A DNA stretch of 64,000 nucleotides from Camelus dromedarius. Lineage: Eukaryota. The notes under the pieces are model-generated. The model was not told the DNA's origin. It searched no databases and worked only from the letters and a program-made list of their open reading frames with translations. Below are positions 1-64,000 of the stretch, one piece after another. A program made the translations under genes and the position numbers. Where the stretch lies: positions 58,034,001 to 58,098,000 of the forward strand of contig NC_087436.1 in the NCBI RefSeq assembly GCF_036321535.1, read 5' to 3'. Positions within the stretch are counted from its first letter, which is position 1. Each line of letters begins with the position of its first letter.

Positions 1-464
1 TCTGTTTTAAAATACTGATTAAATGAATTGTTTATTTTCTAGGTAAAAACCGTTCTTTGGCCTCTTTAATACCATTGCCAAGTTGAAGCAATTAGAAGAA
101 AATGAGTTTGCAAATATTGCTTGAGACAGATCAAGGGAGAGTGACTGATAGAATAAAGTACATGGCAGAATGACAGGATAAGAAACATAGGGCAGGTAAG
201 TAAAAAGAAATCTCAGAAAAAAATGATAAATTGCCATCTGTATTCTTTGTCTTTGTTAGTTGAGGCAGAATACAGGGTTTTAATGCAGCATTTTAGGTTA
301 TAACCAGACAGCAATGATATTTTTATCCTACTAACTTCAACTGGTAATCTTCTTGCCAACTCCTACACTTAATTCCAAATTTATCAAGTCAGGAAAAAAA
401 AAAAATAAAACCTTCTTTGAAAGTCACTCCATTCCGAAGTAAATTCTAATCTCTCCCCTGTCAA

Positions 465-575
465 TAACTTGTTCAACCATTTTAGACAAGTCACTGAACC
501 TTCTATGCTGATGTTTTCTCAGCTGTAAAGCTGAGAGAATTTCAATGACCTATCTTGCAGGGTGAGTGAAGAGAG
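465..575 (+). mobile_element. MIR SINE fragment
   Basis: Matches the MIR core (caagtcactgaacctt...ctcagctgtaaa...acctatcttgcagggt). Confidence 0.6.
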
Positions 576-1557
576 CACCTGATAAAAAAGAGGCTCTTTC
601 CAGGGAGGAGGTGCTATGTACAAAAAGAATGGTAGCAACTTTGCCTCTTGGCATAGAATATAGAGAGGAAAGATGCAACAACTTCCCAACGCCTTAGGCA
701 AGTGGTATGTGATCTAAGTGTGCCAAACGGAAATTCAGATCCTCCACCAGCAAAGACAATTGCTTTCATTTCCTATTAATAAGAAATATGTTTCTTTGCC
801 AAGGTATTGATAATGTAGAACAAATCTAGAGCCATAGAATTCAACTGTCTTTATTTTTTACACACTTATTAATAAGTTTTAATAAAGTCCTTCTAGCATT
901 TGTAGTCTAATGATGTTATTACCAGCAACAGCCATTATTCATGCCAAATTAAGACACTCAAACATTGTAGTAGTCAGTTTAAAACTACATTTGCTGCATT
1001 AAGAGTGATGTGGAGAACTATTTTCTCTGAATGTGTTTACTCACAGCTGAAAATCCCTCAATGGTATGACCTTTATATTCACCATTTAAAAAGCTTAACA
1101 ATACTTTCCCCCAGCAGCTTAGAGGAGAAGATAATTCTTTCCCAAGAGGAAAAAAAAAAAAAATGCTGCAATGCTGGTTGGAGAAATGAAGGCGAGGATA
1201 ACGACAGCAATAACAGGCCAAGTAATTACGCTAATTGTTTATCTGTTTGTAAATGCAGGCACTCAATATTTACCATGTTCAGTTTTTGTCTAATACTACC
1301 ATTTTCATACCTGTAGCTTCAATCAGGATAGGAGTATCTAGTCTCAAATGAGAAATAACCTCTTACTAATTTAATGCAATAATTGAATTCATTCACCTTT
1401 AACCTAAATATCTAAAAATAAACAATTTAGTTGGGAGAAAAAAACCTGAACATATTTTCAGTTGTTCTTTGCAAATTGTTGTTAAGCATCTGCACACACA
1501 CACACCATGCACACACACCAGGTATTATTCTTTGTCTGGTCAAGGACTGACTTCACT

Positions 1558-1571
1558 GTTCCCATGGCAAC
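1558..1571. promoter_or_regulatory. RFX X-box motif
   Basis: GTTCCCATGGCAAC exactly fits GTTNCCATGGNAAC. Function unproven. Confidence 0.45.
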
Positions 1572-3389
1572 CCTGTTTGTTCAGTGCTCTCTTTCAGCAG
1601 CTGCTGATTACACTTTGAATTTTATTTGCATTCATGATTAAGGAGGAGTATAAAAGACTGAGGTAAAAAAAAATTTAAAGAGCAATAAGAGGATAAAAGA
1701 CATTTCAATCAATGATTCTCTGCAGCTTCAATTAAAAATAAGAATAAGAGGAGATACCAGGATTTCAGAAACTTTTATTTAATGGTTGACTGGCTATTAC
1801 AACAATATTAAATGAAGATGCCACTACCATCCTGAACTTTCGCCATTTTGCAAGGCCGTACACTATTAGCTATAAGATCATATAGACAATTTTTGTTTTC
1901 TAGTAATGATTGCTCTGCTTTCAAAAATAATAAATGCATATTTCTGTTCTAGGACTGGATTAAGATAAAAGAAAAAAATATTTAGTACAGCATAATTTCT
2001 TGAAATCATGCAATGTACTTTCAGGAAGGATGCTCTTTGATATTAAATGTCACTTATCCTTGGGCTTTTTATGTTCACAGGGATTTATTCTACCAATTGT
2101 AATATAGAAAGAGAAAGTACAATAATTACTAGTGATTAATAGAGCATAAATAGAAAGGCAAGAACTCTGTGGAAACATGGAATTTTACTGGGTAAGACTA
2201 TGATTTTGACTAACTTTGGGCATATGTGTTGTTCTGGTATTTAAGAAAATGGGAAAGAATCGTATCTTTCTGGAAATATTGAAAGAAAATATTTTCAGTT
2301 ATACCACTTTAAAGTCATAACATTTTTCATTTCCCTACATTCCCCTGATACAATTCTAAAAAGATAAATATTTTATTTTCTGTGTAATAGTGATAAACAC
2401 ATTTAATGACTTTATTCTGCTGGCGGCTTTTGTCTTTGGACAAATTTTGTGCTGTAAAAGTCATATTAATGCATTAATGGTTTTTAGAGAGACTACTTTC
2501 AGATTCTTATTTATTAATTTAATACTAATGAAGTACAAATCAACAAAATAATATTTTGAATTGCAATTAATGAAAGAACAAGGAAAACAGGGAATCAAAA
2601 TAAAATATACAAAATTGTGATCTTTTGTTACTTTTGATAATACCGAATTGTATGTATATATCCTAGATAATTAGATATTTAATTACTTTCATGAGAGTTT
2701 TGTATTCTTACCTGTTATATAACACAATGACAATGTAGTGGGAGGCAAAACCAAGCTACTCATGTATTATTCTGAAATTCCCTGTATTTTTAAGTTTTCC
2801 ACTTTAAGAAAAATATAACTCGTTTTAAAACAGAATAATACTTTTATATACTATGCTAATTTAATGTGGAAATTAAAGTCTCAGTCCACCATTACTTTGT
2901 AGAGCCTTTAGTTCCCACCGTTTTAGTGCTGTAATAAATTACTATTATTAGAGGTGTTGCTCTGTTTAACTTGTCCTTGTAATACAGAGATATTCACCCA
3001 GGTGTTGTGTTCTGCTTTAGCTAGCAGCCGCTAAAGAAATCAAGGCCTTTTAATAAACCCAAGGGCCAAGTTGAAAATTTTTCTTCATAAGTTCAAGTTT
3101 TCTCCATCATACTAGATGCCAGTGGATCAAAACTTTCTTCCTAATTCTTTCTTAATTTTATTCAGATAACACTATGCTCCAGAAAAGGAAATGTCAAAGG
3201 CTGCCTCTACCTCAGACCCATAACTGTCTCTTTCCATAACAAAGAGTGCAGAGTCTGTTTTCTTTAAGAAAAATAAGGAATTTGCTTTCTTTTCCCTTAA
3301 CTATCTTACTGTAAAGAGTGTCTCATTTCCCCTATGTTCCTCCCAGCTGGAAAGGTTTATAATAAGTGCCCAAGAACTTTTCTACATAT

Positions 3390-3392
<3 letters not shown>

Positions 3393-3436
<44 letters not shown>
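3393..3436. repeat. (CA)22 microsatellite
   Basis: Read directly from the sequence. Confidence 0.97.
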
Positions 3437-3437
<1 letters not shown>

Positions 3438-3439
3438 TT

Positions 3440-3887
3440 GATGGGTGTTGGAGGCATTTCTGTAGCCTTTTGTCAAATAACTGTGCTTTCCAGAAGCCAA
3501 TGGCTTGCCATGGACAGGAATTTGTTCAGGAAGTCCCATAGAGAAGAAACCAGATATCCAACTGAGACACCCATCCTCTAGGCAGAGCAGTAGACTCACT
3601 GAAAAGCAGAGAGAAAACTACAGAAACTTAAAAGACGCAGGTACACTAGAAAGCAGAAAAGTGCTGGATACAAGAGGAAGAACAGCAACTTCTCTCCTGC
3701 TTGTGAAATGATAAGTGATTCCTGTATTAGCCAAACATTCAGAATAGACACTGGCTGGTACTCAGATATTGAATCTTGGCATAGGCTTCTAGTCAGCCGA
3801 GAGTGGTGCACAGGTGACTTACTGAGAATGACAGTGGGCACCATCATCCTAAGTGGGTCACCCAACATACTCAGCAAAGACCCTTTA
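3440..3887 (-). pseudogene. Pseudo-exon with hydrophobic TM-like segments
   Basis: gttccttttccag| acceptor opens ~96 stop-free codons ending LLFFLLYPALFCFLVYLRLLSFCSFLSAF. A second ORF (VSLLLCLEDGCLSWISGFFSMG) overlaps at 3596-3599, or a gtgagt donor is used there. Confidence 0.4.
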
Positions 3888-4419
3888 CTGGAAAAGGAAC
3901 ACTGTTTAACCTATTAGCCTACATATCATCAGCATATATTTGCAAACTCTGATTTCCAGGTTAAAAATTTTTACTCCGTTTCTTTCCCAGAACTTCACCT
4001 CTGAGCTGAATTAGAGAAGTCTTTTGGTCCCAGAGTCTTATTTTCTCCTTAAGATAGATGAAGTTTTTGTTTTTCTTGAAGGTACATCTAAATGTTCTAG
4101 GGGAGAAATTACAATAGCCAACCAGGGTGATCCATAAGGTCTGTCTGGGGTGAAAAATCATTGGAAAAGATAGTTTTTCAGTCATCTAGATTATTTAAAA
4201 ACAAGGATTTGACCCTCTGGGAAAAAGTGAATTTACTTCCTATAATGACACTGATCTAATGTTAAATATTATTTTGATTAAATTTTTAGTATAAATCTAT
4301 GTTAAGTACAATAATTCTGATTGTTTTTGAGGTGAGGTGAAGATTTAGTGAATCAGCAATGGTACAAAACCAATGTAGTTCAAATATAATGATACATAAG
4401 CAACTAAATGTCTTTTCTT

Positions 4420-5205
4420 TTTCAAATACTATTTTTTCAGAACCAACTTAGATTTAGAGAAATTTTAAGGAGATAGTATACAGAGGTCCCATATATCCCA
4501 ACTCACTTTCTACAATTATTAACATCTTATGTTAGCATAATACATATATTACAATAATTAATTAACCAATATTGATCCATTATGATTAAGTCCATACTTA
4601 ACTTAGATTTCCTTAGTTTTTGCTTAATGTCCTTTTTCTGTATTGTGATTCGAACCAGGACACCACATTACATTTAGTTGCCATGTCTCTTTTGGCTTCT
4701 CTTGGCTGGCAATTTTGCAGACGTTCCTTATTTTTGATAACCTTGACAGTTTTGAGGAGTAATGGTTAGGTATTTTGTAGGATGCCTCATTACTGGAATT
4801 TTCTGGGATTTTTTAATTCATGATGACTTGTTGATTATTAGTTATTGGAAGGAAGACCAAAGGTAAAGTGTCATTTCCATCACATCATGTCATCCTATCA
4901 AGTGTACATACTACGTACATGATTTATAACTGTTGATATTGGCCTTGATCACCTGATTGAGATGGTGTTTGTCAAGTTTTTCTACAGTGAAGTTACCCTT
5001 TTCCATGCTTTAGACTTTGGAAGGAAGACACTATGTATCTCACACATTTCAGGAGTGGGAAGCTATACTCCCTCTGCTTGAGGGTGGAATAGCTACAAAA
5101 TTATTTGGGGTTCTTCTACTTGGGAAATTTGTTTCTTCTCTCCCATTAATTTATTCAATCATTTACTCATCAGAATGGACTCATGGGTATTTATTTTATA
5201 CTTTG
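4420..5205 (-). mobile_element. L1MC-type (L1MC4-like) 3' region
   Basis: Typical text: aatgtcctttttctg...ccaggacaccacattacatttagttg...ccttgacagttttgaggagta. Confidence 0.75.
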
Positions 5206-5740
5206 GCAATGAAATTTTAGTAGATTCGATTGCAAGACTTAAGGCAAATAGACAAAGCTAAACGACTTAGTGTGAAAACACTTGCATGGTGCATTCTAAA
5301 TGAATATGATTCAGACATCCCACTTGTCAATGAACGATGGAGATGGAAGATGAAGAGGTCTTTCCTCATAAAAAGAGTAAGGAAAATCAGTGAATTATTC
5401 TTATCGAAAACAACTATAATTAAAATGTTAGTATAGGGTTATTCCTCAGAATATTCTTTCAGATACTAAAAGATCTTGAACACAATTTATAATTTTTTAA
5501 AATAAGTATTTAAATCAGCTTCTGAAAACTTTCTAAATCCTTTATATATATATAAAGGAAGGTGGCTTTAAATGGTTATGAGAGTCTCAAATGTTGAAAT
5601 TCCTTCAGCATTCATTTTTTTATCTTGGAAGGTTTCACTATTTCTCTTACTCTACATTGCCCTTTAGGTGAAAGAAAAATGTGCATTTCAGAAGAAATTC
5701 AGTGGAGAATCCTGGCATTTTTATCACAAAAACTAGATAC

Positions 5741-5846
5741 CTGAAGAATGACTGACAGAGATCATTATTGGTCATCACTGGTCATGGCTTAAATGTGCCA
5801 AAGATGTAATATCGTGAGGGAAATAAAGAGAGGAACATGAATGAAA
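5741..5846 (-). pseudogene. Candidate pseudo-exon
   Basis: tcttctaatatttgcag| acceptor and CAG|gtatct donor, 106 nt, hydrophobic translation. Confidence 0.25.
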
Positions 5847-6170
5847 CTGCAAATATTAGAAGAGCATTTGACAGTTATAGCAAAATTTGATTTACTTATT
5901 TAAAGTTTATGACAGTGATTTTTTATTACACAGATTCAAATATACTACAAATGTCAGTGCCTTTTCTGATGACTACCTTATATTCTATAAGACTTCTAAG
6001 CATTCTACATGTGTTTGTATCTTTGACTGCCACTTTTAAAATTAAACATATTTTTTCTAAGACACTGAGTAATTAAGCCTGCTCTTCTCAAAGTTATTTT
6101 ATGTTACTGATACCATACTAAATTCTAAAATATTACAGCATTATGCAGTGCCCAGAACTTCTTTGCTTAC

Positions 6171-6328
6171 GAAACGACTACTCATAACATGGAGTTCACG
6201 GCATGGTCTCCATTTCTTCAGAGTCTATATAAAAACATACATGTGAAAGTAGAAAACCAAAGTATAAGAGAATAATGTTTCAGATAATAAAGTGGTAGGC
6301 AGAATCATTCATAGAATCATCTCCTGAT
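6171..6328 (-). pseudogene. Pseudo-exon encoding a TM-like helix
   Basis: Strong pyrimidine acceptor ...cacctttacag| and TTC|gtaagc donor, 158 nt, phase 1-0. Joins the previous exon in frame. TLFSYTLVFYFHMYVFI; 2 stops. Confidence 0.45.
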
Positions 6329-6478
6329 CTGTAAAGGTGGGATGAGAAATGAGAAAGAGCTGGACAGTGTATAGTGCGTAGTATACTAAGTGAAATGAAG
6401 TCAGTAAATAGAAGTTTTGGACCACTGTGATATAACGGAAGAGACAAGCCATGAACTTGGGGGAACCAAGACACTCAC

Positions 6479-6659
6479 CATAGGAACAGATGTGACAGGA
6501 TGTCAAAGCTAGAGGCACTAGGAGGAAAAAGATGAAGATAAAGACAAAGAAGGCACATAGACAAGGCTAGCCAGACACACGTCTGGAACATCACAGCCCT
6601 TTATTAGTTTGTAGATTTCCGTGGGGCTGTGCATGAGGCCGTGGAGTTATGAGAGATAC
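6479..6659 (-). pseudogene. Pseudo-exon encoding a TM-like helix
   Basis: ttcttctgcctgtttacag| acceptor and ATG|gtgagt donor, 181 nt, phase 0-1. PCLCAFFVFIFIFFLLVPLALTSC; 2 stops. Confidence 0.45.
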
Positions 6660-7216
6660 CTGTAAACAGGCAGAAGAATTAAATAGACTCAAAATTTGCA
6701 ATCTCAGATTTTCTTTAGCTTGTGTATACTGCCTTTTGAGCAGCAGCAGCACAGAAATATCCTTACTGTACCACCTTCATGGACTTCAGAAAAATTCAAC
6801 AGTAGCAAATACAGTCTTTCAGTAACTGTAAAATATGAATGTGCATCTGCTTAAATTATTAGCTACTTTCTCTCCATGTTCATTAGCATTTATTCAATTA
6901 AAAATCTTTTCTTAGTGTCCTAAAGACATAACATAATTGGTGCCCAGGAACTACTAATGTGAATCCTTAGGACATATGCTGCATATTCTAACTTTCCGTG
7001 ACACTAATGATACCTTGCATTGATCAGAAATGCCCTAGAGCACGCACAAGGTTCACATAAGCTCTATCAGGCCACAAGGTCATCATCTACATGATTATGG
7101 CTTGAATACATTTAAGTGATCAGTAATGCACTTTGTAAAAATGCCTAGGTTACCTCAGAAAGTTCAGTATATGCAAGGAAAAATGAGTTAATTAACCAGG
7201 ATGCTTAAACAGCAGT

Positions 7217-7284
7217 AACAACAAAAACCTCCAATTTTCTCTTTGATTTTTCAACAACAAAAACCTCCAATTTTCTCTTTGATT
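7217..7284. repeat. Perfect 32-bp direct duplication (period 36)
   Basis: aacaacaaaaacctccaattttctctttgatt at 7217-7248 and 7253-7284. Confidence 0.95.
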
Positions 7285-9058
7285 AATATAGGCAATGCAA
7301 AGCCAAATATCATTTTAGATTAACCACAGACCAACTTGCACACTTATTCCCGATGGTGCCTGTTGCACATGCTTTTCAAAAGATTTCTTTTCTCCTATAT
7401 TTGAAAGTGGTTCCAGCTGAAGTTATCACAATTAACCAGGGCAGAAGTAAAGCTGTATCCATTCTGATGGGTTTTGGTCTAGTTGCTCCTGCTGATAGTA
7501 ACCATGTACCCTTTCCATTGTTACAGTGTGAAGGAGAGGAACAGGAAAAAACACTGTCTCTAAGATTTACTTCTGACTATGAGAATCCTGCTAAACTTTA
7601 AGGCCAAATTCATGTACCAAAATGTCTGTTACCACCTTGGCCTAAAATTACCCTTCAAATCTTAGACTATGTGCACCAGTCAAAACCCTTTTATTTCTTA
7701 GTTACTGCTGTCATTATTAGTGATGTTTTCTTTAATGTCTTTGTAATCTATATGGAGAGGGTTCACGAATGTATTTCTTTTGTTCTTTCTACTTCCCCAA
7801 GAAGAGACTATGCCAGCACTTCTAATACAATTACAGGATCCTAGAGGTAGCAGGGACTTGGGAGGTCACTTATCCTGTCTTCCTCTTACACAAACAGTGA
7901 AATTAAGTTGCAGAGAAATTTGGTGTTTTGTAGATGCTCAAACAAGTGCTAATCTTCAAATTAAAATAAAAAAGGGATGTTTACCTATACTCTATCAACT
8001 ACACTGAAAAACTAAGGAATGTTCCAGAGTTATGCAATAAGTAGAACAGCTATATATTTTAGGGTCAACAATCTATAGACATAATGCTTTGTACTTTTCC
8101 TACTGTGAATTCTTTACTCATTACTATCTTTAGTTAATTAGATTGGCAAATTTTATCCAACGTTATCAACTGTTTAGATAAAACAAAGGTGAAATCACTT
8201 ATTTCTTACAGAATAAGAGCTGTGTTTTTTTCATTTTCCCAGTTATTTACTATAATTTCATGCCAATACTATGAAAGTGTTAAATTGCACCACCACTACC
8301 CAGTAATCAGAGCCTAATGGAATGCAGAAACTCCCCAATAGAGTGGGACCACAGAGAAATATGAGAGTATTGCTAGTCATAAACAAAAGAAAGTAAATTA
8401 TACTTCATTTCGGTGACAGCTAAAGGCATCTAAAAGCTATGTTTGCTATGTGTTTCGGTTAATTTATTGGTTCTACTGGTTAATTTCCTTATCTTTTTAT
8501 GATTATTTGGAAAATAATAAAGATATTTTTTCCCTGAAGATAGTGATTGTATTTTAAATGAGTTTGATTTCCAGTAATTAAGTATATAATAATTTTCCTA
8601 GAGTATCTGTTTCCATACTAAAATGCATTAGTTTTTTTAATAAGGATTGTTTTACCAAGAGACATAAGAGTAGAGAGTGTACAAGTGACAGGAGAGTACG
8701 AGACTGAATTATGTGGCACTGTGTGTAAATGAGCATCTTGGCAGCATATATAATAGAGAGCGGCTGTGCTGGGATCAATCTGCACTCCTATCATTGGTAG
8801 CAGTATAGAAGATATTTTGGTGTACCAGATATGCATTCCTAGGAGGAGAGAGGTGTTTTAGATCCTAAGAAGGCTAATAAGGCCATCTTGTTTGAGAGGC
8901 TAATGGAGGAACCCTAAATGATCCCCTGAAATAGAGATGCATTGCTTGATCAAAGTAACCATGGGTGAGAGGTCTCTAGTGACAGGAATCTCCCAAAAGC
9001 ACACAGCAGTTCCCGAGGCAGAGAATCATTCTTTAAAAGCTTCCTGGCCCAGTGGGAT

Positions 9059-9584
9059 TATGGTACATATTCTCCAAGGTGGCCCCCAATTATTCTCATC
9101 TCCTAGTAATTATGGCCTTGTGCTATTCCCTACCCTGGAGAGAACGCTGACCTTATAACTTGCTTCTAGTAAACAGAGTACCGATTGTCAGGATGTCACT
9201 CTGGAGGTTAGACTACAAAGAGACGATGGCTTCTGTTTTGAGCTCCCCTTTCATTCACTGGCTGTGAGAGAAGCCAGAGGCCACTTTGTGAGCTGCTCTG
9301 TGGAGTGGCTCATGTGACAAGGAACTGAAGTTGGCTTCATCCAGCGACTATTTGGAGCTGTCAATGGCAATGGGAGGGAGTCTGGAAGTGAATTCTCCCC
9401 GTGTAGCTCAGCTAACAGATAGATATCTTGATTGCAGGCTTGGGAGAGACCCTGAGCTAGAGGTCCAAATGAAGCCAGGCCCAATCTACTAACCCACAGA
9501 AACAATGAGATCATTAATTTTTTGTTGATTTAACCTGCTAAATTTTGGGATGACAGCTTACATAAAAAGCGGACAACTAATACA
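9059..9584 (+). mobile_element. MaLR LTR (MLT1E/F-like)
   Basis: acttgcttcta, cccacagaaacaatgaga and terminal aactaataca. Confidence 0.8.
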
Positions 9585-9600
9585 GGGTTAAAATCAAATT

Positions 9601-9830
9601 TCGAGATTTGCAGATATACTAATATATATAAAATAGATAAACAAGTTCATATTATATAGCACATGGGACTATATTCAATATCTTGTAGTAACTTATGGTG
9701 AAAAAGAACATGAAAACCAATATATGTATGTTTATCTAAGACTGTAGCACTGTGCTGTGCACCAGAAATGGATACAATATTGTAAAATGGACCTACTTCT
9801 ATTATATATATATATAATTTAAAAAAAAAA
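9601..9830 (+). mobile_element. 5'-truncated young L1 3' end with poly-A and TSD
   Basis: Artiodactyl/camelid-type L1 tail. TSD aaaatcaaatt (9590-9600) / aaaaccaaatt (9827-9837). Confidence 0.85.
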
Positions 9831-10439
9831 CCAAATTATGGGAAGCTAGTGCAAGTAACTGGTCTTATATTGTCCTCCACTGTCCCCCACCTGAATCCTG
9901 GTAGAACTTGAGAGACAGGATGAGAAGAAGGGAGAAAAGCTTAGGCTGCCTTTCACACATAGATCTGAGCAGGGGAGAGGAAAAACATTGTCTACTGTAT
10001 CTAGTTACAATTTTTTGATACAGTCTTGTACTGGGAATCTCTTTAATGAATGGTGATTATATTAGTTCTTAAAATGATTGTAAGAATGCATACTATTTAA
10101 GGATAAACTGAAAAATATGTCTGCCATATTTTCAAGGATGGGCTGGGAAGATAACCTTCACTGAATAAATTTTATAGAGAGACTCAGAGGCCAGAATAAA
10201 GATACATTTTTTATTATGTTCTAAGTTGAGTTTGTTTAACATACTGTGTATGCACTGTTCTGGTGTTTTTTTCCATTGAAACTTTAGACAGAGTGAGTTA
10301 TACGCCTTGGTATTCAGTGGGATAGAGTTTGCCCAGGGAAGAAATAAGAAATGTAATATAATGTAAAGCCTGCACTAAATAAAGGTTACACATTTACCAA
10401 GATATGTTTGGTGAGTATATAAGGAAGCATTGTTAGGAT

Positions 10440-10749
10440 AGAAAGCAGTTCAAACCCAACAGCCACGTAGTATATAAAAGTTGCTTTCAATGCAATGCAA
10501 CATTGCAATGCATGCAGCAATGCAACAACTGTGAAAGCTTTCCCAAGCAGAGTGAAATATCGTTGTATTGTGTGCCAGGGATTGGATTACTACTATTACT
10601 GGCTTGTTTATTCTGAGTTTTTAATCCTTCAAGTCTGTAGCACCAAAGCTTGGTTTTAGACAAATACAATGCGGACATACAGAGTTTAAGTACAAACAAC
10701 TCAAACCACACAGGACGGACTGACTGCCTTGCCTGTTGTCTTCCATTAA
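10440..10749 (-). pseudogene. Candidate pseudo-exon
   Basis: gttttcag| acceptor followed by 86 stop-free codons (NGRQQARQSVRPVWFELFVLKLC...). No clear donor. Confidence 0.3.
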
Positions 10750-10859
10750 CTGAAAACTACCTTTTTTTGTCCTTAGAGCTTTTTGTTTAATTTGTCTAAA
10801 TCTGCTTTGATGTTAAATGTTACTGAAAACATGTTATGCTGCTTCATTCTTCTTCTCCT

Positions 10860-11172
10860 ATGTTGTTTCCCTGCCTGGATATCCCTGTACACCTTCCCAC
10901 ACAGCATCAACCCAGCAGACCGCTAGACATTCCTCCAGACCAGCTGAAAGGCAGCTCAAAGGTTTTCTCCTCTGTGAAGACAAGCCTCCAAGGCAGAACT
11001 GATCATTTATCTTGCATAGGTACTTTGCATATTGCCATTACAGTACCGATCATAGTTTATGACTATGTTTGTCTATGTTCAACATTAATCACAATAAGCA
11101 GAGGGCTTGGCACATAGTCGTTTCCCCCAAACATGTATGCTGGGCCAACGTAAGATGAGTGAATTAATAAAT
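10860..11172 (+). mobile_element. L2 3' end fragment
   Basis: gcttggcacatagt...gaattaataaatg, L2 tail pattern. Confidence 0.5.
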
Positions 11173-11346
11173 GGCATAAAATGTATAGACTCTTCCCTGA
11201 TTTCTTTGTTTCTGTCTTCCTAATGTGTGCAAGTACAACTCCATATAGGGTCTTATCAACCAGAATAGGGTGAAAATTACTTCAATTAATGCAGTCTAAG
11301 ATTTTGTGAACCTTTTTAAACTAGCAGTCAAGGTGGTTAGTCTGTT

Positions 11347-12045
11347 TGTTCAAATTAATGTTTAGGACCTTTGAATTTATCCTTTCCTAAAGTGAGCTCT
11401 GGCCTTTGCCCTCAGCTAGCGGAGGTGATCACTAGACCCTGGGAATGTGATACCTGATTGGAATATCTTTGATTTCCTGGGGGCCATGGGTCATGTTGGA
11501 TAGACTGCCAATATGATTTTAGGGTGAGAGTTGGTCATATCAGATAGTAGTTAGGGTGGGGACTGACCATGCCAGAAATAGTATGATTTAGAGCCAGAGC
11601 TTTGGTCCATGCAACTAGACCTCTTGAGATCAACCACGGGGACAATCAATCATGCCTACATAATAAAGCCCTAATAAAAATTCTGGACATTGAGGCTCAA
11701 GTGACCTTTTCTGGATAACAATTCTCTATGTACGTTGCCTCACATCAATGCCAAAAACATAAGGCTGCCTGGAATCCACAAGGAGAGGACAACAGAAGTT
11801 CCATGTTTGGTACTTTCTTAGACTCTGCCTTAAGAGTTTCTTCCTTTGGAGGATTTTATCTGTATCGTTTCTCTATAATAAAGCAGAACCAAGAGTATAA
11901 AGCTTTCTGTGAGTCCTTGTAGCAAATTATCAAACCTGAGGGAGGTTTTGGAAACATTCTGAATTTGGAGTTGGTGTCAGAAGTGAGGGTAATCCTAACG
12001 TGGACTGTGGTCCCTTTAACTTCACAGTTGGCTATAACTTTCCAC
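11347..12045 (+). mobile_element. Solo LTR, MER21C-like
   Basis: caatcaatcatgcctac, gtgagtcctt...aaattatcaaacctgaggg and gttggtgtcagaagtgaggg. Confidence 0.75.
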
Positions 12046-12178
12046 AAGGGCAAATATGTGTGTGATACTGGATATAGATATTTAGATGAACATGAATCAT
12101 GGCGAGATAACAGTTTTTTTTTCCACTTGACACAAGTTCTAAGGATTTGGTGATGTCAATTAATATCAATGTCATATT

Positions 12179-12376
12179 CATAGAAAACAATCTTATGGCT
12201 ACCAAAGGGGAAAGGGAGATGGGGAGAGATAAGTTTGGAGTTTGGTATTAGCAAATACAAAATACATATATTATATATAAAATAAACAAGGTCCTACTAT
12301 ATAGCCCAGGGAACTATATTCAATCCGTAATAAACTATAATGGAAAAGAATATACACATACACACACATGTGTGTG

Positions 12377-12415
<39 letters not shown>

Positions 12416-12487
12416 TGAATCACTTTGCTGTACACCAGAAACTAACAGACCATTGTAAATCAACTATATGTCAATTAAAAAAAAATA
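12179..12487 (+). mobile_element. 5'-truncated L1 3' end with TSD and internal (TA)16
   Basis: cagggaactatattcaa...gaatcactttgctgtacaccagaaact. TSD aatgtcatatt at 12168-12178 and 12488-12498. Confidence 0.9.
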
Positions 12488-12799
12488 AATGTCATATTGT
12501 ATAACAAAAATAAGACCTGTAGTGGCCTTCAGGACAGAAAGACCTGAAAGAGCTGATGAACTTGGAAGATATTGTTCTTTAATAAAAAGTGTGGTTATAG
12601 CAGCTGTACCTCAACCCATGGGTGCCAGCCTATTTTTATAGCTTAAATTTTTGGTCATTTCTGAGAAACGGGACTCAATTTCTAAATTATATTTAGCATA
12701 AATTCTATCTTTCAGCCTCAATATTATACAATGCTTTCCTTCTGTGGACATCTCCTTAATAAGAGAAAATAAAACTATGACTGTACCTACAAAAAAAGG

Positions 12800-13858
12800 C
12801 AAACATTAAATGTCATGTAACACTGGATTGCTTCACATAACCAAAGTTCCCAAGCAAAGTTAGCTTATTTGCATTCTGACAGACAACATTAATAGTTTCC
12901 AATAAGAGTAAGAGAGGAAATACCTATTTTACCCTGTAGGATAATAAGAGGCAAGATATAATTACTTAAGAACATGCGTGAGAATGCTTTTAGGTTGCTT
13001 TGCAAAAAATCGTTTCAATGTCATGTTTTTGATTTCTTTAAAACTCTGCTGGTAGTCTGAATGCCCACAGAAAAGTACCCTTACATTAGTGTTTTAATAT
13101 TCAGGTCTGTGATCCTGCCCAAGATAAACCTGGACGACTAGTTTAGTTCTATCTTCTCTCTTTTTGCAATGACTCCTGCAAACTAGCTCAAAATCAGTCT
13201 TTGGTTCTGGCCCTGACCTCTGAAACTTCCTATTTCCATGTTCCAAGAATAACTTATAAATGAGGTGATATTATCAGGGCTACTTGGTAGCTGAAAATAG
13301 CCCCACATTCATAATCATAAGCTACACTATGACAGGACTTATGAGGCAGGTTGAACTGAGAGATATTTTTACCAAGGTGCTTTAGGAAGTTCTCCTGGCT
13401 TTCTGAGATTCCTTACATCCTTACTGAATGACAGACCACTGGAACCCCTGGAATTCCTCACATTGCTTTAGATTAATCTCTTTATAAAACTTGCTACTCT
13501 TCAATTATGCCTAGACTGAAACACACAGAATCTGCTGGCAAATTTTCAGATGGAACTATATAACAGCTATAAAAAATGGTACAAAAATATTTGTAGAATC
13601 AGAAGAGTTATTTTTCTCCTTAAACTGAGTGCAACCTTAGTCTACTTAAAGCCAGGATGTCCAAGGTGTCAGGTACTGACTACAGCTCTCAAGAGAAGGC
13701 CCATTGAGAGGCGAAGTTCTCAAGATAGCAGGTCCTAAATTATATCCACAAAAGAGTGGATCACATAAAACATTTGGTAGCAGGACTTTTAAGGTCACTA
13801 AAATTCCATGATAACAAGTGCTCATAACAAAGAATTCCACAACCTCCCTTTCATCTCC
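12800..13858 (-). pseudogene. Large pseudo-exon with about two TIR-like units
   Basis: ttttag| acceptor opens 70 stop-free codons. Then DSTNIFVPFF (13600-13571), KICQQ, FISYSW (13260-13243), VQVYL, RVLFCGHSDYQQS, YILPLIIL and LLGNFGYV in order across frameshifts. Confidence 0.55.
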
Positions 13859-15668
13859 CTAAAATATCTAAAAGATATAAGATAAATTAGTTCTCTTTCT
13901 CTCCTGTCCTCCCTTCTCTTATCTCTTATCTCTCTCCCTCTCCTCTCTAGTCTTGTGCTGCAGTTTTTTTGTCTTACGAATTTTCAGAAGTCTATTGTTA
14001 AAAGTTCAGTTGATGGATGTATTATGCCTTTGAATGATAAAGCTTTTGGCCAGTGGACTGTCAACTCCACAAGAGCAGTGACCTCGACTGTTAACCATGG
14101 CCCCCAATACCTAAAACAAGACCTAAAGCTTGACAGGTGCTAAAGAAACACTATCAGGAACAAGGGAAGGGAGGGAGGAACAAAAATAAGGAAGAAAAGA
14201 TTTGAATTACAAAACATTCATGATTAAATGCCAGAAAATAGTAATGTATTTTATAGGCTTCCCTTTAAAGAATCATTGAGCCAAAGCTTAGCATGGGTGC
14301 CAGAAAATGGAGAGAGAACAGAAACTGTCCTCTGTCAAGAGCAGAGGTGTTACATATGTAGTACTAAATGTCTTCCAAATTTGTGTTTGATTTGAAGATG
14401 AAAATGCCCTGCACGCTTCTCCAGCTGTGTTCCCTTCCAGCACTGGGACACACAGTGCTCTCAAGAGCAGCTGTCAGTTCATGGGCAGTTTTAGGTGCAT
14501 CTCTAAGAAACAGCAACCTTGTACATGAATAACACATGTGTTTTCCTGGCCATGCCCTCCCAGTAAATTCTCACAGTTATTTTTTTCTTAACAGTGGGCA
14601 GAAGAAGTGAGGGAATTTTTTTTAAAACAACTTTTCCAATAATTCACTTTTTGTCATATAAATAATCTGATAGCTTTCATTACACATTTGAAAATGTTAA
14701 TGAACAGTGGTCTCTTCTGTAAAATAATTATACATAATTTGGTATTCTTATTTTATTATTTTTCTTGTTTTTCTAATATAGCAGATTTCATTAACCCTAC
14801 TTCCTCATCCTGAAATATAAACACTGTATCTTTTAAAAGATGACTTGTTTTTAGCATGAAAGAATACCTAGGACATTGGTACTTTATATGTTTTTTTATT
14901 TATAGCTATAGAGGGATATTTTAAAAAGCAAACATTGCTTAGTAGTATCACAACCACAATATAGAAATTGCTTGTAGTTTTAAAATATATTACTATATAG
15001 TGCCAATAAAAAGGAAAAAAATAATCCATATTATCTAAGAAGTCACGTTTTGAAATATTCAGTTTACTTTCAAATTCAATATCAATACTTTAGTGAGTCT
15101 ACTATATTAAAATATTAGTAAAAATGTATTTATAAAATATATAGAAATAAAAATATATTAAAATGTATTACATCTCACAGAGAAAGGAGTAGGTTTTAAT
15201 CTGAGAAAAAAATCTGAAGGTAGTAAATCTTGAATTACATCTTGAAATTGAAAGAACAGTCAAGTTTCTCTTTATTTCTATTTGCCCTTTCTTAGTTTAA
15301 AACTATGAGTTGGTGCTTCCTTGGAAAGTTCATAATTTATTTGCTCTGTGCCTCATTTTAATCATTTGTAAATGCTTCCCTCTCCACCTAATGGGAAATC
15401 AGGATGTGATATTTATGAAGATTAATAACACAATATTAATCTAAAATTTTGAGAAATTCCACTCATCTCAGTTAATCTCTTCACAAAATAAGATCACTGT
15501 ATTAGCTCATTATTCTCCGGCTCTAATTATATTTACGTGCATGAAATTTTTCCTTAAATAATGGCTTCATAATTTTTCTAGGCTTCAGAAATTGAAAGCC
15601 ACTGTTTTTCAGCTGCATCATTTATATGTGTTATTGTTACTGGGGATTCTCTAGGTGGGAGCAGAGAG

Positions 15669-15844
15669 CAGGACCAATTACATAATTTTCAAGGCCTACT
15701 TAGAAATAAAAACGAGGACCTCTTGATTAAAGACTATTAAGAAGTTCAAGACTATAATAGCAGAGCACAAAATCAGATATGGGGCCTCCTAAATGTGGAG
15801 TTCAGTGAGACTGCACAGGTCAAATACACCTGAAACCAGCCCTG
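15669..15844 (-). mobile_element. Full-length MER45A-like hAT element with 8-bp TSD
   Basis: Ends CAGG...CCTG, 176 bp. Perfect TSD gcagagag at 15661-15668 and 15845-15852. Confidence 0.85.
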
Positions 15845-16319
15845 GCAGAGAGTAAAGAAGAAGCAAAGAAAAGGACAGCTGGGAAGACGAGCGGTCATAC
15901 CACACAGCTCTCCTGTGGGCAGCAAGATGCTACTGAAGTTGATACGACTATATGAATGGGTGCTTTATTCACAAATTATATGACAGAACTGTGGAAGTTT
16001 AAATGGATTTATGAGTTTTCCCTTCAATATTTATAAATGACTTAGTAATAAGGACTCTGTGTCTATCAGCAGTGCTAGTCATTTGACAGTTGCCTAGTAT
16101 GTACCCTTTAGTTGGTGGTTCAGGCTGAAACATTTCAGGGGTCCCAGAGAATACATCACTCTTAAAATGGAAGTGAAGAGCATCTGAGCTAGGGTTTGGA
16201 TACAATTCCATACAGAAGTGAAGAAACAAAAATAATGACAGAAAATAATAAATGCAACATAATGAAAATAAGATTATGTCATCCATCATAAAGCCAAAAT
16301 TCTATGCACCATCTTCAGT

Positions 16320-17830
16320 CATTCTGAAAGTAGTTTTTTAAGCATCAACCACATACTCCCTCTGTATTCTCAGGAGAAACTACAATGAACAATAGAGATT
16401 CAATCTGTTGCCCTCATGAATCATATACCCTCACGGGAAGGGTGCAGAATAGGAGACAAGTGATGAACAAATAAATAAGCAGAATAAGTGTTCACCAAGT
16501 GGTGAAAATATTATGGAGAAAAAGAAAGCATGAAAGGAAGAAAAAAAAATGTCCTGGAGTCAGGTGGGAATTGTTATTTTACATAGGTGCTAAGGAGGGT
16601 CTCACTCATAGACTCCATTGGAGCAGAATCCCGAAGAAGAGAAGAGCTATGTGGATGGCTGGAAGCAGACAAAGTAAAACAGAAGGTGTAAAAGTTCCGG
16701 GATAGGATGGTACTCGGCTTGCTGCAGGAACAGCTAGGAAGCTTCTACGCTAGAATGTTAAGATCGAATGAGAGAGTACTGGCTGATAAAAGATCAAAAA
16801 GCTAAAAAAGGCAAACCACTTACGTGATCTTGAAGGTATCCTGAAGGCATTTTATAAATTGTGCCTGTTACTCAGAGTGGAAAGTGAAGCCATTGGAATA
16901 TTCAGGGCAGATGACTGAGAGATCTGACTTACATCTCAAAGAGTTTCTTCTGGTTGTCATGTTTTGTTTTGTTTTTTTAAAGACTAGTAGGGCAGGATAG
17001 ATGAAAAAAGAACAGTTAATAGTCTACTGCTTTCATTCAGGAAAAAGAAAATGGAATCTTGGATCAGGAAATTAGACATGGAGGTTTGGGAAATAATCAG
17101 ATTCTGGGTGAGATTGTAAAAGCTCCGTGATATGGATATGGAATATGAAGACGAAGAAAAGTCTAGGATAACTAAGAAATTTTGTCTGAGCAAGCAGTAG
17201 GAAGTAGCTACCTTTGCTGAAATTGAAGTGAGAGGACCAAGCTTAAAGGGTTCAGTTTAGGACTTCAACAGTTTAGATTTAAAGTAAGCATGTGGAGATT
17301 TAGAATAGGCAGTTAAACATATGAGTGTGGAGTCTGGGGGGTCGTGGCTGAGACTGGCATTGTAAACATAAGATTCATCAGTATACGATGGTACTGAAAG
17401 CTGTAAGAGTGAATTCTCTTTAGAGATGAGTTTAGGTAAAGAACATGCCAGTGCTGAGAGGTCAGGGAGTTGAGGGGAAACAAGGAAAGGTGATGAGAAA
17501 GAGAAATCAGGTAAAAGAAAACTGGGAGAGAGTGGGCCAACGATACCAGTTAAACAAAAAAAGGCGGGGGGAGGGGATATGAAGGAGGAAGAGATCAACC
17601 AACCAGTTCAAATATTTCAGGTAATTAAGATGAGGACTGCAAATTGACCACTGGATTGAACAACATAAAAACAGTGATGACTTGGAAAGATTAGTTTTGA
17701 TGGTAGACTGTGTGGAAGTATGACTGAAGTGAATTTGTAAGATGATAGAAAAGAGAATGGAAAGAATTGATATAGGTGGAAGGAGTGAAAACTGGAGTGG
17801 CAGCTCGAGAGGGATGAGGTTAAGCAAAGG
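16320..17830 (-). mobile_element. L2 LINE fragment
   Basis: Purine-rich antisense L2 pattern (aagccattgga..., gatctgacttac, gaccactggatt). Confidence 0.75.
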
Positions 17831-17936
17831 TTGAAAAATGTCTTTAATTCAAAATTCATCTGATGAAAGTTTCTCTTTCTTTGGACCCTGTAGTCCTTTT
17901 TTTTTTCCAATTGAATGGGTCACAAAATCCTCAAAT

Positions 17937-18495
17937 TGTCACAATATGGTATATCCCAAGATTGGGATGTTACCAAGATGGTTTTAAGGTTCCTCTCAGC
18001 TAGACTGAACTTTAGATAGATTTCTTCCTGACTATAGGCACCCAATCTCTTTTTTCTTAGTGTTAACTTTAGAATATTTGCAATTATAAATTCTTCTCTG
18101 CTCCTTTGAGATATTAATCTTCTCCCAATAACTTGCCAGTTTTGCAACACAAGAATGTCTTTCTCAAAGACCTGGGAACCATCCCTTTAAATTGTAATAA
18201 AGCAAAAAAAGATAAGAGCCCCATCTCCCAGTCCCTGGGAATATAGGAGACTAACTTCCATAAGCACCAATCAGCAAACACAGATGGCCTAATCACATTG
18301 ACCAACCTCCCTACTAACATCCTCAAGTACTTTTCCACTATTCACCCCAGTGTTTACAAATTCTTTAGCCTTTTGTTTCAGCAGAGTTGACTTCAGTCTC
18401 TCCTTCCTACTGCAACAGTCTTGACCCCAATTGTAAAACACCTGAATAAAGTCTTCCTTAACTGTTTAACTCTGTCTCACAATTTTTCTTTTAAA
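17937..18495 (+). mobile_element. Solo ERV1 LTR (MER89-like)
   Basis: Starts TGTCACA. agcaaacacagatggcctaatcacattgaccaacc, then AATAAA gtcttcctt near the end. Confidence 0.7.
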
Positions 18496-18499
18496 AATC

Positions 18500-19300
18500 T
18501 CTCCCTGACTTCCACATCCAGTTGTCTACTTAGTCTATTACAATTATGTCTTTAAAAAAACCCATCAAAACATAATCAAACAGAAACATAGGACTCTTAA
18601 TTTCCTACTCCTCCCTCTGCCAAACCTCTTATTTCCATTTACCCCAAGGGTTGCCCAAGTCCTAAACCCTAGAAATCATCAGAGAAAGTATCTTTATCTC
18701 ATAGCCACATTCAATCCGTCAACAAGTGCAGTTGGTTCTGCTTTTAAAGTGATTTTCTTTGCATATCCACTTCTCTCACAGTAGTCCAAGGTTCCATGGT
18801 CTGTCTTGTAAAACATGATAAAACATGTCCCTCCTCTTTATAAAAACCTTATAAAACATGTCCCTCCTCCTTTAAAAGGCTCCATCTTTTGCATCTCTCC
18901 CCAGTCTCATTTCCTACTGTCCTGGGCATGCACTCACTCTCTTCCAGCAGTGTTCATGTTGCTGTTCCGTGGACACACTAAGCATTCCCCTGCCTCTGTC
19001 ATCCCTGACCCTTCTGGAGGAATTCACTTTGTTCCTTCAAGATTCTGCTCCAAATACCTCCTCTAAAGACTCCATCAAAACTAACACTGCCTGTCACTAC
19101 CTGGCATTATCTTTGATATATTTATGTGTTTATTAGTGATCCCATCTTTCTCATCACATTCATCCTCACCACATTCTTCCTCACCACTTATGCATCATGA
19201 GCCTATGGGCTTTGTCAAATTTATTCACTGTTCTCATGCCCAAAGTGGTACTTGGTAAATTCTGTGTATTAAATGAATATTTGTTGGATGAATAAATGAA
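18500..19300 (+). mobile_element. L2 3' fragment
   Basis: L2 sense pattern ending gaatatttgttggatgaataaatgaa. Confidence 0.6.
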
Positions 19301-19977
19301 GAAAGAGCCTGACTCTCTTTTTTCTAAAAGAAGAGTATGTAACAAAAATTCTTCCAAGTGTGGATTAGGTGTACTATATGGGCTTTTTGTCCTTGTGATT
19401 TCCTACTTGCCAAATGAAGAACAGAGCTAACCAAACTTAAAAACATTTATCGATATTACTGTTTTAATGTTGCTGATAAAATAGTACCTTAGATAACTTA
19501 GATCTGGATTAGAATCTTCCATTCTTATTAATAGGTATGTGTTGTGTTCCTGGAGTTACTGCATTAACAACCTGCCATGGAAAAATAAAAACTGTTCCCT
19601 AAGTTTTAAAATTTGTTCTTCAGTTCTTTCTTTTAACAAAGTAAGCTATCACGTATGTTTAAGTATATTGTTATCTACCCTCAATAAGAGAATTTGAAGA
19701 TAGAAAAATGTTTATTAAGCTCTGAATCTCATTGTAAAAATCAGTGAATGTTTGAGAATTTATCTGTTCTTCCCCTTATCTCCAGAAATAAGATAATAAT
19801 ATATGAATGTGTTCTGAATCGCTGAGCCTTTTCACTGTGAAACTACAACGCTATTAGGAAAGAGTAATTAAATTTGCCTGCAGATACCCTCTTTAAAGCC
19901 CAGGAGAAAGAGAGCTGTTTATACGTATCCAACTACTTAGTATACTCATCCTTTGCCCAGTGATACACAGTACTTAC

Positions 19978-20045
19978 TTGAACTTTATTTTCTAAGCATG
20001 CTATGAAGTTGTACTATCCCACCTCAATGTTCTCTTCAATGCTTC
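19978..20045 (-). pseudogene. Candidate small (pseudo-)exon
   Basis: Perfect TACTAAC branch point (plus-strand GTTAGTA 20062-20068), cacaaag| acceptor, CAA|gtaagt donor, 68 nt. Weak pyrimidine tract. Confidence 0.25.
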
Positions 20046-20782
20046 CTTTGTGAATGTTAGCGTTAGTAATGAAATGTGAAATATAGAGTGTCCAACTGTT
20101 ATAAATTAATGAATTAAACTAAGACATTGGGCACACTGACCGTAAGAATTTATATGACTGTTCTAACCTCTGATAAATAGCTAATAACGACATTCCAAAT
20201 AAATAGTAGCCAGATGAAAACAAATAAATCACCACTACAACAAAAGCCCCACTGCCCTATATATAGTTCCAGAAGAACTGAAAAATGATTTTATATGTAA
20301 AACGAACAAACAAAAAATGTTGACTGCATTCCTCAGTTGATTTGCCAAGAGGCAATTTTCTTACTCTCCCTTTTTCTTCATTTCAATTCTGAATAACATC
20401 TGCACTTCACATCTGTACAAACATCCTTTCCATTTTCATGACCTGCCTATTCTTGGTGTCACTTAGTAAAAATGGTAAGTTTTCAGGTCATTGACTTTCT
20501 TTGTATTTCCAAACAGTATGCAAGTTAAAACATGCGCAGTGCAAGTGTAAAATTATAAATGAATGAAAAAAATTACAAATTTCATTTGGTCTTGGCCAGT
20601 AGTACCAAACATAAAAATTTGAATACAATTTCCTATATTCTTTTAAAAACTTTTAGAAAGTCCATTTTTAAGTTTAGATATTCATAATAAGCTTTGTCCA
20701 GCATAAAACACCTAAGATGCCAATCAGGCAAAGATGAGTGATGGCTGGAGGATTAATTTTCAAGCGCTTACTTAGAATGCTG

Positions 20783-20786
<4 letters not shown>

Positions 20787-20847
<61 letters not shown>
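20787..20847. repeat. (AC)30 microsatellite
   Basis: Read directly from the sequence. Confidence 0.97.
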
Positions 20848-20850
<3 letters not shown>

Positions 20851-22771
20851 TGCAACTCTGTTTTGAATACCCTTTTCTCCACCATTCTATTTCTGTAATA
20901 TCAAAGTAAATCTCAAAGTACTTGTGGACTAAAATATAATGGAACTGATTTTCAAACTTTAAAATACACTTGGCCAGTTTAGAAATACATCATAAAATGG
21001 CAGATATTTCTGGTGATAAGAAATAAAGTCAAGCCTGGGATACCAGGGTGTTTCACGTGTAAAGTATACGTACTTAGTTCTGTACAGATGAGACATGTTT
21101 ATCTTCAAATAGAACAGTTATTTCCTAATGATCCATATGTTGTCCTGTGCTTAAAGTAGACTGTGAGGCCAAATGTTCCCTATAAATCATTTTATAATGA
21201 GCTTAATGTGTAAAAAAAATAACATCAAGCTACAAAGCAAACCTCAGAAAGCATTTGAATAAAGCAGAAACAGATTATAAATAAAACCATAAATCCCTGT
21301 TAAATACTAATTGATTATAACTGATGAAAGGGAAGATAGTAACTACGGACAAAGAGGGAGAAAAGCTACTTTCTCTTCACAGTTTGCTAGTCAAAAACAT
21401 GTGTTACTTCCTTGCTGTTACACTGCTTCCCTTAATGAAAGGCAGTTAGAATACAGAATGGATTTTTTAAATGAATTTTATTCACTTTCCTTTCTTTTCA
21501 CTTTATTTTGAGTAATGAATATGTTTACAAACACAATTACAAATTGAGATATTAATTTTTTCCAAATTAACATGGATCCAGATCTATAAATCTAAATGGA
21601 ACTTCTCTTTAAATAAATAATATTTTAATTTGGAGAGGTGGCAGTTAACACTGGAATACACATAAAAATTGAATGCAGAATAACTTGATAAAGATCATGT
21701 TTCACATTTCAGTAGATACTTGCTTATCTACTTCCTCCTATGGGAGGGTTGTTAGAACCATGTTACTTAGTGAAAATGCTTGTATTTAAAGTTTATTTCT
21801 GACTTTTTTTAACCTACTTTGCTACAAAATTAGTTTGGTTTGGTCCCAATGTTAGAAACTTTAAAATTAATATATTTTAATATTATAGCTGGTAAATGGT
21901 GCAAATTCAACCACCTAAAACAATGACGTGCATACATACAAATCCTACCTGGTATCGGCAGGCTTAAATTACTTAAATCCATTTTAAGCAAAGATTTGTG
22001 CCACTCCTAGCTGACAACTAGGAAACTCTATTTTGTGATGAGAAAAATGTAAGTGGGACAAACAAAACACATCTACAGGTTGAAGGGGATACTCAGTTAT
22101 ATGGACCCACATTGCTAGCTAATCTCACTAATTAATTCCACAATAGGGCATAGAGCCTGCAGTACATCAGGGAGCTAGTAAATATGTTAAATACAGCTAA
22201 TATTTAATCCCGAAGAATATAATGAAGCATAAACTGAAATGGTGCTCAGCATAAACTTACATAGAGAGTTTTCATTGTTTCCTCTCTCTTACAGAGATGT
22301 ACTCTCTGAGAACTCAAATATTTCCAAATGCTTGTGTAGCCTTGGATTAAAATTCTCTCCCTCCTTCCTTCATTTTTTTCTCTTTCTCTCTTTCCTTCTC
22401 TCCTTTTCTTTTTTTCCCTCCTTCCCTCCTCTTATCAACAATTATTTACTGAAGGCATACTGTCTGCTAAGTTTGTGATGAAGAGCACACTATCATTAAG
22501 CAATACACTCTAAATACACTTGTAGGATATGGGTCCAATAGAGCTAATGGCCATTTTAGTTATTTCTCAGCATCACAGAGATAAAATAGAGCCTCACTCA
22601 CCTTTTTACTCTCTTCCACTTTCTCTTCTTGTTTCATTAAAGTATAGAATATTTAACGTCTACGGACAAACGGATAATGCTATATTAATGTAATCCTTAT
22701 ACTTTTATTTCAATGTGTTAGTAGATATCAGAAATAACGAGAAGAAGGAATTAATGGTAACTAAGGTACTC

Positions 22772-22888
22772 TTTTAAATTGAGGCTTAATTTACATATAA
22801 CAATATACACAGATCTTAAGTGTTCAGTTCATTAATTATGACAATTACATCTGCCATTGAAATCACTGCTCCAATCAAACTATAGAAC
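22772..22888 (-). mobile_element. Old L1M 3' end fragment
   Basis: attgaggcttaatttacatataac...cacagatcttaagtg. Confidence 0.6.
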
Positions 22889-23989
22889 CAAAGAACCTTA
22901 ACAAACTTAGTGTGAAACACACGCGTTTTGCAATGTTTAAAATCTGTTTTCTGAAAATGTTCATGCTTTATGCTAAACTATTAAGTTTTAAAATTTGTAA
23001 TAAATTATATAGGCAAATTTTCTTAACTTTAGAAGGGAATGTTAAATCCCCAGAACTCGAGAAATTTATAGCTAAGTAACCTTATGTATTTTTTAAAGTT
23101 CTCATAATAAAATTTACAATATACGTATATAACTAATGCCCTGGGACCTCTACGAATCAAGAGCATCCCTTGGCATTATCCCTGTAAATCTACTGCATAC
23201 TCATGAACAGAAATTGCTAGGCATTTGTCTCCCAGAAAGAGTCAGGTCTCATTTGAATAGATCCGGTTTGCTTAACACATTTTGGAATCTCATTAAAGAA
23301 GACTTACGGAACTAAAATGATCTTAGTAGGTCTTGAAAGTATGGCATTTATAAAAAGAAATGACAAGTTTTCAATTAATGAGGCACAGAATAGAATTCTG
23401 AGCCGGGCTTTTCATTCTATTTTGCACTAATAGGATCACTTTAGGTAAAAGATTTAATTGAAATGGTTTGTAAACTGTTTCTGATAGAAAGTTTCCCTTT
23501 TTCCCCACTAGAAAATGAGCTGCTAGAAGAAACTCAGAGGGGAAAAAAAAACAGACTAATGCTTTTTAGCATTTTATTCTGTTTCAGTGAACTATAGAAA
23601 GTTTTATACAGTTAAAGCTTTTTGAGTGCTATAAAAACACAATTATAGTTAGACTACTATTCCTTAGTTTAGAATAAGATAAATATATTTGAATTTAAAA
23701 AATTTTTATTTTACCATCTACTTCTCTACATCCAAGAAGCAAAAGTACCATACATCATATTGTCATATACTATTAACTCATTTGACTTATGGAGAGTAAA
23801 AGTAGCTCAGTGTAAGATATTTGGGGCAACTATATCACTGTCTTGATCCCCACTTCAAGGCATATACCACTGCTTTTTAAGGTTTAGGATAAACTATTAA
23901 AAATTATAGTTCATATTTGGAATGTTCTTTACTTCTCTTTTTAAAATTTCCAATTTTAACACCTTGTCAGAAAAGACCACACTATTAGC

Positions 23990-24232
23990 CCTACTAGAAT
24001 TTCCACTGAGAGTACTAGTAAAAATGTTCTACAAGGAAAGGATATGTGGGTAAATGACTTGAGAAATACTGAAATTAAACACATTTCCTTACTGTCAGCT
24101 TTCTTCAGATTTTTGATGGCCTATTGGATACCTCTAAGAGATGAATATCTTATGCAGTTTTCCCCCAAATATTTCATTACTGACTTCTCTTTTTCTTGGA
24201 ATAGTTATTAGCATTTGGAGAAACACTTTCAT
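23990..24232. mobile_element. MER103-like hAT element
   Basis: ccttactgtcagctttcttcag...atgcagttttcccccaaat...gaaacacttt resembles MER103. Confidence 0.5.
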
Positions 24233-24432
24233 ACAAAATATCATTCAGGAAATTGTAAGCAACAATATATCAACAGCAATGCTAAAACAGCTGTTTCTAC
24301 ACACTAACTAACGGTTGCTCTCCAAAGATACATTACACACATACATACATATACACACACCTTCACACTTAGGTATAATTTGGGGACATACAATTTAATC
24401 CCTTAATTAAATTTTCTTAAAAGGAGGCACTG

Positions 24433-24623
24433 GGTGGGAAAGGGGTACAGCTCAGTGGTGAAGTGAGTGCTTAGCATGCTTGAGGTCCTGGGTTCAATCT
24501 CAGTATTTATTAACAATAAATAAATAAATAAATAAACAAACAAACAAACAAACAAACAAACAAACCTAATTACTTCCCTTCCCCCACAACCTGCCTCTAA
24601 AATACTAGTAGAATTTTTTTTAA
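24433..24623 (+). mobile_element. tRNA-derived SINE (camelid Vic-1-like) with 14-bp TSD
   Basis: Box A-like cagctcagtgg, box B ggttcaatctc (24491-24501), (TAAA)n(CAAA)n then cctaattac. TSD aaaaggaggcactg at 24419-24432 and 24624-24637. Confidence 0.88.
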
Positions 24624-24799
24624 AAAAGGAGGCACTGTTTCATTATTTACGCCTAAATAGTATCAATGTATTCTGTTAGCTTTTCTGTTTGATTGTGGTT
24701 GTGTGATGACATATTATTGAGTATTAAAAATATGGTTTAAAAATATTAAACTCTCAACTGAAAAAAATACTAGAAATGAAAACTATTTTAAATGATCAT

Positions 24800-25740
24800 T
24801 TGGAGGAAATATTGCCTAACTCATAACAGGAAAAAAGTACATTACTTTATAAATAGCTTTTAAAATCAGTAAGCAGAGTTAAGCAAAATAAGAAAAATGA
24901 ATAAAATACTTGAAGCAACAGTTAATAACAAAGGAAATACAAATTGTTTATAGACAGATATTTAAAGACAGTTTAAAACAAGATAAATTTTTTGAAATTA
25001 CCATGTTGGCAAAGGGTAAATTTCGACACAATGTTATGAAAGCATTTTGATTCAGAAATTTTAGACGATAATCCAGAAATATCTGTCAAATTTTTAAATG
25101 CACTATTTCTTTGACTAGGTATTTTTTTTATTAAAAATGTACTCCTGGAAAATTTTGGAAAGGTTATGGTCTAACACATTCAACACATTGTTCATAATAG
25201 CAAGCATGCAAATAGCCAAGACAACGCTCCCCCCTAAAAAAAAATCCCTAAATGTACAGCAATAGATGACTGGAAAAAATAAATTATGGAGCATCTATAA
25301 AACAGACTAAATTTATAGAAGAATAAGAATCTACTAGAGTTGTTATGAAATAAAAATTTTAAATCATATATTTGGTGTATTAAAAAGGATAAGCTGTCTC
25401 CTCTCTATATATCCATATATGAATATATAAATATATATATAAATTCACATATACAAGTACAAGCATATATTTAAGCAAACATATGCATTTATCTGTGTAC
25501 ATATACATATATACATACATATACATACTTGTCTGCATACATACACACATATACACATACACTTTGTTGTATATTTGCTTTAGCATTCACATATAATTTA
25601 TGGGAAGATACATAAATTTCTGCAGAGTGGGAATAATGATGTTGCAGTGAAGGAAATGTTCTCTATATTTCTGTACTGCTTGTAGTACAGAAGTACAGTA
25701 CTTTATAAATATGTACTATCATATATAAAACAATATAAAG
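24800..25740 (+). mobile_element. Old L1ME-type fragment with TA/CA-rich tract
   Basis: cattgttcataatagca...cctaaatgtacagcaatagatgactgg...aataaattatgg. Confidence 0.6.
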
Positions 25741-27997
25741 CAAACAAATAAAATATCAAATATCTTGGATGTAATGCCTAAGAAAGTTTACACAAACTTC
25801 CTGTTGCAAACAAAGTGAAAGCAAATATCATGATTTCATAACATTGGACCCAGAAGTGAAGAGATAAAAAAATAAAAGAAAGGAATAATTAGCTAAAGAA
25901 AATTTTCCTTGCAGCCAGTTGAAATACACTATGAGCTAATTTCACTAAGTAAGATAAATTATCCTAACTTTCCCAAAAGCTAAATGATCCATTTACAAGC
26001 CTGAATGCAACACTTTGTGAGAAAAGCTCACTTATCTTCTGATATAAAAATCATCTTTAAGTTTGTTTTTCAAGTCATGATTAGAGTTTAAGCTACAACT
26101 GTCATTACAGTTGATCTGGAAATTATACTCATGTTAGGTTACCTATGTCTATACATCTCTTCTTACTACAAGTATCTTTGATTGAAATCATTTTTAGGCT
26201 GTGTTAATTTATAATCACACACACATATAGTATCTTCTGCAAAATAGTTCAGGTTTTGCCAGGTAATTTTCTTTCATCTCTTTTTTAAAAAAGAGTTGTA
26301 ATAATAAGCTCAAAAGACTGCACTTCATTCAAAATAAAGAAATATACTCATTTAAGTCTGATAATTGGTGTCTTAATTTATACTTAATTCTCATTCTACT
26401 TTTAATTACAAATTATTTAAGGGAAATCCCTAAGCACTGCCAGATGATAAACCTGCAAAAGACATTCTAATTAGGTAAAAATGGTCATCAACAAGTTGCT
26501 TTTTTTTTTTTGATAATAAGTTATGTTTCACTTTTTACGTCACTACATTACCTTAACTAAATGTTTGACATAGTCTGAGCCAATATTCCTAACTTTGAGC
26601 CCTTACTGTTATCTTTATTACCTTGGTACTTTCAGAAACAAAATTCATCTCTCAGAGGAAAACAGAAAGGGATAAAACAATGCTATGTATATTGCCAGTA
26701 GGATTATCCTTCTTCTGAATAAATAAATGCCTTACAGCCAAAGAGAATAATTAGGATGCTATCCATTTTACTGGATAATATATTTTACATATTTCCTGCT
26801 TATAAATTTAAGTCCTGAAGTATCAGAAATATATAAACAAATACATTTCTCCAGAGTTGAAAACACAAAAACTTTTTAAAGTTTTCTTTTTTGTTATGAA
26901 AAAAGAAGCCAAGTTTCCTAATTCTTTTCCATTTTGCAAATCCATTATCAAAAGTAAATGTCAGTTCCTTCATAAATGCTTTCTACTAAGTATCTATCTT
27001 CCTTATAATAGAAATATGTTGTTAAATAATACTATTAACATTTGTGATGTTTTAATTACTTAACATGTCCTTTGAATTTAAATTCTCTTCTAAGACACAA
27101 ATTTTTCTGTTGTCTAGTGAAATAGTTTTAGATAAACATCTGTAATACTTCCAATAAGACTATTAAAATTATATAAGAAGCATTTAAAAGAATGCTCTAG
27201 TCATTTTGACAAATAGAAAGGTAATCTTTTTCAGAATTTTGTGTTTTGTGAGTAAATTTTAAAAGACTACAAAAATACCTCAAATATTAATTGTTAATGG
27301 GCCTGTATCTAAATATAGAATAACTATTGATTTATTTTCTCTTAAACTTTTCTTTTAAAAAATACAAACAACTCCAATAAATATATTGTATAATTAAAAA
27401 GTTATCACAATTCTTACGTTTTATGAGTTTTTTCCCTTAATATAAAAGGTTGGCTGCATACCGCTTTAAATTTTCTTTAGTATTAATAGATGCAATTCCA
27501 TTTTAAACCTACATTTGATAGTATAGTTTTTGCCTATTTGTGATCAGAAAAGTTATATAAAACTAAAGTCCTGACCATCTATTGGTCTTCTCTTTTTCAG
27601 TAATGAGAATCTGTGCTACAGTAGCACATGCATGGGAATGTTTAATGATCTTGAGATAAAATGATGTTGTTAATATCTTTATGCAAACAGGAGGATTCCT
27701 TTGTACTTTTTATAGAATTTTAAGATTTCATTTTATGCCTAATAAAATTAAAATAAAAGTCATCTGTTAGGCTTGAAAAGAAAAATGTCATGGGGATATT
27801 AGAACAGACCATCAGTTTAGCCTGGGTAACCTCATACCATTTCTTTTATCATGAAGACATGGTCGTAATTGTAATATAACATTGCACTCAAGCTTTACCT
27901 TAAAAAAAATCTCTTAATTTTGGTTTCAAATTAAATTACTTGTAAATATTAAATATGATTAAAATTTCACAATTTAAATTATCTAATAATACGGTTT

Positions 27998-28095
27998 GTG
28001 AATCTAATGTCACAAAATTAAGTGGCAGAGCAAAGAATCTGAACATAGGCAAGCTGAGTTCAGGATCATGTTCTTAATTATATTCCCTACACTGT
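27998..28095 (-). mobile_element. MIR fragment
   Basis: gtcacaaaattaagtggcagagc...tctgaac. Confidence 0.55.
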
Positions 28096-28988
28096 TTCTA
28101 ATTTACTACCTTTTAATGTCTTTCTTAAAACAATTACCAAGTTTTGGATTTTATACAGAAAAAAAAAAAGAAGAGAGAGAGACCATCTGGAGCTGATAGG
28201 AAGAAAGGAAGGTAAAGGCAATGGGACCATTTGAGAGAATTATTGCAGCTTTGGGCTTGTATTACTGGCCATTAGGGAAGAGCAGCTGCAGGACAGGTGA
28301 GGCTAGGGAAGCCAGGTTGAATCCAGCTTGGCTGGCTGTGCTCTGCCCTTTAAGTTATTTTTAAGAGTATATCTTATAAAAGGAGAAAGATGTGAACACG
28401 GAGAGTATGATGACAACCCAAATGCAAATTATTTTCCTGCTGTTTTATGTTCAGCAGTTCACCCAGGTCTTACTACCGTCACAGAACCACTGACAGCAAT
28501 TGGTTAATTAAGGATCATCTACACCAGTGTTTCAAAGTTAAAACCTTTGAGGTCTCAAGAATATGTTCTTGGATGCCAGTTTGAGAAACCCAAACTGACA
28601 AACAAATACTCTTATTCTTCGCTTGGTGCCAACTCAGAAGAAAATGGAGGGAATAAAAATGCATGGAGGTACTAGGCTAAAAGACTGTGTTCTTGTTCTT
28701 CCAGTGTGTGTATGTATATAGGTTTCAGTAAAGATGTTGTGTACTCCTTGAAAGAATTTAAAAGTAAAATCTCATGGAAACCTGTATATACCTAAGAATA
28801 TACATTGGAAAGTAGTTTGGAAATCATTGTTTAATATAAAAAAATTCATGATGGACACAAGGGCTCTCTCCACATTCTTTCTGATTTACTTAATACACAC
28901 TCAACTCCTTCTTGAGCTGGATAACTCACATATTGTAAAACAAAGCAAAATTAAATCTGTGTTTTCTGCTTTGGGGATAAGAACTTAC

Positions 28989-29123
28989 GAGAATGTGGTG
29001 CAGATTTTTTACCCTCCATGCAAATTTTGTATAGAGTTGTTGCTTGTCTTTCCTGTAACTGAGCTTCTTTATGTTAGTCCTCTCCTAGGATTTTTAGCTT
29101 TCCGTTGATATTATACCACTATG
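28989..29123 (-). pseudogene. Candidate pseudo-exon
   Basis: Strong acceptor tcctctgtttccctctactgtgtccag| and donor |gtaagt, 135 nt. Stops in all frames; reading frame ambiguous. Confidence 0.35.
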
Positions 29124-30143
29124 CTGGACACAGTAGAGGGAAACAGAGGATAGTAAGAAAGGCAGGGACCTAATCCAACAAAAAAGAGGCTCTTGGAAGT
29201 CTTAACTTACTCTTTTTTGGGGCCAGTGGTGAAATTAGATTTTGATTAGTCAATTTTGTTTGTCCACTCTTAAGACTTGATGAATTCTACTATTTTATAG
29301 TCACAGTTGTCTCCAAGCTTTATAAATTGCTCTTAAAATGGAATTGATCTCTTGGTGGGTAAACTGCAGCTAACTTTTCATTAGTGAAAACTAATGATGG
29401 ATGCATAACAACTCAAAATAAATAACAGCTTTACTTTAATCCAGTGTCAACATTTTCTCTCACCAAACACAGAGCCAAACAAGCTGATATTAACTAGTTT
29501 CATCTTTCTTTCTATTTCTGCTCCGGATGAAACATAGCAAGTAACAATACCACTTTACTGAAAGTTAAAGGCAAATCTGGAATAAAGTATTATCTGAACA
29601 ATTGATTAGCTAACTACTTAGTCCCTGAGTAATTAAAACTTTTATCTTTTATTTTTTAACAAAGAGCATTGGTATCCTAAATAAATAAAATAATTATTTT
29701 CAGTAAACTGTCGACATGTCCTTGTTTAGTATCCTCCAACATTGCACAGTCTAATGATTACATGTCATTCTTCAAGAAAAAAATAATTTGTACTGAACAG
29801 TGAAAACTGTAGGATATCTAATGTAATAAAATTCCGTTAGTGTTCTATGCTTGTTATGTAATCAGATTATACTCCCCAAAGAAGCCCTATCCCATACAAT
29901 GTCTTTATCCCATTTGCTAACTAAGAAATAAGGAGATGTTCTACAAAACTGCTAAGGGACTGATATAGTGGGTACAAACACCTAGTGTCATGTCTGGGTA
30001 CACACAGGAGGTGCCATTTTCTAATAACTACTTGTTTTTTGGCTTTAATTTCCATATTAACAGTAAATACTGTATTTTTTCTTTTTAATAGATGGAGTTA
30101 GCAGCAAGGAATTCTCAGCAAGAAGTAAGCAAGAAAAACTCAC

Positions 30144-30448
30144 CTTGATTGGTGCCCAATACGGTGATACATAACTCTTGGGGTAGAGACACTATGCTAC
30201 AGGAAGCCTCAGAGGATGACAAATGCTACTCATTTTGAAGTCCCCAAGTATTTTGTGACAATGATTTCATTTACTAGATAAAACCCTCTTCATTTAGGTT
30301 TGCAATCCCTTTCACACTAAATGTACCATGGTTTAACCTGAGGCCATGGATGAAAGGTGTTTTAATTGTTGACCTTGAAATGCTCTACATAAGACCCTGA
30401 TCAGGAAGGTACATTTTGTAAAAGGCTTTAGCCACAGGAAGTACTGAG
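30144..30448 (-). pseudogene. Pseudo-exon with TIR-like motifs
   Basis: tttttttaatttcag| acceptor and AAG|gtgagt donor, 305 nt. SVKGIANLNEEGFI and SK*VAFVI[frameshift]SEASCSIVSLPQELCI. Confidence 0.5.
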
Positions 30449-32499
30449 CTGAAATTAAAAAAACCTCTTGGTATAAAGGATGTTTTTTATGTATCTGTTG
30501 ATTGAAATTTAGATGTTCTGTTTTTCAGTTATGTTTTCTTAAAAAACAAGAAGAAAAAGAAAGGGTAAATAAATACTCATTACGTTCTTCCTTTTATTAA
30601 CTAAGATAAGAGAAATTTCAAAAGGTAACATTCATGTTGCTGCATGTTACTCAAAGAAAATTTGAAACCATCACTAAAGGGAAAAAAACACCTGGATATA
30701 ATGGAAATTATACATTTTTTAATATTCAAAGCAGTATGACCACTGGAATCCTTAGTTAAACTAGTATAGTGAAGAATTTCCTTTTTTTTTTATTCTTTTC
30801 TCTTTCTAGTAATGAATGAAAACTAAAATTTTCACTCCTTAAGTGAAGAACAGAGTAGAAAATAAAAATAAAAACAAATATTTACATTTGATCAGTATTC
30901 TCTTCTTACAAAACTTTTTATTGAACATAGCAACACCAAATGGTAATTTATCATGTTCTAATGAATTTCACATTTAAATATAGGGTAGCCTGAAAATAAA
31001 GTACCTACTTATTTTTTAAAAAGCCATACTCTCAATTATATAAATGAAATTGATTTTTTAAAGTCTAAAACTGTACTTCATTTTTTCTATGGGAATAGAA
31101 ATTTATTTAAACTAAGTAGTTAATTTTTAAGAGCAAATTTATTATTAAGGAATTTATGATAACATTTATATTCTTGTTTTTTCCAAATAATTTTAAAAAT
31201 CTCCAATGGAAAGCACAATATTACACTTGAAAGACAGGTGTAATTTTAGAAAGATACAAAATATTTAGGGTAATTAAAGGATTTTTGATGAAGTGTCTAA
31301 ATTTAGTAGTTTGTAATTTTTATTCAGTCTTTATCCTTACAATATTTCCACACAGATCTTTCTCAACGTAATTTCATGTTTTCTGTGCAACTACTCCATA
31401 AAGTGACAGGAATACTGCAGATGAGTGGATGAGTTTTTAAAAGATAGTTGAAGCTACTCATAGAAGTTAATTTTAAAAGAAATAGACTAAATTTCAAACC
31501 TAATAATGGGATAACTTATTCTAAAAATAAATGAGCTGGATATGACTAAAGTAGTTTAATTTTAATAGCACACTTAATTCAGCATCTAATGTAGTTTGCA
31601 TTTGTCTTCATTTCTTTTCCTTTCTCTAAGCCAATTTCTTTCTAGAATCTTCTACTCATTTTGTGTCTCCTGTTTTGGCTCCTGCCCCTCCCCATTTTTC
31701 ACTTGCTCCTATATATGTTTCAGTTTCCTTTCATTTCTCTTTCTTCAGACACCTACATTCTGAAACATACAGAGATGCTGAACCAGCTTCCCAATTACCA
31801 TTGCCCAGACTGGGGTTTAGGCAGAGAGGCAGTGCCTGGGAGTCAGTAGGTACATGGATTTTAGAGTCCAACTATGAAAGTGTAAGAAGTCCCAGCACTG
31901 CCACTGTACTTCACTATCCTGTTAGTACCAACAGCTACCCCCAAAATACTGTTAAACAATTGCGTGAATTGATTTTCATAAAGCACTTACAACAGTAACT
32001 TTCCTGCTATTTTAGGAGACAAGGCATCTCTCCCTATTTTTAGAAATGTCTTTGAAGATAATTTTTTATCCCAAATTTTTCATTCTTTCTCTTATATCAT
32101 TTTTCTTCACAATGGTTCCTTCCCCTGAACATTCTAGAATGTTCAAGCCCCACTCATTTTCCAAACATACAAAAGAATAGAAATGTTAAACATACATACA
32201 CACACACGCTCACACTGTATGCAAACACACAAATGCCACAGGAAAAAAATATTCATAGGTATTGCCCTATCCTTCTGACCTTTTAATGTGAAACATTCTG
32301 AGTTTAATTTGTATTGTTGTTTCTATGTGCTTACCTTCTGCTATAATCTGCCATCAACCAAGTCCATTATCCTGAAATCATTATTTTGTGACCTTATGCC
32401 CTTCAATAAGAAACTGTGATCTAATAGCTTCCTATGTTTCACTATCCTTCCTCTATAGAATTCAGCAAGCCTATGCAAGTTGAACATCCTCTCTTTTTT

Positions 32500-32684
32500 A
32501 TTTTTTAATTCTTATTTTTATTGAAGTGTAGTCAATTTACAATGTTAGTTTCACATGTACAGCAAAGTGATTCAGTTATACATATACATACATTTATATA
32601 ACATATATTTCAGATTCTTTCCCATTACAGCTCATTACAAGAAATTGAACATAGTTCCCTGTGCTATACAATAGGTCCTTGTTA
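32500..32684 (-). mobile_element. 5'-truncated young L1 3' end with TSD
   Basis: attgaagtgtagtcaatttacaatg...atagttccctgtgctataca. TSD atcctctctttttt at 32486-32499 and 32688-32701. Confidence 0.88.
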
Positions 32685-33514
32685 AAAATCCTCTCTTTTT
32701 TGATATTGTCATGACATATGGTATAGTTAAAAGAGCTTGGGTTTAAGAGCCAAAGAGAACCGTGGGTCCACTTAGTTTTAACAATAGCTTTACCACTACA
32801 TGATGAGACTCATGGGTTACTGTGAAGTCTAAAAAGCAAATATAAATCCCCAGGGAAGATCCTTGTTCATGATATACACTGAAACAACACTTCCCTTGTT
32901 TCGGGCCCTTCTCTAAGTAACTAAATTGTTTAAAATCATTTGATGTTCATTAGTACCCTATCAAGTATGTTACTATCTGTGTTTAAATTATAAATGTGGA
33001 AATATTTTATTAAAGGGTTAAATAATCTAACCAAAATCTTAGTTACTGGTAAGACAGGCTTTGTGCCCATGTAGTCTGACTCCTCCAGTATCTGTGCTCT
33101 TCATCTCCGTGCTGTTTTGTAGCTCCCCTGTTGCTTTGACTTCTGGAACGCTGCTTTCTCAATTATTGTCTCCCTCATGTCCTTTTTCCCTCCTGCGGAT
33201 CTACTAATCTACCTCAGACATCTGTCTTTGGTCCACTAGCAGTGAGTCTTCATCTGCTAATGGTTTCAGATTTCTCTGAGAATTTGAAGCAAATGTTGGA
33301 AATCTTTTTTTCAGAATAAGGCATATATGTGTTCATAAGCATGGCTGATTCCAGAGATTAATTTACCTCATGAAAGCTATTTGTTAAGAGGCCAGAATCC
33401 AGCATGTAACAAATCCTGTTGGTATTACATTCTGATCACTCTTGAAATACCCCCCATTTCTCTGCCATTGCCTACAAATAGCCACTAAACTTTTTTTTTT
33501 TCAGTGAAATGGGT

Positions 33515-33660
33515 CTAGCATAGTGATTAGAAACTTTCGAGTTAAACAGATATGGATTAGACTCCCAGCTCCATTACTGAATTAGCTTTGTGTCTTTGAG
33601 CAACTTACATATATTTTTTCCTACAGCTAAATAGGTGAAGATAATGATGAAGACATCGTT
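33515..33660 (+). mobile_element. MIR fragment (similar fragments at ~31820-31997, 32716-32880, 32940-33120)
   Basis: agcatagtgattaga...cccagctccattact...gtgtctttgagcaacttac. Confidence 0.6.
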
Positions 33661-34392
33661 AAGTATATAAGTGTGTGCTGTGCATATACACTTCACAGTG
33701 CATATTCACATATTAAAATACCAGGTCATCCATCAGTCAGCCTTCTAAAGATGCTTATATATGTTGACTGACAATTTCCCAATTGCATTCAACCATAAAT
33801 TGTTTTTCATGAGAAGCTAATTAATAATACACTGGGTATCACTCTCCCTTGCTAATCTCTCAGCAAATCCTCTATATTGTCTACAGGACTGACTTTTCTA
33901 AAACACATGTGACTAACTTCTGTGAGGAGCCTGTATTGTCCTGATGTAATAATTATTCATACAATGGCCTCAATCTACCACCCTGGTTCCTTAACGTCTA
34001 ACTCCTGCCCCCACAACTATTTGCTTTTACCTTCAAATAACTTTCTTTATTTGTATTATTTGTGTACATCTCCCTCTGCTTAGAATGCCCAATTACCTCT
34101 GGCATGTAGAAAACCCATATCTCCGTATGCCTTTTAATTGCTATGTAAGTAGAATCTATCCCATTTCTTTTCACAAAAATGCTCATTTTACTTATACACA
34201 TTTCTATTATGGTAACATTGTTTTTATAATTATTTATCTTGGATCCGGTCTTTACCATGGAATTTAATCTTCTGGAGAGCTACATCAGTACTTGTCAATA
34301 TTTTATCGTTTTTTTGATGTTCTTCCCCACTTCTTCTCCCTAATCTCACGATATGCTTTATCACATGCTGGCTCATAATTACCCTTCAAATA

Positions 34393-34815
34393 GTGGATAG
34401 ACCTAGAGGGTATTATGCTAAGTGAAGTAAGTCAGACAGAGAAAGACAAATACCATATGATTCACTTATATATGGAATCTAAAAAACAAAAGAAGTGAAC
34501 AAACATAACAAAACAGAAAGTGACACAGATACAGAGAACAAACTGGTGGTTGTCAGAGGGGAGGAGGATGGGGAGATGGGAGAAATAGGTGAAGGGGATT
34601 AAGAGTTAAAACACCTAGCTATAAAATAAACGTCATGGGGATATAAGGTGCAATATAGAGAATATAGTCAATAATATTATAATAACTGTATGATGATATA
34701 TGTAACTAGACTTACCATGGTGATCATTTTATATTGTATAAAAATATTGAATCACTATGTTGTACAACTGAAACTAATATTGTATGTAAATTATAATTTA
34801 ATAAATATAAAATAT
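34393..34815 (+). mobile_element. L1 3' end (L1MA9-like)
   Basis: gacctagagggtattatgctaagtgaagtaagtcagacagagaaagacaaatac. Confidence 0.88.
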
Positions 34816-35132
34816 AATGAAATACATGATTACATGGTATTTATTCTCCACCTTTAAATATTGAAAATGGGTGAATTAAATAAGTTATGATTAAGAATGA
34901 TTAAGAAGTAATCAAAATATCTAGTAACTTTTTGTGCCCATATGGAGTTAACAGGTAGGATATGCAATATCTCCAAGCTATAGGCAGTCACAGGTATGAA
35001 TTTCTAGCGATAGTAAAGGGAATACATACATATATACTAAAACACATTGACTGAAAACAAGCAAAAACCTCCAATACAGAAAAACTCTTTAATAAGTGAC
35101 ACACAAATATATACATAACAAGTAAACATAAC

Positions 35133-35138
<6 letters not shown>

Positions 35139-35162
<24 letters not shown>
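35139..35162. repeat. (TA)12 microsatellite
   Basis: Read directly from the sequence. Confidence 0.9.
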
Positions 35163-35163
<1 letters not shown>

Positions 35164-37146
35164 CTTCACATGGCAAGTCAAAAACCTTTACATTTTTTAG
35201 AACCCTTGCTGAAAATCTCAGATATGAGCAATATATGGATGAGGTATGATGACTTGTTTTAAATCTTTTAACTCACTGAGAAGTTCAGTGCATGGAATAT
35301 TAACTAAATATGTAACATTATGTGTTTACATAGTATTAGCATATGGGGTCAATAAACATAAAGTTATCCACAATAAATACAGATTTTTTTTTTAAACTCA
35401 ACAAATAGAAGAAGGTTATAAAACTCTTCTCAAGATCATCCATACCACCTCTCAAGACCATCTGCTTACTTATTAGAATCCATTTCATTATAACAACTTC
35501 CTCTATCGCTGTGAAAAGAAATCTGAATTCAGATTGGGGTTAAAAGGAAAGCAGATGTTATTCTCTAAACAATACTACAACCTTACCTTAAGAAGGTCAA
35601 AATGGTTTAGAAATGTTTCTGTCACATAAATGGTAATCCTCATATCAATCCTGCCAGGTAAGCAATTATATATATAATTTCCCATCTGAACTTCAGCAAC
35701 GTTTTGAGAATATTAAATATTAAAGGTGCTTTCTTTACTTCTAACTTCCATTTAGTTACTTCAATTTCATGCTTAACAATAATGTGATAAAGATTTATAT
35801 ATATATGTTATATGTATGTGTATTTTATATATATCACATATGCATATGTAGAGCCTGGCTTAGCTATAACTTTCTCATCCCTTCTTTTTATTTTTCTTGG
35901 CTAAGCAAATTAAAAATCGAGTAATTTTTAGGCAATTTCATGCCATTCTTATGTCCAAGCATAACTAGTATTTTTAGAAATGTCAACAGCAAAAGATTTT
36001 TTAATCAATGGAGTATCCTTTTTAGTTTTTAATAATAAGTATGTTTTTCTTCAAAGACATCAGCCACCTTGCCTTACTAGTTCATCTGATACAGAAATAA
36101 GTCCAAAGTCAAGTCCCAGATGACACATCATGGATCATAATGTGGCAATAAGTTATCGTACCTACCAAATGTAGGTAGATTTGAACCAGGTTGCCTTAGG
36201 GCTAAGTAGACTAATTGTGTTGTGTTTTGTTTTTTCCCAGATATTTTCATTGCTCTGTCTTACTTCTGTGTAGATGATCAAAATATATAGAGAGATCTTA
36301 CATATACAGTATGGGCATGATGCTAAGCAATATATATGAGTGTTTGTCTGTATACGAGTACATATTTGAAGCCATAGTTTTGATTAAAGCATTTCTGCCT
36401 CTCTTGGGTTTGAAGAACAGACCAAAAAAAAAAAAAAAAAGAAAAGAAAAAAGAAAAAGAAAAAGAGCAGACAAACAGGAAAATGCAAAAATAAGTGATG
36501 TTTTAATTAGCTTAACTTTGTAAAGAAAGAAAAAATGAAATTAAGAGTAATTATAAAAGCTGCACCAGAGTACTATTACTCTCTCTTCTCACAGAAATGT
36601 GGAAAGGTTAGCTAACAGGATCTTGATAATTCTTATTAATATCTTCTAAACTAGATAGAGTGAGTCCAGAAAAATGAACAAGGAGCACCAGTGAAAACTA
36701 AAGGTAAAATCCTTGAAATTAGGTATCTTAGCAAGGAAGGAGAATCGCAGATTTCCAGGGCACCATGGAACTTGGAATGGCTACAAAGGCTCTGAGTATC
36801 CCATCACAAGAGTAAATTCTAATACAAGACAATTAACAGTATCTCAGAAGTGAGAACAGAATATATATTGTCCAGAAATAACTGTAAACAGAAGCATGGA
36901 AACCAAGTTCTCCAACTCTAGATGATAAGAAAAAAAGAACCAAATTCAGATTCTGTAGAAAAGGGGATCAAACAGAATTCATCTACTAATGTTAGAAAAA
37001 GTAAAATATCTAATTTAAGCTATGTATTTCTGCCTGACAAAGAAGAATGAAGTAGTAAGATGACTACATAAACATCACATATTAAAGAGAATAAGATAGA
37101 CTTTTCTCCTGGAAGACCCCTTTGGTTCTCTCCAGGTTTGGCTCAC

Positions 37147-37830
37147 GCTTTCATTACAAGGTTCATTACAGGAGGAATGCTCTCCTTACTGATGATGTGG
37201 TCCTTGCTGTTCAGCATACTTTGGTCTATCCTTTCACTAGACCCCGATTATTTTTTCCTTCCTGCACAGAGCAGCCCTTCATCTCTGGTTTAAACTAGGG
37301 CCAGAGTAGTTCACTATGATACACCCTGCTTACCAGACTATATTGTTTTCTCCTGGAGTTGGACAGGTGGAAGTTTACCCAGTTCATTCAGTAGATTCCT
37401 CCAGTTCACTCACATCCACCCAGACATTCTCTCCATCGTCTATTACCAATTCTACTAGTTGTTGTACAAAGCATTAAAAACATTTTTTATGCCATCAAAT
37501 CACAGAAGTACTTGATTAAGGATATGGAATTACCTGATTTGACTTAGTGATATTTTCCCAACAACTTATCCTAAAAAGCCAGAGGGCCATTTCTCTATGG
37601 ACCTGATATTTTGTGATGACAGCATATGGTGATCCAGAGGACATTAGGCAAGCCATTAACAAGGGCCTGTGAACCACTTTATGAAGTATTTTTGAAACGA
37701 AAATTAATGGGTATTTTTTTCTGAGAGCTCTTTCATACTTGAATGCAGCTGGATGAGATTCATTTGCAAGGAGAAATTTTGTTTATATGCCTTTTGACTT
37801 CATTAAGCAAAAATATTGAAAAACAGCTAG
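37147..37830 (-). pseudogene. Large pseudo-exon with a near-complete TIR-like domain
   Basis: Pyrimidine-rich acceptor ...caactatag|. The first 99 codons have one stop. The same frame continues through CFVQQLVELVIDDGENVWVDV...AGCIIVNY...RAALCRKEKIIGV. Candidate donor AGC|gtgagc gives 684 nt, phase 0-0; an alternative donor lies at 37534. Confidence 0.55.
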
Positions 37831-38599
37831 CTATAGTTGATGCAAAGGAACACAAAAGCAAAAATTGCTACACACCATGTTTCAAAATACATTTGGAAGT
37901 AGAAGATTTAAATGAAATATCAACACCACGGCTGCCATGATCACCACCACTAAAACACACAAACAACAAGAAGAACAAAAACAGAAAAATAAAATAAAAT
38001 AAAACATACCCACACATATAATCTGTGAGAACAGTTTAAAAATATATTCATTTTCAGAAGAAAGAAAGAAAAAGAAACAAAGGAAGGGAGGGAATGAGGG
38101 AGAGAAGAAAGAAGGGAAAGAAAGAAATTTTGGCTTTTTCCAGATAGAATAAGAATTGAACTAAGGATATTTCAAAAAGCTGCTACTTCATTTGCAAAGA
38201 CATATTTATATTTCTGTATATTTTAACTAACAAACAGCAGACTTATAAATACAGTGTATGATTTCTTGCCCAGATTTTAACAGATTTCTAAATTCAAAAT
38301 AGAATTTTCATTATTTTTATGTAGAAATTCCTTCCTAGCATCTAGACATAATTTTTTTTTTAATGTTACTTTAAAAAACTTTTTCAGAGATTAGCTATAA
38401 CGGAAGTCATGAATGTATATGTATTACCTTTCCTAGAAAATTTGGAGCTCCTGGAGAGATAGAGATTAAGCCTTAAAGAAGCTCTTGGTCCATTTTTTCA
38501 TTATTTGGCTACTAATTAAGCTTTAAATGATATCCTTTGACTCATATCTATCACCTACATGAAAATTAATACCCTCTTCTCCATTTTTCTCTTCTTTAT

Positions 38600-40400
38600 C
38601 CTCCATTTATTTGAAATGGCAAAATTACTAATTTGTTAGACCATATTTACATACTATTACTCTACCCTTTTCAAACCTCTGTTTTAGTCTTATGTCTACA
38701 ATTAAATATATTGAGTGTTTACTATCAATCCTTTGGTCAAAACTTACCTGATAACCACGTAGGTGGAAACAGCTCAGCCTCTGGTGAGTGTAGTATTCTC
38801 CAAGTTCTTTCAAGTTTAATACTTGAAAGACAGCTTGGCTCACATAGTCTTTCCTTTGTATTTTTGGAGAACAGGGTCCCCCTATTGTCTTATTTTGAAT
38901 ATTGTTGTGAATGTGTCTGATGACAACCTGATTCTGTTTTTGGTTTTGGTTTTGGTTTTTTTGGTTGAGGGGAAGTAACTTGATCTCTTTCTCTGGAAGC
39001 CCAGAGGACTTTTAAAAAAAGTACCCATAAGGGCTAAAAATTTTTATAGGGTGTGCTTAAGAGTTAATGTGATATGCCCTTTTAATATGTAACTGAAGAT
39101 CTTTTATTTCTGAAAAACTTTCTTGAGTTACAGCCCTAAAAAAATTCTTTTTCTACTCCTATGTCTGAGTTTTCCTCATCAGGGATTCCAATTTTAAGAA
39201 ATCTGTAACTTCTTAGATAACTATATCATTTTTTCTCTGATTCTTTTTAGTTCTTTATTTTATTTTCATTTCCTCAGCTCCTTCATTGCTCCCCACGCTT
39301 TCTCTTCATCAATGCCAGTTATAAAAAATATTCATGAGAATCTATTCCTCCTTAGGCACCTTTCAGTTTAATCTTTATTACTGAGGTCTTTTTTTTTTTT
39401 TCCTCTTCTTCTCTTTCATTTCAGAACTATTCAACTCTGATTTCACATATTTTTATATTTTGTCAATTTCTGTTTTTTAGAGTCACTTATTCAAAATGTA
39501 TTTTTTCATATCTGCAAGTGATTTTTTAAAAGATATTTAATTAGGTTTGGGTGTTGTGTTTCAATTCTCTTCTGTTTCTTGGGCGTTTTGTGTGTCTGTG
39601 TGTGTGAGATGGTGGGGGGAAATTTTCAGTTATAATTTTTTGATACTCATGTATCTTTTCTTTTTGTAGTAGATTTGTATAAATGTTGTCAAAGATTTTC
39701 TGTTCATTTTGAAATAACTTTTTTTCCTAAATAAGTAATAGCTGGTAAAAGGCCAAAAATAATTTTACTGACTTTACACAAATATTTCTATGTTCATGGA
39801 CACTGTCATATGGTTAAAGTGAAAAGAAACTTCATTTATTGAGGGTATCTCTTCTTAATGCAATAGGGTTCTCTTAGGTAGTGATTCTCTTTTTTTTCTG
39901 TAGGGCTTTTAAATTTCAACCATTTGATTCCTTTTTTTCCCATTAATTACAGAGCCTCAAAGGGATATTCCACACTCTTCTGATTTGCCCATTCTTGCTC
40001 AGAAATAGTATCATCTCAATATTGTTACCTTTAGTCCCAATAATTTCAAGCACCTTCCTTTCTCCTCGCCTGTTCTTAGACCTGTTCTCAGTATTTCCTT
40101 GGATCTGTTTTCAATGTCTCTCTTTGTGGGAGTTATTTTATCTGTGGTCAGCCACCACTATGCCTCCACTTCCTTTCTTTCATTTCAGTCTCTGTCTCCC
40201 TAATTCAGTGTGGGCTCCAGAGCCAGCTCTGGTGTTATAGGAGTTTATATCCTTACACTCAGATAATTGCAACACTGTTGTATCTCCTGTATGCTAGTTA
40301 TACTAGAGATTTTGTATGTGTTGGGGGATAGTTATGATGCTTACAAGCTACATGGGTTTTAGAAGATATTTGGGAACATTTGGACTTAGGAAGTCACTAT
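38600..40400 (-). mobile_element. HAL1 or old L1 ORF1-region fragment
   Basis: T-rich. ctattgtctt...gtctgatgacaacctgattc...ctctggaagc resembles antisense HAL1. Confidence 0.55.
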
Positions 40401-40409
40401 TATCCTATG

Positions 40410-41925
40410 GAAACTTTGCATGAGCTACTGTGAAGGTGATACTTGGTGAGAAAGTAATATTTTAAGAAGATACAAGAATAAACCATTTCAGGATTTGACT
40501 TAAGAGATATCCAAGCAGAGAAAAAAAGCAATCGCAAATGAGCCTAATGAGAATATGCTAAGAAACTATAAATAAGCAGGACCAGTGTGGCTAGAATAGG
40601 TGATGTAAATGGAGAGTTGTAGGGACGAGGTTGAAGAGCTAATTAGTGCCTCTTTTTCTGTGTCTATGGATTTACCTAATGTGGATATTTCATACAAAGA
40701 GAATCATAAAACACGTGGCCTTTTGTGACTGGTGTACTTCACTTGGCATGATGTTTTCAAGAATAATTTATGTTGCTACGTGAATCAGCACTTCATTTTT
40801 TAATGATTGAATAATATTCCATTGTATGTATATACCATGATGTGTTTGTCATTCATCAGTTGGTGGATCAGTTGCTTCCATTTTTGCTTACTGTGAATCC
40901 TGCAACTATGAATATGCATGTACACCTATTCTAATACCTGTTTTCAATTCTGTTGAGTTTCTTTTTACCTGAATGCAATGAGAAGGTATTTGAGGGTTTT
41001 GAGAAAAGAGGTATGAACTGATTTACATTTTGAAAAGTTCATGTTTTCTGCTGGTAAAAAGACAAAAGATAGGAAGCAGGGAGATAGGGGTATTGGAGTA
41101 ATCTAAGTGAAATATCACAGGGACCTGTACTAGGACAGTAGCAGGAATCATGGTGAAAAGAGAGAGAGAATTAGACAAATATTTTGAAGGTGGCACCAGC
41201 AGCATTTACTGATTCAGTGAGGGAGAATATAAGAGAAATTAACTTTCAGAATAACCCTTAAGCTTATGGATTAAGCATTTGGATAAATGAGATGTGGTTT
41301 ACTGAGGCTAAAAATTTTTTTTTAAGTAGGAAAGGAACAGATTTGTAGAGAAAAACCAACAATTCTTGTTTTGGAAACATCAAGTTTGGAATTCTTGTTT
41401 AGACAGTCCTTTGGAAATGGACAACAAATAAGTCAGTCTGGAGCACAACACTGTGGTAAATTGGGAAAATTTGACCAATTTGTAAAAATACAAATATGGA
41501 GGCTATGGAATAGATGGAATCACATGCACTTAACGCCGAGAACAGACAAAGTCCTCAAGACTAAACAGTGGGCCACTAGACCATTTAGAGTTCTGGAAGA
41601 GATACAGGTGAAAGAGCCTTGAGGTATGCAGAAAAAAGAAAGAAACTAAAGTTGGGAGCAAAGTAAAAAAAAAAAAAAAACTTTCAAAACTGAGTAACAA
41701 GTTGGCTGGGTAAAATTATAATGTAATATGGGGATAAGAACTGACTACTGAATTGTCACAATGGAAATTATTAGCAACCATGGTAAGAGACACTTCAGTG
41801 GACAGGAGTAGGTTGAAAAAGAAAGGAAATGGAGGAGTAGAGAGTATAAGTTTGGACAGCTTATTTGGGAGTTTTACTCTGAAGGGGAGAGGATGGAAGG
41901 GCTGTCCCTGGAGGGGCGCATCGTA
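40410..41925 (-). mobile_element. L2 LINE fragment interrupted by an L1MB
   Basis: Antisense L2 pattern on both sides of the L1 insert. Confidence 0.7.
40650..40965 (-). mobile_element. L1MB-type fragment nested in L2
   Basis: tctatggatttacct...ggatatttcat...gaataatattccattgtatg. Confidence 0.8.
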
Positions 41926-41929
41926 TTTA

Positions 41930-42294
41930 GAGGTAAGTGTGTTATGTGCAATATAAGAGGCAGTACAGCATGTTTGCCTCCATTGTGAAGTAGGACATAG
42001 AAAAGAAGAACTGTAGGCTTCATGACTGTGTGCACATTCACACATTTGCTTTTGAGGGCAGAACTGCAGAAGCAGTGTGCATATGAGATCACATAGTGGC
42101 CTTAAGTAAGCATGGAGACAGTTCAAGCTCTGCCTTATAGGTTAAACAGAGTGCAGGGTACTCATGCAGCTAGGTTAGTAGTGTCAGTGATGGGGAAATG
42201 AGGCAGGCCTCTACTCACTGCTTCTTTTTCCACACAAAGAATACTGAGGTACTATAGTAGCATTCTTGGGTAGGAATATGGATGCACTGGAGAT
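41930..42294 (-). pseudogene. Pseudo-exon with TIR betaA motif, abutting an L2
   Basis: Strong poly-T acceptor (...ctgaccacag|). YVISYAH at 42095-42075, then ...KPTVLLFY and SQWRQT. Confidence 0.5.
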
Positions 42295-42372
42295 CTGTGG
42301 TCAGAAACGTAATGAAAAAAAAAAAAGACTTTTTTGCCATCTGCGAAAGAATGCAAGTGCTTTTTAAAAATA

Positions 42373-42707
42373 CAGGTCTATAATCCTTTATCAGCAAACC
42401 CTGATGTGATAGATATACCTAAAAATTCCAAATATTTGGGGTTTTAGAAAGGCAATATTATGCATATACCATATTTTATATAATACTACCGAGAGGGTCT
42501 GTAGCAGCACCCCCAAGTCAAGCTCATTCATATTTCTGTAGCAAAGATATCAATAGCTACAAATATATATGATAAAAAACATAAAAACAAAAAAAAAATT
42601 TCCCACATCATTCTCACTTAGTTTTGATTCCAAATGAGTTAAGAAGTATCTTTTAGTTGTTAGAGCTTTTCAGATTTCACAATTGTAAATAAAGGCCTCT
42701 GGATATT
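42373..42707 (-). mobile_element. MER46C-like Tigger MITE
   Basis: ta|caggtctataatcctttatc terminus and internal gggtctgtagcagcaccccc. Confidence 0.7.
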
Positions 42708-43299
42708 TCATGTATAGTATTTCCTTCGTTCACTAGTTGCTGAAGCTGTTAATTGAGGCTCCAAGTATAAAAATGTCTATGATTAAAAAAAGTTATGGAA
42801 ATATCACATACCAAATTACCTTACTGATGTATATTACCATAAGTGCTCTCAGAGGACACAGCTATTTATCTTTAACTCTTAAAGAAATTTTTTCCCAAGT
42901 TTTTCCCCCCCAGCACCACTATTACCATGTCCAGCTTTATTTTTCCATACATTAAGGTTGAAGAGCATGGCGAAGATTGCTCAAAATAGTGAGAAGAGAT
43001 TAGAAAACGAACAATTTCACAAATGTATGCAAGTTTTTCCCAGATAAAAAGTTCAGTAATTTTGGGACCATAGCCATGGAGATTAATCATGTTTTATTTA
43101 TTCCTTAATTTAGACAGAAGTAGGCAAAAAAGAGAAATAAGTGGGACCAACTGTGCTAGACTGCTATACAGTTATATAATACCATACTACATTAAAGAAA
43201 ATCTAAAGGTTCAGATGACTACAACTCTCTGAACAAATGGCTGAAAACAGTAATGAATCAATTAAGCAATTCACAAGCTTTACTCAAAAGAATTATCTT

Positions 43300-43435
43300 T
43301 TTCTTTAAACTGAAGTATAGTTGGTTTATAACATGTTAATATCTGGTATACAGCATAGTGATTCAGTTGTATATGTATATATATTTCTTTTCATATTCTT
43401 TTTCAGTATTGGCTATTACAAGATACAGAACATCC
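43300..43435 (-). mobile_element. L1 3' end fragment
   Basis: tgaagtatagttggtttataac...tacagcatagtgattcagtt. Confidence 0.75.
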
Positions 43436-43521
43436 TGTAAAGTCTCTACTTCAGTTGAGCATCATAACAATGAATAAAAGTATACAATAAATAATACTAA
43501 TGACTGGTGATTTGCATCTTT

Positions 43522-43662
43522 TTGATAGGCTGAATAATTTCCCCCAAAGATATCTAGGTTCTATTTCTTGAAATCTATGAATGTTATCTTATATGGCAAA
43601 AAGGACTTTATAAATGTGATTAAGTTAAGCTGCTTGAAATGGAGAGATTAACCTGAATTATC
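43522..43662 (+). mobile_element. MLT1C/D LTR 5' fragment
   Basis: tgataggctgaataat...atggcaaaaaggacttt...gtgattaagttaag. Confidence 0.75.
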
Positions 43663-46437
43663 TCCATCTGCTTAAAGGGATATTTTCTCTTCTGACCATT
43701 TAATCTTAGCAAATGGAAAAAAAAAAAAAAAGGCTATTTTCTGATTTCAAGGAATTTATGACCCCAATAAGAGTTAGCCCTGCAAATATTTAGTGTCAGT
43801 GATAGTTAAAACAAACAGAGAAATCATAGCTGGAATGAAATCATTGATCCCCATCAACTATGTTAATATCAATTTTTAGAGGGCTATTGTACACAAGGTC
43901 TTTGTCTCTAAATAATTCAGTACAGCAAGTTTTGATTAAATCACTATGAAACACCATGGTTAACCTTAATTTGGCCTGCTGGAATAAAAATAAATTTTCT
44001 GGTTTTTTGGTATACTAAAAAAATTTTCCTTAAAATGTTCAACAATGAGATTACCTTCTTGGATTAGGTATTATTTTTCACATATACTAGAAACTATTAT
44101 TCTAAAACTATCATAATTTCCATTGGTGGCAGGGTTCAAGAAAAGAGTCAGTCTTCTACACTGTGTATTGAAAATTGCTAAGACTGTGTAAAATACAATT
44201 TGGCAGTACCGAATATATCAAGTTAAGTTATCCATCTCGCTTAATTTTACTTCCTAAAAACTATGCTAAAGAATTAATTACATACTTGCACAAAAACATG
44301 TGTGCAAAGATTTTCAAATGAGCACTATTTGAAAAATGGAAAAAATTAGAAACACTCTAATAATAATTGCCCCAGTGTCTACCATTAATATTTCTATGAT
44401 CTAATGGGTGAAATTATGAATTTGGGAATGAATAAGTTTAAAGACAGGTTCTACCATTCACTATCCATGTAAATTTACTGATGTAGCATGCAGTTAAACA
44501 TGGTAGATTCTCAGAGTTTTCTCCTCTATCCTTTAGTATGACTCATTCATTTGGAGACTTGATGTTCTTATACAAATACTTTAAATGCTTAATAAATATA
44601 GTTTTCAAAGTACCAATTAAATACAGGAACATTTTAATGTTTCTGTGCAATTTCAACAACTAACATGTTCACTATTATGCAAAGGCATTTAATATCCTAT
44701 TTATTCTTTTAAATGTTACATTCTAGCAGACAGTGCAACTCTGATTCCTGTATGATAATTAAATTTATGTATTAATCCAGTCTAAATTTTTTTAGCTCTA
44801 TTGCATTCTTTGGTTCCCCTCCACTTGCTGCTCTATCACATGCTTGTCCTATCAATTGTTAATGAGAAAGTAGAACTTGTGTTAGAATGAGGCTTACTGT
44901 GGTTTTATTTTATTTAAAGAAAAAGCAATTAATACACTTGTACATTTACCCATAAAATTTTTCCTAATATAACTTTTGACCTGGCCTCACATTCTCATGA
45001 CTGATTTTAAATTAAAGTGTATGTTGAATACAGAGGCAAAAATCTGTAATAGTTATGTGGTATTAAACGTATACTTGCTAGCATAACATTACTAAACCAG
45101 AACAAATATGTTTTCATCATGTGCTAAGTGTTTAATTATTAGTAAAACTATTTTAGTCTTCCATTTTCAAATTTAACTGAATATTTAACTGATGAAAATT
45201 AAAAACCAGTTGGTATATTTATTATGGTTTAATGAACTATGAAACAAATATATATATAGGAGATTATTATAGGTAAATTGCTAATAAATCTAAATATTAA
45301 ATTTTATCTATAGTATAGTTAAAAGTTTATTCTTCTGTGCTAAAAGAACTGTGTTAAAGAACATCTGAATAATTAATTTTTTTTCTAAGTTACTAAGCTA
45401 CTTTAAGCCATAGGGTAATACCTGTATTTGATCACATCAGAGCTAATTAGACTACATTTTTTTTTTTTTAAGTTAGAGTCTTCTCTCTCCTGGGAAATGA
45501 AAGTTCTATCAGAATACTCATTCTACAGCTCAACTCATAGTATTAAATAACTCTCAACCAAGTTTTAAACTACTTGAAAATCTGGTATCAGATTTCTTTT
45601 AAAAAAAGAGTTCTTATGTGAAGATGGATTCAAGACCTTTACTAACAAACCCTCCAGTCACAAAGGAAACAAGTTACTATTCTCACTCATCTGTGTATCA
45701 TTTCCTAAAGTAAAGAGTCTCTAAACTTACTAGAGTTATTAACCACTCTAACTTTGAGAATTTTTATAATACAACTACCTGTTAAAATCCCAAATAGAAA
45801 TCCATATTGAGAGCCCTAAAAAGATAACGATTTTGGGTTCCAATAGGAGTCTAATAAGATTATTACATTTAACTAAAACTCTCATATGGCAATGTAAGCA
45901 TATTTACTTTTATTGTCCTTTAGAGTTATAATTCAGAAAACCTGAGCGAATACTGTTTGAACAATAAAATATAAGAAAACTATTCCAGATTAATAAATTC
46001 AGTTTTTAGCTGAGAAAAATAAATGGAAATATAAAGTGTTTAAAGATTTTTGGAGAACAACTCAGTGGCATGTATCAGAGACCTAACAAGCTTATACTCT
46101 TCACCTCAGCAATTCTGTATCTTATGACTCTATCTTGAATATATTATCATAAACATCAAAAAGGTTTTAATCAGAGATGTTCAAATCAGTATTGTCTACA
46201 ATAGCAAAACTGAGAAATGATTCAAAGTTTAAGCTAAAGGAACAGATTTATAAACTTATTTTATATTCATTCTACAGAAGTTTATTGTTATGAAAGCACA
46301 ACTGAAAAATTATGCAGTAACATGAAAAATAATAAATGAAAAGTTGAAGATATGGCAGCTTTAGAATATATCCTATCACTCCCACACTGAACTCAATGTT
46401 ACTTCAGTCTATTGTTACTCACCTCCATCTCTGTAGT

Positions 46438-46537
46438 AGAGTAACCATCCCAGTTTGACAGGGACAGTCAGATTTCCCAGAATATGAGACTTCCATTGAT
46501 AAAGGTAGGAAGGCAAACTGGGATTTTTGGTCACACT
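46438..46537. mobile_element. MER81-like hAT MITE
   Basis: Terminal inverted repeats agagtaacca...tggtcacact and internal cccagtttg/caaactggg. Confidence 0.7.
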
Positions 46538-47095
46538 TCTTTGTAGGAATTTGACAAATGCTTGATAAATTAATTAATAAATGAAGACAATGTTCTAAAC
46601 ATGGTACAATTAAAGTATCACATATGTTTTTATTGCATAGAAATACACATAAATGTAATGTATGCAAACTTTGAAAGAGACTATGCAAAAAATAAGGAAG
46701 TCGTTTTTCTTCTTTTTTACTTTTCTATATATTAAATTTTTTTATAATGAGCTTTCATTTCCTATGGGAAAAATACATTAAAAAGACACCAGAATTTTGA
46801 GCAAGCATTAATAACCCAATAAAATAATGACAAGTCAAGTATCTTGTCACAAAAAACATTAGAAATAAAGTCATCAAGCTATGTTGTAATTTTCTAATTA
46901 TCAATTACCATATCTGAGTCTGTGAGTCTGAAAAGTAAATTCTAGGAGGGAAATTTTAAATCTAGACACTGCTCTACCATAAAATGATTGAGTGTGATTA
47001 AAACTTATGTAAAATAATATTTCAGCTATTTTTTTACAAGACATTCATTTTTAATATAAATGCAATGCCATTATTTTCTAAGGCAAGCTCCTAAG

Positions 47096-47404
47096 TTGTT
47101 AGAAGAAAAAGAAATGGGGAGTGAGGGAAATAGAGTTAAAGTATACAAACTTTCAATTATAAGATGAGTAAGATCTGAGGCTCTCATGTTTAACATGTTG
47201 ACTATAGCTGACTGTATTTGCTAAGAGAATGGAACTTAAATGTTCTCACACACACAAATAAAGATGAATGTCTGAAGTGATGGATTTGTTAACTAGATGA
47301 AAGGAAAGCTTTCACACTGTATACATATATCAAATTATTGTGATGTACACTTTAAATATCTTACAATTTTATTTGTCAGTTATACTTCAGTAAGTTGGAA
47401 AAAA
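47096..47404 (+). mobile_element. L1MA-type 3' end
   Basis: tacaaactttcaattataagatgagtaag...gtacactttaaatatcttacaatttt. Confidence 0.8.
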
Positions 47405-47977
47405 TCATCTCATACATTGATTATTAATAATTTTATTCACTGTTGAATATAGGATGCTTTTGACAGTCTAATAAAACCTATGGATGCTCCCCTCTCTCAA
47501 AAATATATATAAATAATTCACTAAATAATTTCAACTTATTTGAACAATGGTACTGAAAATGTACACTAGAAATATGCCAAAGAAAATTAAAATTCTCTCT
47601 TTATCATACATATTTCATACAACACTACAATTAACTGAAACTGTACACATGTAGAAACCTAACTTTCTTAATGCAAGGACCCTCTGGTCCCAATGGTCTC
47701 AATTAAATTTCAAAGCACTCATGCTTTAATTTGAAAAGCAAGGGAAATACAGAAAGAAAAAAAAAAGTTCAGACTTTTTACTTCACTGTGATGCAGGGAA
47801 TATGACTTTTTTTCCCTTATAATGGATGAAAACAGTTCAAAATATAACTAAGTTATATTGTTTGCCAATGAGAGAAAATCAAGGCATGATTGTAATCATA
47901 ACAAACAAATGTTTTTAATGCAATGTATCATTCTAAATAATTGATTTCATTACAGGAAATTAAAAAGTAATTTCAAT

Positions 47978-48338
47978 TGTTGCCCAAATCCCTTAATTTC
48001 AAGGGAGCAAGGGCTGGAATGCTAGGCTAGAGTATGATCTGTCAGCCCAGAGAATCCACCTAACCATAGGGGTTGATTCAGGGGAGTATGTGGTTCAAGT
48101 TGGTCTAATTCTTCAAAGTATATGAACTCAAGGGACAGTAAAGCCACAGCTGCTAGTATCCACCAGGACAAACAAAGGGAGGTCTAGTGATAGGGTTTTA
48201 CAAGTTTTTCCTGGAGTTCATAATATGTGCGCAATAAATAAATTCCTTTATCTTGTCCTTTTGCTGTTTTTTGTTTGTTTTTGGCCAGTGAGAGATAGAT
48301 TTCTTGTTATTTTTCAACAGAAACAGTCTTAACTGCTG
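47978..48338 (+). mobile_element. Old MaLR LTR (MLT1J/K-like)
   Basis: aataaattccttt...tcttgtt...caacagaaacagtcttaactg terminus. Confidence 0.55.
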
Positions 48339-50229
48339 TGCTAATATCACACAACTAGTAAGTGCCTGAAATTTCAATGCAGGTCTTTTGACTCTGGAGC
48401 CTGCAAGATTATTTCAAATCCGTAATTTTATAGGAAAAGAAACTGACAGCCAGAGGGACAAAATAATTTGCTCACTGTTTCCCCAAACCATCAGGCCTGC
48501 ACTAAAGAGGCCTGACCACTGCCTTCATTCTGACAGCTGAGCCACAATTCCTAATCTCTCCAACTTCCTTCAGCAACCTGAGGTTAAAAATGTGCTACAT
48601 ATAACAACTTCTTCCTTAAAGCTGTTTCTCCCCAACAGTATCGGAATAAAATAATACGTGTCTCCTTGCTTTTTATGAGCGAATAATTTACAGTTTTAAG
48701 GATTTCTACACTAGGTTCCTGATCTCACTGGGAAGCGCCCTTCTATCCCCCAACACAAGTAATTTTCTCACAGGATTACACGGGCTTAGGGAGAGCCTCA
48801 GGATCAGGGCCCAGGTCTTTGGACCCCTGTATTTTACTTTTCGACCATGCCAAACTTTCAGCTAACAAATTACAAGCTAATCTTAAACCCCTCTCATTGG
48901 CGGGATAATGCTTCCTAACACAGGAGCTGTTTAGTGCATTGATACATGATGGTTTTGTCGTAATAACTGTTAAATCTAAATGTTGTCACACAACTCCTGC
49001 TGTGACATATAATACATCCCACTATTAAGAGGCATAGTGCCTAAAGAGAATATAGAAATATCATTTCAAAGAGAGAGGATATCGAACACAATGGGGCTAG
49101 TTTGTAATTACCAAGATAGTAGTACATAGCTCAGGTATGATGGATAAGCCTTTTCCAAAGCTTTCAGAATTTTAGCAGCATGGCTCTCCTTTAAACAGTC
49201 ACATCTGTTATAAGATAATTCTCTATAAGATATTATGTAATATCTTACAAAATAAAACCTGTTCACCAACTGTCCACCTGATAAGAATGTGAGAGAAAGG
49301 AACAGAAATGGTCAATTGGAGGAGAATGCATTTGCTGCCAGTCTGACACATAGAGTGATGCATTTAGACTTTCATATTGGCTACAAGACATTAGACCTAC
49401 TCTGACAGGTGCACAAAAGTTGTAATGACTTCTTATAAGTACATTATCATTTCAGACCTTGAAAATACCTCAGAGAAAAGTAATTTACTAGATGGAATCT
49501 GAGTGATCTAGAAGAGTTTGGGACTTTCTGACTTCTCATTCCCCATCTCCAACTTGTGGGATGAGGACCTTTACCTCATCAATCTCCAGACAAGTTGGAG
49601 AACGTACAATGCAGTGTAAATGTAGGCTGCAATGTAAAGTTAACTTGCTTCCACAGGCGCCAGACCCAGACTCAGACTTAAGTTTCACGGCCTCCTATGA
49701 TACTATGACACGATATATTATATGAAAGCAATAAATGAATAAGTCTTTAATAGCAAAAACTGAAGTAATATTAAAGTTTCTTAATGACAAAGTCGTATGT
49801 TACTACATTTTTAATAGGATAAACTTTTTCAAAATAATGACAGTTGTCATTATAGATAACATCAATGGTCAGTGGACCATCAAGTCTTTCAAAACCAAGA
49901 AATGTAACAGATGGGAGAAATGCTTGAATTGTTCACTACCCAGACTCACACACTTTGCATATGCACATAAGAAAGGGGAGAGGTAGAAAAGGGAGAGTAA
50001 TAGAGAGGAAGAGATCCCTCTCCCTATGAGCAAAACTGAGTCAACAGTCTCACATCCATTGATAAATGAGGAATTTGCTGACATTGGGAGGAATAAAAGC
50101 TCTCTGGTCCATAGAGGAGGTTCCCAGACCTAAGTGTTGAGATGCTACCCTTGGCTGCAATTCCCACAAGGAACCTATGGGGAAGGAAAAAGGGCCATTC
50201 CTCCAGGGTCAGTAATGATGGAAAAAAAG

Positions 50230-50368
50230 TTGTCTGCAGCATTTGCTAATTTCTGTGGTGTAAATACTACCACCATGGCCGGCTGTCAGTGTGACGTCAC
50301 GCAAAGAAGAGTCAGGGGAAATGCACTCCTGAGCCTGTGTGAGCCGCTGGCTCCAGCACATGCCGTGC
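50230..50368 (-). mobile_element. MER63-like hAT element fragment
   Basis: gcatttgctaatttctgtggtgtaaatactaccaccatggcc...gtgacgtcac...ggctccagcac. Confidence 0.75.
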
Positions 50369-52810
50369 CACAGCCCATGCAGTGGATTCTCACCTCAGAA
50401 CTTGGCTGCATCCAGGGGATACATCAAAATGGCTTTGTTGGCACCAATGTGAAAGCCTGTGTGCCATTTGGCTTTACAACACAGACTTTAATTAACTTGA
50501 GTTACTAAACAATTGTGGGTCCCACTCCCATACATTACATTTTTTGAAGATCAGATGAAAGATGGCATTTCCAATAAAATATAAGAACTACAAATAATTA
50601 GTTAAAGTATGAAATGTAACTTTCATTCTTCTCAGTTGTTATTATCTAATAATGTCACTGATTTTATGAAGCAAAACGGATTTAAGATCAAAAATCTATT
50701 TATCTTAGCTACATTTTCTTTTGTGATTCATTACTGACCAGATTCCAGTTTGCTTTCTTCTCCTTCTCTTTGTGCATCTACTCTGACTTCCATATTTTAA
50801 ATGCAATTCTGGATTGTTTTCCATAGCCTTTAAACTGCAAAGGATGTATCTTTAACTATCCTCATTGTGTCCTTAGACATTTGGGAGAAGAACAGAGGTT
50901 TCCTTTTACCAGCCCCTGAAGTTACATGTTGATTGGACAATCAAATCAGTTAAACCTTGTGATCTTTACAACTTAAAAGCTTCTTAATAGGGTTATCTTG
51001 GGAAAATTGGAAGTATATCTTGCTTTTGAAACAAGAAAACATACATTTAAATCACAGCATATTCAAATCACAACAAAAATATGATTGCACATTGTTGCAT
51101 GTCTTACAAACTACTTTATATCTAGGATCCAGCACAATGTCTACCTAACCTGTAGTAGATGATCAACAAATATCTGTTAAATAAATGAATTAATCCCATG
51201 TTCTATGGTCATTGCAGCTGTCAAAATTTTTCAGAATAATCACTGAGCTGAAACTCATGAGGAAGCAATGAGGCAATCATTTTCTGAAATGTCTAATCCT
51301 TTCCCAAATTGCCTATATAAAAGTACATTATCATGACTATGCATTATTCAAATTGAAATGGGATATTTGAACAGTATTTTTCTCATACTAGAAAAGCATC
51401 AGGCTGCAGGAGAAACGGGGTCAGAGATGGGGTCCAATGGTAAGTTTAATTTATCCTGGGTAAGAAAAAAGGACATGGACATCACTTCATAATATTAAAA
51501 ATGCACTGCATTCTCAATAGTCAATGTAGTTTTGCAATAGAATCTTACAACAGCTCTGTAAGTTTGTAAGACTAAGAACCAGAGGTAAGTAGGGATGAGC
51601 ATGCATATAAAGGTCACAACTGTAAGATTAAAAAATCAGAATTTACTCAAAAGGTAACTGCACTTCTAGGAAATTATTTGAATTATTTTATACCAATTGT
51701 AATGGTATAAAATAATTTTTTTTTAGATGCAAAATTGAGTAAATACAAAGGTACAAAAAGACGGGAGAAAAATCCACCCATTCTCAAAAAATCTAGCAAA
51801 TCTCTTAAAAAGCCATCTGTTCCAAGCTCCAAGTGCTATAACTCAGTGGCTACGTAAATGCTGCATTTAATTTTTCAACCTGAGCATATTGATTATTTTA
51901 TCTACTATGCTGCAGAGTGAAGCCAGTAGGCCTTACTCTAAAATTAGGTGCAATGGAAAATGACAAGAGTTTTATTACTGCTAGAAGGTACCTAGTGAAG
52001 CTCTGGGAAAAATTACAGATTTCCAAAGCAAAAAAGTCATAAAAATTTATGAGACACAACAAAGAAGAGAAAAGGCACACAGCTGCAGGAAAGGTGACAC
52101 ATTTTGAAAGGGACTCAAATATAAGTTTAATGATCGAGTCTGTGACATTTCATTATTACCTACTGGTAAATATAGGAGAGAGGTAGAAAGCATTTATTGC
52201 TCACTGGATCACAAAAATCATTATTTTGCAGATAAAATCAGAAGCAGTCATGATGAGTAAGCATATATGATCCAAGCTTAAATATAAATTCTGACTATAA
52301 AGATGAGTTTAACTCATGTGCATTAACTACTCCTCATTATACAGAAATCACAAAATATAATTGCAAAATGTGATACTGAAAATGAGAAAAAAAGAGACAG
52401 ATTTCATTTCATGAGTATAATACCACAATGGAAGTAAAATAAAATCCAGTATCATTAAACCATAAAAAATACCATCAGTGTTTAGTTGTTACATACAGTA
52501 ACTCAACATATTTGGGACCCATGTGGCCATAGTAGGACTAATGTATTATTTGTGCATCTAGAAATGATGAGAAAGTGTGGCAAAAGAATCTGAATATGTC
52601 ATGAAGCAATAGTTTCTACCCACTCTCGGAGGTGTCCTTGGAATGTCCTGAATCATTTTGTAATTAACAGATGTACCACTCACAAAAATTATTCAGAAAA
52701 GTTCCGTATTTACTTTAGGAGAGAGGCTCATCTTTGACAAATTATGAAAATGCAAAGATACTTGGTCTGACAGTTAATATAGTTCTTTATGTTGGGTTAT
52801 TTCCTTCTAC

Positions 52811-52978
52811 CTGATATAGTTTTGTACAGGAAAGAAGTCATCGTAGTTGGGCATCTCAGCAGACTCCTCCTTATCCCCGTAAATATGCAGGGAAGGAAAC
52901 AGTACCACTCACCATTGTCAACGTGCCTCCTATTCCCTTCAAGAAGGTTTCGACATAGAATATTGGAAAGTATCATTT
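52811..52978 (-). pseudogene. Pseudo-exon (TIR alphaC/betaD-like)
   Basis: ttgtag| acceptor and CAG|gtagaa donor, 168 nt. One frame is fully open (MILSNILCRN...); others give YFPIFYVE and VVLFPSLHIY...SAEMPNY. Four CpGs retained. Confidence 0.45.
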
Positions 52979-53679
52979 CTACAATTTTAGAAAGACTCCC
53001 CAAAATATAACAGTCTGCTTATCCTCTCATACAAAGTTGTTTGTTTTGTTTTGTTTTTAGGAATGAGATTTAAAATGTCATTTAGGTTTAATTTCTAACT
53101 TTTGGGTATTTGTACTCGGATCTAAATTACTTGCAGGTGCATCTCCCATTTTCCTAATACGTTTCGGTTGTTTTAAATTAAGTTTTTATTTATAAATTAT
53201 CTACAACCTTCGGCAAGCTCTAAATTCCCTTTTAAGAATCTCAGACCCACAAATGTGTAGCAAGTCTAAGAAAAGCATTTCCTCTATTTTATAATTGTTG
53301 TCTACCCTACACTTAGTACATTCTTTAATTTTGTTTACTGCTCATAAATAAAGCCAACCTGAGCAATTAGATCTTTATTCTGTTTACCCTTTGGGTAGTT
53401 AAACAGCATTAATTATTTGCATGGAGATGATTCTCTTAATTTCCATGGTGTGGTTCCGTAAGTTAATGGTATCTAAATTATACCATATTTATTCCAGTTC
53501 TTGATTTCATACTTATTGTCAGTTTGATAGCTTACTGTATGGGTTTGTCTAAGATTCACAAATGCAGAATACAGTAAAGTTTTGACTGTTTTTTTTTACT
53601 AGATAGTTCTGAAAGTCTGTATTTCTGTAAAAAATTTTCTTATCTCTTTAAATACAGTCATTACTATTACAAACTATGA

Positions 53680-53900
53680 TTCTAAGAGCATTGAAAGAGT
53701 CTAAGTTTTAAATTTAGACAACTGGGGTTTCACTTCCACTCTGTGTGACTTGGTCTAATTCCTTAATATTTATGAGTCTCATGTATTTTCAAACTACAAA
53801 AAATAAGACAATACATACTTAAATTTCAAAGTTGTTATCATTAATAGCAAAAATATATAAAATATTCAGCATAATTCCTGGCACAGAATAGATAATCAAT
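53680..53900 (+). mobile_element. MIR (further fragments at ~58450-58590 and ~62000-62170)
   Basis: ctgtgtgacttgg...ccttaat...cctggcacaga. Confidence 0.55.
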
Positions 53901-55628
53901 ATGGTTATCACTGTCATCATTACCTTTTTCTTCATAATAGTCATTTATTACAGTATTACTTAATTTGTGCTGAAATACTTTGAACTGAAATGTATTTAGA
54001 CTCGTCTTTTTGAGAACTGTTGCTCTGTCTTATTTTTTCACTTTTACGGAAAGCAATGAAAACCATGTTTATATATTTCTAGTATTCATAACCAAACCTA
54101 TTTCTAGGGCTGTCATTCTACTGTTCTTTCAATTAAGTCACAGATGTTTACACACACTCTGAGTCTGTCCTACAGTTGGTCTTCATTTATTTTATTTTTC
54201 TTTTGTTATTTCAAATTATTATGATCAGGAATGTAATCATTGCAATGTGAATATATTCATACTTGAGATTTGCTATTTCCAACTCACTGATAATATGACA
54301 GTAAGTTTTCTAAGATCATTTCTACTATTTTGGATTTAAATATCTTTGCTATACATCATTAAGAAGGTTACTTTTGAGAAGATTAAAGTAATTACTTAGC
54401 CCATTTCCACTCCAAGTGCTTCCTATCAAATGTCAAATGTCTATTTTGGTTGGCTATTGTGAAAGTATTTTCTAAAGCCAAACAAGTGCTACATTCTCTC
54501 TTTACAGGGAGATTTCAGTACATTTCTCTCATCTAGGTTTTTCTATTTTAGGTTCCTGATGCCTATTTCTTAATAAAGTGACTTTTTCATAAACTCTCAT
54601 GTAATTATGAAACATGTTTGTATGTTCTACATTTCTTTACTATAAATTGAATAAAATACATAGGATGTTCATTTTGTCTTAGATCAACTGAAAAAAACAT
54701 TATTCAGTACAGAATGTAGCACCTGCAAGTCGTAAGTACATGTCACCAAAATAAATTATGATGAATTGTGTGAGACTCTGGCTCAAAATTTATCAGGTTA
54801 ATATTATGGTACTCTGGTGCAGCAGATGCTGGCATTGGTGTATAAATTATTTGGGGATCATAAAATGGTCACCTTTTATTAAAATTAGTTCTGACCTGAG
54901 ATCAAAATTTCAGACCAGAACAGCTGTGTTGATAAATATTTAATTAAATATCAACTGTACATTAACTTCCACAGTTTAACATCCATCAGATCTTTTTTTT
55001 AATCAGAATTTGAAATCCTTGAGAAAGTCTAATTTATATATTAGGCTATTACAGTGAAGGAGTCACAATAGGATTCATACAGCCTGCATTGTCCTCATGT
55101 CCTTCTCATTCTCTTTTGTGTGATACTTTATATGTATGTACACACATATGTATATACATACATGAATATATACATTTATCCATACATAATATGTATATAT
55201 ACACACATATAAACAAACATGTAAAATAGCAATGGGAATATTAAATACACTTTAAGCTAATTGTTTATAAATTGAAGTAGAGACAAATGCTATATTTAAT
55301 AATGTTATTATTCAAGAGTAAATGCATAATAGTCAGATGTTAACTGTGAGACTTTCTCTATATAAATCAGTTACACTTTTTCTCTATAAATATCCTTCTA
55401 ATTCCCAAATAGAGTGAATGCCTTATATGTTCCTTGTGACCTTTAGGGCGTTTCACCACTATACTGCTTATCACATTATGGCTACAATTTGTCATTTTAC
55501 TTTTTTATACCTCCCACAGATTTTGAGTACCTCTGAAATAGAGACGATGACCTAAGCCATTACCTAAAACAATTATTTTTATTTCTGGTGTTGTCTATAT
55601 ATTGGATTATCCAGCTTAATAAATGCTA

Positions 55629-56182
55629 TGATAGGCAACATCAAGATGACTCCCAATGATCCTGGTTTCTGTTTGTGTAATGCCCTCTCCTCAAGTGAGG
55701 GCTGGATCCAGTGACTTGCTTCTAATAAATGGAATATAGCAGAAGTAACAGGCTGCCACTTCTGAGATTAGGTTATAGAAGACTCTGGCTCCTGTCTTGC
55801 TTGCTCTTTCTTGCTGTCTCACTTGCTAGCTCTGATGGAATCCAGTTGCTATTCTGTAAACTGCCCCATGGAGAGGCCCTTATTGGACCTTAGCCACCAG
55901 TCAGCAAGACCTGAAGCTTTTAGTTCAACAGTCTATGAGGAAACAAACCTGTCCACAACCACTGGAGTGAACTTGGAAGTATATCCTTTCCCAGTGGAGC
56001 CTTGGGATGACTGTAACCCTCACTGACACCTTGGATTGTAACTTTGTAACAAACCCAGAGCCAGAGGAACCCAGTTAAGCCCCTCTTGATACCTGACCCA
56101 CAAAAACTGTGAGAGAATAAATGTTGTTTTAAGTGGCTGCTTTTTGCAGTAACATGTTACACAGCCATGGATAACCAATACA
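55629..56182 (+). mobile_element. MaLR LTR (MLT1E/F-like)
   Basis: gtgacttgcttctaataaatggaatatagcagaagt...gataaccaataca. Confidence 0.85.
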
Positions 56183-57294
56183 AATAATTACTGAATAAAT
56201 GAATTGATTTGCCAATTAATGTAAAATTTTAAGTCTGTAACACAATATGCACTCCAGAACAAATGTCAATCACAGAAGAATCTTAATCATCACATGACAA
56301 AGCACAAATCATAAGGTTTATGTGACATAAGCAGATATAAAATAAATATTGCCTTCTCTTACAACAATCTTTCTCAGTACTTCAGAGTATTTGGATTTTA
56401 AGTTTCAATGAAAGGGAATTGGAATTCTCCAAGTTCTAGAAGTATATTTTTGTCTTAATTTTTGGAAAAAACATTCATAGTGAAGTCTAAATGCAATAAT
56501 TAATAAACATGCATACACATACATATACACATATATGTTATATATACACATATGCAAAATAGCAATAGGATTTATTATTAACAACAGTTGTGGAGTGATG
56601 AGAACCTGTGTTATGGCAGTTTCACTGAGTGCACATAATAAAGACTAGACTATAATTTCTCAGTGAAGACACTATATGCAGAGTTATCCTCAGGTCTTGT
56701 GCTATGACTATTAACACTGACTATGCCTTTTCTAATAATGAGAAATTTCAAGCCTTAGGTCATTTTCTATTACGAAAAAACTTGAACAAATCATAGTATC
56801 TGAGAGATTCAGATTCCTTATTTATAAAACTAATATAATAATACTCTCCGTTTAGAACCAAGAAAGCTGGCACACAGTGATTACTGTTAAATAAATCAAT
56901 TCTAAATAGACTTGAAAATATCTTTGCAAAGTCTTCATTCTTTGTAGAGTTTATTTTGAAGCTTTACTTAGGTAAACTTTGATCAAGGGCATACATTATT
57001 TTCTGACTAACAGCTGGAAGATCTCAGGTTCTAGGGCTAAATTCACGACCCCCCCACCCAAAAAAAAAAAAAAGAAAAGGAAGTAAAGAAAAAAAGAACC
57101 CTATACCACTCAAACTTTCTGTCAATTCACCAAGTCCCCCAAATTTTCTATAAACTTTAAACTATATTAAACAGTGAATCCTTGAAGACAGGGACTCTAT
57201 CTTTGTATTTCTATCTTATCTATAAGGATTTTAGACATGCAGATTATTTTACTTTTATAAAGTATTCATGGTATTTAGCTCTGCTCTATTATTT

Positions 57295-58225
57295 TCTTTT
57301 AAAGTTTTTATTTTGAAATAATGTTAGGCACAGAAAAATTCCAGATATAGTACAGAGAATTCACATATAATCCTCATTCAACTCCCCTTAATGTTAACTC
57401 ATATAATCTTAGCACATACATATGTTATGGGAATATGGAAATCACTATGGAAATCAGGAAATTAACACTGGCACAACACTGTTAAAGCAGTTTTCAAGGG
57501 ATGAGAAGTGGAAGCCCTGATATGCCGCATTTGCCAATTTCCTTGTGTTCTCTCTTCCACCATGGCCAAATTTCCTACCAATACAACTTTACTAAGCATG
57601 AACTTGCACAAAATCAGCTCAAGCCAGCTGGCTCAAGCCAGCCCCAGCACACTACTGTTATTAGCTAAAGTACAGATTTTATTTGAATTTCACTTATTTT
57701 TTACCAAACACCCTATTCCTGTTCGGACATCCAATCCAGGATCCCACATTACACTTTGTTTTGGATTTCCTTAGTCTCCTCTAATCTGTGACAATTCCTC
57801 AGATTCCTCTTTCTTTTCATGATCTTGACAGTTTATAAGTAGTGGTCACTGAATCTATTTCAATTTTAGCTTCTCACAATTAGATTGAGATGACGTGGAT
57901 TTGACAAGAAAATACCACAAAAGTGATATTGTGTTCTCAAGGGTATATAATATCAATATGTTTTATTACTGATGGTATTAACCTGGACCACCTGTTTCTC
58001 AGGTTTTTCCACTGTGACATTATTAGTCTCCCTTTCCACACGATAAATATCTGGAGAGGGCGGATAATTTGAGGCTCTGCTGCTATCTTGCTATCCTGAT
58101 TCTTCTCAAAGGTGGCGCAATAATGTTAGCATCCATTAGGAGCTCTTAACCTGCAACAATTATTATACAGTGGTGTATGCTAATGATAATACTTTATTTT
58201 TCTACTTTCTTCTACATTCATTTCA
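57295..58225 (-). mobile_element. L1MC4-like 3' region
   Basis: ttattttgaaataat...tagtacagagaattc...ccaatccaggatcccacatt...ccttagtctcctctaatctgtgac. Confidence 0.8.
57488..57657 (-). mobile_element. MER63-like element nested in L1MC
   Basis: aagccctgat...gcatttgccaatttcc...ccaccatggcc...ccagcacactactg interrupts the L1 text. Confidence 0.7.
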
Positions 58226-59240
58226 GTTACAACTTCTTAACATTGAAATATTCTTCTGTTTAATGTCTACATAGATGAATTAAGTAGAAATGAATCAAGT
58301 CTTGTTCCCTCTTGAAACTCATACTGGCCAATTAGTCTCTGTACTAGAAGGACACAGTAAAAAAGGAGTAGAAAGGCTTTTCCATTAGAGTTCTGCTTAT
58401 GTTAATGATAAGAGAAACAGAAATCAAAACTGGATTTGAAGAATAATGACCTGCAGTGGAGTAGACTGGAGTTATCTTTCAATAACTCAACATGTGACTT
58501 TGGGCAAGGAATATAACCTCTTTGAGTTTGTTTTTTCATGCAAAATAAGAAACTTCAATTATGACTGATAAGGTCTCTTTCCATTCAATGCAGGTGTTGT
58601 GAGTTTTTTTCATAATGAACCAAAATTTAGTGTGATAATTTACACTTCACGATAAGCCAAACATACACATATAAACAGTGTTACCCATCCATTTCTCTCA
58701 TATGTGCTTGTTTCCTTTCTGAATCACTGGAAATTCATACTGTTCCTCTAGTACATTGTTTTTCAGCCACCATAGCACAATTAATAATTATTACTTGAGT
58801 GTACAGATCTCTATCTGGTTAATTGCTTATCTCAGTACCCAGAAAGACAGGCATAAAGTACACCACACACATATATAAATTAAGGATATATATATGTAAG
58901 TATATTTGTGTAGCTCCTTAATATCTTGACTTATTTGCTGAATTAATACCCCAAATAGACCTTTATGAGACTCTCCACTGAAAGTATTTTCTTTCTTATT
59001 AATATAAATAGTATTTTCCCTAGGGTCTCTTACTTTTGGGCGTGTCAAATTTCATCTTGATATTGGCATGGATTATAAATATAATCTTTTCCTCTTCAGA
59101 TACTTTTCCTGTGAGGATAACAGATTTGAAAATTGGGGCTTATATATGACATTTAATCCATAGTCCATCAACACTGATCAATGCAAACCAGATTCAGGAA
59201 AGTGATCCATGTCTCCAAGCAAATATAAAAATCAATTTAC

Positions 59241-59582
59241 CTGCTTCATCAATGCATGCCTTGGCTGTGCTACATCTTTACTTTTCTCTCACTCTTTGAA
59301 AGCTGCTCATCAATTATCTGCATGAAAATGTAAGGATTAAGCAGATTGTGATTTGAGCTGCTTTGATGAAAACACATTATGGATGCTTTCCTTTTCAGAT
59401 GTAGAAACTGTCACAAAAATAATCTATGATAATATTTCAGTCAACTTCTGTAATTGATGTCTAATTTCTATAGGAAGTTCAAACTCTGTAAATATGACAT
59501 GGTTGACTGACAACATCTGACTCACTCACGAGTGGAGTATTTTATCAAATTATGTTGGAATGTTGCAGTTCAGCTTTGGATA
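59241..59582 (-). pseudogene. Pseudo-exon, weakly TIR-like; may extend upstream to ~60400
   Basis: ctttttag| acceptor and CAG|gtaaat donor, 342 nt. Fragments EFELPIEIRHQLQKL, FIKAAQITICL and STAKACIDEA lie in different frames. 7 stops in the phase-0 frame, so the frame evidence is weak. Confidence 0.35.
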
Positions 59583-62500
59583 CTAAAAAGAGTTATATGT
59601 TAACCCACTGGTGGAAAAAAGTCTTCAAGAAACATTGCTTTTATTAACCTTAAAAATATAAATAAGACAAGTAAATCTCTTTCCAGTCATGGGTTATACT
59701 TTCAGGAAAAAAAGAGGAGGAGAGTAAAAGGATGAATGCAGATCAAGAAGATCATATAAAATGATAAAGAAGATAATTTTCCCCTTTTTGGATTAAATCA
59801 TCCCTTCTTGCTTGCAAGACTATATTTGATTAGAAAATGAGAAATCTTCATAAGCAATCATGTACTATATATTCATAAAAAGCTTTTTGATGATTCTCAA
59901 TACAAAAATATTAATAAAACATACCAAATAATGTAAATGCATCATGAGGCTACCTTTACAAAATCAAAACTAAGTGGAGTACTACTTTGAATTTCCTTTA
60001 TCACATCAAAGTATCCATGTCAACATGGCTCTATTTTGCATGCTAAATAAATCACTTAATTAAATTCATATACTCCACTCCATGGACTCCTGGATAAAAC
60101 TTGAAACCACCTTTACTTTTCACTGTTGGGAGATTTCCCTTCCTATCTCTGAGATGTTTTGCTTCCCACTCCCAGAGATGAAGCAGGCTGACCCAGAGCG
60201 TCCATTTCCTGCAACTTAGAATACTTGCTTCTTCTCTGTTTTGAGGTGTTCAGAAGAAGATGTACACTTTAACCTTTTGCATCCCTAGAAGATTAATGAG
60301 TCTTACTAGAGAGTCTTGATGAGTCTTTGTTAAATTGAAAGTCTGAGATTATCTGTAGCCTTGATATATGGCTCTCCTTAACACCTATTATTACTTTATT
60401 TCTCTATGCAACATGTTAGCCAAAGAATTATACTATAGCAAATTTTAAATAAAGGGAATCCGAATGATTATGGAGGCAATATGGAGAACTGAATGAATAA
60501 AGAAAATGTAAAAGCAGGCAGAAGACTATTGTAAAAATTCAAGTGACAGATGATAACAAACTGAAATAAGGCACTGAGGATGAGAATGACAAGAGGAGAG
60601 CAGAAGAACCTGGATTTGGGAACACATCAGATGTGGATGTTAATGAAATGGGAGGGTCAAGAATGATTTTGATGCTTTTAGTCCTTAGGTTATTCAACTG
60701 AGTTCACATAATTTTTCAATCACTCACATAATATGGTAACTGTTAAAATTAAATACTCATAGATTAATTTGAGCTCACCTCAACTTTTTCAATCTAAATC
60801 GTTATAAGAGATTGATACATAATCTTCATACTACTACATTTATAGAACTGGGAGTAGTATACACTTTGCAATATCAGACGTTTATCACTAATGTTAACAG
60901 CTGATGTTACTGTGGAGAACCAGAACTTGAGACCATCTAGTTTGGGAATTAGCCACATCCTTTTTTCTCCCTCTCATTTTGACCATTTCACAGTTCATTA
61001 TCACATCCAACAGAGGGAAGGAATGACAGGAGAGTAAAAATGAGACTCCTACTTATCACAGAGAGGTGTTGATTCCTATGTCACCTTTTTTAACAGTACT
61101 TTACATTCTGAGGATACTTTTTTTGTGAAAACTGAAATAAACTAAACTTTCCCAACATCAGCATTGTCTGAGCTAGGCAAAGACAGCAATCTTTACTTCC
61201 ACCCTGCAAAATTCAAACCATTTACAGTTGCTGATCTGCATAGATGTGAGTTTTCACAGTTAAACAAAGGTTTAAAGTGTGAATAATTAAAAAAATTCAT
61301 TTTATTATTAGTCAATACATTATATTGATTATCTGTGTTTTTAGAGAATATATTCCCAAGAGTTTCCTGAATTATTAAGACCATGACTCTCCAGAACTCT
61401 TGGCAATCATCATATGCATTTATATACCAAAAGCAACAGTAATTATTCCTGTAAATCTAGCTTCAGCTCACTTTATATTATTTGTTGCTGATGCAGACAC
61501 TGAGATATTTTTAATCCATAAAGATAAAACACAGAAAGGTCTTGGGAATGAGGGTTAGTTGTAGACTTAATCTTTCTGCCCTTGATTAAAACTTCTGAAC
61601 TATTGATTCTTTCTATACATATAAACAGACTACATCTAATAAAAATTCCAAGAATTACTCAAATACACAATGGACCCTAGTGTTACAATGAAATAATTAT
61701 CAATGATACATAGATACTAACTTGGATTTATGTGAGACTCAGTGGTTATGAGATTACAAGGTGTCTTCATCAATGACTTGGGCTGTAACTTTCATTTTAT
61801 GAAAAATGGACTAAATGATTATTATACCATTGGTATTGTCAGTAACTTAGGCCATGTACATACACACATGCTCAGACAAAACGACCAAAAAACCCTTGCT
61901 AATTTATAATTGCTCACCTGAAGGATTAAGAAAATGATGCTAAAACTAAAGAAATAATTGAGTTTTGAATATCATTGAGACATTGGTAATGGTAATGGTA
62001 AATCTTAGAATCAGACAGGCAGGAAGTACATTTTGTTTTAATTACACCTGAGTAATTTACTTGACCTCTCTGAAATTCAGCTTTAACATAGAGATAAAGA
62101 TACTTATCTTGGAGACATTGTGAAAAGTAAGTGAAACAGGTGGGAACAGTGTCTTGCTTGTTTAAAGCAAATAATACATACTGGATAACTACCTACATAT
62201 TTTGGGATAACTGACTACATATTTCAATTATTTGCCATTCTTTAATAATGCTTTGATTAAATTTATATTATGTTCGAAATAATTAACTCTTTTCTAATCG
62301 CACATAATTCTGATACTTTCAGTGCTTATACCATTGATATAATATGTATGAAGAGTAAGATTTTATTTTTCTAGGAGTTTGAAGTTGTTTTGCACATTCG
62401 TGGTATTAGGAAAAACAAAGCAAATAAAAAAATCTCACTTGTAAAAACTAGTTCTGACTCCTAAAGAGGCTGTTTGATAATGCAAATCTCTCCTACATGA

Positions 62501-63069
62501 CAACAAATACATAGTTGGTGCATATTATAGGAGTTTAATTTTTTTTCATTTTTTTCAATATAATTCAACTGGAAAGAGGAAGGTGTCTAAATGTTGCTTC
62601 TGTTGCCTAAGCACTGCATGATTTTAAAGCGAAAAAACATGATCTCTATAATAATAAAAATTACCTTCAGTGCTTTTCTAGAGCAACAGTATTGTACCAA
62701 TTAACTATATATAATTTAAAACTATTTATTAAAGACTTTCTGAACCCCTACTAAGTGCAAATACTTAGTTGACATAAGTATGTGCACATACCATTTAAAA
62801 TTTTTATAGAGTTACTATTTTCTCCAGCCCTATCTAAATATATCAAGAGCCTACAAAAAATGTTAAATAAAACGTAAAAATGAAATAGTCAAAAAAAAAT
62901 TGGGTTCTAGATGTTATCACAAAAGTATTGTAATTAACATGCTCAGAAAATCATATTTTTATCAAGGTCAACATAATATATTTAAGGTAAAAATTAGTAT
63001 GGAAGTAACACATAAACTAAGAAAATCACAATCTCAACAAACAAATACAGATTACTGCTGAGACAAAGC

Positions 63070-63500
63070 TCTTTTAAATTACACTGTTGTGATAAAGCAG
63101 ATTAAATCCAGAAACAGGATGCTGCCTGCTAGCATTCCTGCTGACCACTTTAAGTATTGTATATGGGACTAAATTTTGTAGGCATTCTGGCAATGGCTTC
63201 TTACAAGTACCAGCTGAGCTAAATTTGCTAAATGCAAATCTCTCTAGGTAACAAAATGCAGAAGCAATGTGAGCTGGCTTGTGCTTGCACTAATTTCAAA
63301 GTATGGTACATGAACCCTTGTAGTGGAAAATGCAGAACTATGGTTTGCAAGTTGGGTTCACACTTGATATTAACCTTTCTGTGCATCATTGTGGGATTTG
63401 CAGTTTTTGAATTTCAGTCTGAATTACATAGTAAATGAGGTTGGACATGTCATTACTCAATGGCACAGTCACACTTCGCTTTTTGCACCCAGCAACAAGA
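63070..63500 (-). pseudogene. TIR-like pseudo-exon segment
   Basis: Minus frames give VQAQASSHCFCILLP, KKPLPECLQN and WSAGMLAGSILFLDL (63147-63103), resembling TIR_2 betaC, betaD and alphaD-betaE. Boundaries unclear. Confidence 0.4.
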
Positions 63501-63504
63501 TATA

Positions 63505-63670
63505 CAGCAGCATTTTTCAAACTTCAGCATGCATACAAATTACCTGGGGATCTTGTTAAAAAGCAAATTTTGATTCACAGGTCTGGAAAGGGCCTGGGAT
63601 TCTGCATGTCTAACAATATACTTGGTGATATCTTTGCCGTGGTCTAGGGTCTTTGCTTTGTGTATCATTA
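63505..63670. mobile_element. MER5A-like hAT MITE
   Basis: tcaaacttcagcatgcat...acctggggatcttgttaaaa...gattctgcatgtctaacaa. Confidence 0.8.
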
Positions 63671-63677
63671 AGTATAG

Positions 63678-63989
63678 AACAACACTGTCCAAGGAAATAT
63701 AATGGGAACCACATATATTATTTAACATTTTCTAATATCCATTTAAACTATATTTTTCAAAGATGCAAGTAATTTTAGTAATTTGTTTTATTAGAATAAA
63801 TATATCTAAAAGGTTATCATTTCAGCCATATAATCAATATACCACTGATAATGAGATGTTTTACATTCTTTTGTTAATACTATTCAAATCTGATGTATTT
63901 TATACTTTGGGCACATCACAATTTGTAATGGCCACATTTCAAATGCTCTATAGCTACATGTGGCTAGCAGCTATCACGATGGACACAGG
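63678..63989. mobile_element. MER33-like hAT MITE
   Basis: cactgtcca...ccacatttcaaatgctctatagctacatgtggctag...ggaca. Confidence 0.8.
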
Positions 63990-64000
63990 TAAAAAGTAAT

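What the first reader, a model, noticed from the sequence alone, without database searches (positions are those of the whole stretch)
3440..63500. Fossil multi-exon gene with tandem TIR domains and a multi-TM C-terminus
Seen: many non-repeat blocks are bounded by minus-strand AG/GT signals. Blocks at 63.3, 59.4, 52.9, 42.1, 37.4, 30.3 and 13.2 kb independently give TIR_2-like motifs, and blocks at 6.6, 6.2 and 3.7 kb give hydrophobic helices. Known: the familiar mammalian TIR proteins (TLRs, IL-1Rs, MyD88, TIRAP, TRIF, TRAM, SARM1) each carry one TIR, and SARM1-type/bacterial TIRs are NAD+ hydrolases. Inference: this is the remnant of a large multi-TIR, possibly TIR+multi-TM, immune/signalling gene lost in this lineage and perhaps intact in non-mammalian vertebrates. 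The ORF track misses it because of stops and frameshifts.
Basis: partly seen in the sequence, partly recalled or inferred. Interest (0 to 1): 0.85.

Follow-up and report, generated by a model that had tools for sequence, protein, structure and literature searches.

The report
Unproven TIR fossil inside GRID2 intron
This stretch lies inside a huge intron of the brain glutamate-receptor gene GRID2; the claimed dead immune gene with many TIR domains could not be shown and most of its pieces look like chance, though one piece carries a faint TIR-like signal worth checking in reptile, bird and amphibian genomes.

Summary
The window lies wholly inside the ~415-kb intron 2 of GRID2 of a placental mammal, on the GRID2 strand. 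The named blocks exist, are mostly GC-raised, and those tested are single-copy. But against 600 kb of neighbouring DNA, their splice signals, hydrophobic runs and TIR motifs are at chance level: the seven 'TIR' blocks together give Fisher P 0.33 and 0.24 with two purpose-built TIR profiles. No Pfam, PADLOC, NCBIfam or PDB TIR match and no intact homologue was found. Simulation excludes seven TLR/IL-1R-family TIRs and a recently dead gene, not an older or more divergent one. One block keeps a real hint: a 174-residue open frame from another mammal-like contig, orthologous to 37.5-38.0 kb, scores 7 bits on a vertebrate TIR profile (5 of 5000 shuffles reach it), next to the window's best TIR_2-type match. 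Odds: ordinary intron 0.48, the proposed multi-TIR fossil 0.27, a lone TM-TIR fossil 0.2. The scan's notes held no earlier record of this locus. Non-mammalian genomes, not available here, would decide it.

The parts
1..64000 (-). Part of GRID2 intron 2 (about 415 kb). The downstream GRID2 exon lies ~29 kb below window base 1, the upstream one ~322 kb above base 64000
   Evidence: PDB phmmer of the downstream exon: GluD2, E 6e-60; upstream exon located and translated; both have splice pairs, ranks 5 and 27 of 1735
37483..37995 (-). Best candidate fossil: hydrophobic run followed by a faint TLR/IL-1R-like TIR reading; here broken by 6 stops and 2 frame changes relative to the open frame P0001
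   Evidence: against:
37372..37470 (-).
63146..63316 (-). Named block, GC 0.40, weak splice pair (5.1/5.8 bits), TIR-like words by eye; tile P 0.095 and 0.67
59150..59520 (-). Named block, GC 0.34; tile P 0.047 (vertebrate TIR profile) and 0.17
52600..53000 (-). Named block, single copy, donor 10.0 bits at 52913; tile P 0.78 and 0.58
41880..42340 (-). Named block, GC 0.44, single copy, acceptor 10.1 bits at 42340; no TIR signal (P 0.82; no score with the TIR_2 profile)
30144..30448 (-). Named block with a strong donor (12.2 bits), exon-likeness rank 46 of 1735; no TIR signal (P 0.35, 0.33)
13000..13450 (-). Named block, single copy, FISYSW word at 13260; no TIR signal (P 0.78, 0.44)
6479..6659 (-). 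Most exon-like named block: 181 bp, acceptor 12.2 and donor 10.0 bits, GC 0.46, one strongly hydrophobic 19-mer (KD 3.04); rank 18 of 1735; no family match
3450..3887 (-). Named block, GC 0.45, single copy, 104-codon stop-free frame with one hydrophobic 19-mer (KD 2.18); no family or Atlas match

Best explanation
The stretch is ordinary DNA of GRID2 intron 2: unique or anciently repeat-derived sequence that is transcribed as part of the GRID2 pre-mRNA, spliced out and never translated. The TIR-like words, AG/GT sites and hydrophobic runs are look-alikes picked from three frames of AT-rich DNA. The minus strand is favoured because it is the GRID2 sense strand and is T-rich, which yields more polypyrimidine-AG sites and more F/L/I/V/C runs. 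Shown: position in the intron, strand bias, chance-level scores. Inferred: that nothing coding ever lay here.
For: GRID2 exons on both sides, same strand. Minus strand has more acceptor-like sites (4.31 vs 3.84 per kb at 6 bits) and more TM-like 19-mers (1.88 vs 1.16 per kb) over the whole region. Splice sites at GC-block edges 0 of 13 vs 16 of 110 in flanks. Simulated TLR/IL-1R-family TIRs would look this weak in under 2% of trials even at 0.45 substitutions per site. No TIR match in Pfam (0 of 21 frames; 0 of 11 sequences), PADLOC (0 of 15), NCBIfam (0 of 7) or PDB. The blocks do not resemble a profile of the best block. phmmer over 1.84 billion proteins gave only 2 short gene-caller products on small contigs.
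Against: The window's minus strand ranks 1st of 20 bins with the vertebrate profile (18.6 vs 18.0), though through an unlisted hit at 48.7 kb. The tests lose power for distant TIRs at 0.35 substitutions per site or more. The exhaustive search used one frame, in which only ~56 residues match the frame of P0001.
Confidence: 0.48

Rival explanations
1. One reading: a same-strand gene nested in GRID2 intron 2 that coded several divergent TIR domains with membrane helices, died early in mammalian history (0.35 substitutions per site or more) and is intact in some non-mammals. It would have worked as a membrane-anchored TIR scaffold or NAD+-consuming signalling protein (inferred from what TIR domains do; nothing shown).
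For: GC-raised single-copy blocks; 37-kb block with two adjacent TIR-like readings; single-frame TIR-profile matches of P 0.013-0.06 at 59.4, 63.3, 49.3 and 37.8 kb among 33 frames; exon-like pairs at 6659-6479 and 30396-30144; simulation does not exclude old out-of-family TIRs (chance of looking this weak 0.2-0.6 at 0.35-0.45).
Against: No joint enrichment of the seven blocks, no splice-edge enrichment, no cross-similarity of blocks (seen only for its first 61 rows), no homologue in three word-based searches (all weak by the tool's own warning) or the exhaustive one.
Confidence: 0.27
2. Only 37.1-38.0 kb is a fossil: one exon or an old retrocopy coding a membrane helix and a distant TLR/IL-1R-like TIR, possibly followed by a second TIR. 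The other blocks are chance. The aligned frame lacks a glutamate at the WCxxE column, so if real it was more likely a scaffold than an NADase (inferred).
For: P0001/P0003 reads hydrophobic run, ISYSW, a PxKWI..SSQK segment like the BB loop and alphaB, and VIWW like box 3, and stops soon after. Score rose from 5.0 to 7.0 bits when IL-1R-family TIRs were added to the profile. The window copy has 6 stops and 2 frame changes relative to it.
Against: Four profiles were tried; the bacterial TIR_2 and mixed profiles give nothing (985 and 1406 of 3000 shuffles). HHalign probability 2%. No Pfam or PDB hit. Atlas best score 0.79, unnamed. No TLR/IL-1R locus of the genome is a clear parent. Seven frames of 174 codons or more occur in 664 kb of this DNA, and the database holds many host species.
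Confidence: 0.2
3. Some blocks are exons of a fossil or non-coding transcript of another kind (not TIR), or conserved regulatory elements of GRID2.
For: Single-copy GC-raised blocks; one strong splice pair at 6659-6479; the window is less repeat-masked than its surroundings (7.9% vs 15.3%).
Against: No family match for any block; no Rfam match; splice pairs not enriched.
Confidence: 0.05

Closest known systems
GRID2 (glutamate receptor delta-2) intron 2
   Same: The window lies between two GRID2 exons on the same strand.
   Different: No nested gene is described there in the papers searched; the PhyloCSF supplement names GRID2 only for an alternative 3' exon (PMC6886504).
TLR and IL-1R family receptors (membrane helix followed by one TIR; PF01582)
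   Same: The 37.5-38.0 kb orthologue reads as a hydrophobic run plus a faint TIR of this type.
   Different: Score 7 bits on my profile, no Pfam match; no ectodomain seen; seven such TIRs are excluded by simulation.
Invertebrate ecTIR-DC proteins and twin-TIR Toll-like receptors
   Same: They show that animals have TIR proteins with unusual or repeated layouts: ecTIR-DC said to be widespread in invertebrates and apparently absent in vertebrates (PMC6321704, passage); Twin-TIR type with two tandem TIRs (PMC8181103, passage).
   Different: No sequence of these families could be fetched, so no comparison was run; no similarity is shown.
Intact single-exon TIR + membrane-helix gene of this genome (L002; same kind as earlier finding e1-7276204)
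   Different: One TIR, intact, on another contig; its tail does not match the window.
Unitary pseudogenes such as human TLR11-13 relics
   Same: A lost TIR gene left at its syntenic place (PMC7075850, passage).
   Different: Those are defined by an intact orthologue; none is known here.

Membership tests
TIR domain (PF01582 / PF13676) | Match to the Pfam models over their cut-off | tested here: not met
   0 of 21 frames, 0 of 11, 0 of 5 with the control L002 at 70 bits; the window is not among the genome's 19 TIR_2 or 32 TIR matches
TIR domain (PF01582 / PF13676) | Score above local background on purpose-built TIR profiles, frameshifts allowed | tested here: inconclusive
   Only 37470-37372 stands out, 6th in 664 kb; P0001 5 of 5000 shuffles on one of four profiles; other named blocks at chance; low power at 0.35 or more
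TIR domain (PF01582 / PF13676) | Alpha/beta sandwich fold | tested here: inconclusive
   Single-sequence AlphaFold2 of P0003: pLDDT 58, pTM 0.34, two helices then strands, not TIR-like; too poor to use
TIR NADases (SARM1 type, bacterial) | Catalytic glutamate in the WCxxE helix (motif recalled) | tested here: inconclusive
   No glutamate at that column in P0003; a WYL*E word at 63.2 kb is by eye only
Multi-TIR protein | Several TIR repeats in one chain, in order | tested here: not met
   No joint signal; no cross-match from the best block; power limited for old or distant TIRs
Unitary pseudogene | Intact orthologue at the syntenic place in an outgroup | not testable with these tools
   No vertebrate genomes held; protein searches gave none
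Unitary pseudogene | No intact paralogue in the same genome | tested here: met
   Six blocks single-copy; three not searched singly
Unitary pseudogene | Disabling stops and frameshifts relative to a coding frame | tested here: inconclusive
   6 stops and 2 frame changes relative to P0001, but P0001 is not shown to be coding
Unitary pseudogene | Exons bounded by splice sites beyond chance | tested here: not met
   0 of 13 vs 16 of 110; 5 pairs vs 3-16 per bin
Ancient transposon or conserved non-coding element | Match to a repeat library or a conservation track | not testable with these tools
   No library; local self-mask covers 0% of the blocks but also missed an L2-looking control; no Rfam match

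The most novel reading that the evidence does not exclude
GRID2 intron 2 holds the remains of an undescribed vertebrate gene, nested on the GRID2 strand, that coded several divergent TIR domains and membrane helices, was lost early in mammals and survives in some non-mammals: a vertebrate counterpart of the invertebrate multi-TIR proteins.
Probability: 0.27. Interest if true: 0.75.

Novelty: not a real feature. Interest (0 to 1): 0.3.

Why it matters
If the fossil is real, vertebrates once had a TIR signalling protein with a layout unlike TLRs, IL-1 receptors or their adaptors, mammals lost it, and its intact form could be found at a known address (GRID2 intron 2) and tested for NAD+ cleavage or adaptor recruitment. 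If not, the case shows how readily the T-rich sense strand of a giant intron yields splice-like, hydrophobic and short TIR-like look-alikes. The address makes the deciding check a single lookup in non-mammalian genomes.

Tried and rejected
Family scans of X-read frames: Pfam (one weak UNC-50 at E 0.086), PADLOC (43), NCBIfam: no TIR. PDB sequence searches: nothing relevant. Word-based homologue searches: 37-kb block, 0 of 290 candidates, 409-2000 aa; TIR of L002 among long proteins, 1 of 101, an insect Toll; mixed TIR alignment, 7 of 8000, plant and bacterial-type TIR proteins, search swamped. Atlas: P0001 0.79 and the 3.6-3.9 kb frame 0.81, unnamed, chance level. Metagenome scans for orthologous host DNA: none. 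Viral-contig scan with a mammalian TIR alignment: none. Codon-bias segmentation tracked GC only. TLR-only frameshift profile: named blocks at chance (52, 55; the reversed-sequence control used a wrong background and was dropped). Self tblastx: noise in the 61 rows seen. A 9.4-bit TIR_2 hit 33 kb beyond the window reads as L1 and a 65-kb hit as L2 (recalled repeat types): rejected. The 48730-48590 hit, top for the vertebrate profile in 664 kb, is not a named block and is unexplained. Tail of L002 against the region: no match at the TM blocks. AlphaFold2 single sequence: unusable. Six RNA or RNA-guessed runs hold 0.23-0.36 of the words of 36.5-38.5 kb, but no reads were laid, so this is no evidence of expression or splicing. 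Earlier scan notes: nothing on this locus. Papers PMC9260508 and PMC3565204 (passages): not relevant.
Full report
Setting. The window is G000:C1:58034001-58098000 of a 2.3-Gb genome in 171 contigs, with TLR-like loci on the same contig: a placental mammal (camelid-like by a recalled SINE; not tested). A frame 29 kb below the window on the minus strand is a GluD2 exon (PDB phmmer E 6e-60; GluD1 2e-38). The preceding exon lies at C1:58420347-58420502. So the window lies inside a ~415-kb GRID2 intron (intron 2 by recalled numbering), and the proposed gene would be nested on the GRID2 strand.

What is really there. The named blocks exist. Nine of ten have GC 0.38-0.46 against 0.336; 59.4 kb has 0.34. 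Six were searched in the own genome and are single-copy. A local self-mask covered none of them, but it also missed an L2-looking control, so old repeats are not excluded. There is no Rfam match. TIR-like words can be read by eye in several blocks.

Splice and membrane signals. With textbook weight matrices, 0 of 13 unmasked GC-rich blocks in the window have both a minus-strand acceptor and donor of 6 bits at their edges, against 16 of 110 in the flanks. An exon-likeness ranking puts the two true GRID2 exons at 5 and 27 of 1735, the 6659-6479 block at 18 and the 30.3-kb block at 46; the window's minus strand has 5 pairs of 24 or more, within the 3-16 range of 20 bins. Stop-free hydrophobic 19-mers occur 1.88 per kb on this strand and 1.16 on the other, so three helices in 3.5 kb are expected.

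TIR tests with libraries. No TIR match came from Pfam (0 of 21 frames; 0 of 11; 0 of 5 with a positive control at 70 bits), PADLOC (0 of 15), NCBIfam (0 of 7) or PDB sequences.

TIR tests with own profiles. I built a TIR_2-type profile from 110 of 167 bacterial and viral loci (123 had an open frame of 100 residues or more); it finds all 10 mammalian TIRs at 28-63 bits. I built a vertebrate profile from 29 sequences, 28 from this genome plus an insect Toll. With frameshifts allowed, only 37470-37372 stands out among the named blocks: first in 264 kb, sixth in 664 kb. The window's minus strand ranks 4th of 20 bins with the TIR_2 profile and 1st of 20 with the vertebrate one (18.6 vs 18.0), the latter owing to an unlisted hit at 48730-48590. 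In single frames against 2105 control tiles the seven named blocks give Fisher P 0.33 and 0.24 (for the second, 42.1 kb had no score and was left out), and the window has no excess of high tiles.

Power. Neutral decay of eight real TIRs shows that seven TLR/IL-1R-family TIRs would look this weak in under 2% of trials up to 0.45 substitutions per site. TIRs outside the profile's family would do so in 2-8% at 0.25, 20-36% at 0.35 and about 60% at 0.45 (frameshift-aware version). So a young fossil and a TLR/IL-1R cluster are excluded; an old or distant one is not.

Homologues. phmmer of one frame of the 37-kb block over 1.84 billion representatives gave 2 hits at 67-68% identity, both unnamed products on contigs of 0.6-3 kb; I take them for the orthologous DNA of other mammals called as genes (inference). 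Three word-based searches found no intact relative (0 of 290; 1 of 101, an insect Toll; 7 of 8000, plant and bacterial-type TIR proteins). All are weak tests. The phmmer query shared only about 56 residues with the frame of P0001, and P0001 itself was not run exhaustively.

The one hint. P0001 (174 residues, open) matches 37995-37483 in two window frames; the window copy has 6 stops and 2 frame changes relative to it. It reads as a hydrophobic run, ISYSW, a segment like the BB loop and alphaB of TLR2, and a box-3-like end. It scores 5.0 bits on a 10-sequence mammalian TIR profile (36 of 5000 shuffles, 20 of 2833 natural chunks) and 7.0 on the 29-sequence one (5 of 5000, 4 of 2833). Against it: nothing on the bacterial or mixed profile, HHalign probability 2%, Atlas 0.79, a poor non-TIR AlphaFold model from one sequence, no clear parent among the genome's TLR and IL-1R loci, and seven frames this long in 664 kb of local DNA. 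A profile of this sequence finds no sister block in the window. After allowing for four profiles I put it near P 0.005 (my estimate): suggestive, not proof.

How it most likely works. Most likely it does nothing as a gene: it is transcribed within GRID2 pre-mRNA and spliced out (position shown; absence of a past gene inferred), 0.48. A lone membrane-helix-plus-TIR fossil at 37-38 kb gets 0.2.

Literature. Nine searches showed no paper on a TIR gene or pseudogene in GRID2; most subscription papers are not held. Seen: passages of PMC7075850, PMC6321704 (supplement list), PMC8181103, PMC9260508 and PMC3565204 (not relevant); a term search of 9 supplement files of PMC6886504, with GRID2 once, for an alternative 3' exon, and no TIR or Toll (files 1 and 8 not searched). 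The rest were search listings only.

Verdict. Observation partly confirmed; interpretation unproven and mostly unsupported, but not refuted for an old, divergent gene. The novelty label follows the best explanation. Interest 0.3. The useful result is the address, which turns the question into one lookup in non-mammalian genomes.

Noticed in passing
L002:1351-2652 (+), G000:C8 near 83.49 Mb: Intact single-exon 433-codon frame with an N-terminal TIR (TIR_2 70 bits, the genome's best TIR_2 match) and a hydrophobic tail; not a TLR. Same kind as earlier finding e1-7276204.
   Followed up: partly
   Followed up: partly
window 49100-49300 (-): Further TIR-like words by eye (FLSHS, KILKALE..YVLLS); tile P about 0.09 on both profiles; the FLSHS word overlaps a polypyrimidine tract.
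   Followed up: partly
window 41716-42141 (-): 141-codon cysteine-rich stop-free frame, the longest in the window; no Pfam match.
   Followed up: partly
G000:C14:47769721-47770041 (-), L226: TIR match with one in-frame TAG: a possible TLR-type pseudogene.
   Followed up: no
G000:C1:13588516-13588716 (-), L218: Partial second TLR2-like TIR about 9 kb from the intact one: possible truncated duplicate.
   Followed up: no
L018, about window coordinates 125800-126700: LTR-like element (type recalled) in GRID2 intron 2 with the strongest splice pair of the region on the GRID2 strand; described only.
   Followed up: no
   Followed up: no
   Followed up: yes
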